DNA from: Octopus vulgaris
Lineage: Eukaryota
Reading direction: 5' to 3'
DNA length: 64,000 nucleotides
NCBI GenBank assembly: GCA_951406725.2
Contig: OX597823.1
Coordinates: 31,930,001 to 31,994,000, forward strand
Under the pieces are notes generated by a model. The model saw only the letters and a list, made by a program, of their open reading frames with translations. It was not told the DNA's origin and searched no databases. Shown in pieces: positions 1-64,000 of this stretch; position 1 is the stretch's first letter, and the number at the start of each line of letters is the position of its first letter. The position numbers and the translations under genes were made by a program.

Positions 1-3000
1 GTCATTGTCATCATCATCATTACCATTGTTTTAACGACCACTTTTCCATGCTTGCACAGGTGTGACGGAAGTTGTTAATATTCCACTGCTAGATGCATTT
101 CCTGTGGCCAACCCTTGCCTCATTCCAAGCAAGATAATCTTTTCCCTTGGTCAGACATGTTTTCATCAAAGATTGGAATCAAGAGACACCACTTGTATAA
201 CAGTGGTGCTCATTTACAACTATCACACAATATCAAGACAAGGAAACACAAACACACACACGCACAACAGGCTTCTGTCATTTTCTCGTTTTTAAATACA
301 CTACAATATCTCAGGGCTATAGTAGAAGATGCCCAAAGTGCCATCTTTATCTATATCCATACATACACACACACACTCTCACACATACATACAAACACAC
401 AAACACATACACATGCACACACATGAACATACACATATGTGCACACACACACATGGATGCAAGAGGCAGGTAGAAACACAACAAAAAGACAAAGAACAAG
501 CGTCTTCTTATTTAACTCATTTTATCTCTAACCCAGCAGAGATATGATGAAAGACGTTCCAGCCATGGCAGTGCCACCTCTTTATAAGGCACAGTTTATC
601 AAGAATTACCATATCAAATATGCCTTTCTTCTTTTAAAACAGTAAAATAAGATTTAAGAGATTTTGCTGCTGTTTCCAGCATGTGGAGTGCTCAGCCACT
701 TACACGTTAATTTCACGAGCAGGCTGTTCCGTTGATTCGGATCAACCGGAACCCTCATCGTCATAACCGACGGAGTGCTTCCATCCATCCATCCATCCAT
801 TTCAAAATGGCAAGATGTAAGATGTAGATACATGTGACATGCAGCCAACATATAAAGGGAGATGATATATTCATGGAGCAGGTAAACAACACAGACAGGG
901 GTAGATTCATGTGGCGTATTTTATCATGTGATATGTCATCATCATCATCACCATTGAACATCCACTTTCCATGCTGGCATGGGTTGGATGATTTGACTGA
1001 GGACTGGCGAACCAGATGGCTGCACCAGGCTCCAATCCCATCTGGCAATGTTTCTACAGCTGGATGCCCTTCCTTATGCCAACCACTCTGAGAGTGTAGT
1101 GGGTGCTTTCTATGTGCCACTGGCATGGGAGCCAGTCAGACATGGGTTGGATGGTTTGATCTGGGCTAGTAAACTGGAAGATTGCACCAGGCTCCAATCT
1201 GATTTGGCAAGGTTTTCTATGGCTGGATGCCCTTCCTAACGCCAACCACTCAGAGTATAATGGGTGCTTTACATACATATATCCAACTTAACATGAATGT
1301 CTCATTAGAAGAGTCTTCCTGATGAAGACTCTTCTGGAAGATTTTTAGGTTAATCATCATCATCAATTAACATCCGCTTTCCATGCTAGCGTGGGTTGGA
1401 CGGTTTGACTGAGGTCTGGCAAGCCAGTAGGCTGCACCAGGCGGTATTGGCATCGACCATGCTCGAATGGTGCTTTTTATGTACCACCAGCACAGGAGCT
1501 GGTCAGGTGGCACTGGAATAGACCACATTCAAATGGTGTTTTATACATGCCACTAGCGCAGGAACCTGTCAGGCGGTACTGGCATCAACCTCCTCTCACA
1601 GGTAACATACCCAAGAAATCTGATAACTATTCCATGATTGAGATAATATATAATAAAGTATTTTTCCCACCCCAACAAAAAATTCCCCTTTATAGGGATA
1701 TCTAGTAACAATCCCAAATAATCTGGGTGCTGCTAATTCTTATTGACAGCTATGGTGACTTGATGTAATATAGAATAAACTGTTCTGCTTTAGAAAGACA
1801 AACAGAATACCAGCAGTAGGTTAGAACTCACAGACCACATCATCCAATAAGTCCATCTGTGCCACCTTTATAAAACAATCAATGTATGATCTTATTTTCA
1901 GAATTGTTAAGTGAATCAGAGACCAACATTCTTTAATCCTGGATAAGTCATTAATCAGTTACATCAAGAATGAAAGTGAAAAATGTAAAACTTTAAGTCA
2001 ATCAGAATTAGTAAAGGGTCAGCATTTCTTACATTCAGAGATCAAATCCTGAGATCAACTTTGCAGTCTTTCCTTCCAGGGTCAATAAAATAAACTACCA
2101 GTGGGAAAATGTTCAGGGAACTATTACCTCGACAACATAAACCTGCTAGAAATCCTACAAATCTCCCTCAGATCACACCCTTGTTCTCCTAAAAATAACA
2201 CCCTGAATAATTCAGTCTAAGGTAGATTGTATTACTGTAAATGAACAGGGGTGTTTCTTTCAGAGTGAAGGGCTGATTGTATGATGCTTTGGTATGAAAT
2301 GTAATGCTGCATGGTAGAGAGACATGGGCTTTGAATGTGTTAGGTTTATAAAGGCTGGAAAAAAAATGAAGTGACCACAATCTGCTGGATTTATAATGCT
2401 TGTGTATTTGAATGGTGGAATACAAGTGATCTGAGTGACAAAATGAAATACGAGACGTTGGGTGTAGTAAGATCTGCAGAAAGAAGTGCCAAGTACTGAA
2501 AGTGGATAGAATCTGTAGAAGAGAAAAAACAAGGAAGCCATGGGGAAGTGACGAAGGTTGATCTCAAGATGCTGAACGTTAAAAAGGACTGTAATAAGTT
2601 GTAAAACAGGGTTCTGGGGGGAATACTTACCCATCCTACCTTCCAAGTATGGAAAAATGCTTTTAAATAAAATGACAATATTGATGGAAATTGGGATGTT
2701 TATATCTACAGATGATTCTCTTGACCATTTTGCCTACTGCACTCTGATTCTCTCTCCCATGGCATCACTTGTGTAATGAGGCTGTTCATTTACAGTTTCT
2801 TTGCCTTACTTTTGGGGGAGGAGGCCAGTCGATTAGATCGATCCAGTACGCAACTGGTACTTAATTTATCAACCCCGAAAGGATGAAAGGCAAAGTCAAC
2901 CTCGGCGGAATTCATGACTTAAATATTGGAGCCACTCGTCCAACGATCGGGGCGATGCGCAAGCGCACACACACACTCCACATACATTTATAAAATGATC

Positions 3001-3357
3001 GTTCGACCTACAAAAATAGCAAGCCTCTCTCCGATCCCTTTACAACGTCTTAAAACAGCAACTAAGAGAAAATCTCGTCCGACATGAATTGTCTAAATAA
3101 AAAGCGGGAATAACTTAGGTCATATATCTGCTCGATCATGGCTGACATGGAAGTTAAACAACAGCAAATCAATCCATCCTCGCCGACCAGCAATTTTTCC
3201 TCTTCCTGCCTTCATATTTGGGAGTAGACGCGTGCTCATGTGTTTATAGACATTTGAGGACCGAAACAACTTCATGTCTGTCAACATTAAGTTTCCAGTT
3301 ACCGCAACTCTCGAATTTATTTATTATCTTCTCAGAGTAGCCTCCCTTGACCAATGT

Positions 3358-3415
3358 GTTATTTGGTAACCAGGAAGTGACGTCACACCGTGCCATGTTG
3401 TGTTCCTAAAGAGAT
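3358..3415 (+). promoter_or_regulatory. TTC26 proximal promoter: X-box-like elements flanking an ETS-CRE composite
   Basis: GTTATTTGGTAAC (3358-3370); CCAGGAAGTGACGTCAC (3370-3386) with perfect CRE TGACGTCA at 3378-3385; GTTCCTAAAGAGAT (3402-3415), whose reverse complement ATCTCTTTAGGAAC fits the X-box consensus RTHNYYWTRRNRAC. The region is locally CpG-rich. Confidence 0.7.
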
Positions 3416-3423
3416 TTGTCAAT

Positions 3424-3426
3424 ATG
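3424..3426 (+). CDS. TTC26: TTC26 exon 1 coding part (ATG only)
   Basis: AAT-ATG|gtaagt strong donor immediately downstream of the promoter motifs; gives the MM- N-terminus. Confidence 0.8.
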
Positions 3427-6400
3427 GTAAGTTGTTTAAAACTTTCTCGACTTCTTATCTTCTAAAATTTATCCAAATTTAATTATTAATTATTACGATT
3501 AATTATTTTCTACAGTGTTTTGTTTTTTCTTTAAACGGTTTCCTATAAACTGGGAAAACGATATCTCCCGCCAGATTATATTGTCCCAGGGCGTTTGCTT
3601 GTCCTTAAAAAGTCTGCAAATGACCAAGTAAGAGACCTTATTTCTGGGGATTGATATGTTACTTGGTAGTATCGAACTATTGTATTACTGTTATTACTTT
3701 AGTAGCTAAAATTCAAAGCTGTAGGGTGGGGGTTGTCCTCGGATCTGGCCTGTTGCAACAGACGACACCTTATACTTCGCGATGTGAAATAAAAACTTTT
3801 CAAACTACAAAGTAAATAACCGTGTACTTTTTTTTTTGCCCGTGTCCATGGCAGTTTGTGTTGGGGTTAGAGTTGAGTTTCAGAGCTTGCTTTGGGGTTA
3901 AGTTTTAGGGTCAGGGGGTTATGAGATGAGTAGTTACGGTTGGAAAGCCGTAATTCTGTTGAAATTCCCAGATTATGAGGTATGGAATACCCGCTTAAAG
4001 ATAGCCAAGGTAGTCAGTGGTGTTAGATAAAGAGACAGATTAAGACAACAGAATGGTCGCTATGATGGGCTTCCTCATAGTTTTCATTGTTGCCGTAAGA
4101 GCTAAAGCATGTTTTGCATGAAGAATGACCCAAAATTTCCCTAACAACCATTCAGAACATGTACAAGTTAATTCCTTGATGCATTAAAGTTGTGATGCCA
4201 AAGGTGGACCAAGTCCATCTTATAACTTTCATTTAATAAGATGTTTCCAATACATTGTCCAATCCCATGCCACCATGGGACATGAATGTTGCATGTTGGT
4301 GACGATGATGTTTGTGTTTGCATCTCCTTGCCTTGACATCATGCAATAGTTATGAGTCACTGTCATTTCCAATCTTCTGAGAAATCATATCTAATAATGG
4401 GAAAATGTTAACTTCTTTGGAAACAAGAAGGGAATCCGGACATGAAAAATATGCCTTAACAAATTTTGTCTGACTCATGCAAACAGGGAAATATGGACCT
4501 TAAAATAATGATCAGGATTGATATGGATATATTAACAAAATATTCTGTTTTGAAACCAATTGTTATTTGACTGTTGTGAGACTAAAATATTGTATGTTAT
4601 TAATAATAATTATATACCCTGCTCCATCATCTAATATACGAGTATCTCTTTTTTCTGACTCATGGATTTTTTGACACTCTGTGTTTGTAGTCAAGTATGC
4701 ACACACACACACACAAAATTATCAAAAAACTGCTCTTGTTTCTGTTTGTTAGATGCTCTCACGTGCTAAACCAGCCACAGGGGCTGGTAGGATCTCTGCT
4801 ATCAAAGGTGACAGAAAGACACAAGAACTGCCCAAATTGGAAGATTTCTTACAGAAGAGAGATTATACTGGAGCTATTACTCTTCTTGAGGTAAGTGAAC
4901 CCATAATTACATCTCTGTAGAATATTCCTCTCTTCGCACTAAAGTTAGGTATACCAAAATATATTTCCATATTTAGTCTTTTGTACTGAATTCTGAATGT
5001 CTGCTCCAAATTCTTGGTAAATCAGACCGGATAACCTGAAAGACCTGCATCGAATACATTTATCTCTTGTCAGTTTCTTTTTAAAACATGTCATGATGCT
5101 TAGAAAGTAACATCTTACTGCCATATTATTGTTGTTTATAGAGTTGCTATCAAGAATACACATGGGTAAGCTAGTTAAAATATTAACCCTTTCATTACTG
5201 TATTTATTTTGAGATGCTCTGTTTCTTTCAGTTACTTTAAATATAATAAAGAATTTGGTAAAATAACTTAGTTATTATTCAGTTAGTGTTAGGAGCATAA
5301 ATTATGACTAAGGTTTGGTGGAAGATTGTAATTCAAAACTTATGAAAACAAGATATTTGTACTCAGAGCCAGAGCCAGTTTCAGCCGGGTTGGTAACAAA
5401 AGGGTTTATGTTAGTCTGAATCTGTTAAGGTTGTTGTTACATCAAGCACAACTTGAAAATAAAATATGGATCTACAGAATGCTAGTTCAGATCTCAGTAT
5501 TGTTATGTTGTGCTTCTAAGCAAGACAACTAACTTTGGTTGTTGTGGTCTGCCTGACTGGATAACAAAAACAGGCTCCACCTTCACCTCATGCTTTGCCA
5601 TAGTAACAAGGCACTAAACATCCTTGCCTGGACTGACATAGCAATAAACCCTCTTGAATCAATCTCACAATATGACAGTTAAAATAAGCAGAAAGAGAGA
5701 AGGCCATGTTGATATACAAAGTTTCAATCGATAATTACTATTAATAGTTTAATTAAGGTGGCAAACTGGCAGAATGATTACTGTACTGGCCAAAATTCTT
5801 AATGTCATTTCTTATGGCCTTACATTCTTTGTTCAAATGCCATTGAGGTCAGCTTTGTCTTTCATCTTTTTTAGGGTCAATAAAATAAATACCAAATGAG
5901 TATTGGGGTCGATGACATCACCTTACTGCCTCCCCTCGAATTGCTGGCCTTGTATCAAAATTTAAAACCATCATTTTGTTAATTGATAACTTACAGAACC
6001 AATATTAAATCTTGTTTTCTCACTTAAAGAAGAAAGGTTTCTTTGATCTCAAGAAAACCAAAGTTTATCTAAATTTTCAAAGCTTTTATACAACTAAAAG
6101 GTGAAGGTTTCACACTCAATGGCAGACTTTCCTGGGGTTAACTGCCGACTGATGCTGGTATTCATTTACACTTTGTAGACTGAAACGACATGAAATGCCA
6201 TGCTCAAGGACAGAATGTATCACCTGGTTTTGTAATTGAATTCACAACCTAATGGTTGTAGAAAATTACTATTCGTAAATCTCACATCAAGAGATATTCT
6301 GCAACAGTACTTTGGAGTAAAGATTATTTGCCAACATAACATGGCAATCCTGGTTTAGGTTGAATGTTGCTGTAAAAGAAAAAAATATATAAGGACAGAG

Positions 6401-9400
6401 ATCATGTCATATAACCAGCTGGAGGTGGTGTCTCCCGGGGCTAAATTACAGCAGCATTCTTCCTAAACCAGGACAGCCATGTTATGTTGGCAAATAATCT
6501 TTACTCTAATGGGTGTAAGCCCAACACTCTAACCACTGAGCCACACTACTTTACTTTGTGTGTAATCTCTAAATGAAGAATTCAATTGCTGTTCTTTGTT
6601 GTTTTATTGTCCAGTTTAACAGGTCCAGTGGCAAAACTGATATTGATACTGACCTATGGATAGCCTGTTGTCTCTTCCACCTTGGTGACTATAAAGGAGC
6701 AATGGAGGTAAGTTTTCACAGTATCATTTGATGTAGTTTATGGCCAATTATCCATTATAAGTAATAGAAGCAATATTAGGTTAAAATAACCATCTTTGTA
6801 TCATACTCAATGTAAATATATCATTTAAAGGTAAATTTACTGTTTTTAAATACAGCATGTCCATGAGAGATGTTATCTCTGGATGAATACCACAGTAAAT
6901 TTGTCATTCAATGATGTATTTACATCAAGTTTCACACTTAGATGGCTGTTACAGTTAATTATTTTGTTTATCTTTAGTAAGGGTTGTTGTTGTTTAACAC
7001 CAGGTCAATCCTGATTCACCAGGCCTTATGATCATCCCATTGTTTATTCAGTCATAATGTATCTATGAATGCATTATCAAATGTGTCCTTCTTTGTTGTT
7101 GTTAATTATCTGAGCAACTCTGATCCATCAGATCAATGGTGTTCCTTCTGTAACCATTCTGTCTTTTATTTAGACATAGTTTATCTAAGAGTATATCATC
7201 CAGTGTGTCCTTTCTGTTTTAAGACAGTAGGTGTGATTTGAAGGAGATTTGGTTGCTATTTTTAACAGGCCAGGAGACCCTATCGATGTTCCCTTATTGG
7301 CTTGTTCAGTAAGTGAGATGTCACAGCAAGCGAAATTTGAGACAAATCATTGCTATTATTATTATAGTTATTACAGAAAGGCAGCGAGCTGGCAGAATCG
7401 TTAGCACAACGGGTGAAATGCTTAGCGATATTTCGTCTGCTGCTACATTCTGAGTTCAAATTCCGCCAAGGTCGACTTTGCCTTTCATCCTTTTGGGGTC
7501 AATAAATTAAGTACCAGTTGCGTGCTGGGCTCAATGTAATTGACTTAATCCCTTCCCCCAAATTCAAGACATTATGCTTCCAATAGAAAGGATTATTATT
7601 ACGGTTATTAAGTTATGGTTCTTTACATAAGTTCAAATCCAGCTGAGGTCAGCTTTGTCTTTCATCTTTTTGGGTTGATGAAATAAGCATCTGTTATTTC
7701 CATACTGGGGATTGATTTTATTGACCACCCACTCTTCTCCCGAATTTCCAGGTCTTGTGCCTATAATAGAAACATTATCATTATTACTATTATTATTGAG
7801 TGAGAAAGCAGTGCATGCCATCAAAGTGACACTGGGGTACAAATATGCAAAGCCCAATATACCCTTCATGACTACCTGTCTGATAAGGGTACACCAGGCA
7901 CATACATCACAGCTATATGTGCGCAACATGGTGGTCTCATATCAAGATTAACAGTGCATGACTTACAGGTGGGGCTCAGTTTGAGTTTTCTTCAGGTCGA
8001 GTAGCCCATCCTGCTCAAAAGGTCCCTGAATAAGAGTTGTTTAAGAGTGAATTATTGAAACCCTCCAAAATTCCTTTCAACACATGGCTATAATGCTCCC
8101 CCACTACTCCTGCTCATGATCAGAGATACACATACCATCAGCCAATAAGGGACATGCTCAACTGGCCAAGGTCAAGCAACTGACAAGGAAATCTGTGGTA
8201 TTGAGTAGAATATTTGCTGTAGCCCATCTTTTATACCAAGACAAAACAATGTACATGATAACACTTCCAATCAGTCAAGATCAGAAGCCATGAGAGCCAC
8301 TGTCTGGAGCTGCATCAGGGTTTTACTATTATTATTATTATTATCATTGCCTTTGCACAGCTTCTAATGCTAGAGATGTACTACGTTGTCAGCTGTTCAT
8401 TACCAGTGAACTAAAGTAACACCTCTTATTTTTTTAGCAACTTCCAGAGTATTCGAGTGGTTGCAAGCAGTGCTGTTTTCTGCAAGTGCTCTACCCTTAT
8501 TGCAGTCGCTATTTGTTCCACGTGGTTCTCAAGATTTTTGCTCACTGTTCCCAGGGCTCCACCAGTTATTGGTACTACTGCCACCTTTTCCATCGACTAC
8601 AACTGCTTAACCTCCCAAGCTAACCTGTCATATCTATTGGCTTTTCTTTCTTCCTTATCGCATACCTTGTTGTCAGCTGGGCATGCTATATCTACGATCC
8701 AGCATAGTTTGCTTTCTTTCTCAATTAGCTCTATGTCTGGCTTCCTATTTCCTCATGGTCGCACTGAATCATAAAATCCCACAGGATCTTTGCATTAGCA
8801 TTTTCAATGATGCCTTTGGATTTATGGTTGTACCAATTTTTTACTGTCATCATCATCATCATTATTATTATTATATGTTTGGGTTTTGCTTTGCATTTGT
8901 ACAAGTTGACTCCAAGTCTTGCCCACAGACCTCAAGAGACAACTAGTTAGAAGTTCATATTGTTATGCCTAGGGTGCCATATATTTGGTTTTGTACATAG
9001 TGTTGTTCTTGGGAATGTTTAAGAAAACAAGAAAATTATAAGTTTATTTTAAAATTTGAGATTACATAGACAGTATTTTACGTAGGATATGGACAGTTCC
9101 CATGAGCACTATCTTTTGAATTTCTGCCATTTTGGGGTTTCTTGGTATCTGAGCTAGGTAGCAATCAGCCCCTTTTGCATTTGTGATTATTATTATTATT
9201 ATTATTATTATTATTTAAGGCAGTGAGCTGGTAGAATCGTTATCACAGCAAAATGCTTCATTGTATTTCATCCATCTTTACATTCTGAATTCAAATTCCA
9301 CTGAGGTCTTGCTGTCATCCTTTTGGGGGTTGATAAATTAATTACCAATTGTATACGAGGGTTCACGTAATAGACTATTTCTTTCCCCAAAAATTTCAGG

Positions 9401-9430
9401 CCTTGTGCCTTTTGGTAGAAAGGATTATTA

Positions 9431-9465
<35 letters not shown>

Positions 9466-9477
9466 CATTATTAGTAA

Positions 9478-9531
<54 letters not shown>

Positions 9532-12500
9532 CAGCAGCAACAGCAGCAGTAGTAGTAGTAGTAGTAGTAGTAAGATGGTGAGCTGGAAGAATTATTAGCA
9601 TGTTGGGCAAAATGCTTAGCAGCATTCCATCCGTCTTTACATTCTGAGTTCAAATTCCGCCGAGGTTTACTTTGCCTTTCATTTTTTTCTGATTGTCTTA
9701 GATTTACGAAAAGGTGACAAACCGCAAGGAATTCCTCCCAGAAGTTTGGAATTATTTAGCTTGTGCCTATTTTCTTCTTGGAATGTATCCCGAGGCATAC
9801 GAAGCTTCTAAGAAAGGTAAGAAAATGCTCATTTCCCTATAGAAGGGACATTTTTAAAGACCAAATATTCCTGCTGTCAGTTTATGTATTTATGTATTAT
9901 CATGAGAAAAATATTTGAATAGTTCTGCAGTTACAGTATAAATGAATTACTGGAGTATGGACGTTGGATCTGCAATAATTTGCGTGTGTGCGTGTGTGTG
10001 TGTATGTGTGTGTGTGTGTGTGTATAAGCTAGTTAAGGAAGTGAAAAGACTGCTCTTGACATTGGCAAATCCTGACTAAATGCTTTGTGATTTATAGTTA
10101 CATATATTTATGTTGTGAGTTCAAATCTTACTGGAATTGTTTTTGCCTTTCATTCCTCCTGAAGTCAATAAAATATGTACCAGTCACATATTGGGATCGA
10201 TTCGATTGATTATAGCCTCCACTTAAATTTTGTGATCTCTTGTAAGGAATTCATCACCATCATCAACACCATCATTATCAGCATCATCATCATAATCATT
10301 TGTATTATTATTGGACAGAGAGCTTGAAAGTGATAGGATTAGTAGAACAATAAATTAAGAATGTTTTACAGTGTTTATTTTCAAATATCTATGCTCTGAG
10401 ATCAAATCCTGCCGAAGTTAAGACTGTCTAATAAGTAGCCATTTTTGTTGATAAAACCTTTAACCTGAAGAGCACTCCCAATGAGAAACTTAGGGTAGTA
10501 AGTCTCACTGAATATCATTACTGGGTAGAAAAAAATTATATTTATGTATGTTTCATCACCATCATTTAATGTCCATTTTCCATGCTGTTGGGCTCAGAGT
10601 CTGACGAGATCCAACAGGTTCAAAGATGGCATTGTGCACCGCTATTTTTTTTGGGATGAGTTTCCGCTGCCAGATGCCTTTCCTGACATCACTCATTTTA
10701 CAGTGTGTACGGGATGCTTTTTTTCATGCTACCAGCTTTCATGAGGTTACCTTACAGCTTGCAAAATTATGAACCCCAAGGGAGGCAACTTTATGCAAGG
10801 AGATAAGGGGTTAAAGTATGAGAAAAGGGGCCAGAGCAGAACGGGTTTCTTTGCTGTATGACTGCTCACATTTCAGAAGGGAGTTGGGACTGATTAGGAT
10901 GGCGATGAGAAGAGATAAAAATAGTGGTGATAAGGTGCAGACATGAGTGAGGATAGAAGAACCGAGGGTGTGGCAGGGTAGGGGCTGTGAATAAGTATAT
11001 TTTTTTCTTTTACTTGTTTTAGTCATTAGACTGTGACCATACTGGGGCATTGCCATGAAGAATTTTTAGTCAAATGAATCAACCTCAGTACTTTATATAT
11101 ATATTGTGATTTGTTTATTTTTCTTCTATGGAAAGGTCCCAAAACAGGTCTACAGAACAGACTGCTGTTTCACCTCTCCCACAAGTTCAGTGATGAAAAC
11201 AGTTTGATGGATTACCACCAGAATCTTCAGGATATTCTTGAAGACCAGTTGTCCCTTGCAGCTATACATTACTTACGTAACCATTACCAAGAAGCTATTG
11301 ATGTTTATAAGAGGATCCTTCTAGACAACAGGTAAGCCTATTCACAACACTGTTCAGTGATCTTTACAACACTTAGTGCCCTGTGAAATTAAGTGGGATT
11401 CATTTTGTACAGTTCACAGGTCCTTATTCATCCCTGGATGAGGACAGCTGGGTGAAAAAGTGTCACACTCCAGCAGTAGTGAGAACCTGTTGAAGAGGTA
11501 GACCCAAGAAGACCTGGGATGAAGTGGTGAAGCACGACCTTCAAACGTTGGGCCTCACCAAGGCAATGACAAGCGACCGAGACCTTTGGAGATATGCTGT
11601 GCTTGAGAAGATGTGGCAAACCAAGTGAGACTGTAACCGTGGCCTATGCCAGTGCAGCATAACCAGCCCATTTAAGAGCACTTTTCATGATTATTGGACA
11701 ATAAACTGCGTTTGCGAAGACCTGTTGAGGCAAGTGAAGTCATTGTTGTGGCCAATGACAGTACCCCCTAATTGGCACCCATGCCCGTGGCACATAAAGA
11801 GCACCATTCAAGTGTGTTCGATACTAGTGCCGGCTGACTGGTCTCATGCCGGTGGCACATAAAAAGCACCATCTGAGCATGGTCATTATCAGTGCCACCT
11901 TACTGGCCCCTGTGCCGGTGACATGTAAAAAGCACCCACTACACTCTCAGAGTGGTTGGCATTAGGAAGGGCATCCAGCTGTAGAAACATTGCCAGATTG
12001 GATTGGAGCCTGGTACACCCTCCTGGTTTGCCAGTTCTGAGTCAAACCGTCCAACCGATGCCAGCGTGGAAAGAGGACATTAAGCGACTACGACAATGAT
12101 GATGATGATGATTATTATTATCCTCATTGAACCTTTTTGGTGGTCCTGTTTCTATGCAGTGTGATTAATATGTTTTTTGAAAATAATCAAACACAGACGT
12201 AGTTAAAATGACTGAAACCATATTATTTATGGTTAACTAGCATTCAGAACATGACTAACAGTAAATGTTTTAAGGAGCTGAAATCTCATGTTATTATTAT
12301 CATTAAACTTTATCATTCAGATGTTGTAATGTATTAAATATTATTGATTTAATATTGAAGTTTTCTCCGAAACTTTTATTTAAATATGAATACTCCACCA
12401 TATTTCCAGCATTGACGACTTTGGCCATCATTTTTAATTAAATATCTCCACCACCTGTGGACCTGCTTATGAAATCAAAAAGCAGTGGAGTTCCCATGAC

Positions 12501-12817
12501 TTTTGGAAACTTTTTTTTTTTCCATTCAGAATTATTGAAGCATGTAATAAACTACACACATCAGTTGTTAGCTCTCAAGACATTCTTCAAAACTTGCCTA
12601 CACTACTTCTGACAGGTCTCAGCACCCTTTCCTTTTTGTGGGTCTTTTATTCTTCACTTTTCTGACTTTTTGTCTTTTGATCCCATGTAATATGTCCATG
12701 CGTTTAGCTTTCATTGCTCTTTCTCTCTTTATTTGATTTCTGTGGCTACCTTCTTCCCCTTCTTTTACTCTTATCCAGTGAGGTGTAGTGATCTGAGCTT
12801 TATATACAATAAGCTCA

Positions 12818-12874
<57 letters not shown>

Positions 12875-14108
12875 GTTTGACTTTCGCTTTGTATTTGTAC
12901 AAGTTAACTACAAGTCTCACCCAGAGACCTCAAGAGACAACAGGTTAGTTCATGTTGGTGTTATACCTAGGGTGTCATATATTTGGTTTTGCACAAAGTA
13001 TTGTTCTCGAGAATGTTTAAGAAAACATAAGAAAATTATGAGTTGGTTTTAAAATTTGAGATTACATAGACAGTATTTTACGTTGGAATTGGGCAGTTCC
13101 CATGAGCACTATTTTTTTAATTTCCTCCATTATCATTATTATTAAATTTCTATAATTTTGAATTTTTAACACCTCTTATTTTGAACTTGACAAAGACAGA
13201 CTTACCGTCAAAATATCGTTCAACCAATAAAATATGTATTACAATCGAATCGTGCTCTTCATCTTAACTGTTTACCTTTGTGAAGAGTTACATCAATCCT
13301 TTTAAAATTATTATTATTATTATTATTATTATTATCATCATTATTATTAGCAAGCCAATTAGCTGGCAGAATCATTAGCTTGTCAGACAAAATGCTTAGT
13401 GGCGTATTTCTTCCTGGTCTTTATGTTTTGAGCTCAAATCAGTCAGTCTGTCTTTCTCTCTCTCTCTCTCTCTCCGTCTGTCTGTTTTGTCTATCTATCT
13501 ATCTATCTATCTATTTATTTATTTATTTACTGTAGAGATTACCTGGCACTGAATGTCTATATAGCCCTGTGTTACCATAAACTGGATTACTATGATGTCT
13601 CACAAGTAAGTACTTCATATATAAAATTGATTCTCGGAACAAAGACAGCCATTGAAATATAATTAGCAGACAACGGATTAGATGTAGGACTGCTATCGGT
13701 CAAGGTCAACTGTACGTCTACATATGCATTTGCAGACCAGGGCAAGAGTGTTGCGAGAAAGACTGGTAGTTGGCCATGCATGCAAGCCTTCTCTTCACAC
13801 CACTGATGCTATCCAACAAAAAGGCCACTGACTTTGGTCAATACCACTAGGCATCAGTGTCATCACAAGCATTGCTCTGATGGAATTGGTAAAACTGTTT
13901 GAAGGCTGGACAAGATATCACAAGGCATCATCTTGACCAACCTTCCAAATGTCCTCACAATCCACTGCTTTGGACTTACACTTTCTTTTTCAACCTTTGC
14001 ATGATTTGAACTCAGAATGTGGACAGTTGGAACAATTACCACTCTGCAGTCTCTCCAACATTCTAACATCTCAACCAATTTCTGACTGGATATATATATA
14101 TATATATA

Positions 14109-14144
<36 letters not shown>

Positions 14145-15153
14145 CGCATGCGTGTGTGTGTGTACACGCATGCATGTGTGTGTGTACACTATATATATAT
14201 ATATATATATCATCAGCATCATCATCGTTTAATGTCCACTTTCCATGCTGGTATGAGTTGGACGGTTTGACTGAGGACTGGTGAGCCAGAAGGCTACACC
14301 AGGCTCAATCTGATCTGGCAAAATTTCAACAGCTGGATGCCCTTCCTAGCACCAACCACTCTGAGAGTGTAGTGGATGCTTTTACTTGACACTGGCATGA
14401 GGGCCAGTCAGGCAGTTCTGGCAACGGCCATACTCAAAAGGTGTTTTTTATGTGCTACCTGCACAGGAGCCAGTCCGAAGGCACTGGCAACCTCCACACT
14501 CGAATGATGTTTTTCACGTGCCACCAGCACGGGAGCCAATCTGTGGCCCTGGCTTCGATCATGCTCGGATGTGCTTTTAACGTTGCTCAGATGTGCTTTT
14601 AGTTGTAGTGTGTGATCTTATCCAGGCAGATGTTTGTGTCACATCTACTTAATACTACAGAACTACAACTAAGCACAGAATGTTCAGTTATTATTTAAAT
14701 AGTTTCTCCTGGGATTTCGTACAGGGGTTAGCTGTTAGCTTCATAGAATACTGTTAAGTCTTCATTATCCTTGCTGGTATGTTAAACTGTTGTGTGTCCA
14801 AATTTGGCCAAATGCGTTTTTTTTTTTTTTTTTCAATATCTAATTTTGCTTGCAATCGCTGGGTCTTTTGGTCAAACTATCATATCTCCAGCTGCTTCAG
14901 ATGAGAATTGTCAAAGTGTAGTGCAACAGTTTAGCATTTTTCAAAAGTGTAGTAAGTCCCATATACAACAGTTTTGCAGAAATATTGCTGACTAAAAATA
15001 TCATACATGCATGGAATTATGATTTTAAGCACCCAACAAAGTATTGCTAAGTTGAAACTGTTGCTAATGTAAAAGGAAATGGAATGGTGAAACTATTTTT
15101 TCGTTTCTTGAAAAAACAAATATTTTGGACTTTTTACACTTTTGCATAATAGT

Positions 15154-15193
<40 letters not shown>

Positions 15194-16323
15194 ATCTGTG
15201 TGTATGTATGTGTATGTGTGTATGCATATTTATCTTGATATTATTGAAAAAATGAAAGGGAGTAGCAAGGTTTAATATTGTGTTGTAATATTGGTGAGCT
15301 TAAAGGTGGCGAGCTGGCAGAAACGTTGCATACTGGGGTCAAACTAATTGGCTGGTCCCCTCCCCCAAAATTTTTGGCCTGTGCCAAGAATAGAAAGGAA
15401 TGGTTAAAGGCTGCAAGCTGGCAGAAATGTTAGCATGCCAAGCGAAATGCTTGGCAGCTTTTCATCTGTCTTTACGTTCTGAGTTCAAATTCCACCAATG
15501 TCAACTTTGCCTTTCATCCTTTCAAGGTTCAATAAATTAAGTACCAGATGCATACTGGGGTCGATCTAATTGATTGGCCCCATCCCCTCCCAAAAAATTT
15601 TGGGCCTTGTGCCTAGAGAAGAAAAGAATATTGTTAAGTTTAGTTGGAGTGGTGAGTTGTAATGGATGTAAATGTTGGTGTTGTAGTATGTAAAAGTATA
15701 ATGGTATGCTACAGTTAATGTTGTAGTTGTACTGTGACCTAATGTTATTGTAGTGCACTGGTGCATTGTAGTGAGTTTGTGTTGTTGTAAGGTTATAGTA
15801 TGCTGTGAAACAGTGTTGCAGTAGTGCTGCAGTATGTTACTGCAGTGTACTTGTCTTGTTGTAGAAGTGTGCTTGTGTGTTGTAATGTACTCATGGTGTT
15901 GTTGTAGTATACAGTTGTTGTTGTTGTAGCCTAATGGTATATCATCGCCATTGTTGTTGTTATTGTTGTAGTTGTTGTGACACTGCCATAAGTTTCCCTC
16001 TCTCTATTTTCTGCTGACAGGAAGTGTTACAAGCCTATCTCCAACAGTATCCAGACAGCGCCATAGCTTTAAATTTGAAGGCCTGCAACCATTTCAGACT
16101 CTATGATGGCAAGGCTGCTGAGGTATGGTTCCATCTCTATCTCTACACAATTTCTCATGCACTGCATACAAACCACAACATCACCAGAACATCATGTCAC
16201 ATGTACCATTGTGGCAGACCACTTCATGGTTGACTGGCCCACTAATTATTGCGGAAAAACACTTTTACCCGCTGAAAAATGGAAGAGAACAACAAAGTTA
16301 TATATTTGTATATGTATATACAA

Positions 16324-16379
<56 letters not shown>

Positions 16380-19300
16380 GAAATTTGTTACGAAAAGAAA
16401 ATATAAAATACACGTGGAAATGTAAGGGTAAAATATGAAAAATCAACGAAAATGCATATTGCAAATAGAAAAAGGCTATTTATGACAGGTAAGGACAAAT
16501 ATATACATTTAGATTGACTGAGGTAGTAATACAAGTCATAAAAGTCATTATTATGAGATGATTATAAGATGATAATAAAGTAAGAAAACAAAACGAACCA
16601 ATGGTTTACGTAAAGCTATTACCCAATATATATATATATATATATATATATTGGGTTGATGTATAATTATTGTGGCTTTTTTCATCAAATTTTATTCAAC
16701 AAAAACAATAATATTTAACAAAAGCATCTTTAAATGATAGTCTGACCGTCTACCAATCAAATGGGAAGCCATAATTGAAGTAGATAGTGAATATGCTCCA
16801 GAATAATCGTTTAAAGATGTTTTTGTTGAATAAAATTTGTTGAAAAAAATCCACAATAATTATGCACCAACCCAATATATGTTGTAAATGGGAAAAATAA
16901 TAACAATACTAATAGTGAGAGAGACGAAAAAGAAAAAGAAAGACATATCAATGCGTATGCAAGTCTATATGTGCAGTAAACTATAACATAAAGATAAAAA
17001 TAAAAATCTAACGAATGTGTTTAAAGGAATTGTTGAAGTATAATTTTTGGCAACAAAATCTTATGTGGGCCCTGGTGGAGAACCACTGACCTAAAGCATA
17101 TGTATATTGAGATCTGGCACCTGTTATTATTATCACAATGGCTTAGTGAAATCATTATGCACACACACAGACATACCATTTGCAAATATGTTTTGCTGGC
17201 ACGCATTAAGCACCATTCATGTGTGGGTTTTTGCCAGTGCCGCCTGACTGGCTCCCCATGCCGGTGACACATAAAAAGCACCATCTGAATGGGGCTGTGG
17301 CCAATGCCAGTGCCACTTGACTTGCTCCCATGCCAGTGGCACATAAAAAGCACCTACTACACTCTCAGAGTGGTTGGCATTTGGAAGGGCATCCAGTTGT
17401 AGAAGGCTTGCCAGATCAGATTGGAGCCTGGTGCAGCCTCCTGGCTTGCCAATCCTCAGTCAAACCATCCAACCCATGCCAGCATAGAAAACAGACATTA
17501 AACGATGATGATGATGATGATGTTAATGATGATGATGATGATAATTAAATGTTCCCTCTCTTCTAGAACGAACTGAAAAGTCTGCAAGATATGGCATCAC
17601 CAACATTTACCTTCAACCGTGATCTGATAAAACACAACATGGTAAAAGTATTTTGTGTCATTCTATATGAGAGAGAGAAAAATCATTGCTTAAAACTTAA
17701 CAAAATGCATCTCTATGGTACGGTGTGAGTGTGTGTGTGTGTGTGTGGCTTAAAGCACACTGACAAATCTCAAAGTCCATGGATAATAAACTACCACATA
17801 TAATAATACATTACTGTGTTTGTAAATGTGTGTATGTGTGTGTGTGAATAAGGGTAAACGACTGATATCTGCTCAGATTATGATATTTATATATTGATAC
17901 AAGTTGAATCACAGGAGATCAATAAAAAATTAGTTGAGGAATGTTCATAATGGTTGTGATATATGCTGGTATTGTTCCAGAATACATTATTTACATTTGA
18001 CGGATATTTGTCCTCATCTTGTTTGTTGTGAACACGTTTCATCTGATATACCCTCCAGCGTTCATCAGGTGTCCTGGGGAAATTTCAAACCTGGTTTCTC
18101 ATTCTAAGGTATTTTTCAATGTTATTATTATTATTCAGGTCACTGCTTGGAATCGAACTCGGAATCTTGAGATTATTTGCAGCGACCTGAATAATAATAA
18201 TAAGAACAATAATAATGATGATGATAACATTGAAAAATACCTTAGGAATGAGAACCCAGGTTCGAAATTTCCCCAAGACACTTGATGAAGGCTGGAGGGT
18301 ATATCAGGCAAAACGTTGTGTTAACAACTAACAAGATGAGGACAAATATCCATCAAATGTAAATAATGTACATAATTCCTTATCTCTTAGATATAGAAAT
18401 GTAGTTCCAGAATAGTTATAAGGTATTATAAATAGTCAATTAAGGCAGATCATCATAGGATAAAACCCAAAGCTGGATGAAAAAGGAAAGAAGATGTGTA
18501 GGTAGAACCTTACAGCTGTTTCAAGAATTGATGCACAGTTGGTGCAATCACCGGCAACCAGCATTTTAGGGGTAGTTTAAGATAGAATATACTGCCACTA
18601 AAATACCGGTTGCAGACTGCTTGCTGGTAATTGCACTAACAGCACACCAATTCTTGAAACAGCTGTAAGGGTCTACCTACACACTTCCTTCTCGTTCAAC
18701 TTTGGATTTTATCCTATGATGGTCTGTCTTAACCTATTATCTTAACCTATAATACCTTATAACTATTCTGCAACTATTCCAGCATATACCACAACCATTA
18801 TGAACATTCCTCAACCAATCTTTTATTGATCTCGTGTGATTTAATTCCTGGAACATTCTTTTCTGCCTTCAAGTTGCATCAATATATGTCATAATCTCAT
18901 TATTTGAATTGTATGTACCTCCTCATCACTGGACTATCATCTCTTTGGCCCCATGAAAGAGGGTTTCAGAGGCAAACATTATTCCAGTGACAAGGAAGTG
19001 AAAACTGTAGTGAAGAAGTGGCTCAAAAAACAGTCAACAGAATTTTATGGGGCAGGGATACATGCTCTCATTCGAAGGTGGAACATTGCTGTTGAGAGAA
19101 ACGGTGACTATGTTGAGAAGTAGAGATGTGATCGACAGAGGACCAGCTTCATTTTGATGTATGATACATGTTCCTGTGTTGGTAATTATACCTGTCCTAA
19201 ACAAAATGGCATTACTTTTTGACTCACCCTTGTACAAGGTATTAAATGTCTACATTGTAACACTGTGACTTCATACTGTCTAGTCAGTATTTACTGACAT

Positions 19301-22300
19301 ATCTTATATTGTGACATCACAGTGTTATAGTGATTTATGTTTATGTTGTGATACGTTATATGATATGTCAGTATATTAATGATACATATTTGCTTTGTGA
19401 TATTGATACATCATACCGTATCATAGTGTAATCATAGTGACATATATCTGCACAGTGATACTGCTACATGTGTTTGTGTGTGTGTGTGTGTATACACATG
19501 TATATAATAGTATAAGGATAAACGACCGATATTTGTGTGGTCAATAATAACTGACCTAAATCTAGATTTATATGTGGACCATTCTATGTGTATCTACAAA
19601 GTTCTGTGTAATGCATCTGTTGTGTTTCATGGTCAGTGTATATCTATTTACCCTCGTATTTGTCTACATTATCAAGGTGGTGTTTCAAGGTGGTGACGGA
19701 GCCCTACAAGTGTTACCTCCTCTTGTTGATGTCATACCAGAGGCAAGATTAAACCTGGTCATATACTACCTGAAACAAGGTAAGCACTACTTCTACTGTA
19801 GCCTCAAATTGACCAATACTTTAGGAATAGAATTTAGCTACACAGAAACTGTGCAGAAGCCTGTCATACACACACACAGAGTATTTGGTAGCATATTCTA
19901 TGCTATTGTTAGTTGTTTTAGGTATCAAATATATTCATTCATTCATTCGTTCGTTCATTCATCTTATGTCTATTTTTCCATGCTTGCATGGGTCCGACAA
20001 ATATCTTCTTTGGAGCATTGTTCTGTTGTCCATGCTACCCTAAACAAACTAATGCCTATCTGTTTTCCAAGTAAGGTTTATCTTATTCCACATAGATTTA
20101 AAGGCTTGAAATGACCAGACAGTTTGTTGGCAGAACTGAGAACTCTGCTGCTGTAACTTTTGTGCAACAAATTGCAGTTGCAGATATAAACAAGCACACA
20201 AATACATGTACACACACACACACACATACATGTGCATACATGTATATATATTTTCTTCTAATTTCCATCAACCAACTCCACTCAAAAAGTAGAACATACT
20301 CAAAGTCCACCCCGCTCTATCTTCTCACATGCCTTTCTACATATATTTGTAATCTTCTTCTGCCTCTGAACTGGACACCTTGCTTCCCTCAAATAAGTGC
20401 CATTCTTTTTCTCACTATCTCAACCAATAATTCTATAGCTTTCATCCCTAAACTTTAACAAACTCAACACAATAGAACCCCATTCATATAGTATCTACCC
20501 AAACCTTCCATTCATCTTCCTACTCCCCACCACAATTACTATTCCCTTACTAGCCTCATTATTAACCCCTCCCTCTTCTTGAACTATCTTTTCTCCTCTC
20601 ACCATTCCCTGTCTTAATATCCCCCACTCCCCACTCTAATACACTTAGCTCTCCACATTTAATCGTTCCATCATTTTACTTCTCTGCATAAAGATTTTAC
20701 ATTAAGAAATGTAAGATCTTCTCTACCCTGAAAAACCACGGCTAATCTCATCCTATGTTAAATGCATCAATGAGAGTGGTCATTGCCAGTGCCACCAGAC
20801 TGGCTCCCATGCAGGTGGTACGTAAAAAACACCTTTTGAGTGTGGTTGATGCCAGAACTGCCTGACTGGCACTCATGCACGTAAAAAGCACCCACTACAC
20901 TCTCGGAGAGGTTGGCGTTAGGAAGGGCATCCAGATTAGATTGAGCCTGGTGCAGCCTTCTGGCTCACCAGTCCTCAGTCAAACTGTCCAACCCATGCCA
21001 GCATGGAAAGCGGACGTTAAACGACAACAATGATGATGATGGACTAAATCTACCAATATTATTATGGATCACCAAGTCCCCTAGAAATAGCTGTTGGACT
21101 TATGATAGCTTTCTTCCACCCCTTCAAATTTTTGTCATATGTACGCTCGAAAATGGTGTTTTTTACGTGCCACCTACACAGGAGTCAGTCCAGCGGCACT
21201 GGCAACGACCTCACTTGAATGTTTTGTTCACGTGCCACTAAGGCGACGCTGGTAACGATCATGCTCAAATGCTGCTTTTTATGTGCCCACTGGCATGGAA
21301 GCCAGACAGCTGCTCTGGCAGTGATCCCGCTTGGATGGAGCTGTTAGCACTCCACTGGCACAAGTGCCAGTCATCGAATTTGGTTCAATTTCGATTTCTT
21401 TTGCCCCAACATGTCTTCACAAGCAGAGTTTAGTGTCCAATGAAGGGAGGTTGGCATGGGTGCCAGTCGTCGAATTTGGTTGTTCGATTTCGAATTCAAT
21501 TTCAATTTCACTTGCCTCAACAGGTCTTTGCAAGCAGAGTTTTATGTCCAATGAAGGAAAGGTATGCATAAGTGGGCTGGCTACATCCTGGTAAAGGCCA
21601 TGGGTTATGGTCTCACTTGTCCTGCCAGGTCTTCTCACGCACAGCATAATTCCAAAGGTCTCGGTCACTGGTCATTGCCTCGGTGAGGCCTAATGTTCGA
21701 AGGTCGTGCTTCACCACCTCATCCCAGGTTTTCCTGGGTCTGCCTCTTCCCCAGGTTCCCTCAACCGCTAGGGTGTGGCACTTTTTCACACAGCTATCTT
21801 CATCCATTCTTGCCACATGACCATATCAGCGCAATCGTCTCTCTTGCACACCACAACTGATGCTTCTTAGGTCCAACTTTTCTCTCAAGGTACTTACATT
21901 CTGTCGAGTAAGTACACTAACATTACACATCCATCAAAGCATACTGGCTTCATTCCTTGCAAGCTTACGCATGTCCTCAGCAGTCACAGCCCATGTTTCA
22001 CTGCCATGTAGCATGGCTGTTCGTATACATGCATCATACAGTCTGCCTTTTACTCTGAGCAAGAGGCCCTTTGTCACCAGCAGAGGTAAGAGCTCTCTGA
22101 ACTTTGCCCAGGCTATTCTTATTCTAGTAGTTACACTTTCTGCACACCCGCCCCCACTACTGACTTGGTTACCTAGGTAATGGAAGCTATCAACTACTTC
22201 TAGTTTTTCTCCCTGGAATATGGTGAAAGTTGTTCTCTGCACACTTTCAGTGTTTATTGCTCCTGAGCATCTGCCACATACAAAAACTATCTTCCTAGTT

Positions 22301-23354
22301 AGCCTTCCTTTGACATTGCTACACCTCTTATGTGTCCATAGCTTACACTGGGTACATCTTATAGAGTTTCTACCTACGCCTTTTCTACAGATCAAGCAGG
22401 GCCGTCTACCTGAAGGGATTTGTGGTTTGTCTACTTTTCTACTTATTAGGACTTTGGTTTTAGCTAGGTTGACTCTAAGGCCCTTTGATTCTAATCCTTG
22501 CTTCCACACCTGAAACTTCTCCTCTAGTTCTGATAGTGACTCAGCAATTAGAGCAAGGTCATCAACATAGAGGAGCTCCCAGGGGCATCCTGTCTTGAAT
22601 TCCTCTGTTATTGCCTGTGTCTTGAATTCCTCTGTATATATATATATATATATATAGGGAGAATTCACAAAAAAAAGACAAAAGACGAAGACAGGTGGTG
22701 TAGACAACAAACAGATGTCTTAGTTTAGCACTCAGGAAATGAAAAAGTCTTTAACGTTTCAAGCCTACGCTCTTCCACAGAAAGGAACACAGAAAGAAAC
22801 AAGCAGAATGAATAAAGAATGTGTAGTGGCTAGCGATCTATCATGGCTGAGTTCCTTTTGAGTGTTGGGCCTCACAGAGGCAATGACTGAGACCTTTGGC
22901 ATTATGTTGTGATCGAGAAGAAGACCCATTAAGCCAAGCAAAAGCACATTCATGGCAGATACTGGTGTCACATAAAAGCACCCATTACACTCTGTAAAGT
23001 GGTTGGTGTTAGGAAGGACATTCAGCCATAGAAAACCATGCCAAATCAGACTGGAGTCTGGTGCAGCCTTCCAGCTTACCAGTCCTGGTCAAACTGTCCG
23101 ACCCATGTCAGCATGAACAATGGATGTTAAATGAGGATGATGTATGTATGTACATGCATATATATATCTCTTTCTCTCTTTTACTTGTTTCAGTCATTTG
23201 ACTGCAGCCATGCTGGAGCACCGCCTTTAGTCGAGCAAATCGACCCCAGGACTTATTCTATCGGTCTCTTTTGCCGAACCGCTAAGTGACGGGGACGTAA
23301 ACACACCAGCATCGGTTGTCAAGCAATGCTAGGGGGACAAACACAGACACACAA

Positions 23355-23385
<31 letters not shown>

Positions 23386-26300
23386 CATATATACAACAGG
23401 CTTCTTTCAGTTTCCGTCTACCAAATCCACTCACAAGGCATTGGTCGGCCCGGGGCTATAGCAGAAGACACTTGCCCAAGATGCCACGCAGTGGAACTGA
23501 ACCCGGAACCATGTGGTTGGTTAGCAAGCTACTTACCACACAACCACTGCATATATATATATGATCAAAAACTTTTTTTTTCTGTTTCTATTCCCTTCTT
23601 AGATGATATTACTGAGGCATATGCCCTGATTAAAGATGTTGAACCTTGTACACCCCAAGAATATATTTTAAAAGGGGTTGTGAATGCAGCTCTTGGACAG
23701 GAACAAGGAACAGTAAGTAAAAGAGAACCCACCTTCATTCTTTCTCTCTCTATCCATCCTGTCTTGTCTGTTTCTCTCTCTCTCTCTCTGTATATGACAT
23801 ACATGTATGTATATTCATAAAGTTTCTCTGTTGTTCTGTGTTTCTGTTAGTTCTTTAATGGAAGTCCAGTGAATATTTTCTGGAAGTCATCAGCTAGTGA
23901 ATATGGAAGGAAAAGAATGAACAGGTAGTGTTCACAGGTGAATGTAGAGTAATTCAAAGAAAAAATGCAGCAGGGCGTAGTAAATAAGTAAATTTTATAG
24001 AGTGGGTAATAGAATGTGTCTTTGTGTTTTATTCCCCTAGCATCATTTGACAACCAGTGTTGGTTTGTTTATGTCCCCCCGTAACTTAGTGGTTTGACAA
24101 AAGAGACCTATAGAATAAGTGCTAGACTTTAAAAAAAGTTCTGGAGTTAACTTGTTCAACTAAGCCCTTCAAAGCAGAGCCCCAGCATGGCCACAGTGCA
24201 ATGATTGAAGCAAATAAAAGATAAAAAATGTTTACTCTTGATGTGACTGATTAATGACTTATCCTGGATTAAAGGCTGTTGGTCTCTGATTCACTTAAGA
24301 ATTTTGAAAATAAGATTATACATTGATTGTTTTATAAAGGTGGCACAGATGAGAAGATTTATTGGATGATGTGGTCTGGTGGCACTACATACTCATAGAT
24401 TGTGAGTTCTAATCTACTGCTGGTATTCTGTTTGTCTTTCTAAAGCAGAACAGTTTATTCTATATTACATCAGGTCATTATAGCTGTCAATAAGAATTAG
24501 CAGCACCCAGATTGTTTGGGATTATTACTAGATGTCCCTATCAAGGTGAACTTTTTGTTGGGGTGGGAAAAATACTTTATTATATGTTATCTCAATCACA
24601 TGGAATAGTTATCAGATTACTTGGGTATGTGAGAGTGAAGGCGCATGGCTTAGTGGTTAGAGCGTTGAGCTTACAATCATAAGGTTGTGAGTTTGATTCC
24701 CGGAATGGGCTGCGTGTTGTGTTCTTGAACAAGACACTTTATTTCACGTTGCTCCAGTCCACTCAGCTGTAGAAATGAGTTGTGACGTCACTGGTGCCAA
24801 GCTGTATCGGCCTTTGCCTTTCCCTTGGATAACACTGGTGGCATGGAGAGGGGAGACTGGTATGCATGGGCAACTGCTGGTCTTCCATAAACAACCTTGC
24901 CCGGACTTGTGCCTGAGAGGATAATTTTCTAGGTGCAATCCCATGGTCATTCTACCTGTAAGAGGAGAAGATTTTCCATCTACTTCACATCAAGGAACCA
25001 AAGTTAAAAACCAATCCTTAACACACAAAGCACGATGTGCCCTGATTGTAGCCATCAGGCACAGGTCTACAGGCCACGATTGTGGCCCAGATAGATGCAT
25101 TTAATTTATGGGTATTTGTTGAAATGTCTATCAAGAGATAGTTCAACTAATGACTTTTTCAGATGATCTAAAATTTGCCATCATTAAATACTAAGAAGAT
25201 ATTTTAACTATTTTTTGTTTTTTATGTGTGCAGAGTAGTCTCATTTTCATAAAATGTGCTCAGCAGTCCATGCTATGTAAGTGCAAATCCCAGAGCTTTA
25301 GAGGTTAAAAGCTATGTAGAGATTAAGGGAGATTTATATTTTATCAAGTTGGATTAATTACCATGTCCTTACTTATTACTATCATTGTTGCTGTTGTTGT
25401 TACAGAGAGAACATCTGAAGATAGCACAGCAATATTTCCAGTTGGTTGGTGGTTCAGCTAGTGAATGTGGTAAGTTAATTGTTATTGCACCACATGTGGT
25501 GGCTTCATACATGTGTCAATGTCACATGTATCTGTTCACCACGTTGTCTACTTATTACATTCATCTCCCCACAACACGTGTTATCTGTGTGTCACATGAG
25601 TCTCCCTGCTGCATGCAGCTATTCATAAATAAATATCCAATAAATAAGAAACAAGCAAAATATAGCCTCAGGGCCTAAAAAGACATGGAGGCTGTATTCT
25701 GTTTGTTTCTTATTTATTTCATCTTTCTCCATGTTTGTCTGTACCTGTAGAATTTATCTCTCCACCACCCTACCGTAGTAGTGGCAGGCTAAGGATTTTT
25801 GCAAGTTGTCCATCATTCCCAGCATCCTGAAAATCCTTCAGAAGAGGCAATTCATTGTGTATTCAAGGACACCAAGAAGTGCTCCCAAGCCTAATCGGAA
25901 GGCTGATGCAGACCCTCATATAAACTAGATGGCGGGGGTGGTGGTGCAATATTTGGTTTGCTATTTGCCACAGGGTCTGACAAATGGAAGATATTTCATA
26001 GACTGATAACAAAAACAGCTGGAGGGCTTTTATAGAGTGGTGGTCATGGTGGGGAAAAAACTGAAAAAAATTATTTTACAAAGTAATAAGTCTAATTTTC
26101 TGTTGTGTCTGGGGAGAGTCCACAAGAACTCATATAAAAAATCTTGCAAACCAAATCCAAAAACGAAATTCTGATTTTGATGTCCACAAAGTCAATGTAG
26201 GTCTTTTTCTACTATTACAACTACTGCGACGACTACTACTGCTGCTGCTACTACTACTACTATTACTACTCCTATTGCAGATACCATTCCAGGACGTCAA

Positions 26301-26791
26301 TGCATGGCTTCATGTTTCTTTTTATTGAAACAGTTCCAAGATGTTCTCCTCTACTTGAATTCCATTAAGGTGAGTTTTATCTTCTTTACCATGGCCCCTT
26401 TTTCCCCACATTTTTAAATATGGATGTTATATACAGTTCTATATTTTTGAGATGAGGAATTATGTACATTATTTACATTATTTACATTTGACGGATATTT
26501 GTCCTTATCTTGTTTGTTGTTAACACAGCATTTCAGCTGATGTACTCTCCAGCCTTCATCAGATGTCTTGGGGGAATTTCTAACCTGGATTTTCATTCCT
26601 AAAGTATTTTTCGTTGTTGTTGTTGCTGTTGCTGCTGTTCTTGTTGTCGTTCAGGTCACTGCCTGAAATCGAACTTGGAATCTTCGGGTTAGTAACCCTT
26701 GTTCTTAATGACTACGCCATATGCCCATGGCATAGTGGTTAAGAGTGCGGGCTACTAACTCCAAGATTACAAGTTCGATTCCAGCCAGTGA

Positions 26792-26846
<55 letters not shown>

Positions 26847-27208
26847 CTGGAAAAATACCTTAGGAATGAGAACCCAGGTTCAAAATTTCCCCAAGACACT
26901 TAATGAAGTCTGGAGGGTATATCAGCTGAAACATGTTAGCAACAAACAAGATGAGGACAAATATCCATCAAATGTAAATAATGTAAATAATGGATGTTAT
27001 ATGTTGGGCACTTTGACGTATTCTCTGCTGTGCATCACTATATACATAGGTGCAGGCATGGCTGTGTGGTAAGAAGTTTACTTCCCAACCACAGGGTTTC
27101 AGGTTCAGTCCTGCTGGGTGGCACCTTGGACAAATGTCTTCTAATATAACCCTAGGTCAACCAGAGCCTTTTGACTGGATTTGGTAGAGAGAAACTGAAA
27201 CATGCCTG

Positions 27209-27248
<40 letters not shown>

Positions 27249-30200
27249 TCTTTTACCCTTTTACTTGTTTCAGTCATGTGACTATGGCCATGCTGGAGCA
27301 CTCTTTAGTCGAGCAAATCGACCCCAGGACTTATTCTTTGTAAGCCTAGTACTTATTCTATCGGTCTCTTTTGCCGAACTGCTAAGTTACGGGGACATAA
27401 ACACACCAGCACCAGTTGTCAAGTGATGTTGGAGAGACAAACACAGACACACATACACATATATATATACATATACATGATAGGCTTCTTTTGAGTTCCC
27501 ATCTACCAAATCCGTTCACAAGGTTTTAGTTAGCCCGAGGCTATAGTAGAAGACACTTGCCCAAGGTGCCACACAGTGGGACTGAACCCGGAACCATGTG
27601 GTTCGTAAGCAAGCTACTTACCACTCAGCCACTCCTATCATTATCATCATCATTATCATTTAACGTCTGTTGTACATGCCGGCATGGGTTGGACGGTTTA
27701 TCCATGGCCAACAAGCTGGAAGACTGTACCAGACTCTTGTCTGATTTGGCATGGTTTCTATAGTTGTATGCCTTTCCTAATTCCAACCACTCTGAGATTG
27801 TAAAGGGTGCTTTTACATGCCACCAGCATAGGGGCCCATTGTGTGACACCGGTGTCCGCCATGACTGTGATTTCACTTGGCTTGATGGGTCTTCTTCTTC
27901 TCAAGCGCAGCACAATGCCAAAAGTCTTGGTCATTTGTCATTGCCTCCATGAGGCCCAACACTTGAAAGGTGCTTTTCACATGCCACCTTGCCTCTATGA
28001 GGCCCAACGCTAGATATATACACACACACACACATATGCACGTGTGTGTGTTTGTTCATCTATGTCTTGAAATCACATGACATGTAAATGCCCATCATCA
28101 TCATCATCATCATACAAGTGATGTCCTTTGATATCAATCTTCCATAAAAACATGTCTGGCCATGAGAAATGTTGCCTGACTTGGAAGCAGTTGAGGGTTG
28201 GTGACAGGAAGAGCATCTGGCTGTAGAAAATTCTGCCTTAGTAAATTCCATCTGACCCATGCGAGCATGGAAAAGTGGACGTTAAAACAATGATGATGAT
28301 GATATATTTTAATACAAAACTATGTCCAGTTCCACATAAATGTTATTAACTCTGTCTTATGGTAATTCCAGAGCTATTTCTATAGCGATGACAACTTCAA
28401 TTTCAACTATGCCCAGGCCAAAGCTGCCAATGGAAATTTCAAAGATGCTGAAGAGGTTGGTACTTTCCATCCATATTACCCTTATGTTGCTTTTATATTC
28501 TGCAGCCCCTAACATCATTTCCCCAACCCCTCAGACATATAAAGCTACCTAAATGTTACTGGTGTTTGTGATGATGGTATTGGTGATTGTGTGGTTATGG
28601 TGCCTTCAGACTAGACTGTGGCTGCCAGATTTCTACAAATGTCTGAAAGTTTTTTTTTTAGGAATATCCCACTCCTTAGTGCTAGTGGGTGATTGGAAGG
28701 GCATTTTGGATGCATGCAGGGACTGTCTGGGGGGCCACCTAATAGGTGAAGGGATGCAAAAGCCTTGCAAACCAGCTCAGATGCTTCCAACTGACTGGTA
28801 CCAACTGGATTTCCTGGACAGGCCAGTGTGGACATGGCCAAACTGCATCAAGTCATCCAGAGCTTACTTCAAGTAATTTGTTGGCCAATACACAGAGATA
28901 GCGCAGGTTTTCCATAATTTAAAATGGTCAGCTACACAGACCACAGCTTTATTATCTGTACAGTTGACTGAGTTAGGCTTTATAAGTAACAATCTGATTA
29001 CTGCTCCCAGCATAACAGACTTATAGTTTGGATTAGCAATATAGCTGATGGGGGCAATCACCAACAACAAACGGTGGTTCACCCTGAAAAGGGCAATTAG
29101 AGTAACATTGATAAGATTTAATAAAAAAAGAAAAAAACATTAGATATTATTAGATTTATAAGCCCCAAAATTCACTCCATAATTGCCCACGGGCATATGG
29201 CGTAGTGGTTAAGAGTGCAGGCTACTAACCCCAAGATTCCGAGTTTGATTCCAGGCAATGACTTGAATAATAATAATAAGAACAACAACAACAACAACAT
29301 TGATGGTCTGATTGCTGATTCACAAATATGCTCCATTCCAAGCAAATTTATCCTCAACAGCCTCCATCTCATGCAATACATCATAGAGGAAGGGAATAAA
29401 GAACCTGGCAAGGGTGGGGCCTTGATTAATTTAGATCAATCAAAAGCTGTCAGTAGGGCCGATGACTAATACTCTGTAGCTGTTCTCACAGCAGCTGGTT
29501 TCAGTCCTGTCTTTTGCAGTTAGAATTTCACGATGTGGATTGAGAGAGGAGGATGAGGAGAGGACATTTGCCTTAGTGATCAGGGAAATTGCAATTTGTT
29601 GGGTTCCTATGAGCATACTTCAAAAGTTGCCTCCTTTGGGGAAATTTTTTCTTGTTTGAATCTTTTTGTTTCTTTTTTTTTGTTGTTGTTGTTATTTTAC
29701 TGTTTACATGCTTCCATGGGGTTGATAAAATAAGTATCATTCAAGTACTAAGGTTGATGTAATTCACTTCCCCCTCCCCTCAAAAACTCCTGCCCCTCTG
29801 CCAAAATTTGAAACCGTTACTATTTCCTTTTTTATTACATTAAACCTGTTTATTCTTTTACTTGTTTCAGTCAGTTGATTGTGGTCATGCTGGAGCACCA
29901 CCTTTAGCAAAACCCTCACAACACACACACACATTCTTTGTTTTGTCCTATACTGTTCATAATGATTTTCTTACTGTAAACTCCTTGTGGTCAGTAAAGA
30001 AATCATCATCATCATCATCATCATTATTTTTAAGGCACCCCGTAGCTTTTGTGGGGTTTTCTACGAGGACCTTAAAGCACCTCCCCTATTAGGAGTTTAA
30101 TTTGTTCCATTTTTTTTTTTGTTATTACATTGTATACAAGGGAAAACCCATTGTTTCGTCCTGTTTGTGTCTTTTATGTTGTTGCATGTCTTTTATTGTT

Positions 30201-30669
30201 TTATATGTGAGCCCTTGTGGCCAATAAAAGAATTATTATTATCATTATTATTATTATTATTGTTATTATTGTTATTAAGGTGGTGAGCTAGCACAAATGC
30301 TAAGCAGTATTTCACCCATCACTACGTTCTGAGTTCAAATTCCACCGAGGTCAACTTTGCCTTTCATCCTTTCGGGGTTGATAAAATTAAGTACCAGTGA
30401 AACACTGGGGTTGATGTAATCGACTGGTCCCCACCCCAAAAATTTGAGGCCTTGTGCCTCCAGCAGAAAGATTTATTATTATCATTATTATTATTATTAT
30501 TATTGAGTGAGCGAGCAGAGCATGCCATCAAAGTGACACTGGGGTAAAATATACGAAGCCCAGTATACCCATCATGACTACCCGTCTGATAAGGGTACAC
30601 CAGGCACATGCATCACAACCATATGTGCGCAACATGGTGATCTCATATCAAGATAAACAGCACATGACC

Positions 30670-30740
<71 letters not shown>

Positions 30741-32627
30741 TCTAAATGTCTTTTCAGATTTTCTGTATGATCCAGAGTGAGAAGATAAAGCATGACTATG
30801 TCTACATCAGTTGGTTGGCCAGATGCTGTAAGATAATATGCCATATTCTGTGGGCTGGCGGTGGGTGTGAGGGGAGGGGTGTCTTTCCAAGCCCTAGATT
30901 CACTTCACTCTTTAAATGTTCTTCACATCTTTGGGGAAGCCATGAACATCACAATCTTCCATTGCTCTTATCTTAAACTATATTAACAGCATTTTAAAAA
31001 GTGATTTTATGGTTTAAGAATATATGCATATATATATATATATATATGATGGCTGCCCCTTTGTTATCGAGTATGGCCATTGCATGAAGCTTAACTGTTA
31101 TTAGTGCTGTGATCGAATGTGACTTTTTAGCCCAGCTAAAGATCTACAATGTCTTGTACAGAATTGGCAGCTAAAACCTTAAACCTTTGCCGGTAATAGC
31201 CGGCTGTAGTTGTAACTGGGCTTCATGTACCTTTGCATGTCGTTTAAGTCCTCCTGCCGAATTACACTCTCTTCCATATGCCTGACAGATATGATTAGTA
31301 TGGTGTGTAACACCATCACCAGTGGCCAGGTTGTGACTCATCTGTCTCGCTTTATGACTATGAAGATGACTCTCGAGTCCAGCTTTACTGAGGCAGGGTC
31401 TTGCACAGACACTGCATGTCAGCATCATAGGAAGACCCTTTCCACCTGGAAGTGTAACAGCGATGCCCTTCCTGACATCCTATATGTATACATACATACA
31501 TACATACATACATACATACATGCATGCATGCATGCATGCATGCATGCATGTATGTATGTATGTATGTTGCAAAGGAAAACAAGCACATTAACCACACAGC
31601 TATGCCTGCATTTTTAGCTCAAACTCCAGAAGTCTTCCAGGCCATCGTCTCAGCTATTGTTGCAGCATAAGGAAGAATGGACTTGGCACAGTTCTATATT
31701 TAAGAGATGAGGAATTATGTACATTATTTACATTTGACGGATATTGGTCCTCATCTTGTTTGTTGTTAACACAATGTTTCGGCCGATATACCCTCCAGCC
31801 TTCATCAGGTGTCTTGGGGAAATTTCGAACCTGGCGTTGTGGTTAATAGCGCAGGCTACTAACCCCAAGATTCCAAGTTCGATTCCAGGCAGTGACCTAA
31901 ATAATAATAAGAAGAAGAAGAAGAAGAATAACATTGAAAAATACCTTAGGAATGAGAACCCAAGTGTAAATAATGTACATAATGTATGGACTTGACAGTT
32001 CTTATTTAGGAAACTGGGGTCAACTGTCAGTGATGGATTGTACTTTGCCAACAGACATGTTCTCTGTGCAACAGCATCATCTAACCTTATTTTCCCAACA
32101 TGGATACCTATATACCATCACTTCCAGTGACTCCTAGTGTGTGCATATGTGAATGCATATTCATGTGTAAGAGTGTCTGAGTGTTTGTGCTTGTGAATGA
32201 ATGTGTATACGAGTGAACATGTGCAAGTGTTTACACATGTAAGTGTGAATATATATTAGTGTGTGTGTGTGTGCATAAGTGAGTGGCTACACATGCAAGT
32301 GTGAGTGTATGTACCTTTCATTATCTACACATGCAAGTGTCTATATGTGTTTAATGTCTGTGTTTATTGTTATTCTGCAGACATTATGAATCACAAACCT
32401 CGTAATGCCTGGGAACTTTACCTGAAGATGGAAACTTCTGGCGAATCTTTCAGTCTCCTACAGCTGATTTCTAATGATTGTTATAAGGTGAGCTATTAAA
32501 ACACACACACACATTGTGATTTACGCATGCATCCACACATGCTTCACACACAGATGTATAAACACATGCACACATACATGCTTTACAGACACACACTCTG
32601 TTGTAGGTGGGTATATTTATATTTTTT

Positions 32628-32659
<32 letters not shown>

Positions 32660-33061
32660 GATGAAAACGATGAATAGCCTTCGCGTAAACTATTGGTTCG
32701 TTTTGTTCTCTTACTTTATTATCATCTTATAATCATCTCATAATAATGACCTTTATGACTCGTATTACTACCTCAGTCAATCTAAATGTATATATTTGTC
32801 ACTACCTGTCATAAATAGCCTTTTTCTATTTGCAATATGCCTTTTCGTTGATTTTTCATATTTTACCCTTACATTTCCACGTGTATTTTATATTTTCTTT
32901 TCGTAACATATTTCTACTATATATATATATATATGTATCATCATCATCATCATCATCGTCGTTTAACGTCCGTTCTCCATGCTAGCATGGGTTGGACGGT
33001 TCGACCGGGGTTCTGGGAAGCCAGAAGGCTGCACCAGGCTCCAGTCTAATCTGGCAATGTT

Positions 33062-33103
<42 letters not shown>

Positions 33104-34713
33104 AACATGTGTGTGTATGTGTGTAAATCAGAAAAAAGCACACTGTAAAAGAGAATTTGAGTGATTAAACCTTAATATTGTCAAATAGTATATTCCTAGT
33201 TATGGCATATAACTGGTCAGAAAGTTATCATTAGTTTCATGTCTGTTATTGCACTTGGTAATACTGACAACTCATCAGACATGTTGGCTGGAAGCACTTC
33301 ACCTTTTCAATGCTGAAGGTGAAAATACAATCTTGGTTAGCTTTGTATTAAAAGCAAGAAACTTCCTTATCTTTCCTGAAGGGGAAGGAAGAGTTGTCTG
33401 CCATATCTGAGTTCAAGAAATCCCCTGGATTGTGAAATTTCTCAGCTAAGAAAAATTTGCACTGTCTGCTTTTATTCAATTCTAGCACAGGTTGTATCAG
33501 CTGCTTCTAGTTAATTTTGTAGAGCATCCCTTACTCTTTTAATTGCCATATGTGGTTGATTATGTTCAATCCTAAAGGAGGACCTGTGATTATTTAACCT
33601 GGCCTTAAAGAAACCTTCCATCACCCCAACATATTTTTGTATGTATGTCCCTCCGTTGCTGCTCTTTTTATTGTTGTTAGACACCACCACTTCTGCTTTT
33701 TAGACCACAGCCTCATTATTGCATCATCCATTCACTGGTTAATCACTGCTAATGCTACATGTGCATCTTGCTTCTGCACAGGGCTTTAGGGCATTCACTA
33801 ATATTGTTTGACATTAGGTGCACAGTTATGACTATTGAATAATCTATATCTATGGCGCTGTATGAAATGCTTATCTAATCTGAGGAGGACCCTTCTTATG
33901 CAGGTTTCAAAGTTAAGTGAAAATGATGGGGCAAACCATAGGACTTTAGTGTCAGGCATATAAGTGATGTAATCCTTAAACTAACTGGCTGCAATAAGGG
34001 CTACTGCATCAAAAGCATCTTTATTCAAGGATAGATTTGAAATACTCTTACTGAGACCTTTTAAGAGGTGTTTAAAGCCTGTAAGCAGGAGGCTGTGATG
34101 ATATACAATAACCTTTCATTAGGTTTGCAGTAACACCTGTATGAACTACTCCACAAATGAAGTATTGCATCTAAGAAATTTACTGCGATAAAGTTTGTCT
34201 TAATGGTAACTTGAAGTCCAAGGGAGTTTAGGATGTGACTCAGGTCTTTCCTTAGCCTGTCTAAAAATGAACCAGGTCTTTCCTTAGCCTGTCTAAAAAT
34301 GAACCAGGTCTTTCCTTAGCCTGTCTAAAAATGAACCAGGTCTTTCCTTAGCCTGTCTAAAAATGAACCAGGTCTTTCCTTAGACTGTCTAGAAATGGCT
34401 AAAGTTTTATCCCTATACAGACCAAATTGGGTTAATTAGAATTTCTTGAGGTGTCAGGTATAAATAATCGTACGTGGTCACTGTTGAATAATCCCATCTC
34501 AACATTGAAGGAGCTTCCTGGGTCAGTTTGTTTGACTTAGGATGCTAAACCATTGTCAAACAGCAGGGTTTTTCTGCCATGCATTATTATCTCTATATCC
34601 CTTTGCTGACATTGATAAATTCCTTAGAAAGATAAGCAGTCCTTTGATGTAGGTGAATAAATGTCTATCATATCAAATTGGGTGAACCTAGCTCTCTCCC
34701 TCTTTCTTTCTTT

Positions 34714-34757
<44 letters not shown>

Positions 34758-37700
34758 GTGCATATATATATATGTATGCATACATGCATACATATATATA
34801 TATATATGAGTCAAGTACATCCACACAGCATAAAAATCAAATGGAAATTGTAGTTATGATACCCGTGCCGGTGGCACATAAAAAACACCATCCAAATGTG
34901 GCTGATGCCAGCGCCACCTGACTGGCGTCTGTGTCGGTGACACATAAAAAGCACCAACCAATCATGGCCGTTGCCAGCCTCCTCTGGCCCCTGTGCTGGT
35001 GGCACATAAAAAGCACCCACTACACACATGGAGTGGTTGGCGTTAGGAAGGGCATCCAGCCGTAGAAAGGAAGAGCATCCAGCCGTAGAAAGGAAGAGCA
35101 TCCAGCCGTAGAAAGGAAGAGCATCCAGCCGTAGAAAGGAAGAGCATCCAGCCGTAGAAACACTGCCAGATCAAACTGGAGCCTGGCACAGCCTCCTGGC
35201 TTCCCAGACCCTGGTCGAACTGTCCAACCCATGCTAGCATGGAAAACGGATGCTAAATAATGATGATGTTTGTGCATACCAAATCCACTTACAAGTCTTT
35301 AGTTGGCCCAAGACTATTGTAGAATATACTTGTCTATGGTACCACCAAGTGCTACTGTATTTGAAAGTATGAGGTTAACAAATGAACTTCTTGCCTGGAC
35401 ATCCAGGCTTGTGTCAATATATATATATTAAGGCAGTGAGCTGGCAGAAACATTAGCACGTCGGGCCACATCACTTAGTGGTATTTCGTCTGTCTTTACG
35501 TTCTGAGTTCAAACTCCGCCAAGGTCAGCTTTGCTTTCATCCTTTCAGGATCGATAAATTAAGTACCAGTTGCATACTGGGGTTGATCTAATCGACTAGC
35601 CCCCTCCCCAAAAATTTAGGGCCTTGTGCCTAGAGTAGAAAAAAAAATATATATATGTATTATATAATGTATGTGTGCATATATATATATATAAACCATG
35701 CCAAAACAGACAGAGAGCCTGAAAGGCTCCTGTCAAACCATCTAACCCATGCCAACATGAAAAACAGACGTTAAATGATGATGTTGTTGATGAATGTGAT
35801 GAGGTCTTTAATGGTTTCTTTTTGTTTTTTTCTGTGTCAGATGGGTCAGTTTTATTACTCAGCAAAGGCATTCCATGTCTTGGAGAGACTCGATCCGAAC
35901 CCAGAATACTGGGAAGGTAAAAGAGGAGCCTGTGTTGGTGTTTTTCAGCAGATCATTGCAGACAGGGAAGTCAAGTGAGTACCAAACTACCCTTTTTCTC
36001 TTACCAACTATTCCATTATTGATGATGAATTCTTCATATTCCAATATTGGTTTCAAATTTTGGCACAAAGCCAGAAAGTTTGTGGGGGAGGGGTTACATC
36101 AACCCCAGTAAGCAACTGGTACTTTTTTATCAACCCCAAAAGGATGAAAGGTAAAGTCAGCCACAGCAGAATTTGAACTCAGGACATCAAGACAGATGAA
36201 ATGCCGCTAAGCATTTTACCTGACACGCTAACAATTCTGCCAGCTCACTGCCTTTCTTCGTGTTCTAATATTCTTTTCTTTTCTACTCTAGGCACAAGGC
36301 CTGAAATTTTGGGGGAAGGGGCCAGTTGATTAGATCAACCCAAGTACAATAAATTAAGTACCAGTGAAACACTGGGGTCAATGTAATCGACTAGTCCCCT
36401 CCCACCTTCAGGCATAAAATTTTAGAGGAGGTGAAGTAGTTGATTAAATATGAACCCAAGAAGGATGAATGGCAAAATTGTCAGCAGATGGATTTGAACT
36501 TAGAATGTAAGGTACATAGCTAAATGCTGAAAGGGGTTTTGTCCAGCACTCTGCCAATTCTGTCAATAAACAAGTCTAAAGATAGTGGGGAAATGTTTGA
36601 GTGGATAGAATATTCTTTTCTACTCCAGGCAGAAGACCCGAAATATTTGGGGAGGGAGCCAGTCGATTAGATCAACCACAGTATGCAACTGGTACTTAAT
36701 TTATCGACCCTGAAAGGATGAAGTACAAAGTTGACCTCGGTGGAATTTGAACTCAGAATGTAAAGACAGATGAAATACTGCTAAGCATTTCACCAAGCAT
36801 GCTAACGTTTCTGCCAGCTCACAGCCTTACAAAATATTTATTTCTTTATTTCCACAGGGGTCTAAACATAGAGGGGACAAACAAGGACGGACAAAGGGAT
36901 TAAGTTGATTACATCAACCGCAGTGCGTAACTGGTACTTACTTAATCGACCCCGAAAGGATGAATGACAAAGTCAACCTCAGCAGAGTTTGAACTCAGAA
37001 TGTAACAGCAGACAAAATACCGCTAAGCATTTTGCCCGGCATGATAACATTTCTGCTAGCTCACTTCCCTGAGTGGACAGAATATTGAATTACTACCAAT
37101 AGTGGTGATGGCCATGTAGGTAGAGTTTATTGGTATACCAACTCACAGTTTGTAAGTTCAAATCTGCCTCAAACTTCTGTTCCTATACAGAACATTTTAT
37201 TCTACTTTTCCTCCGTTTTAGTGATGGGAGGATAAATTACCAGACCATCTGGGAAGTTTACCTAAGACAAGCTGATACCCTATCCAGGTGGAATTTTATC
37301 TTTTTCCTCTCAGTTTGTGCTATGAATCTCAAATTAAGTATTAAGTTTTTACATGTTTTATATTAAATGCCTAATATAGTTAAAAGAAAGTCTGGGGACA
37401 AATTAACATGTTATTTGTTTGAAATATGGTATAAGAAAAATCCAAAGGCCAAGTCTTCAGTTACATGACAGTCGTAATAACAATTGTTTCATTATTTTAC
37501 ATATTTGTACAATATGTGTTTATATGAAAGGAAGCTGTGCTGTAACTTTTAAATCAGTTGTTGGAACTTTGTGGAAGAATTTTGCTTCATGTAATATGTC
37601 AGGAGTGATACAAATGACAAGAGTAAGTCAAATTCTGTGTTGGCCAAGGGGAGGTGGAGGATATGAATGATAAAGTCTGTAGGATATCAGTTGAGAGGTC

Positions 37701-38692
37701 AAAGCTCATCATTGGCTTTGTTTTATGTATTTGACCAAGTCCTCCCAGCTGTAAGCTTATTTTATTACAACTGTAAGTGGAAACCATAGTGAATATCATT
37801 TCACTGCTGTAATCAGTATGCACTGTGTCTAGCAGTAAAAATGGTAAATTCCATGTACAGGTGAACTGGATGATCAATGACAAATGGGTTTGGTAACTCA
37901 TTGGTTTGAGTTCAAAACCTTCTCTCAAGAATCTCTGGAAAAAAAAAAAACTGAATGACTAAATCATCTCTGCTTGACTGACCTTCATTCAATCAGATTT
38001 TCTTTTTGTCTTTTAGTCAGGAAGGAAGGCAACACCCATGACCTGTTACAAAGCCTACAAGAATGGTGGGAGGGAGAGAGAGAGAGAGAAGGAGGAAGGT
38101 ATTCTCAAAGCAGAGACCTAAGCTGAATACCTGCAACAGAGGGGACTCTGCTGGAGGGCAACCATGGTGCCAGGTGCTGGTGTTAAACCGAGTGATGGGT
38201 TAAGCCTACCATGGCAGGATCTGAACTCAGACTGCAAAGAGCCTGAACCAATACCATAAAGCATCTGGCCTGGTGTTCTTACAGTTCTACTAACTCACCA
38301 CTGCCTGGATTGGTGCTCTTTTATCAACCCTGGTCTTTGTGGAATTTGAACTCAGAGTGCAGATAGAACAAATTACCACAAAGTGTTTTTATCTGATGCT
38401 CTAACAATTCTACCATTCCACCAAATTAAGGTTGGTATAATTAGAAATATTGAGCTTAGATCTGAATGATCCCAGGTACACTACATGGAGCTGAAAGATT
38501 TCAACGGATGAGCCAATGACTAAAAAAAAGGGGGCTAAAAGACTCATTCTGTTATTAATCAGGCTTTCTTATATTTTCAGGGATCGTCTGCAAGAAGTGA
38601 TACAAATGCTAGGAAACATCAGTAACCCACAGGTAGAGTATATTACACGGACAATGAAGAAATGGGCTAAAGAAAGCAAAGTTCAGCTGTAA
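3424..38692 (+). CDS. TTC26: Intraflagellar transport protein 56 / tetratricopeptide repeat protein 26 (DYF-13), complete 17-exon CDS, 554 aa
   Basis: Manual splicing of 17 GT-AG exons gives an uninterrupted 1665-nt ORF: MMLSRAKPA...[12 protein letters not shown]...[13 protein letters not shown]...[24 protein letters not shown]...[26 protein letters not shown]...[11 protein letters not shown]...[11 protein letters not shown]. These motifs match TTC26/IFT56 as I recall it, and all intron phases are consistent. Confidence 0.97.
4753..4890 (+). CDS. TTC26: TTC26 exon 2
   Basis: ttag|ATG...GAG|gtaag; [46 protein letters not shown]. Confidence 0.95.
5184..5407. mobile_element. piggyBac-like MITE; family copies at 46058-46280 and 46303-46532, related element at 39230-39441
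   Basis: TTAA-CCCTTT...AAAGGG-TT termini; internal sequence shared among copies. Confidence 0.65.
6321..6510. repeat. inverted repeat (~62-bp arms) just upstream of TTC26 exon 3
   Basis: AGATTATTTGCCAACATAACATGGC...CCTGGTTTAGG / CCTAAACCAGG...GCCATGTTATGTTGGCAAATAATCT. Confidence 0.8.
6615..6707 (+). CDS. TTC26: TTC26 exon 3
   Basis: ccag|...|gtaag; [31 protein letters not shown]. Confidence 0.95.
7378..7592 (+). mobile_element. representative of the most abundant tRNA-derived SINE family (many copies, e.g. 9218-9425, 15408-15630, 30278-30470, 35430-35640, 36050-37070, 61925-62580)
   Basis: GAGCTGGCAGAATCGTTAG...GAGTTCAAATTCC...GACTTTGCCTTTCATCCTTT...AAGTACCAG recurring in both orientations. 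Confidence 0.85.
8345..8845 (-). mobile_element. 3' end of an R4/Dong-like LINE (restriction-like endonuclease) in a (TAA)n array
   Basis: Minus-strand [12 protein letters not shown]...[13 protein letters not shown]...[17 protein letters not shown]...LQKTALL; flanked by TAA repeats. Confidence 0.7.
8876..9185 (-). mobile_element. 3' end of a second R4/Dong-like LINE; sister copy at 12874-13130
   Basis: Minus-strand ...[24 protein letters not shown]; both copies abut (TAA)n tracts. Confidence 0.65.
9702..9816 (+). CDS. TTC26: TTC26 exon 4
   Basis: ttag|...G|gtaag; [38 protein letters not shown]. Confidence 0.93.
11136..11331 (+). CDS. TTC26: TTC26 exon 5
   Basis: aag|GT...AG|gtaag; [66 protein letters not shown]. 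Confidence 0.95.
13536..13605 (+). CDS. TTC26: TTC26 exon 6
   Basis: gtag|A...CAA|gtaag; [23 protein letters not shown]. Confidence 0.95.
16021..16122 (+). CDS. TTC26: TTC26 exon 7
   Basis: acag|...GAG|gtatg; [34 protein letters not shown]. Confidence 0.95.
16649..16877. mobile_element. mariner-derived MITE
   Basis: TIRs TATTGGGTTGATGTATAATTATTG / CAATAATTATGCACCAACCCAATA; TA context; internal [15 protein letters not shown] transposase C-terminal remnant. Confidence 0.75.
17567..17641 (+). CDS. TTC26: TTC26 exon 8
   Basis: ctag|...ATG|gtaaa; [25 protein letters not shown]. Confidence 0.93.
17876..18898. mobile_element. larger foldback element (arms ~290 bp) hosting copy A; carries the hammerhead-like tail GAAACAGCTGTA in both arms
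   Basis: 17876-17984 plus 18415-18575 is the reverse complement of ~18595-18898; TACAGCTGTTTC near 18511 and GAAACAGCTGTA near 18656. Confidence 0.7.
17985..18403. mobile_element. tRNA/hammerhead foldback element copy A
   Basis: Inverted arms; tail on right; TSD GTTCCAGAATA at 17974-17984 and 18404-18414. Confidence 0.85.
18925..19235 (+). mobile_element. mariner transposon 3' fragment with terminal inverted repeat (TIR)
   Basis: [63 protein letters not shown], then ...ACTTTTTGACTCACCCTTGTA. Confidence 0.85.
19677..19779 (+). CDS. TTC26: TTC26 exon 9
   Basis: caag|...G|gtaag; [34 protein letters not shown]. Confidence 0.95.
21146..22618 (-). mobile_element. 5'-truncated RTE-clade LINE (RT C-terminal half + 3' UTR)
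   Basis: ORF 21934-22710: [15 protein letters not shown]...[12 protein letters not shown]...FHYLG...[14 protein letters not shown]; downstream [17 protein letters not shown]. The 3' UTR is shared with many short (GAT)n-tailed copies (e.g. 935-1270, 11430-12110, 14215-14590, 17200-17540, 49050-49360, 62600-63150). Confidence 0.9.
23168..23548 (-). mobile_element. representative of a second tRNA-derived SINE family with an internal (TA/TG)n tract (copies 27250-27635, 44500-44900, 50990-51355)
   Basis: Head GTGTGGTAAGTAGCTTGC...GGTTCAGTTCC and CTTGGGCAAGTGTCTTCT motif; conserved tail ...CAGTCAAATGACTGAAACAAGTAAAA. Confidence 0.85.
23603..23712 (+). CDS. TTC26: TTC26 exon 10
   Basis: ttag|AT...ACA|gtaag; [37 protein letters not shown]. 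Confidence 0.95.
24631..24952 (+). mobile_element. tRNA-derived SINE (second copy 46641-46966)
   Basis: A box TGGCTTAGTGG, B-box-like GAGTTTGATTCC; ~320-bp near-identical copy elsewhere; splits an older repeat. Confidence 0.85.
25406..25469 (+). CDS. TTC26: TTC26 exon 11
   Basis: acag|...G|gtaag; [21 protein letters not shown]. Confidence 0.95.
26281..26369 (+). CDS. TTC26: TTC26 exon 12
   Basis: gcag|AT...AAG|gtgag; [30 protein letters not shown]. Confidence 0.95.
26433..26989. mobile_element. tRNA/hammerhead foldback element copy B
   Basis: Inverted arms with head-to-head tRNA-like segments; tail on left; TSD ATGGATGTTATAT at 26420-26432 and 26990-27002. Confidence 0.85.
28372..28455 (+). 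CDS. TTC26: TTC26 exon 13
   Basis: ccag|...GAG|gttgg; [28 protein letters not shown]. Confidence 0.95.
28660..29530 (+). mobile_element. decayed Tx1/L1-like LINE fragments
   Basis: [13 protein letters not shown] (APE-like) and [16 protein letters not shown] (RT LDQ.KAFDR-like). Confidence 0.65.
29145..29303 (+). mobile_element. single-arm fragment of the tRNA/hammerhead family (tRNA-like head with upstream flank)
   Basis: TTAGATTTATAAGCCCCAAAATTCACTCC...GGCGTAGTGGTTAAGAGTGCAGGCTACTAACCCC...GAGTTTGATTCC matches the copy D right arm. Confidence 0.75.
30758..30827 (+). CDS. TTC26: TTC26 exon 14
   Basis: tcag|...T|gtaag; [23 protein letters not shown]. Confidence 0.95.
31050..32130 (-). mobile_element. 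LINE 3' remnant with C2H2 zinc fingers, interrupted by foldback copy C and a (TACA)n tract
   Basis: [23 protein letters not shown] and [23 protein letters not shown]; no splice context. Confidence 0.5.
31689..31985. mobile_element. tRNA/hammerhead foldback element copy C (internally deleted)
   Basis: Same family; TSD ATGGACTTG(G/A)CA at 31677-31688 and 31986-31997. Confidence 0.8.
32381..32487 (+). CDS. TTC26: TTC26 exon 15
   Basis: gcag|AC...AAG|gtgag; [36 protein letters not shown]. Confidence 0.95.
33190..34700 (-). mobile_element. decayed Penelope-like retroelement (RT + GIY-YIG endonuclease), with frameshifts and stops
   Basis: Minus-strand fragments [93 protein letters not shown], typical of PLE ORFs. 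Confidence 0.8.
34241..34397. repeat. 32-bp minisatellite (4 perfect copies + partial)
   Basis: Unit CAGGTCTTTCCTTAGCCTGTCTAAAAATGAAC, no spacers. Confidence 0.95.
35045..35159. repeat. 23-bp minisatellite (5 copies) inside an RTE 3' end
   Basis: Unit AGGAAG(A/G)GCATCCAGCCGTAGAA. Confidence 0.95.
35841..35974 (+). CDS. TTC26: TTC26 exon 16
   Basis: tcag|ATG...AA|gtgag; [45 protein letters not shown]. Confidence 0.95.
38581..38692 (+). CDS. TTC26: TTC26 exon 17 (last coding exon, TAA at 38690-38692)
   Basis: tcag|G GAT...; [36 protein letters not shown]. Confidence 0.95.
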
Positions 38693-41600
38693 ATAGTTAT
38701 TTTATATTGAAGAGAATTATTTATACTGAAAGGGAAGTGGTATTAGATTATTAACCTTATCTTTTCTGGAGCTTTTCATTTGTAAAAACCAATATTTTTA
38801 CCTACTTTAGTGTGTCCATTCATCATTTACATTGCCAGTATTCAAACACGTTTTTATTTCATGCAAGGTTCTTAAACTTTTACCCATAAGACTAGTCACA
38901 CACAAATAATACAAATGTTTATCAATTTAAGAAGTGCTTAGCCTTTTTTATGATCCTACTTCTAACAACAACAACAACAACAACAACAGACTGAATAGTG
39001 TGTTTCAATAAGACTTCAGAATAGTTAAGAATCTGGAGGAGATTTTGTTAAAATGGTTGATACAATATTTATTATTTGTTTACAGTTAACTGGTGTTTGG
39101 GACCCCACGAAAAAGTAAATGTTTCTAGCAAATCAAATCTCATATCATTATTCATATAGAAATGTTATGATAATGTTATTCATATAATTGTGACATTTCC
39201 ACCAATGTTTTTAAATAAATATGAATATTTTAACCCTTTTGACACTATATTGCCTGGGACTGTCTATGATTCAGTGATATAAACTTTCTGCTTTTAAATA
39301 ATTTAAATTAAAATCTTTTTTAGAATTTCATGTTAATTTTGTTTAATGACTAAGTTATTTTATTAACTTACTCATTATTTCCAAAATTAATTGAAACAAA
39401 GGCAGTGTTGTTCAGCAGAAATATGGTAATAAAAGGGTTAACATAAATGGTCTTAGACAAGGTTGTCTGCTTAGGGCCACATATCTTTATTGTTGCACAG
39501 CCCCAGGTTAACTCTAACCAAACAAAATAGGTGCTCCACTTGTCACCTGTGCAGTCTTTTTTTTTCGAAATGGGACAGTGTGATTTGAGGGAGCTTTGAC
39601 TTGTATATCTAACAGGCCAGGGACCACAAATGTTTGGGGGCCAATACATATCAATAGTAATGCTGGGTCTGGAAGTGACTGATATATTTGTTGGGTTTTG
39701 AAAACTATAAACTGAGCCAGGAAAGATGAGGTTAACAGTTGAAACCATTGTTCCATCAGTGTTTGTTAAATTATCGCCATTTCTATCTCTTCTCTTTGTT
39801 CCGAGTCAAGTTGTCAGTCAGACATTTCAACAGTATTTCCGTCCAAACTTCACAAACTTTAATCACAACAACTTTCTCAATTCCAGGTTTGATTTAAAAC
39901 ATAAATCTTCCCAGAAACATATTGCAAATACCTGGCTTGTTTGTCAGTGAAAGGAAAGAAATGACATGTGAAGTGATGATATTCATGCCTTTCTAAATGG
40001 TATTAGAATGTAAGAGAATGGTTGCAACATAAGATTTTATTGTCTGTCCAAATTTATGACAATTTCAGGAAGGAGATGATTTAGTGCTAAGGGGATGTCT
40101 TTGTAGTTTGTTTCAATAATAATACAGATTTCTTACCTTGGTACAAGATTCCAGATTTGTAGAGGAAAGAGTTTTAGTCAATTAAATCAGTCTCAGAAGG
40201 ATGAAGATAAAGTTGACTTCCAGCAGGACCGAAACTGTTGATGCTACTAAATACTATAAGCTATTTAACCTATTGCTACTGACACATCATCTAATAACGA
40301 TTGACCAATGCTTTACCACTTACTCCATGGATAGCAGTTCAATCCTTACTTCTGCTGTGGCTGCTGACCTTCTTTTATCTTTAGCTTGTTTCAGTCATTG
40401 GACTGCAGCCTTGCTGGGTTGAAGGGTTTTAGTTGAATAAATCAACCCTGATACTTGTGTCTTTTGTTTGAAGTTTGGTACTTATTCTCTCAGTCTCTTT
40501 TGCCAAACCACTAAGTTATGGGGATGTAAACAAACCAACACTGGTTGTCATGTAGTGATGTGGGGATGGATGAGCGACAAACACAGGTACAAAGATGGGT
40601 AAATAATTTTGTTAGCTAGGAAGCGACTGAGACAAACTACCAGGTACCACTCTTATTTCATAGTTGAGCACTTAGCAGTGGGTGGTGGATACATCCTAAT
40701 GTTAAGACCCTTAATTAGTTCTTAATTGTTCTGATGTGGTAGAAAGAATCATTCTACTTATGCTGTTTATATAAAGTGCTTTTTAAAAAAAGTGAGAGAA
40801 GCATGAATGTCACCAAATCTTGTCAGCACTCCTACACAAAGCTATCACATCCATGTTAGAAAACTATAATATAAGAAAAAAAATACATCATTAAAGAACA
40901 AATAAAATATGTAACATAAAAATGTGTAAAAATTTTATTTCTCTGCAATAATTAACAATTTAATGGTTTTAAAAAGCACCCATTACACTCTCGGAGTGGT
41001 TGGCTAACTACATCGCTACATCTGCCACATTCAAAGCCTATCTTTTCTGGCAGTTTGCCTGTGATCCTTTGTATTGCTGTGATTAAGAAATTTGTTTTCT
41101 GGTCACATGGTTTCGAGTTCAATCACCCTGCGTGGCACCTTGGGCAAAGTGTCTTCCACTACAGCCCCACGCTGGCCAAAGTTTTATGAGTGAATCTAGG
41201 AGACAGAAACTGAAAGATGCCCATCAAGTGTGTGTGCGTGCGTGCCTCCTTGACTTGACATTACATGAAAGCTGTAAATGAGAGTCACTGTTATACAAGT
41301 GGTGTCATTCATTTACAGTCTTCTATGAAAATCTGTCATGGAGAACTTTTACTTTGCTTAAAAACAAGCGAGAGCAACATGAAGAGCATCCAGCTGGAGG
41401 AAATCCACCTCACTGAATTCTGTCTGACTCATGCCAGCACGGAAAAGGGGACATCATGATGATGATGAATACTAGACAGGTTATGGTCACAGAACAGACA
41501 AACAAAAACAAGAGATTGTAGTTTTTCTTCTTTTTTTTTTTAATTATTTTATTCAATTTCAACTTGAAACAATAAAATAGCAACAACAGAAATTATAATC

Positions 41601-42128
41601 TAATACTCAGAATATAATTTCTTCAAAACCTTTGGTATCTCCTTTTGTTCTATAATAAATAAATAAATATAAATAATAAGAATACATAACAAACAATGGA
41701 AGTTCTTTTTTGTTCTGGAATTGATTGGAACACAGTGAAAGAATATTATTTTAAATAGTTTTAAAACATAGTTTGGTGTTTGTTGTATAGACTACTGGAT
41801 TGTTTTTGATCTAGTTTCTTCCTGGTGACAGTCAATTCTTTGGTTGGTCGATTCCAATGAGAAATGGTGAAATAAATAGATTTCCTCCTCCAAACTGGAC
41901 AGACTGGTGGATGATGTGAGTTAAAAAATTTTGGCAATAATGGGTGGTAGACTAAGATGGAACCTGGAATAAAAGAGAGACGCTGTTTTGGAGTGATGAA
42001 TGCCACAAAACAAATGGTACAAGAGATCAAGGAATATTCTTCCAAAGCAAACACTTTTGACAATGGTGATACTGATGGTACTACCCTTACCACCCACATC
42101 ATATCATTCATTACCAGCAGCAGCGACG

Positions 42129-42263
42129 TCAGATTAGTGGAGCAACATAATCCGTATAATCAGTGTTAATTTTACTTTTTTCCAAAAAAGAAAGGCAGTG
42201 CCTGCCAAACAAGGACAGACTGAGAGTATTAAGGGCCCAATTGACCGACAGCTCAGTCCATCT
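42129..42263 (-). CDS. minus-strand gene last coding exon G
   Basis: caacag|AGA...TGA; RWTELSVNWALNTLSLSLFGRHCLSFLEKSKINTDYTDYVAPLI*; followed by non-repetitive UTR-like sequence and AATAAA at 41553-41548. Confidence 0.7.
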   Translation of the reverse strand, partial: RWTELSVNWALNTLSLSLFGRHCLSFLEKSKINTDYTDYVAPLI

Positions 42264-44708
42264 CTGTTGCCAAAGGACAACAAGAGAATCAAATGGATTT
42301 GACAAATAATAAGATGAGTGAATCAAATAAATTGATCAATGTGCTTGGATGATGAGGCAGGCAAATCAAATACGCTTAGATGAGGGAGTGGATTAATGAG
42401 GTGGGCTGGATAATAACATGAGTGAATGAAATTATCTTCAATGACAGGAAGAATAAATATAATGGTCTTAAATGACAGAGAGGTTTATACTGTTACTATC
42501 CATAAAGAATTTGATAACTAGAGGGTTATAGTCTGTCACAGTGCTTCATAGAGTAACAGTTAAATGAGGAGTTTAAAAGAAACCTTTTGCTTTTCTCCTG
42601 ACTTAGCAGCTTAAAGGAGTAATAAAATTTGCTGTACAAACATAAGGAAGCTAAAATTTAATTATAAAAACATCTCAGCCCAACAAGAGGTTCATCAGCA
42701 TCATCATCATTTAATGTCTGTTGTCCATGAGTTGGATAGTTTGACCAGAGCTAACAAGCTGGAGAGCTGCACCAGACTCCAGTCTGACTTGACATGGTCT
42801 CTATGGCTGGATGTCCTTCCTTAATGCCAACCACTTTACAGAGTGTGCATTGGTTTGGTCATGCAATGTGGATGGATGTTGACAGCTCCATAAAGAAGTG
42901 CCAATCACTCCTCCAATTACATGGAACATGTGGAAGTGGAAAACCCAAGAAGACATGGGATAAAGTACTGAAGAACAGCCTCAGGATGCTGAACCTTTCA
43001 GGCGAGATAACAAAAGACCAAGATGCCTGGTGCCTTGCTGTGCTGAAGAAGCCCCGTGCTCCACAGCAGAAGTGTTAAGACCAGTTCCCCACTGGTGGAG
43101 AGGTTTGGCCCGCAAGAGTCCTGTGCATGTGCCATGTATATTGTTTCATTGTTAGTTTTTATTTACCTACAAACAAATATTTTATTTCAAATATTTACAT
43201 GAGCATATATGGGGTCCCCAGATGATAAGATAACTCACAGGGGGTCTTCAAACAAAATAAGGTCAGGAACCCCTATGTTAAATGTTCCAACAGATAAACC
43301 ATGTTAACATGGAACTTATTCGATATTCATCATTGTTTTTACATCTGCTTTTCCATGTTGGCATGGGTTAGAGTGGGTGTTTTATGACAACAGCATTTTC
43401 TGAGGTCACCCTCAGTTGGTTGCCTCTTTACAACAAGCAGGGAAATGGTGAACCTACTCCAAAAAGTGGGGCAGATACAGTATTCAGTATAGACATGGAA
43501 TTCAGCAAACCCATGGAATCTCAAGAAATAACAGACTGAAAACAACTATTTTGAAGACAATGGAAAAGTAGACGACTCACTTCTGGTTCTTTGGCAGATT
43601 TAGAACAATTCCTTAGAGAACATCCTTCGATTTGAAACGGTAACCTGTTGACATTGCTGAAATGAAGACAGGCATACAGAACAGATATTATTGTTGTAGT
43701 AGTAGTAGTGATGGTGGTAGTGGTAGTAGTGTTGGTGGTGGTGTTAGTAGTAGTAGTGTTGTTGTTGGTGGTGGTAGTAGTAGTGTTGTTGGTGGTGGTG
43801 TAGTTATGGTGGTGGTGGTGGTTGATGAGCTAACTTTCTTTATTGGCATTGATTTGTGGACATAAGAGTTGTATTATCAAGATGGCTGAGCAGACATATT
43901 TGTGCAACAATGGATGCAGAATTTCCTGTAGAGTGAAATTAATACAAATGAGATAGGTTGCGAAATGGACAAGAATCTGATGGAAGTTATGTGGTAAATG
44001 AGTATATATTCACCTCTTTATACCTCTTCAATTTGTGTGAGTGAGAGAGAGGAGCTTTTCGGGTCTTGTCTACCTAATCCATTCCCAAAACTTTAGACCC
44101 TTGCCCAAGGACTGAACCACAAACTTGGTGGTTGGAAAGCAAACTTCTTAACCAAACAGCCATGCCTGTAACTTCAATCTCGCAGTTCAAAGCCTTATAT
44201 GAGGTCAATCAAATGGCATTTTATAGCCATTTAGATTTCATAGCAGTTGAATGGAAATTGAGAGGCCATTAAAAGACTCAGTCAGTTGAGTGTACCTATA
44301 CATGGTTGTTTGAACTGCTAGGAAAAGCAGCCAAGTAGCCCTCAAATTTCACCCTGTTAGCTAATGTAAGGAGACAATATATTAGATGATGTAGAACAAG
44401 AAACTTCTAAAAAGAACGATGGAATGCATTTGATCTTCGGTCTTCTCAATCAGGAATGATCTGGAACTAAACAATGTCAAAATGCTAAATAGGGTCCTTT
44501 TATTCTTTTATTTGTTTCAGTCATTTGACTGTGGCTATGCTGGAGCACCATCCTTTAGTCGAACAAATCAACCCCAGGACTTATTCTATTGGTCTCTTTT
44601 GAGACCACTAAGTTACAGGGACGTAAACACACCAACACTAGTTGTCAAGCTATGGTGGTGGAACACAGATGCACAAACATATACATACATAAACATATAC
44701 ATACATAC

Positions 44709-44744
<36 letters not shown>

Positions 44745-47700
44745 GACAGGCTTCTTTCAGTTTCCGTCTACCAAATCCACTCACAAGGTTTTGGTCAGTC
44801 CAAGGCTATAGTAAAAGACACTTGCCTAAGGTGCCACACAGTGGGACTGAACCTGGAACTATCAGGTTGGTAAGTAAGCTACTTACTACACAGCCACTCA
44901 GCAGACTTGGTAAAATCAAGACGGAATAGTATCATAAAAAAAAAACATACAGTTCTAGATTTAAGAGATGAGGAATTATTTACATTTGACGGATATTTGT
45001 CCTCATCTTCTTTGTTGTTAATACAATGTTTTGGTTGATATACCCTCTTAGGGAAATTTCGAACCTGGGTTCTCATTCCTAAGGCATTCTTCAATGTTAT
45101 CATTATTATTACTATTCAGGTCACTGCCTGGAATTGAACTTGGAATCTTGAGGTTAGTAGCCTGCGCTCTTAACCACTAAGCCATATTCCAATGGGCAAT
45201 TATGGAGTGAATTTTAGGGCTTATAAATCTAATATGGGAACCAGTATTAAGGAAGGACAGGAAAATATTAGATTTATAAGCCCTAAAATTCACTCCATAA
45301 TTGTCCATGGGCATATGGCGTAGTGGTTAAGAGTGCGGCCTACTAACCCCAAATTTCCAAGTTCAATTCCAGGCAGTGACCTGAATAGTAATAGTAATAA
45401 CATTGAAGAATGCCTTAGGAATGAGAACCCAGGTTCGAAATTTCCCCAAGACACCTGATGAAAGCCGAAATGTGTTAACAAATATCCGTCAAATGTAAAT
45501 AATATAAAAAAAAACCCATTCTCACATACACACAAAGAAAACTAGTGATGATATAAGTAAACTTACCTGAAAGGTAAATTTACAAAACTTTGGAAGGTAG
45601 CAGCTTTAGCTATTGAACATCTATAATCTTTAAACGGAACAACAGTTAGATAGACTTTAATAAAGAAACAGACAAAGATGTTTTTCAACAGAAGATAGGC
45701 TGAAATATGAAACCAATTTAAGGATTGTAAATGAAATATTGTGATGAGATTATTGGAATGCAATTTCAGAACACAAATATGATGAAAACTGTTTTCACAT
45801 CCTATCTATCTCTTTATGGATGCATGCATGCAGCTGACACTCTTCAACTACAGATGACATTTGTCCTCTGGGCAGCAACTTTTCTTCCCCTCACAGAACT
45901 TTTTCGACATTGTTTCATCCCAGTTGTTTTTATTGTCAGCAAGCAAACCAGGGCTGTATATATTTCCCTCCAGCATGAAAGACACTATGTGCTTGCAGCC
46001 AGCATGCCTGTAGTATTCTCAATATTCCCAAGTGCAATCACCATTGTGCACCTATCATTAACCTCTTCGTTATTGTATTTATTTTGAGATGCTCTATGTT
46101 ATTTTTTTCAATTAATTTTAAATATAACAAAGAATTTACTAAAATAACTTAGTTATCATTCAGCTAGTGTTAGGAACATAAATTGTGACTAAGGTTTGGT
46201 GGAAGAATTTAATTCAAAACAAAACATTTGTAATACAGAACCAGACCCTGTTTCAGCCAGGTTGGTATCAAAACAGTTAAGAATTGTTTCTCTATTATAT
46301 ATTTTAACCCTTTTCTTACCATATTTCTGTTGAGATGCTCTGTGTTTCTTTCAATTACTTTAAGTATAACAAAGAATTTAGTAAAATAACTTAGTTATCA
46401 TTAAGCTAGTGTTAGGAACATAAATTGTGACTAAGGTTTGGTGGAAGATTTTAATTCAAAACTTATGAAAACAAGATATTTATACTAAAGAGCCGGAGCC
46501 AGTTTCAGCCGGGTTGGTAACAAAAGAGTTAACATTCTAACTAGTAATATGCCATAACCAGAATATTCTGCTCAACAATATAAATACACACACACATACA
46601 CACATATATATACATTTTTTCCATGCTAATGTGGATTGATGTGAAGGCACATGGCTCAGTGGTTAGAGCATCGGGCTTATGATCGTGAGGTTGTGAGTTC
46701 GATTCCCGGACCGGGCTGCATGTAGTTATTTTGAGCAAGACACTTTATTTCACATCGCTCCAGTTCACTCAACTGTAGAAATGAGTTGCGTCGTCACAGG
46801 TGCCCAGCTGTATCGGCCCCTTTGCCTTTCCCTTGGATAACGTCAGTGGTGTGGAGAGGGGAGGCTGGTATGCATGGGCGACTGCTGGCCTTCTACAAAC
46901 AACTTTGCCTGGAATTGTCCCTCGGAGGGTAACTTTCTAGGTGCAATCCCATGGTCATTCATGACCAAAGGGGGGAGGGGGTCTCCTCCATGGATTGGTA
47001 TATAGGACTAAACCCACTGTCCCTCTCACACTCGTTCTGCTATGCTGACATGGGTTGGCAAGTTATCAGCCATTATATATAGTCCTCCATCGCCATCTTC
47101 ATGTATGTGTTGAAAAACAAAAATTAAAAACCAAGAACAAAAAAGGAAAAAAATTAGCAAAAATAGAACAAAATTGAAACAATAGTAACAACAAAACTTA
47201 CTAGAATTGGTTTTGGTGAACTGTTGTGAAGCTGAATGAGGTAAAATTCTCCACGATACTTTACGTTTGTGAGGAAATTTTTCATGTGCTGTGCTGTCTC
47301 GGCGCTCAGTTTTCAAATGGTTTCTAGAGATGGTGTTGGATCTGAGACTGTTTACTGCTGGTTTTTTCTTGAACAAACTATATTTTCGTTTCTTTTTCGG
47401 TGGCATATTTCTGCAGATACATGGCAAGAAAGTGAAGAGATCACAGTAAGTAACACACTTGTGTATAAGACATGTATCATGGAGAAATTACATCAACATA
47501 TTCAATACATGCAACATTCATAAATATATATATATATTTATATATAAATATATATATATATATAATACAGAAATGGGACAAGAACACGCAAAACATCCGG
47601 ACAGCTAGGTGATACAAAAAGGGACAAAACATCCAGATAGACGATACAAAGAAAACAAGGACGGGTCATTCAAAGTTTTCTTTCCTCAGTCAAGCACCAG

Positions 47701-49043
47701 ATTATCCTTGCAATATACAAGAAATAATATTTGTCTCTTCTAATAGAAACAAAAGGGATTATAGGACTGCAAAAGAAATGCTCAAATATAAATGAGATTA
47801 AGATAAAGAAGCATTAGTTATAGAACAAACATTAAATATTTTAATCGTTTTATAAAACTTTTTTAGTCGATGGATATTTATTTTATTTTATTTTATTTTT
47901 ACCAATATTTTATATTAGGTTTTCTGGTAGTTTTTGAATTTTTAGCCGTTTATATTTAACATTTTTGATAAGCTGTTCTATTCGTATTTTATTCAAATAT
48001 ATATTTTTACCTTCTGTGATTTTATGTATATGTATTATTATTTTATGTGTTTGGGAACCATGGTTATTTTTATATTTGATTAAATGTTTGAGGGGTGGTG
48101 TTGTATGTAAAGTCGTTGGCCCAAATTTAATGTTTGTTCTATAACCAATGCTTCTTTATACATACATATATATATATATATATATACACACACATACATA
48201 CATACACGTATACACACATGCACACACAAAAATACATCATCATCATCATCATCATTATCAGTCATTTTAATGTCCACTTTTCCGTGTTTGCATGGTGCAG
48301 ACAAAATCTGTTGAAGTTGTGGCCAGACATACTTTCACTGAAGGGTACCATTTTCATGACATGCAGACACACATACACAGATGTACACACACACATATGT
48401 ATGTTTGTGTGGTTGGGAAGCAGATTTCTTACCAAACAGATATGCCTCTATGAATAACAAGTTTATATACATATGTACATACATACATACATGCATGCAT
48501 ATAGACAGACAGATATATATATATATATATATACATACATAGACTCACACACATATATATGTACACATACGCAAATACACAGAGATGTGTTAGTGTTAAT
48601 ATATTTGATGCAGTGTGTATTATTACACACACACACACACGGACACACAGTGATGCAAGCATGGATGAGTGATTAAGAAGCTTACTTCACAGCCTTAAAG
48701 TCCTAGGTTCAGTCCTACTGCGGGACAAATGTCTTGGGTTGACCCAAGCCTTATGAGTGAGAGTGTAGATGACGGAAACTGAGTAGAAGCCTGCTCAGTG
48801 GTTACTGTAATATTACACAGTGTCATGTTGATTCATCCCAAGAATTATATTTTGTTTTTCGCATTTTCAGAGAGGAATACTCAGCAATATTGAAATGCTA
48901 ATTCAATGAGTGGATAGTCCAGTTGGTCAAACAACTGGACACATTCACATGGAGAAATTGCCAGGAGATTCCATTATCATGAGTGTACATGTGATGTGGA
49001 CGGGTGTGCGTGTGTGTATATGTATGTATGTATATATATATAT

Positions 49044-49075
<32 letters not shown>

Positions 49076-50521
49076 TTAACGTCCGCTTTCCATGCTGGCA
49101 TGGGTTGGACGGTTCAACTGGGGTCTGGGAAGCCAGAAGGCTGCACCAGGCCCAGTCTGATCTGGCAGTGTTTCTACAGCTGGATGCCCTTCCTAACGCC
49201 AACCACTCCGTGAGTGTAGTGGGTACTTTTTATGTGCCACCGGCACAGGTGTCAGACAGGGCTGGCAGACGGCCACGATCGGATGGTGCTTTTTACGTGC
49301 CACCGGCAACGGGGACCAGACGAAGCTGGCAACGGCCACGGTCGGATGGTGCTTTTTACATGCCAAACGAAATACACACACACACAAGGTTGAGACAAAA
49401 CGTTTTTTGCATTTTCACAGATGGTATTTGGCAACTTATACCTCCATTCTCTCTCATTAATTTGATACAACCGTTGTGGTGCAGCTGTTGCTGAATTGTT
49501 GGTTCTTTATTTTACACCTTTGATAACGAGTGGTGGAAAGAATTGTAATTACACCCATTTTACACTACCTGTGTGGGGGGGGGGACTAAGTGCAAGGGCA
49601 GTAGCAACAGAAACTATTGATCCAAAAGGACCAGGAACTATTAACAAACATGTGGTATCAAAACTGGTTCAGATATTTCAAAGAAGGTGACACCATCTTC
49701 AAAGACAAACCAATGTCAGGGAGACCTTCTGTTGAAGAAGATGAGGCCTTGTTTGAGATGGTCAAACAACAGCCAACTGCAAGCACTTGTACATTGTCTG
49801 CAAAACTTGGTCCTTCACAAAATATCATCCATCTACACCTCCATAAGCTTGGCCTAGGAACAGATGCTGTCAAGAAGCTTCTCATGACCTGACTAATGAC
49901 AAAGTTCAATGATGTGTGGAAACTTGCAAACAATTGCTAGGAAATCCTCAAGATAGCTGTTTTGGGCACTGAATTGTAACTGGGAATGAAAAATGGATTA
50001 ACTTTTGTAATTCTAATAAGAAAAATCAGTGGCTTTGTTCCAGCCAGACTTCAGAATCTGTTGTCACATAGGGGTGATTTCAACATAAAATCACACAGTA
50101 TGTTTCGTGGAATTTGGAGTGGGTGTTGCCCTTTGAGCTTGTCCCAGATGCTCATGTGAATGCTAACCTTTATACTCAACAACTGCAACAAGTATATGAT
50201 GCTTTAAAAGCCTGCTAACCAGCATTCAATCAAAGACATGCACTGCTACAGCATGGCAACGCCCCAGGACATACTGCTAATGTGACTAGATTGCTGCCTT
50301 TACTGAGCCATTGCTCATTTCCTGCCTGGACGGAGGTTCAACAATGTGGATGAGGTTGAAAACGGATGCAGGGAGTCTTTTGCCGCCAAACCAACCAAAT
50401 GGTAAAAGCATTGAAATGAGCTTCTGGCACAACGATGGCAATAGAATACGATGGGGTATATGTTGATGAATAAACGCTTTTTGTATGCAATTTGTTTGAG
50501 CCCTTAATTAAAGCTAGAAAT

Positions 50522-50552
<31 letters not shown>

Positions 50553-53500
50553 CATCATCGTTTAACATCCACTATTCATGCTAGCATGGGTTGGATGGTT
50601 TGACTGAGGACTGGTGAGCCAGAAGGCTGCACCAGGCTCCAATCCCATCTGGCAATGTTTCTACAGCTGGATGCCCTTCCTAACGCCAACCACTCCGAGA
50701 GTGTAGTGGGTGCTTTTACATGCCACCAGCACAAGGGCCAGTCGGCAGTACTGGCATCAACCACGCTCAAATGGTGCTTTTTATGATCCACCAGCATGGG
50801 TGCCAATCAGGTGGTACTGTCATCAGCAATGACAACAGCAGTAATATACTATGGAGGAGATACAAATACTTTGACATTAGGGTTTTTTTTAAAAAAACAT
50901 TTTGCTCCAAATTTATGATAAACTGGATAAAACATTTATCTGCCATGCTAAAAATTCTTGAGCTTAGATTTTAAAAATATGAATTTTTTTTTATTCATTT
51001 CAGTCATTTGACTGCGGCCATGCTGGAGTACCGCCTTTAGTTGAGCAAATTGACCCCAGGACTTATTCTTTGTAAGCCTAGTACTTATTCTGTCAGTCTC
51101 TTTTGGCCAAACCGCTAAGTTACGGGGATGTAAACACACCAGCATCAGTTGTCAAGCAATGTTGGGGGACAAACACACACACATACACATATATATGACA
51201 GGCTTCTTTCAGTTTCCGTCTACCAAATCCACTCACAAAGCTTTGGTCGGCACAAGGCTATAGTAGAAGACACTTTCCGAAGGTGCCACGCAGTGGGACT
51301 GAACTCGGAACTATGTTGATGGTAAGCAAGCTACTTACCACACAGCCACTCTTGCGCCAAAATATGAAAAAATTAATTATCATTATAATTTTTTTAGTAT
51401 CTACTTTCCCTGCTTGAATGGGTCAGACAAGACTACATTGGGGCAAAGTTTTCTAAGGCTGGATCTCTTCCTGACACCAATCTTCACCTGTTTTAAACAA
51501 AGAAATAACCCTCCATCGCAGTCTCTCAAACAATCAACAACCCAGACAGGGTTACACGGAGGATGAGAAACAAACATCATTCTTATGAAGTGAGAGCTTT
51601 TTCTGTTTACAAAGTGTGTGCAACATATCAAGGAAGTTTAGGTTGTAATTAACATTTAGGTGTTCTCTTTAGTGGCTTATAGTTTCAACCCGTTATTTTA
51701 GAACATGGCTAGAAATAATTAACTGACATGTTTTGTTGTGTCATATATGTAGCTACCCTTGGGTCAATGAGAACTGTATGGGAAGCTAGGATTAAGTTCA
51801 AACTAAAACTTAATCAGAATAAGTGTGGTGAACACCTTGGAGAAAGGGGTCATTTAGAGTGTTTCAGCAGAGTATAATTTGAGGAGTGATAGTTGAAATG
51901 GAATCTAATTCTAAATAAACATGACAGAGAATAAAATAATCCATGTGAAAAAAAAACAAAAACATATGAAAATATTCAGAAAAAATCCACAAAGTAAATC
52001 AAATAGAATATAGTGAAGCAATTAGTATCTAGAAATTAATATCATTATCATTTAATGACCACTTTTCATGCTTGCATGGGTCAGATGGAATGTTTTGAGG
52101 CAGGTTTTTCTATGGCCAGGTGCCCTTCCAGTTGCCAACCTTTACCTAAGGTAATGTTTGTCCATGACCAAACATGTCTATCATCGTCTTCATCGTCATC
52201 ATTTAATGTCTGCTTTCCATGCTGGCATTGGTTGGATTGTTCAACTGAGGACTGGCAAGCCATAAGGCTGCATCTGGCTCCAATCTGATTGGGCAAAGTT
52301 TCTACAACTGGATGCCATTCATAACACCAACCACTCCGAGGGTGTAGTGAGTGCTTTTTACATGCCACCAGCATGGGAGCCAGTCAGGCAGCACTGGCAT
52401 CCACCACGCTCAAATGGTGCTTTTTACGTGCCACCAGTACGAGTGCCATTGAAAGACTGAAAATTAACAACACAGCTTATATGGTCATGATGCTAGTTTA
52501 CAACCCTCACATGATGTGAAGACAAGGGTTGATACACATGCACACACACTGCTTTCCATTGACCAAATACATGGACAAGGCTTTGATCAGCCCTAGGCTA
52601 AAGTAGGAGACACTTGCCCAAGGTGCCATGCAGTGGGATTGAACTCAAGGCCACATGGCTGTGAAGCAAGCTTCTTAACCACACAGCCATGCCATCAGCT
52701 AATATATGGCATAATAATTAAACACAATTATTAGATTTTAAATGATACAACACAGAGAGTGGGGGAAATGTGCAAAGCTGAAAAGAAAACAACAACAAAC
52801 AATAAAATAAATGATGACAAAATTTAGCAGAGACAACCAAAATAATCAGAGGTAAGGGAAACGCAAACTAGGTAGGTAGGTAGGTGGGTAGGGCTACAAT
52901 TGGTACGAATCAAAGAAGACAAAGCTACACACATAATGAAGGGAGGAGGCTGAGGCTACAGAATGAACAAAACTAACAGCAGACAGAAATACAATAAAGA
53001 TGTACAACAGTCATTTTTAATGTGCTGCTAGTAGGAGGAGGAGGAGGAAACAGAAATCTGTAGAACAACCTCTAAACCTTAACTGGAAGTGGTAGCCATA
53101 ATAGGAGTGTTGTGTTAAAAAGATGATACAAGTGTTGAGACGAAGTGCTTCATTATCTCACGTGTTGATGCTATTCACTAAACGAGTCTGTGGAACAAGA
53201 GAAGTTGGTTAGAAATGAAGAGTTTGAATATTAGAAATTAAATTTTAGACATTGGAACAATTAAATATGCAATCAATAACACAACCATTAAATTTCAAAA
53301 TACAAATCATAAAAAGAGAAAATGTTGCAAACATACAGCGTAGGTGTTTATGAAAGGGTCTCTATACAGGGTAGGTGTTTATGAAAGGGTCTCTAGAGTA
53401 GGTGTTTATGAAAATCCTGCTCTTTATGTAAATATACACATGTGAAAAATAACCTGCTTTATATATATGTTAATAAAGAAACAACTGTTATTTATATATA

Positions 53501-55479
53501 TAAACATCAAGCAAGTGTTTATAAAAGAGTTAATCTGTACATAAATCTAAGCATTCATAAAAAGTTTGTAGAGGCATAAAGATATTTATAAGAAACCTGC
53601 TACCTGTACATAATATAAAAATGTAAATGCTTTTTAAACCTGAAGTGATTTCAAAGGGTCATGGCTTAGCTCTGGTTTTACCACATCATTGAGACTCAAT
53701 GCATCAACCACATTTGAGCATGTATTTGGAATGATTTGTTCCATTGCTTCAACAACAAGTTGTTCAAGTGCTCTTAGCTTATGCTCCTTAATCATCAATC
53801 CACTCAGTGTTACTGATAGAATATTAGGAAGTTTATTCACCAATTCTTGCTTGACATAACTTTTCACTATTCACCAAATTTGTTCAATTGGATTGAACAC
53901 AGGACTGCAAGGCACCATTTGTTAAACTTCACACATTGAAAATTGATTTTCATTATGAACATGCTCCATTTCAGAATGACATGGGGGCATTACCAATTAC
54001 CATAACTACTGATCTGCCATATTCTTTTCTCTAAGCACAAGGCCCAAAATTTTTGGAGGAGGGGCCCAGTCAATTAGACTGACCCCAGTAAGCAACTGGT
54101 ACTTAATTTATTGACCCCCAAAAGGATGAAAAGCAAAGTCAACCTCGGCAGAATTTGAACACGGAACATAAAGACAGACAAAATACTGCTAAGCATTTCG
54201 CCCAGCATGCTAACAATTCTGCCAGCTCACTGACTTACTGATCTGTCATAGTGACTAAATGCCTTGATTAGGCAATGGCTCATCCATTCTTGGCATTCCC
54301 TTTTTCAAATGAGCCCTGTTCGAGGTTATAGTGAACAAGATCACCATTTCCAATGCAGCCAATAATATGAAAATTTGCTCCTTTTCAAACAGATGCCAAT
54401 GTCATACATCTTGTTCTTCATGGAGATCTACCTTCACATCTTGAGATAAGAAATTTTAAAATTGCTCTCATCCATAAACAAAATTGGTTTGTTGTTAGCC
54501 TGATATTCAAGCAAATTTAAGACAAAATTTCTACGTTTTTCTTTATTCTCAAGACAGTTTGCCCTTTCAGGGTTCATTTCTTACACTTCTCAATGTATAC
54601 ATCATCAAATCCAAATGCCTGGCAACTGTTTGCCTTGATATATTAAGTTCAAATTTTTGCCGTACTGTGCTACAAATTTCGCCAAGTGTTATTTTAAGAT
54701 TATTTTCAATGAATTCAGTAAAATAATTTACATATGCTTCGACTACTTTCGAATAAGTTTTACCACCTCCTTTATCCTCTTTGACAACCGAGCGATAGGT
54801 AGTCGATTGTGGTCCATTCAAATTCCGTGGTCAATCTCCTCCAATTATTGTGGTAAACAGTTAAAATTTGTGTTATTTTTCTCTCCACAAATAGCTTTGT
54901 TCTTTCATTCTTCTAGCCATTGTGCTTATCGATTAAGTAAGAATAATTCAAACTGAACGATTCCAACATTTTTTAAAGAATATTGTAAATGTCTAGTAAA
55001 TGGATTTTATGGAAATATAGAAACATCACACACTCTTTCAATAAAAAAAAAAACACCTTTCAAGACAAGCGGGAAATAACAATGGATGAAAAACGAATCC
55101 AGAGACAGTTCTGCCCCCTTAAAGAGAATATTCACTCTTTCTGCCTTATGATAGTCTCTCTCTCTGTAAGAAGCAACAGCTGTAGTTCCAAGTCAGATAA
55201 CCACATATTCTTAATATTCTCATTTTGAGTGGAGCTATTCCATATTGAATGGAATTATTGCTCATATTGGATGTGAAATGGTACAGTACAGTGTTTATTT
55301 CTAGTTTCATAAGCAGATTATGCTGTGTTAGTCTCTGAAGACAACACTCAGAGACTATGGTGGTCACTATCATTGATCTATCTTCGTTTAGGTTTTACTT
55401 GTTTCAGTCAATGGTCTGCAGCCATTCTGGAACATGGCATTTGTTCAGCTAAACCGTTGCTACAATTTTGATGCTTACT

Positions 55480-55536
<57 letters not shown>

Positions 55537-57742
55537 TCACTCTCACTCACTCACTCCCTCTTTCTCTCACTCACTCACTCTCTCTCACTCCCTCTCATTC
55601 ACTCACTCTGTCTCTTCCTCTCTCACTCACTCTCTCTCTCTCACTCATGTTCAATGTGTATATTTTGAGTGTGAAAGAAGACCTCTACGAAATTACCTGA
55701 CTTATAGAAATAACAGCCAAGTATCCTTCAAATCAAATCATTCTGCCTTTAAAAACAACGAACACATTGGATAATGTAACCCTAGATACACTAATCCTAA
55801 ACATTATCATTAAACATCTGTGTTCCATGCTGGCATGTGTTTTTCAGTTTGACAGGGCACAACAAGCCTCAGAACTACATTAGGCCCTATAGCCAGCTTT
55901 GTCATGGTTTCTACAGCTGGATGCTCTTCCTGATGCCAACCACTTTACAGAGTGTACATGGTGCATTTTCTCATGACCCCAGTACTTGTGAAGTTGTCAA
56001 GAAAGGAAAAGAAAACAGATCCCTTGATTGAATGAGTGTGTATTTGAGAGATTGGGGTGGCTTTATGCCAGGTATTGAATGCTAACCAACTTGGGATCAA
56101 ACAACAAATTCCACACTGAAATACAAATGATGAAGAATGATCAAATTAAGAGATGACCAATGAAAGATAGATCTCACCATGGTCAGTGCTAACAGAATGA
56201 AGAGGGGCACTAATTAGCAGAAGAGAATAAATTAATGAATTACCTTTGAACATCATTAGTGGCTTCAGATGAAAACTCCTCCTTTGATTTCAAATGGACA
56301 CTTGATAGTGAACCTTCAACTCTTGCTAGTTCACTCTTCTTTCTCTGCATTGATGTTGAAGAAGACATGTGCCGCCTTGACTTAAACATTAATTTGTTGT
56401 TATGAAACGAACCTTCGGCTGACCATGTGTGGTTATGATTTAAATGAAGCAATGAGCGTTGCTTATCATTACCACTGGACACAGATCGGCTTAAGCCAGT
56501 TTTAACCGCATCTTTCTTGTCATATAGGGAGTTACTTTTGACTGGTTTGGAGAAGATGGCAGGTGAAATTGAAGTCTGGGAACAGAAAAAAGTTGACAAT
56601 TAAGTAATCAAGATAAATCTAATGTAAAAAATTAAATTTTCTCTATAGAAAAATAGACTACAGTAAAAACTTGACTCTAAAACCACTTCATATATTCATA
56701 TAGCACCAGGTGAAAAGACAAATAAACTAGCAAAAAATCATTATCCAATCATTTTTTGCTGGTTTATTTATCTTTTCACCTGGTACTGTATGAATAGATG
56801 AAGTGTTTTTAGAGTCCAGTTTTAACTGCTATCTCTAGCATGGTGGTATCTCTTAGATACCCTTAATTTTAATTTTAATAATTAATACCTATAAGGTTTT
56901 TATTCCTATGCTGGCCACTTGATATGATTAGTATTTTAAATAATGATCTTATCCTTATTTATATAAAAATATATAGCAAAATATTAATTCTGTTAAAGCA
57001 ATAAAAGCCAACCCTTACTGGATCCAGGCTATTGAAGCATTAATGGGAAAAGATATTATGTTAGTTGTGCCTGGGGAGAGTCATTCTCCCTTAGTGTCTT
57101 ATAATTTAACACACTCACTGGTAAAATTTCCACTCATTTCCTTCTTTATTTTTCTAAAACTATTGAAAAGGTTGCAAGACACAATGAAAATTTTAGAAAA
57201 ATAAATAAGTAAATGAGTGGAAACTTTACAGGTGAGTGTGTTAAATTATAAGGCACCAAAAGAGAATGACTCTCACCAGACACAACAGAATATGTTTCAA
57301 CACACGAACTCACATAAAGAATCTTGCAAACCAAATCCAAAAATGAAATATCATGTTAGCTTCAATGGAAAACACCTTTGATAACTGAAGTGCCAACAAG
57401 GGAGTTGCTAGAAATAGGAAACGAATTTCCTTCAAACTGCAATTTACCAACATTACTTCATTATTTTCCATCAAGTTTTTCATGCTGGCATGGGTTGGAC
57501 ATGTTATCACAGACCAAATCAGTTTTTATCTTAAGATTCCGTCCTTCTAGTCAGGCTGAGGACTGTGTTTTGCTCATACACAACATTTTTGGCTTGATTT
57601 CTATAACTATAAGCCTGTCCTATCACCAACCACTATACAAAGTACACTGAGAATATATCTAATGACGCCATCTGCCTTAGGGAGGTTGTTATGTCCCAGA
57701 TAAAACAGAAAAGTCCTCTCTACTCCACACTGTTCATGTTAA

Positions 57743-57782
<40 letters not shown>

Positions 57783-58424
57783 TGGAATAATGTACTCCTA
57801 GAACATCATGTTGAACTAAAAATATTGGCCATAGCTCTGCTCAGGAATGGTCTGGAGCAAAACAAAACATTCATAATTGAATATTTGACGGTGGTGTTAA
57901 CAATAAGTATTGTGGTATTTAGTTACATTTCTTTACAGTTTGAGTTCAAATCCCACCAGTTTATGAAATAAATACGAGTCAATTAAAGGCAAATTAAATC
58001 TACTCTACTCCCTTCCTTGAAATTTGAGTCTATGTGTACTGAAGTTATGACATAATCATCATCATTATAGTCATTATCATCAAATAACATTTGCTTCTGC
58101 CAGACTAACTCCTGTGCCGGTGGCACGTAAAAAGCACCATTCAAGCGTGATTGATGCCAGTGCCGCCTGACTGGCCCTCATGCGGGTGGCATGTAAAAAG
58201 CACCATTCGAGTGTGATCATTGCCAGTGCCACCTGACTGGTACTTTTGCCGGTGACACATAAAAAGCATGCACTACACTCTCAGAGTGGTTGGCATTAGG
58301 AAAGGCATCCAGCAGTAGAAACTTTGCCAGATCAGATTGGAGCCTAGTGCAGCCTTCTGGCTCGCCAGTCCTCAGTCATGGGTTGGACGCAACCCATGTC
58401 AGCATGGAAAGTGGACGTTAAACA

Positions 58425-58462
<38 letters not shown>

Positions 58463-59817
58463 GATGATGAAGATGGTGGTGGTGGTGGTGGTGGTGGTGA
58501 TGGTGATGTTGATTTCCATATTGGCTTGGGTTGAATAGCTTGACAGGATTCACTGAACTGCAAGGCTGTGTCAAACTCTAATATCAGCTTTGGCATGGTT
58601 GCTATAATTGGATGCTCTTCCTAACACCAACCACTTTACAGTAGGTGCTGGGTGCTTTCTTTCATGCCACCTACACTAGTGGGGTCACCAAGTAACTTGC
58701 AAGACAGAAAAAGGAGCAATTTCAATTTGAAGCAGTAATTTCTCTTTGTGTGTGTGTGTCAAGGTGCTTATAAACACATTTTCAAATTATAATACTTACA
58801 CTTTTGGAGATATCTGACTTTGCTCTCTGAAGTTTTGAGTCGATGGGTTTATTCCGAGATGTAAACTTAGTGGTGTGCTTTGGAACACTTTCAGAACAGA
58901 CATTGTAACTAATGGGGTTAATTTTGTTGTGTTGAAGTCGTGTACTTCTCAGACTAGCCAAACCTGGTGACTCAGTGCTGTTGGGAAGAGTGAAAGAACC
59001 TGAAACTTTGGTTTCAGATATCGTAGACTCTTCTTCCTTTTTGTTGTTACCTACATTGCATTTTCGGGAACACGATGTTAACCGGGAAGAAACTGGAAAG
59101 ATGAAAAGAGGAAAATCAGATATTACTACAATTTCAGTTGTCAATAAATTCATGTGAAGAAGGGCATTTGTGTATACACACACATATATATATATACATA
59201 CATATGTATACTACTCATAAACACAAACAAACACACACATACACACACACACACACAATATATATATAGCACAACGCTTTCCTATCTGGAAGCCTCTTAT
59301 TGTATTTCTATATGAATAATATATAGTCTAATGACTAATTCGTTTTTTGTGCTAGGCCACTGGTAATAATAATTTATTATTACCCTATTTTATTATGTTT
59401 TATTATGTTTTATTATATATATATATATTGGCCTGCTCGCTTAGCCAGCGGGGTGGCGTCGTTCGAAGGATAAAACAATGCGAACGCATTGTGACCAGCG
59501 ATGTGTAGCAACATCTGATGGTCTGATCGGTCACGTGAATATATATATATATATATATAATAATAAATATTAGGGAATGAATCCAAAATTACAGGGAAAA
59601 ATCAGATTTAGGGTTAAATCCAATTTTATAGTAAAATATTATATAATATAATTCGAGACAAAACCACTATTTTAAAACCAAACAAGGAAAGACTTAATAC
59701 ATAAAATTTTAATATAAATTAAATAAATTTATTTATTTTATTTAATTTATATTAAAATTTTATGTATTGATTAAGTCTTTCCTTGTTTGGTTTTAAAATA
59801 GTGGTTTTGTCTCGAAT

Positions 59818-59875
<58 letters not shown>

Positions 59876-60201
59876 GTTTAAGTAGTTGAATGAATTATCT
59901 TAGTATGGATAATTCGGTTAACCGATACCCGGGTAGCAAATTTAAGTCAGAAAGCACGGTTGAAGCTACATGCCAAGGGCAGAAATCACGTGCTTTTAGA
60001 TGACTGCCCACACAGAGTTTTTGTTCGTCATGATGCTGACATAAGTTCCTTGTCTTTCCTGATGAGAAGGCGGCATAATGCACCCTTTATTCCTTCGGAA
60101 TTAAGAATATGCAGTCTTCGAAACATGTGTCGAGAATAAGGGAATTTTGTTAAATCATCGTTTGACTCCATTCTTTCATTTATCTATATATATATATAAA
60201 T

Positions 60202-60240
<39 letters not shown>

Positions 60241-61251
60241 TATGTATTATTTAAAACGGCTTGATTTGGTTTCTATGTGACTTCATGTTTTGCAGGCCCC
60301 TAATGGAGCCCGTCTCATTCAGGCTTCTGGAATAACCAAATCAAACTGTTTTCATGTAACTCCAACTAAATGTGTTGTGTGCCCTTTCCTTCCATTTGTC
60401 CCCTCACTTGTACATATATATATATATCATCATCATCATCATCTTTTAAAAGAGATATTAAAGGATGATGATGATGAGTGTTGGTCTCTAACCGTGAAGG
60501 GAACCTGTGGCAGAGGTAGACCCAGGAAGATATAGGAAGAGGTGGTGAAGCATGATCTTTGAATGTGGGGTTTCATGGAGGCAATGACAAGTGATCGTGA
60601 CCTTTGGCAATTTGCTTGCCAAGTGAAATTGTAGTTGTGGCCGGTGCCAGTGACACATACAAGAACATGTGCCAGTGACACATAAAAGCACCCATGTGAC
60701 ATGCAAGAGGCACCCACTACATTCTTGGAGTGGTTGGCATTAAAAAGGTCATCAAGCTGCAGAAACCAATTCAAATTCAGACTGGAACCTGGTACAGCTT
60801 TCCATCTCAACAGTTCCAGTCAAGCCATCTAACCCATGCCAGTATGGAAAATGGACGTTAAATGATGATGATGATGATGATGATAGACACACATATACAG
60901 ACACACAGCTGAGTGGTTAAAAAGTGCACTTCTCTCAGTTGAATGAAAGGGTGGACCAGAGGCAGTCACAGGTGAATGAATATCAAATAAGTTACTCAGT
61001 AGAATAGATTTGCCAGTGGACCAAATCATACTGATCACCCCAGTGTTTTCCTGTAACCTGTGGAATTAACTGAGGGAGGGGACCAAGAAAGAAAAAAAGC
61101 AAGAGAAATCCTACCATCTTTTAATGGACGCAGTTCTTTCTTGCCAGAGTTGAGATTTTTTGGAACTGTTTCTGATGTTGTTGAGAGTGAGTTTAATGAA
61201 ATAGTGTCATTAGAGTTGATTTTGTTACGTGAAGAGGAGAAATGAGAAAAA
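42129..61251 (-). CDS. 3' portion of an unidentified protein-coding gene (7 exons; Ser/Lys-rich low-complexity C-terminal region; 5' part lies beyond the window)
   Basis: Seven AG/GT-bounded non-repetitive segments chain with consistent phases (2/1, 1/0, 0/2, 2/1, 1/2, 2/0, 0/stop) into one ORF ending ...EKSKINTDYTDYVAPLI*. No domain recognised. Confidence 0.75.
43581..43656 (-). CDS. minus-strand gene exon F
   Basis: tttcag|C...GAA|gtgagt; NVNRLPFQIEGCSLRNCSKSAKEPE. Confidence 0.7.
44948..45503. mobile_element. tRNA/hammerhead foldback element copy D (longest arms)
   Basis: Inverted arms include ~45 nt upstream of the tRNA-like head; tail on left; A-rich TSD-like flanks ATAAAAAAAAA(A)C. 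Confidence 0.85.
45567..45627 (-). CDS. minus-strand gene exon E
   Basis: tttaaag|AT...AG|gtaagt; YRCSIAKAATFQSFVNLPF; phase bridges exons D and F. Confidence 0.65.
47202..47410 (-). CDS. minus-strand gene exon D (contains PPKKKRKY)
   Basis: ctgcag|A AAT...A|gtaagt; NMPPKKKRKYSLFKKK...QQFTKTNS. Confidence 0.75.
49380..50475 (+). mobile_element. decayed mariner transposase
   Basis: NWFRYFKEGD..KDKPMSGRPS (HTH), IVTGNEKW (first catalytic D region), LLQHGNAPGHTA (second D region); frameshifted. Confidence 0.85.
53162..53187 (-). other. candidate alternative exon of the minus-strand gene (26-nt microexon, or start of an alternative terminal exon)
   Basis: Strong acceptor TTCTAAC-CAACTTCTCTTGTTCCACAG before 53187 and donor-like AC|gtgaga after 53162. 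Confidence 0.45.
53630..54920 (-). mobile_element. decayed Tc1/IS630-like DDE transposase interrupted by a SINE
   Basis: ITLGEICSTVRQKFELNISRQTVARHL, LFMDESNF, IGNAPCHS, SPVFNPIEQIW; SINE 54022-54235 with TSD TACTGATCTG(C/T)CATA. Confidence 0.8.
56244..56575 (-). CDS. minus-strand gene exon C
   Basis: tcccag|ACT...AG|gtaatt; TSISPAIFSKP...SSEATNDVQ. Confidence 0.8.
56660..57290. repeat. two adjacent foldback (palindromic) elements: 56660-56830 and 57065-57290
   Basis: The arms of each are reverse-complementary over ~80-95 bp; flanks of the second recur at 26095-26170. Confidence 0.75.
58800..59092 (-). CDS. minus-strand gene exon B
   Basis: ttccag|TT...AGT|gtaagt; VSSRLTSCSRK...KLQRAKSDISKS. 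Confidence 0.8.
59640..59830. repeat. near-perfect AT-rich palindrome in (TA)n with a one-sided extension (59560-59640)
   Basis: TTCGAGACAAAACCACTATTTTAAAACCAAACAAGGAAAGACTTAAT... / ...ATTAAGTCTTTCCTTGTTTGGTTTTAAAATAGTGGTTTTGTCTCGAA. Confidence 0.85.
60046..60144 (+). ncRNA. type I hammerhead ribozyme motif within a (TA)n-flanked repeat (likely a Penelope pseudo-LTR fragment)
   Basis: Stem I TTCCTTGTCTTTC/GAGAATAAGGGAA; CTGATGA 60059-60065; stem II GAAG-GC-G-GCATA/TATGC-A-GT-CTTC; GAAA 60120-60123; stem III ACA-TG-TGT; GTC cleavage triplet 60129-60131. Confidence 0.75.
61115..61251 (-). CDS. minus-strand gene exon A
   Basis: tttcag|T...GAT G|gtagg; FSHFSSSRNKINSNDTISLNSLSTTSETVPKNLNSGKKELRPLKD. 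Confidence 0.7.
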
Positions 61252-61845
61252 CTGAAAAGAGAGAAATCGTGAAAGTCTAAAAATGTAGCAAAAAAGACAA
61301 GCAAAAAGAAAAACAGATAAATATGAATATATCACACAAAAACAAAAACAAAAAAAACAGATGTTGAAAGAAAGAACTGCTGCCATCAGACATAAGGAGA
61401 TCTATAATATTCTAAAGATGAGAATTTATAGATAAGATAAGTTTTATAAGTTAGAGAATGGAGAAGAGTCTGCCTCTCAGACTATGGTACTGATGTAGGT
61501 GGGGTTTAGTTTGAATCTCTGTGGTTCTGTGTCTGCAGGGAAAGAATTACAAGGATGGAATTCCAGGGAGTTTCTGTTCTAGGAAGGAAGGATTGTAAGA
61601 AATATTTAGTGTGGGATCAGGGAGGTGAGATACAGTAAGGGGATAGATAGAGATGTTGCTATGTGGAGAAGGGTATGTGGCTAGCTAAATGAAGAGAATA
61701 GAGATTAATGTCTCTGTTGTTAAAACAGTGTTTTAAAAGTTTAAAAAAAAAAGTAAACTCAGAAAATAAAGGGGGGAAAAGGGAAAGAAAATTCACAGCG
61801 GCAATGCTCTTCTCAATACGTGTGATGTTCAAGTTAAAACTATTA

Positions 61846-61916
<71 letters not shown>

Positions 61917-63152
61917 ATTAAGTTGGTAAGCTGGCAGAGTCATTAGCGTGCTGAACAAAATGCTTAGTGGTATTTCATCTGTTGCAACATTCTGAGTTCA
62001 AATACTGCTAAGGTCAACTTTGTCTTTCGTCCTTTTGGGGGTCGATGAAATAAGTACCAGTTGAACACTGGGGTTGATCAAATCGACTAGTTCCCTCCCC
62101 AAAAATTTCAGGCCTTGTGCCTATTAGTAGAAAGGATTGTTATTATCATTGAGGTGATAAGCTGGCAAAATCGTGAGGATTCCAGGCGAAATTCTTAGCG
62201 GCATTTCATCCATCTTTACTCAGAAGGGTTCAAATTCCACTGAGGTCAACTTTGCCTTTCATCCTTTTGGGGTTGATAGAATAAGAGCCTGTTAAGCACT
62301 GGAGTTGATGTAATTGACTAATCCCTCTCCCAAAATTTCACGTCTTGTGCCTATAGGAGAAAGGAATCTACTATACGTACAAGGCCTGAAATTTGGTGGA
62401 GTGGGGGGGGGGGAGCAGTCGATTAGATCGACTCCAATACACAATTGGTACTTGTTTCATTGACCCCTAAAGCATGGAAGATAAAGTCGACCTTGGCAGA
62501 ATTTGAACTCAGAATGTTGCAACAGATGAAATACCACTACACATTTTGCTCAGCATGCTAATGACTCTGCCAGCTTACCAACTTAATAATAATAATCATC
62601 ATCATCTGTGTCGTCGTTTAACGTTCACTTTCCATGCTGGCATGGGTTGGACAGTTTGACTGAGGACTGGCAAGCCAGAAGGTTGCGCCAGGCTCCAATC
62701 CAATCTGGCAATGTTTCTACAGCTGGATGCCCTTCCTAATGCCAACCACTCTGATAGTGTAGTGGGTGCTTTTTATGTGCCACCATCACAAGGTCCAGTC
62801 AGGTGGTACTGATAATGGCCACACTTGAATGGTGCTTTCTACGTGCCACCTGCATGGAAGCCAGTCAGCCGGCACTAGCATCAACCACACTTGAACGGTG
62901 CTTTTTATGCGCCACCGGCATGGGTGCAAATCAAGCAGTACTGTCATTGGTCACGACAATGACTTCATTTGCCTTAACAGGTCTTTGCAAGCACAGTTTA
63001 TTGTCCAATGATTGAAAGGTGCTCTTAAATGGGCTGGTTATGCTGCACTGGCATAGGCCACAGTTATGGTCTCTTTTGGCTTGCTGGGTCTTCTGTAGCA
63101 CAGCATATCTCCAAAGGTTTTGGTCGCTTGTCATCACATTGGTAAGGCCCTC

Positions 63153-63183
<31 letters not shown>

Positions 63184-64000
63184 GTCTTAACTGGTATGTC
63201 ACACGTATTGAGAAGAGTATTGTTGTTGTGAAATTTCTTCCCCCTGCCCTTATTTTCTTAGTTTACTTCATTATTTTTTTATTTTCTCTCTGTCTTTCTT
63301 CCCCTTTTTCTCTATCACATGACTTTGTAAAAGGACAATCTGGTGTGTTTATTTCAATGGCCTGCCTATGTATACAAAGCGTTTCTCTGCTCTATGTGTC
63401 AGGAAGACACTCAGCAAGAGATGGAAACAGAATTGAAAGATGATGATGATGATAATTATAATAATAATGATAATGATGATGATAATGATGAAATTATAAC
63501 AATTCTTAACATTGATACCCTGTCAAAAATGTAAGGGAAGAGTTTTTAATTAATACCAGTAATTGATTTCATTTTAATTTGATTGACCTTTGCAAAGATG
63601 TGAAGGAAAAGTTGATCTTCATAGGATTTGAACTTAAAATGAAAGGAATCTAATTGAAGAGTCCCAACCACCACCACCAGCACCAAGGTATTTTGTCTGC
63701 TGCTCTACCGATTTTTCCACTCAAGATAGCCACAGTACTTATAGTAATACCTTCTTACATCAGCACATGGTCCTAAATTTAGAGAAAGGAAGCATTCGAT
63801 TAAACAGCCCCTAGTAGTTGAGTGTGGCTTTCTTCTTTGGCCCTAGAATGACAAAATGTGAAGCAGATTTTGGCACAATTTGAACTCAGGGCACAAAGAC
63901 AGTTCACAAGGTACCATATTTGATGGCATATAAAATGCAAAATTTTTCCCAAAAAATATCTAAAAAAAAAAAATCACCTGGGTACCATATCTAAAGTTGG

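Follow-up and report, generated by a model that had tools for sequence, protein, structure and literature searches.

A tRNA-like cassette in the pseudo-LTR of a coding Penelope-like element of Octopus vulgaris, a likely pol III promoter

Results

Organization of the insertions in the analysed window

The window, a 64-kb stretch of Octopus vulgaris DNA, contains five related insertions (A-E), located where the initial annotation had placed them. Insertions A-D are comprised of two arms arranged head-to-head, and E is a single arm. As also annotated, a tail is present on only one arm in each of A-D, and target site duplications (TSDs) vary among insertions. In insertion A (17983-18403), the left arm (17983..18175, minus strand) is a copy of the pseudo-LTR (pLTR) described below, extending from position +36 of the tRNA-like segment to a tail-less 3' end. 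Its right arm (18186..18403, plus strand) includes (AAT)n, an in-frame ATG (18248), a mutated hammerhead (18277-18322) and the tail; the TSD is 11 bp long (17974-17984 / 18404-18414). Insertion B (26432-26991) has a tailed left arm (26432..26730, minus strand) starting at -3 of the tRNA-like segment, a right arm without the tail (26727..26991, plus strand) starting at +7, and a TSD of 13 bp (26420-26432 / 26990-27002). The left arm of insertion C (31688-31983) bears the tail and the hammerhead best preserved in the window (31688..31834, minus strand; hammerhead at 31768-31813), while the right arm (31832..31983, plus strand) starts at tRNA +8 and its hammerhead is deleted; the TSD is 12 bp with 1 mismatch (31677-31688 / 31986-31997).

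Insertion D (44948-45506) has an A-rich TSD. Its left arm (44948..45235, minus strand) starts at tRNA -43 and carries the tail, and the hammerhead core is deleted. The right arm (plus strand) begins with the last codons of a Penelope-like element (PLE) ORF (45232..45279), corresponding to the C-terminus after GIY-YIG, and the stop codon TAA (45277-45279) lies inside a TATAAG box (45275-45280). The tRNA-like segment (45309..45382) follows 29 nt past the stop and holds an A box and a B box, which together form a predicted pol III promoter. The remainder of the arm (45383..45506) consists of a microsatellite, an ATG (45421), a hammerhead with a deletion in stem II, and a tail-less end. Insertion E (29148-~29303, plus strand) comprises the final codons of the ORF, TATA/stop, tRNA-like segment and microsatellite, and its 3' part is absent.

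The decayed PLE annotated at 33190-34700 (minus strand) is indeed present, with its own hammerhead-like motif, but it is older and belongs to a different family. A role as partner of the unit was rejected: its hammerhead differs, and the best nucleotide match (E 0.003 over 37 nt) is not meaningful.

The unit as pLTR of a protein-coding PLE

The initial annotation described a non-autonomous family parasitising PLE machinery, with an upstream flank and a tail of its own. Judged by its sequence, the unit is instead the pLTR of a protein-coding PLE, probably of Penelope/Poseidon type. Copies continue upstream of the unit into GIY-YIG and RT, as seen in the translated upstream sequence, and downstream through the tail into the N-terminus of the ORF. 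Both of the presumed own parts belong to this ORF: the flank covers the last part of an RT and GIY-YIG frame of 835 codons, and the tail is coding sequence near its start. In the column-majority sequence of 43 copies, the open frame starts at the ATG, crosses the hammerhead and ends at a stop codon placed 29 nt ahead of the tRNA start. The parts are arranged as stop/TATA - 29 nt - tRNA-like segment - (AAT)n - ATG - hammerhead - tail - RT - GIY-YIG.

The RVT_1 profile matched in 3 of the 6 stretches examined, and the Pfam GIY-YIG profile did not score on the one decayed stretch tried. In an alignment with PLE homologs, the GIY-YIG and CCHH motifs line up, and no Cys-rich linker was found between RT and EN. 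Homologs of the ORF share 52-66% identity, P0008, P0124 and P0138 retain the N-terminus overlapping the hammerhead, and named protein matches are PLE-like proteins from lizard, snake, echinoderm and arthropod sources. Among the 30 best protein matches in the genome, the tRNA segment lies behind the ORF in 24, the remaining 6 stop short of it, and no sister family is represented. The genome holds tens of thousands of copies, mostly 5'-truncated, decayed and about 5% diverged. Partial tandems place the cassette ahead of the ORF (L145, L146, L160, L164, L171, L175, L178).

Insertion pattern

Head-to-head foldbacks make up 60 of 101 insertions and single arms 38, with 2 of the tandem/other class, so that the insertions do not follow the head-to-tail array layout expected of non-LTR retrozymes. 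The tail is one-sided in 51/54 two-armed insertions with both 3' ends. TSDs of 8-18 bp were found in 51 of 74 insertions; they were detected in just 5 of 40 single arms, and boundaries of single arms are therefore uncertain. Inverted arms, one-sided tails, variable TSDs and continuity with the RT and GIY-YIG ORF bear out the annotated mobilisation by PLE machinery.

Two regularities were considered and rejected. The tail does not mark a first-made, longer arm, since the tail arm is longer in 34 cases and shorter in 32. Nor are both arms always copied from one molecule, as several arm pairs differ in subfamily haplotype. In addition, elements end 50-85 nt past the predicted hammerhead cleavage site, indicating that cleavage does not set the inserted 3' end.

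Hammerhead motif

The hammerhead block of copy L044, which is intact, folds as annotated for a type I ribozyme, with stem I of 5 bp, stem II of 6 bp and a palindromic stem III. The annotation holds less well for the window itself: all 7 hammerhead-bearing arms have at least one change or deletion within the motif, and Rfam scans of the window, 16 loci and two short stretches gave no hammerhead or tRNA match. The sole frequent non-CpG variant in the catalytic core affects the free position N7 (57/292) and is linked to two other markers (P~1e-11). Hammerhead stems in related PLEs differ in sequence yet pair. The predicted fold and core variation confined to N7 point to a minimal type I hammerhead in the pLTR, as in EN+ PLEs. 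Such a motif would cleave solely in dimeric form. With the ATG 34 nt ahead of it, cutting would part the start codon from the remaining ORF.

The tRNA-like cassette

The cassette comprised of TATA, A box and B box between the stop and the next start codon is the new part of this element. The annotated tRNA-like head is supported by its A/B-box pair, which turned up in just 5 of 20,000 shuffled versions of the column-majority segment of the family. As in SINEs, this tRNA-related head lies at the 5' end of copies, being the start of 54/127 arms. As a recognizable tRNA it fared worse, since ARAGORN at default settings, like Rfam, found no tRNA in the window; the Rfam result is counted against a pol III role. 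Relaxed ARAGORN (-ps80) matched ~18 copies but also unrelated loci throughout, and was left out of the evidence. The segment presumably resembles tRNA-Arg(ACG); when parent tRNAs were scored for 3 copies against only 10 isotype/anticodon labels, the top score went to Arg in 2 copies and to Thr in the third.

The cassette is reached by 127 arms. The 54 that end at the tRNA start fall within -8..+4, and 18 reach past 20 nt upstream. Stops accumulate at 0.051/nt over -8..+4, compared with 0.002-0.005 at +18..+56 and 0.001-0.002 upstream. Arms paired with an unrelated partner, and single arms, stop at the tRNA start too, so the peak does not consist of palindrome junctions alone. Loci L160 and L169 start at the same point and continue into the ORF. 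However, a 12-nt palindrome at the peak produces snap-backs, and RT stalling could account for part of it. Furthermore, in 4 of 6 tandem copies with an upstream pLTR reaching this zone, the pLTR starts further upstream, indicating that many long templates did not begin at the cassette promoter.

The ORF contains no T4 runs on the sense strand, compared with 2.9 expected under synonymous shuffling (P=0.03), but this scarcity is not significant under first- and second-order Markov models (P 0.14 and 0.23, respectively). Across 17 ORF stretches of other retroelements (RVT_1 or zf-RVT), 40 T4 runs were observed vs 49.8 expected, and one LINE family among them is also T4-poor (3 in 6.1 kb). The depletion is therefore modest and not unique to the PLE.

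A search of genome contigs revealed five loci; the two inspected, L434 and L435, have no A/B cassette. Viral contigs gave no match. The relative L326, at 38% identity, has the same layout in the same slot (TATA, A box, B box, AAT, ATG and hammerhead). Its boxes were equalled in 1 of 20,000 shuffles, and the TATA-to-A-box spacing is 38 nt, vs 41 nt in the family of the window. Two T4 runs occur directly past the L326 hammerhead, which counts against the T4 argument.

Discussion

We propose, with a probability of roughly 0.6, that the family is a coding Penelope/Poseidon-type PLE whose pLTR holds a tRNA-like TATA/A-box/B-box cassette serving as a pol III promoter, a use to which the sequence signs point as likely. 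Pol III would start ~6 nt ahead of the tRNA-like segment. From the 3' pLTR it would yield a short RNA running into flanking DNA, and starting in an upstream pLTR it could traverse the entire T4-free ORF. The element's RT/EN would copy the short RNAs back as SINE-like arms, which number in the thousands and are the majority of insertions. Both arms would be primed at the element 3' end, at two preferred points ~30 nt apart, and would sometimes be copied from two different RNA molecules. Counted against this proposal is that an uncapped pol III RNA is a poor message. In addition, no pile-up of RNA read ends was found in three unstranded public runs holding thousands of matching reads.

The same RNA result, together with the palindrome and snap-back junctions at the peak, the four upstream pLTRs reaching beyond it and the weak T4 depletion, would suit an ordinary PLE with a tRNA-derived SINE head as a passenger in its 3' UTR. 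Pol II or read-through from the host would transcribe such an element, and the peak would arise where RT stalls or snaps back at the palindrome preceding the tRNA-like segment. We consider this unlikely. Over the hammerhead stems, which are stronger, and over the 3' half of the tRNA, RT stops at a rate of 0.001-0.004/nt. A structural stall should also stop upstream pLTRs as often as 3' pLTRs, whereas 2/6 of the former vs 61/78 arms stop within -20..+4 (binomial P about 0.02, at small n). Finally, L326, though distant, repeats this promoter geometry.

The independent non-autonomous tRNA-SINE/retrozyme family of the initial annotation is now largely refuted, and we give it very little credence. 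Short copies starting at the 5' end of the tRNA are in the majority, they retain A/B boxes and could serve as secondary sources, and schistosome SINE-like repeats are described as combining a pol III promoter and a hammerhead (PMC6765202). Nevertheless, all parts of the unit, including the tRNA segment, occur in ORF-bearing copies, and markers are common to both classes: N7-A is found in 13/65 long and 20/88 short arms, tRNA+64-A in 23/57 and 27/86, at like frequencies. No variant above 10% frequency is private to short copies. The SINE-like idea survives in another form, as short copies are likely made from pol III RNAs of the element's own end. A MITE, or another type of DNA transposon bounded by terminal inverted repeats, suggested by arms inverted at both ends, can practically be dismissed, since arms are unequal in length, tails one-sided, TSDs vary over 8-18 bp, 38/101 insertions are single-armed and the sequence runs on into the RT ORF.

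Foldbacks, one-sided tails, TSDs of 8-18 bp and the minimal hammerhead are already known PLE traits, and foldback, tail and hammerhead taken alone add nothing new. In the literature searched, we found no published description of a tRNA cassette in a PLE pLTR, nor one of this family. On how PLEs are transcribed, and why they insert as inverted pairs tailed on one side, the PLE literature covered offers a single promoter, that of D. virilis, and a single transcript model, that of Chlamys-3. With a pol III cassette in the pLTR, both questions could be tested from a defined start site and on a very large number of copies. If the proposal is true, a coding retroelement uses a tRNA-type promoter, and SINE-like and retrozyme-like elements may originate from pLTRs.

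More tentatively, and with less than even confidence, some coding PLEs might have exchanged the pol II promoter of the pLTR for a pol III promoter derived from a tRNA, either on two or more occasions or within an old hidden lineage (the octopus family and L326). Pol III would then transcribe end to end along a terminator-free ORF, the hammerhead behind the start codon would act as a message-vs-template switch, and SINE-like RNAs would be shed from the element's own ends. The autonomous element would be its own SINE, and a direct route would lead to elements with pol III promoter and hammerhead, such as schistosome Sm-alpha. As a caution, automated annotation may divide one such element into "SINE" and "Penelope".

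Comparison with known systems

The octopus SINEs OK, OR1 and OR2, reportedly described by Ohshima and Okada in 1994, are said to have tRNA-derived heads, those of OR1 and OR2 from tRNA-Arg. The unit shares a head of this kind with them. However, OR1 and OR2 are cited as CORE-SINEs in PMC4824008, PMC4758252 and PMC5804259, while the body of the octopus unit is PLE coding sequence. On these citing descriptions, identity of the unit with OK, OR1 or OR2 is unlikely.

Animal non-LTR retrozymes share with the unit a type I hammerhead and a link to PLE pLTRs, their proposed origin in the sections consulted of bioRxiv 10.64898/2026.07.22.740005 and PMC7761336, which mention no tRNA head or pol III. 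They form head-to-tail arrays, whereas the octopus tandem/other class is 2/101. Schistosoma Sm-alpha and Sj-alpha likewise have a pol III promoter followed by a hammerhead (PMC6765202), the pol III role being predicted in octopus; they are non-coding tandem repeats with canonical hammerheads, in contrast to a coding PLE with a minimal hammerhead and dispersed foldbacks.

In architecture the element resembles EN+ PLEs of the Penelope/Poseidon clade (D. virilis Penelope; Poseidon/Xena), which have a single ORF with RT and C-terminal GIY-YIG, pLTRs from partial tandems, and an inverted 5'-truncated copy. They also have a one-sided tail, of 30-40 bp (PMC8557442), a minimal dimer-type hammerhead, with truncated copies holding pairs 100-700 bp apart on opposite strands (PMC4209133), and, in D. 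virilis Penelope, a promoter located in the pLTR (PMC2377424), as predicted in octopus. The D. virilis promoter is TATA-less and LINE-like, with an intron, whereas the octopus pLTR bears an A/B-box cassette with TATA on the stop codon. Unlike in the clade, 5' ends of the octopus element pile up at the tRNA start, and its sense strand is free of T4.

Insertions and their abundance

All five insertions of the ~ 300-nt unit described in the initial annotation are present in the window. Four of them (A-D) have head-to-head arms with the tail on a single arm, while the fifth is a lone arm (29148 to ~ 29303). As described, A-D are each bounded by direct repeats, which measure 11-13 bp and in D are rich in A. 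The A-box/B-box pair of the tRNA-like segment lies far above chance expectation (5/20,000 shuffles). The fold of an intact copy yields a minimal type I hammerhead: stems I and II have 5 and 6 bp, respectively, stem III is palindromic, and one A is bulged. In the window itself, the hammerhead arms are mutated or deleted in 7/7 cases. The Rfam search detected neither tRNA nor hammerhead in element sequences, and ARAGORN at default settings detected no tRNA in the window. When three copies were compared with tRNAs of ten isotype/anticodon labels, Arg gave the top score for two copies and Thr for one. Short plus-strand frames at 11078-11335, 19566-20114, 23290-23820, and 25358-25678 resemble exons of a TPR-type host gene; insertion A (17983) and B-D would sit within or behind introns of this candidate gene. 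A LINE fragment with RVT_1 and PHD-finger matches occupies 21937-22719 on the minus strand.

The main sample combined the window, 600 kb of arbitrary sequence and 85 loci that surround the first 100 matches to the exact core on one contig (C1; 5 overlapping loci removed); it is unbiased for 5' ends and tail, and biased for hammerhead presence. The fractions that the initial annotation had proposed to score are as follows. Head-to-head pairs account for 60 of the 101 insertions and single arms for 38, leaving 3 of other kinds. Where both 3' ends of a pair are present, 51 of 54 pairs carry the tail on one arm only. TSDs were found in 51/74 pairs (29 further loci included), with lengths of 8-18 bp, mostly 11-13, against a mean of 4 and a maximum of 12 in the mismatched control; this range disagrees with the fixed-length TSD of a MITE. 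The 3' ends cluster at two sites ~ 30 nt apart, 50-85 nt past the predicted hammerhead cleavage site. Foldback arms, one-sided tail, TSDs, and 3' ends match published traits of Penelope-like elements (PLEs; PMC8557442, PMC4209133, and PMC2377424).

Variants are shared between the two arms of one insertion at 5.8%, compared with 1.7% in random pairs (99 pairs). Subfamily markers differ between the arms of three two-armed loci (L018, L093, and L009), suggesting that two RNA templates are sometimes used for one insertion, which would fit an RNA dimer.

Genome-wide, 10,377 exact matches to a 19-nt hammerhead core were counted (control 0). Since this core is exact in 53/120 arms picked independently of it, the genome holds at least about 23,000 arms. 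Twelve arbitrary 50-kb stretches (600 kb) contain 6 insertions, or roughly 10,000-60,000 when extrapolated to 2.8 Gb. Sequencing runs under five organism labels contain 58-85% of 26 sampled words.

A coding element behind the unit

The centre of insertion D was used as a query in the genome, and copies extending upstream were retrieved. This extension translates to the end of a GIY-YIG endonuclease (EN) and, further up, to reverse transcriptase (RT), with RVT_1 matched in 3/6 stretches; the ORF stop codon is contained in TATAAG of the segment annotated initially as upstream flank. A query taken from just past the tail retrieved 30 loci in which the N-terminal part of the ORF follows, mostly adjacent to the tail. 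The initial annotation had suggested looking for an autonomous PLE sharing the 3' end and tail; the unit itself is the pseudo-LTR of a protein-coding PLE.

Across 43 natural segments, the column-majority frame stays open for 835 codons: it begins at an ATG that follows the microsatellite, crosses hammerhead and tail, and ends with a stop 29 nt upstream of the tRNA-like segment. The hammerhead core lies 34 nt after the ATG. The overlapping N-terminus is also kept in homologs P0008, P0124, and P0138, and these distant relatives, together with the public locus L326, likewise carry the hammerhead inside the frame just after the start codon; in all of them, cleavage would separate ATG from ORF. The alignment contains no Cys-rich linker between RT and EN, which would point to the Penelope/Poseidon clade. 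The best 30 protein matches in the genome all belong to the same family; the tRNA segment follows the ORF in 24, and the other 6 stop short of it. None of 82 candidates scored has an intact ORF (longest stop-free match in a 569-aa frame), and copies diverge from the majority by 5.1% (3.4-7.3%) at non-CpG sites. We regard this anatomy as practically certain.

The decayed PLE at 33190-34700, once considered as a partner of the unit, is indeed present and older (69-85% to its relatives), but it was rejected in that role for its different hammerhead-like motif. With L241-L265, it forms an older family with a long-stem motif and an endonuclease motif that is presumably Neptune-like. The view of short copies as a separate non-autonomous family was abandoned, since they carry subfamily markers about as often as ORF-bearing copies (20/88 vs 13/65). 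Frequent non-CpG variation in the hammerhead core is confined to the free position N7 (57/292). This variant goes together with two further markers, suggesting that active lineages are under constraint.

A putative pol III promoter

The tRNA segment is reached by 127 arms; relative to its start, they end at -8..+4 in 54 cases, at -20..-9 in 9 and farther upstream in 18. Stop rates per nt are 0.051 at -8..+4, 0.020 at +5..+17, 0.002-0.005 at +18..+56, and 0.001-0.002 upstream. Pol III would initiate at this peak, 28 nt behind the TATA box. As a pol III promoter, the pseudo-LTR (pLTR) cassette of TATA, A box, and B box would shed SINE-like copies of the element's own end. The peak could instead reflect RT behaviour at a palindrome located there, which produces snap-backs; 6/9 ends at -20..-9 are short snap-backs, judged by eye. 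Inversions of 10-20 nt at this palindrome precede the jump to the second arm in L006, L308, L226, L015, L238, and L013. We give pol III function of the cassette a probability of about 60%.

Runs of four T (T4) are absent from the sense strand, where synonymous shuffling predicts 2.9 (P = 0.03); the scarcity has no significance under higher-order Markov models. Seventeen other retroelement ORF stretches hold 40 runs against 49.8 expected, and one LINE family among them is likewise poor. In this young family (L311, L082, L069, L019, and L070), whose copies are 93-98% identical at the amino acid level and have frames open over more than 500 aa, T4 runs are scarce in four stretches. Of six tandem copies with an upstream pLTR reaching the tRNA-start zone, four begin farther upstream; long templates thus often come from read-through or multimers. 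In three public RNA runs from the same or possibly another species, each sampled to about 6%, 8,641, 6,687, and 6,016 reads match the element, with equal strands and no end pile-up; these counts neither support nor refute pol III use.

Comparison with other elements

An A/B-box scan of 78 public PLE relatives matched L326 (JGI1357J11328_10009043; 38% identity), between stop codon and hammerhead (A/B pair in 1/20,000 shuffles). Its region 2780-3030 reads stop codon, TATA, A box, B box, AAT repeat, in-frame ATG, and hammerhead, with TATA, repeat, and ATG ordered as in our element. L326 is assembled as a tandem with a 2791-nt period and an apparently intact ORF. Its A-B spacing suggests a long-variable-arm tRNA, and two T4 runs lie behind the hammerhead (6.1 expected per unit). 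The sole other match, L328, is upstream of its ORF match. We inspected 3' regions of 24/78 relatives; the stop-to-hammerhead interval is visible in about a dozen, and by eye the remaining intervals lack the cassette. Several of these relatives carry CCAAT/TATA motifs instead. PLE contigs L434 and L435, within bacterial MAG records (Poribacteria, Buchnera), are likely host DNA contamination.

The 2026 octopus repeat annotation (PMC13282606), in the parts consulted, lists 190 families of Penelope-like elements and gives no detail on hammerheads or promoters; the family may already exist as a consensus in that library, Repbase, Dfam, SINEBase or Ohshima and Okada 1994. No tRNA/pol III cassette in a PLE pLTR is described in the literature found, mostly list entries, or in passages of PMC6962438, PMC8967140, PMC7761336, PMC4758252, PMC4824008, and PMC5804259. 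We read the element as a coding PLE with a tRNA-derived, likely pol III, promoter in its pLTR, from which SINE-like copies would be shed. Its nearest counterparts in the literature found are schistosome repeats, which combine a pol III promoter with a hammerhead (PMC6765202), and retrozymes, proposed as pLTR derivatives (bioRxiv 10.64898/2026.07.22.740005).
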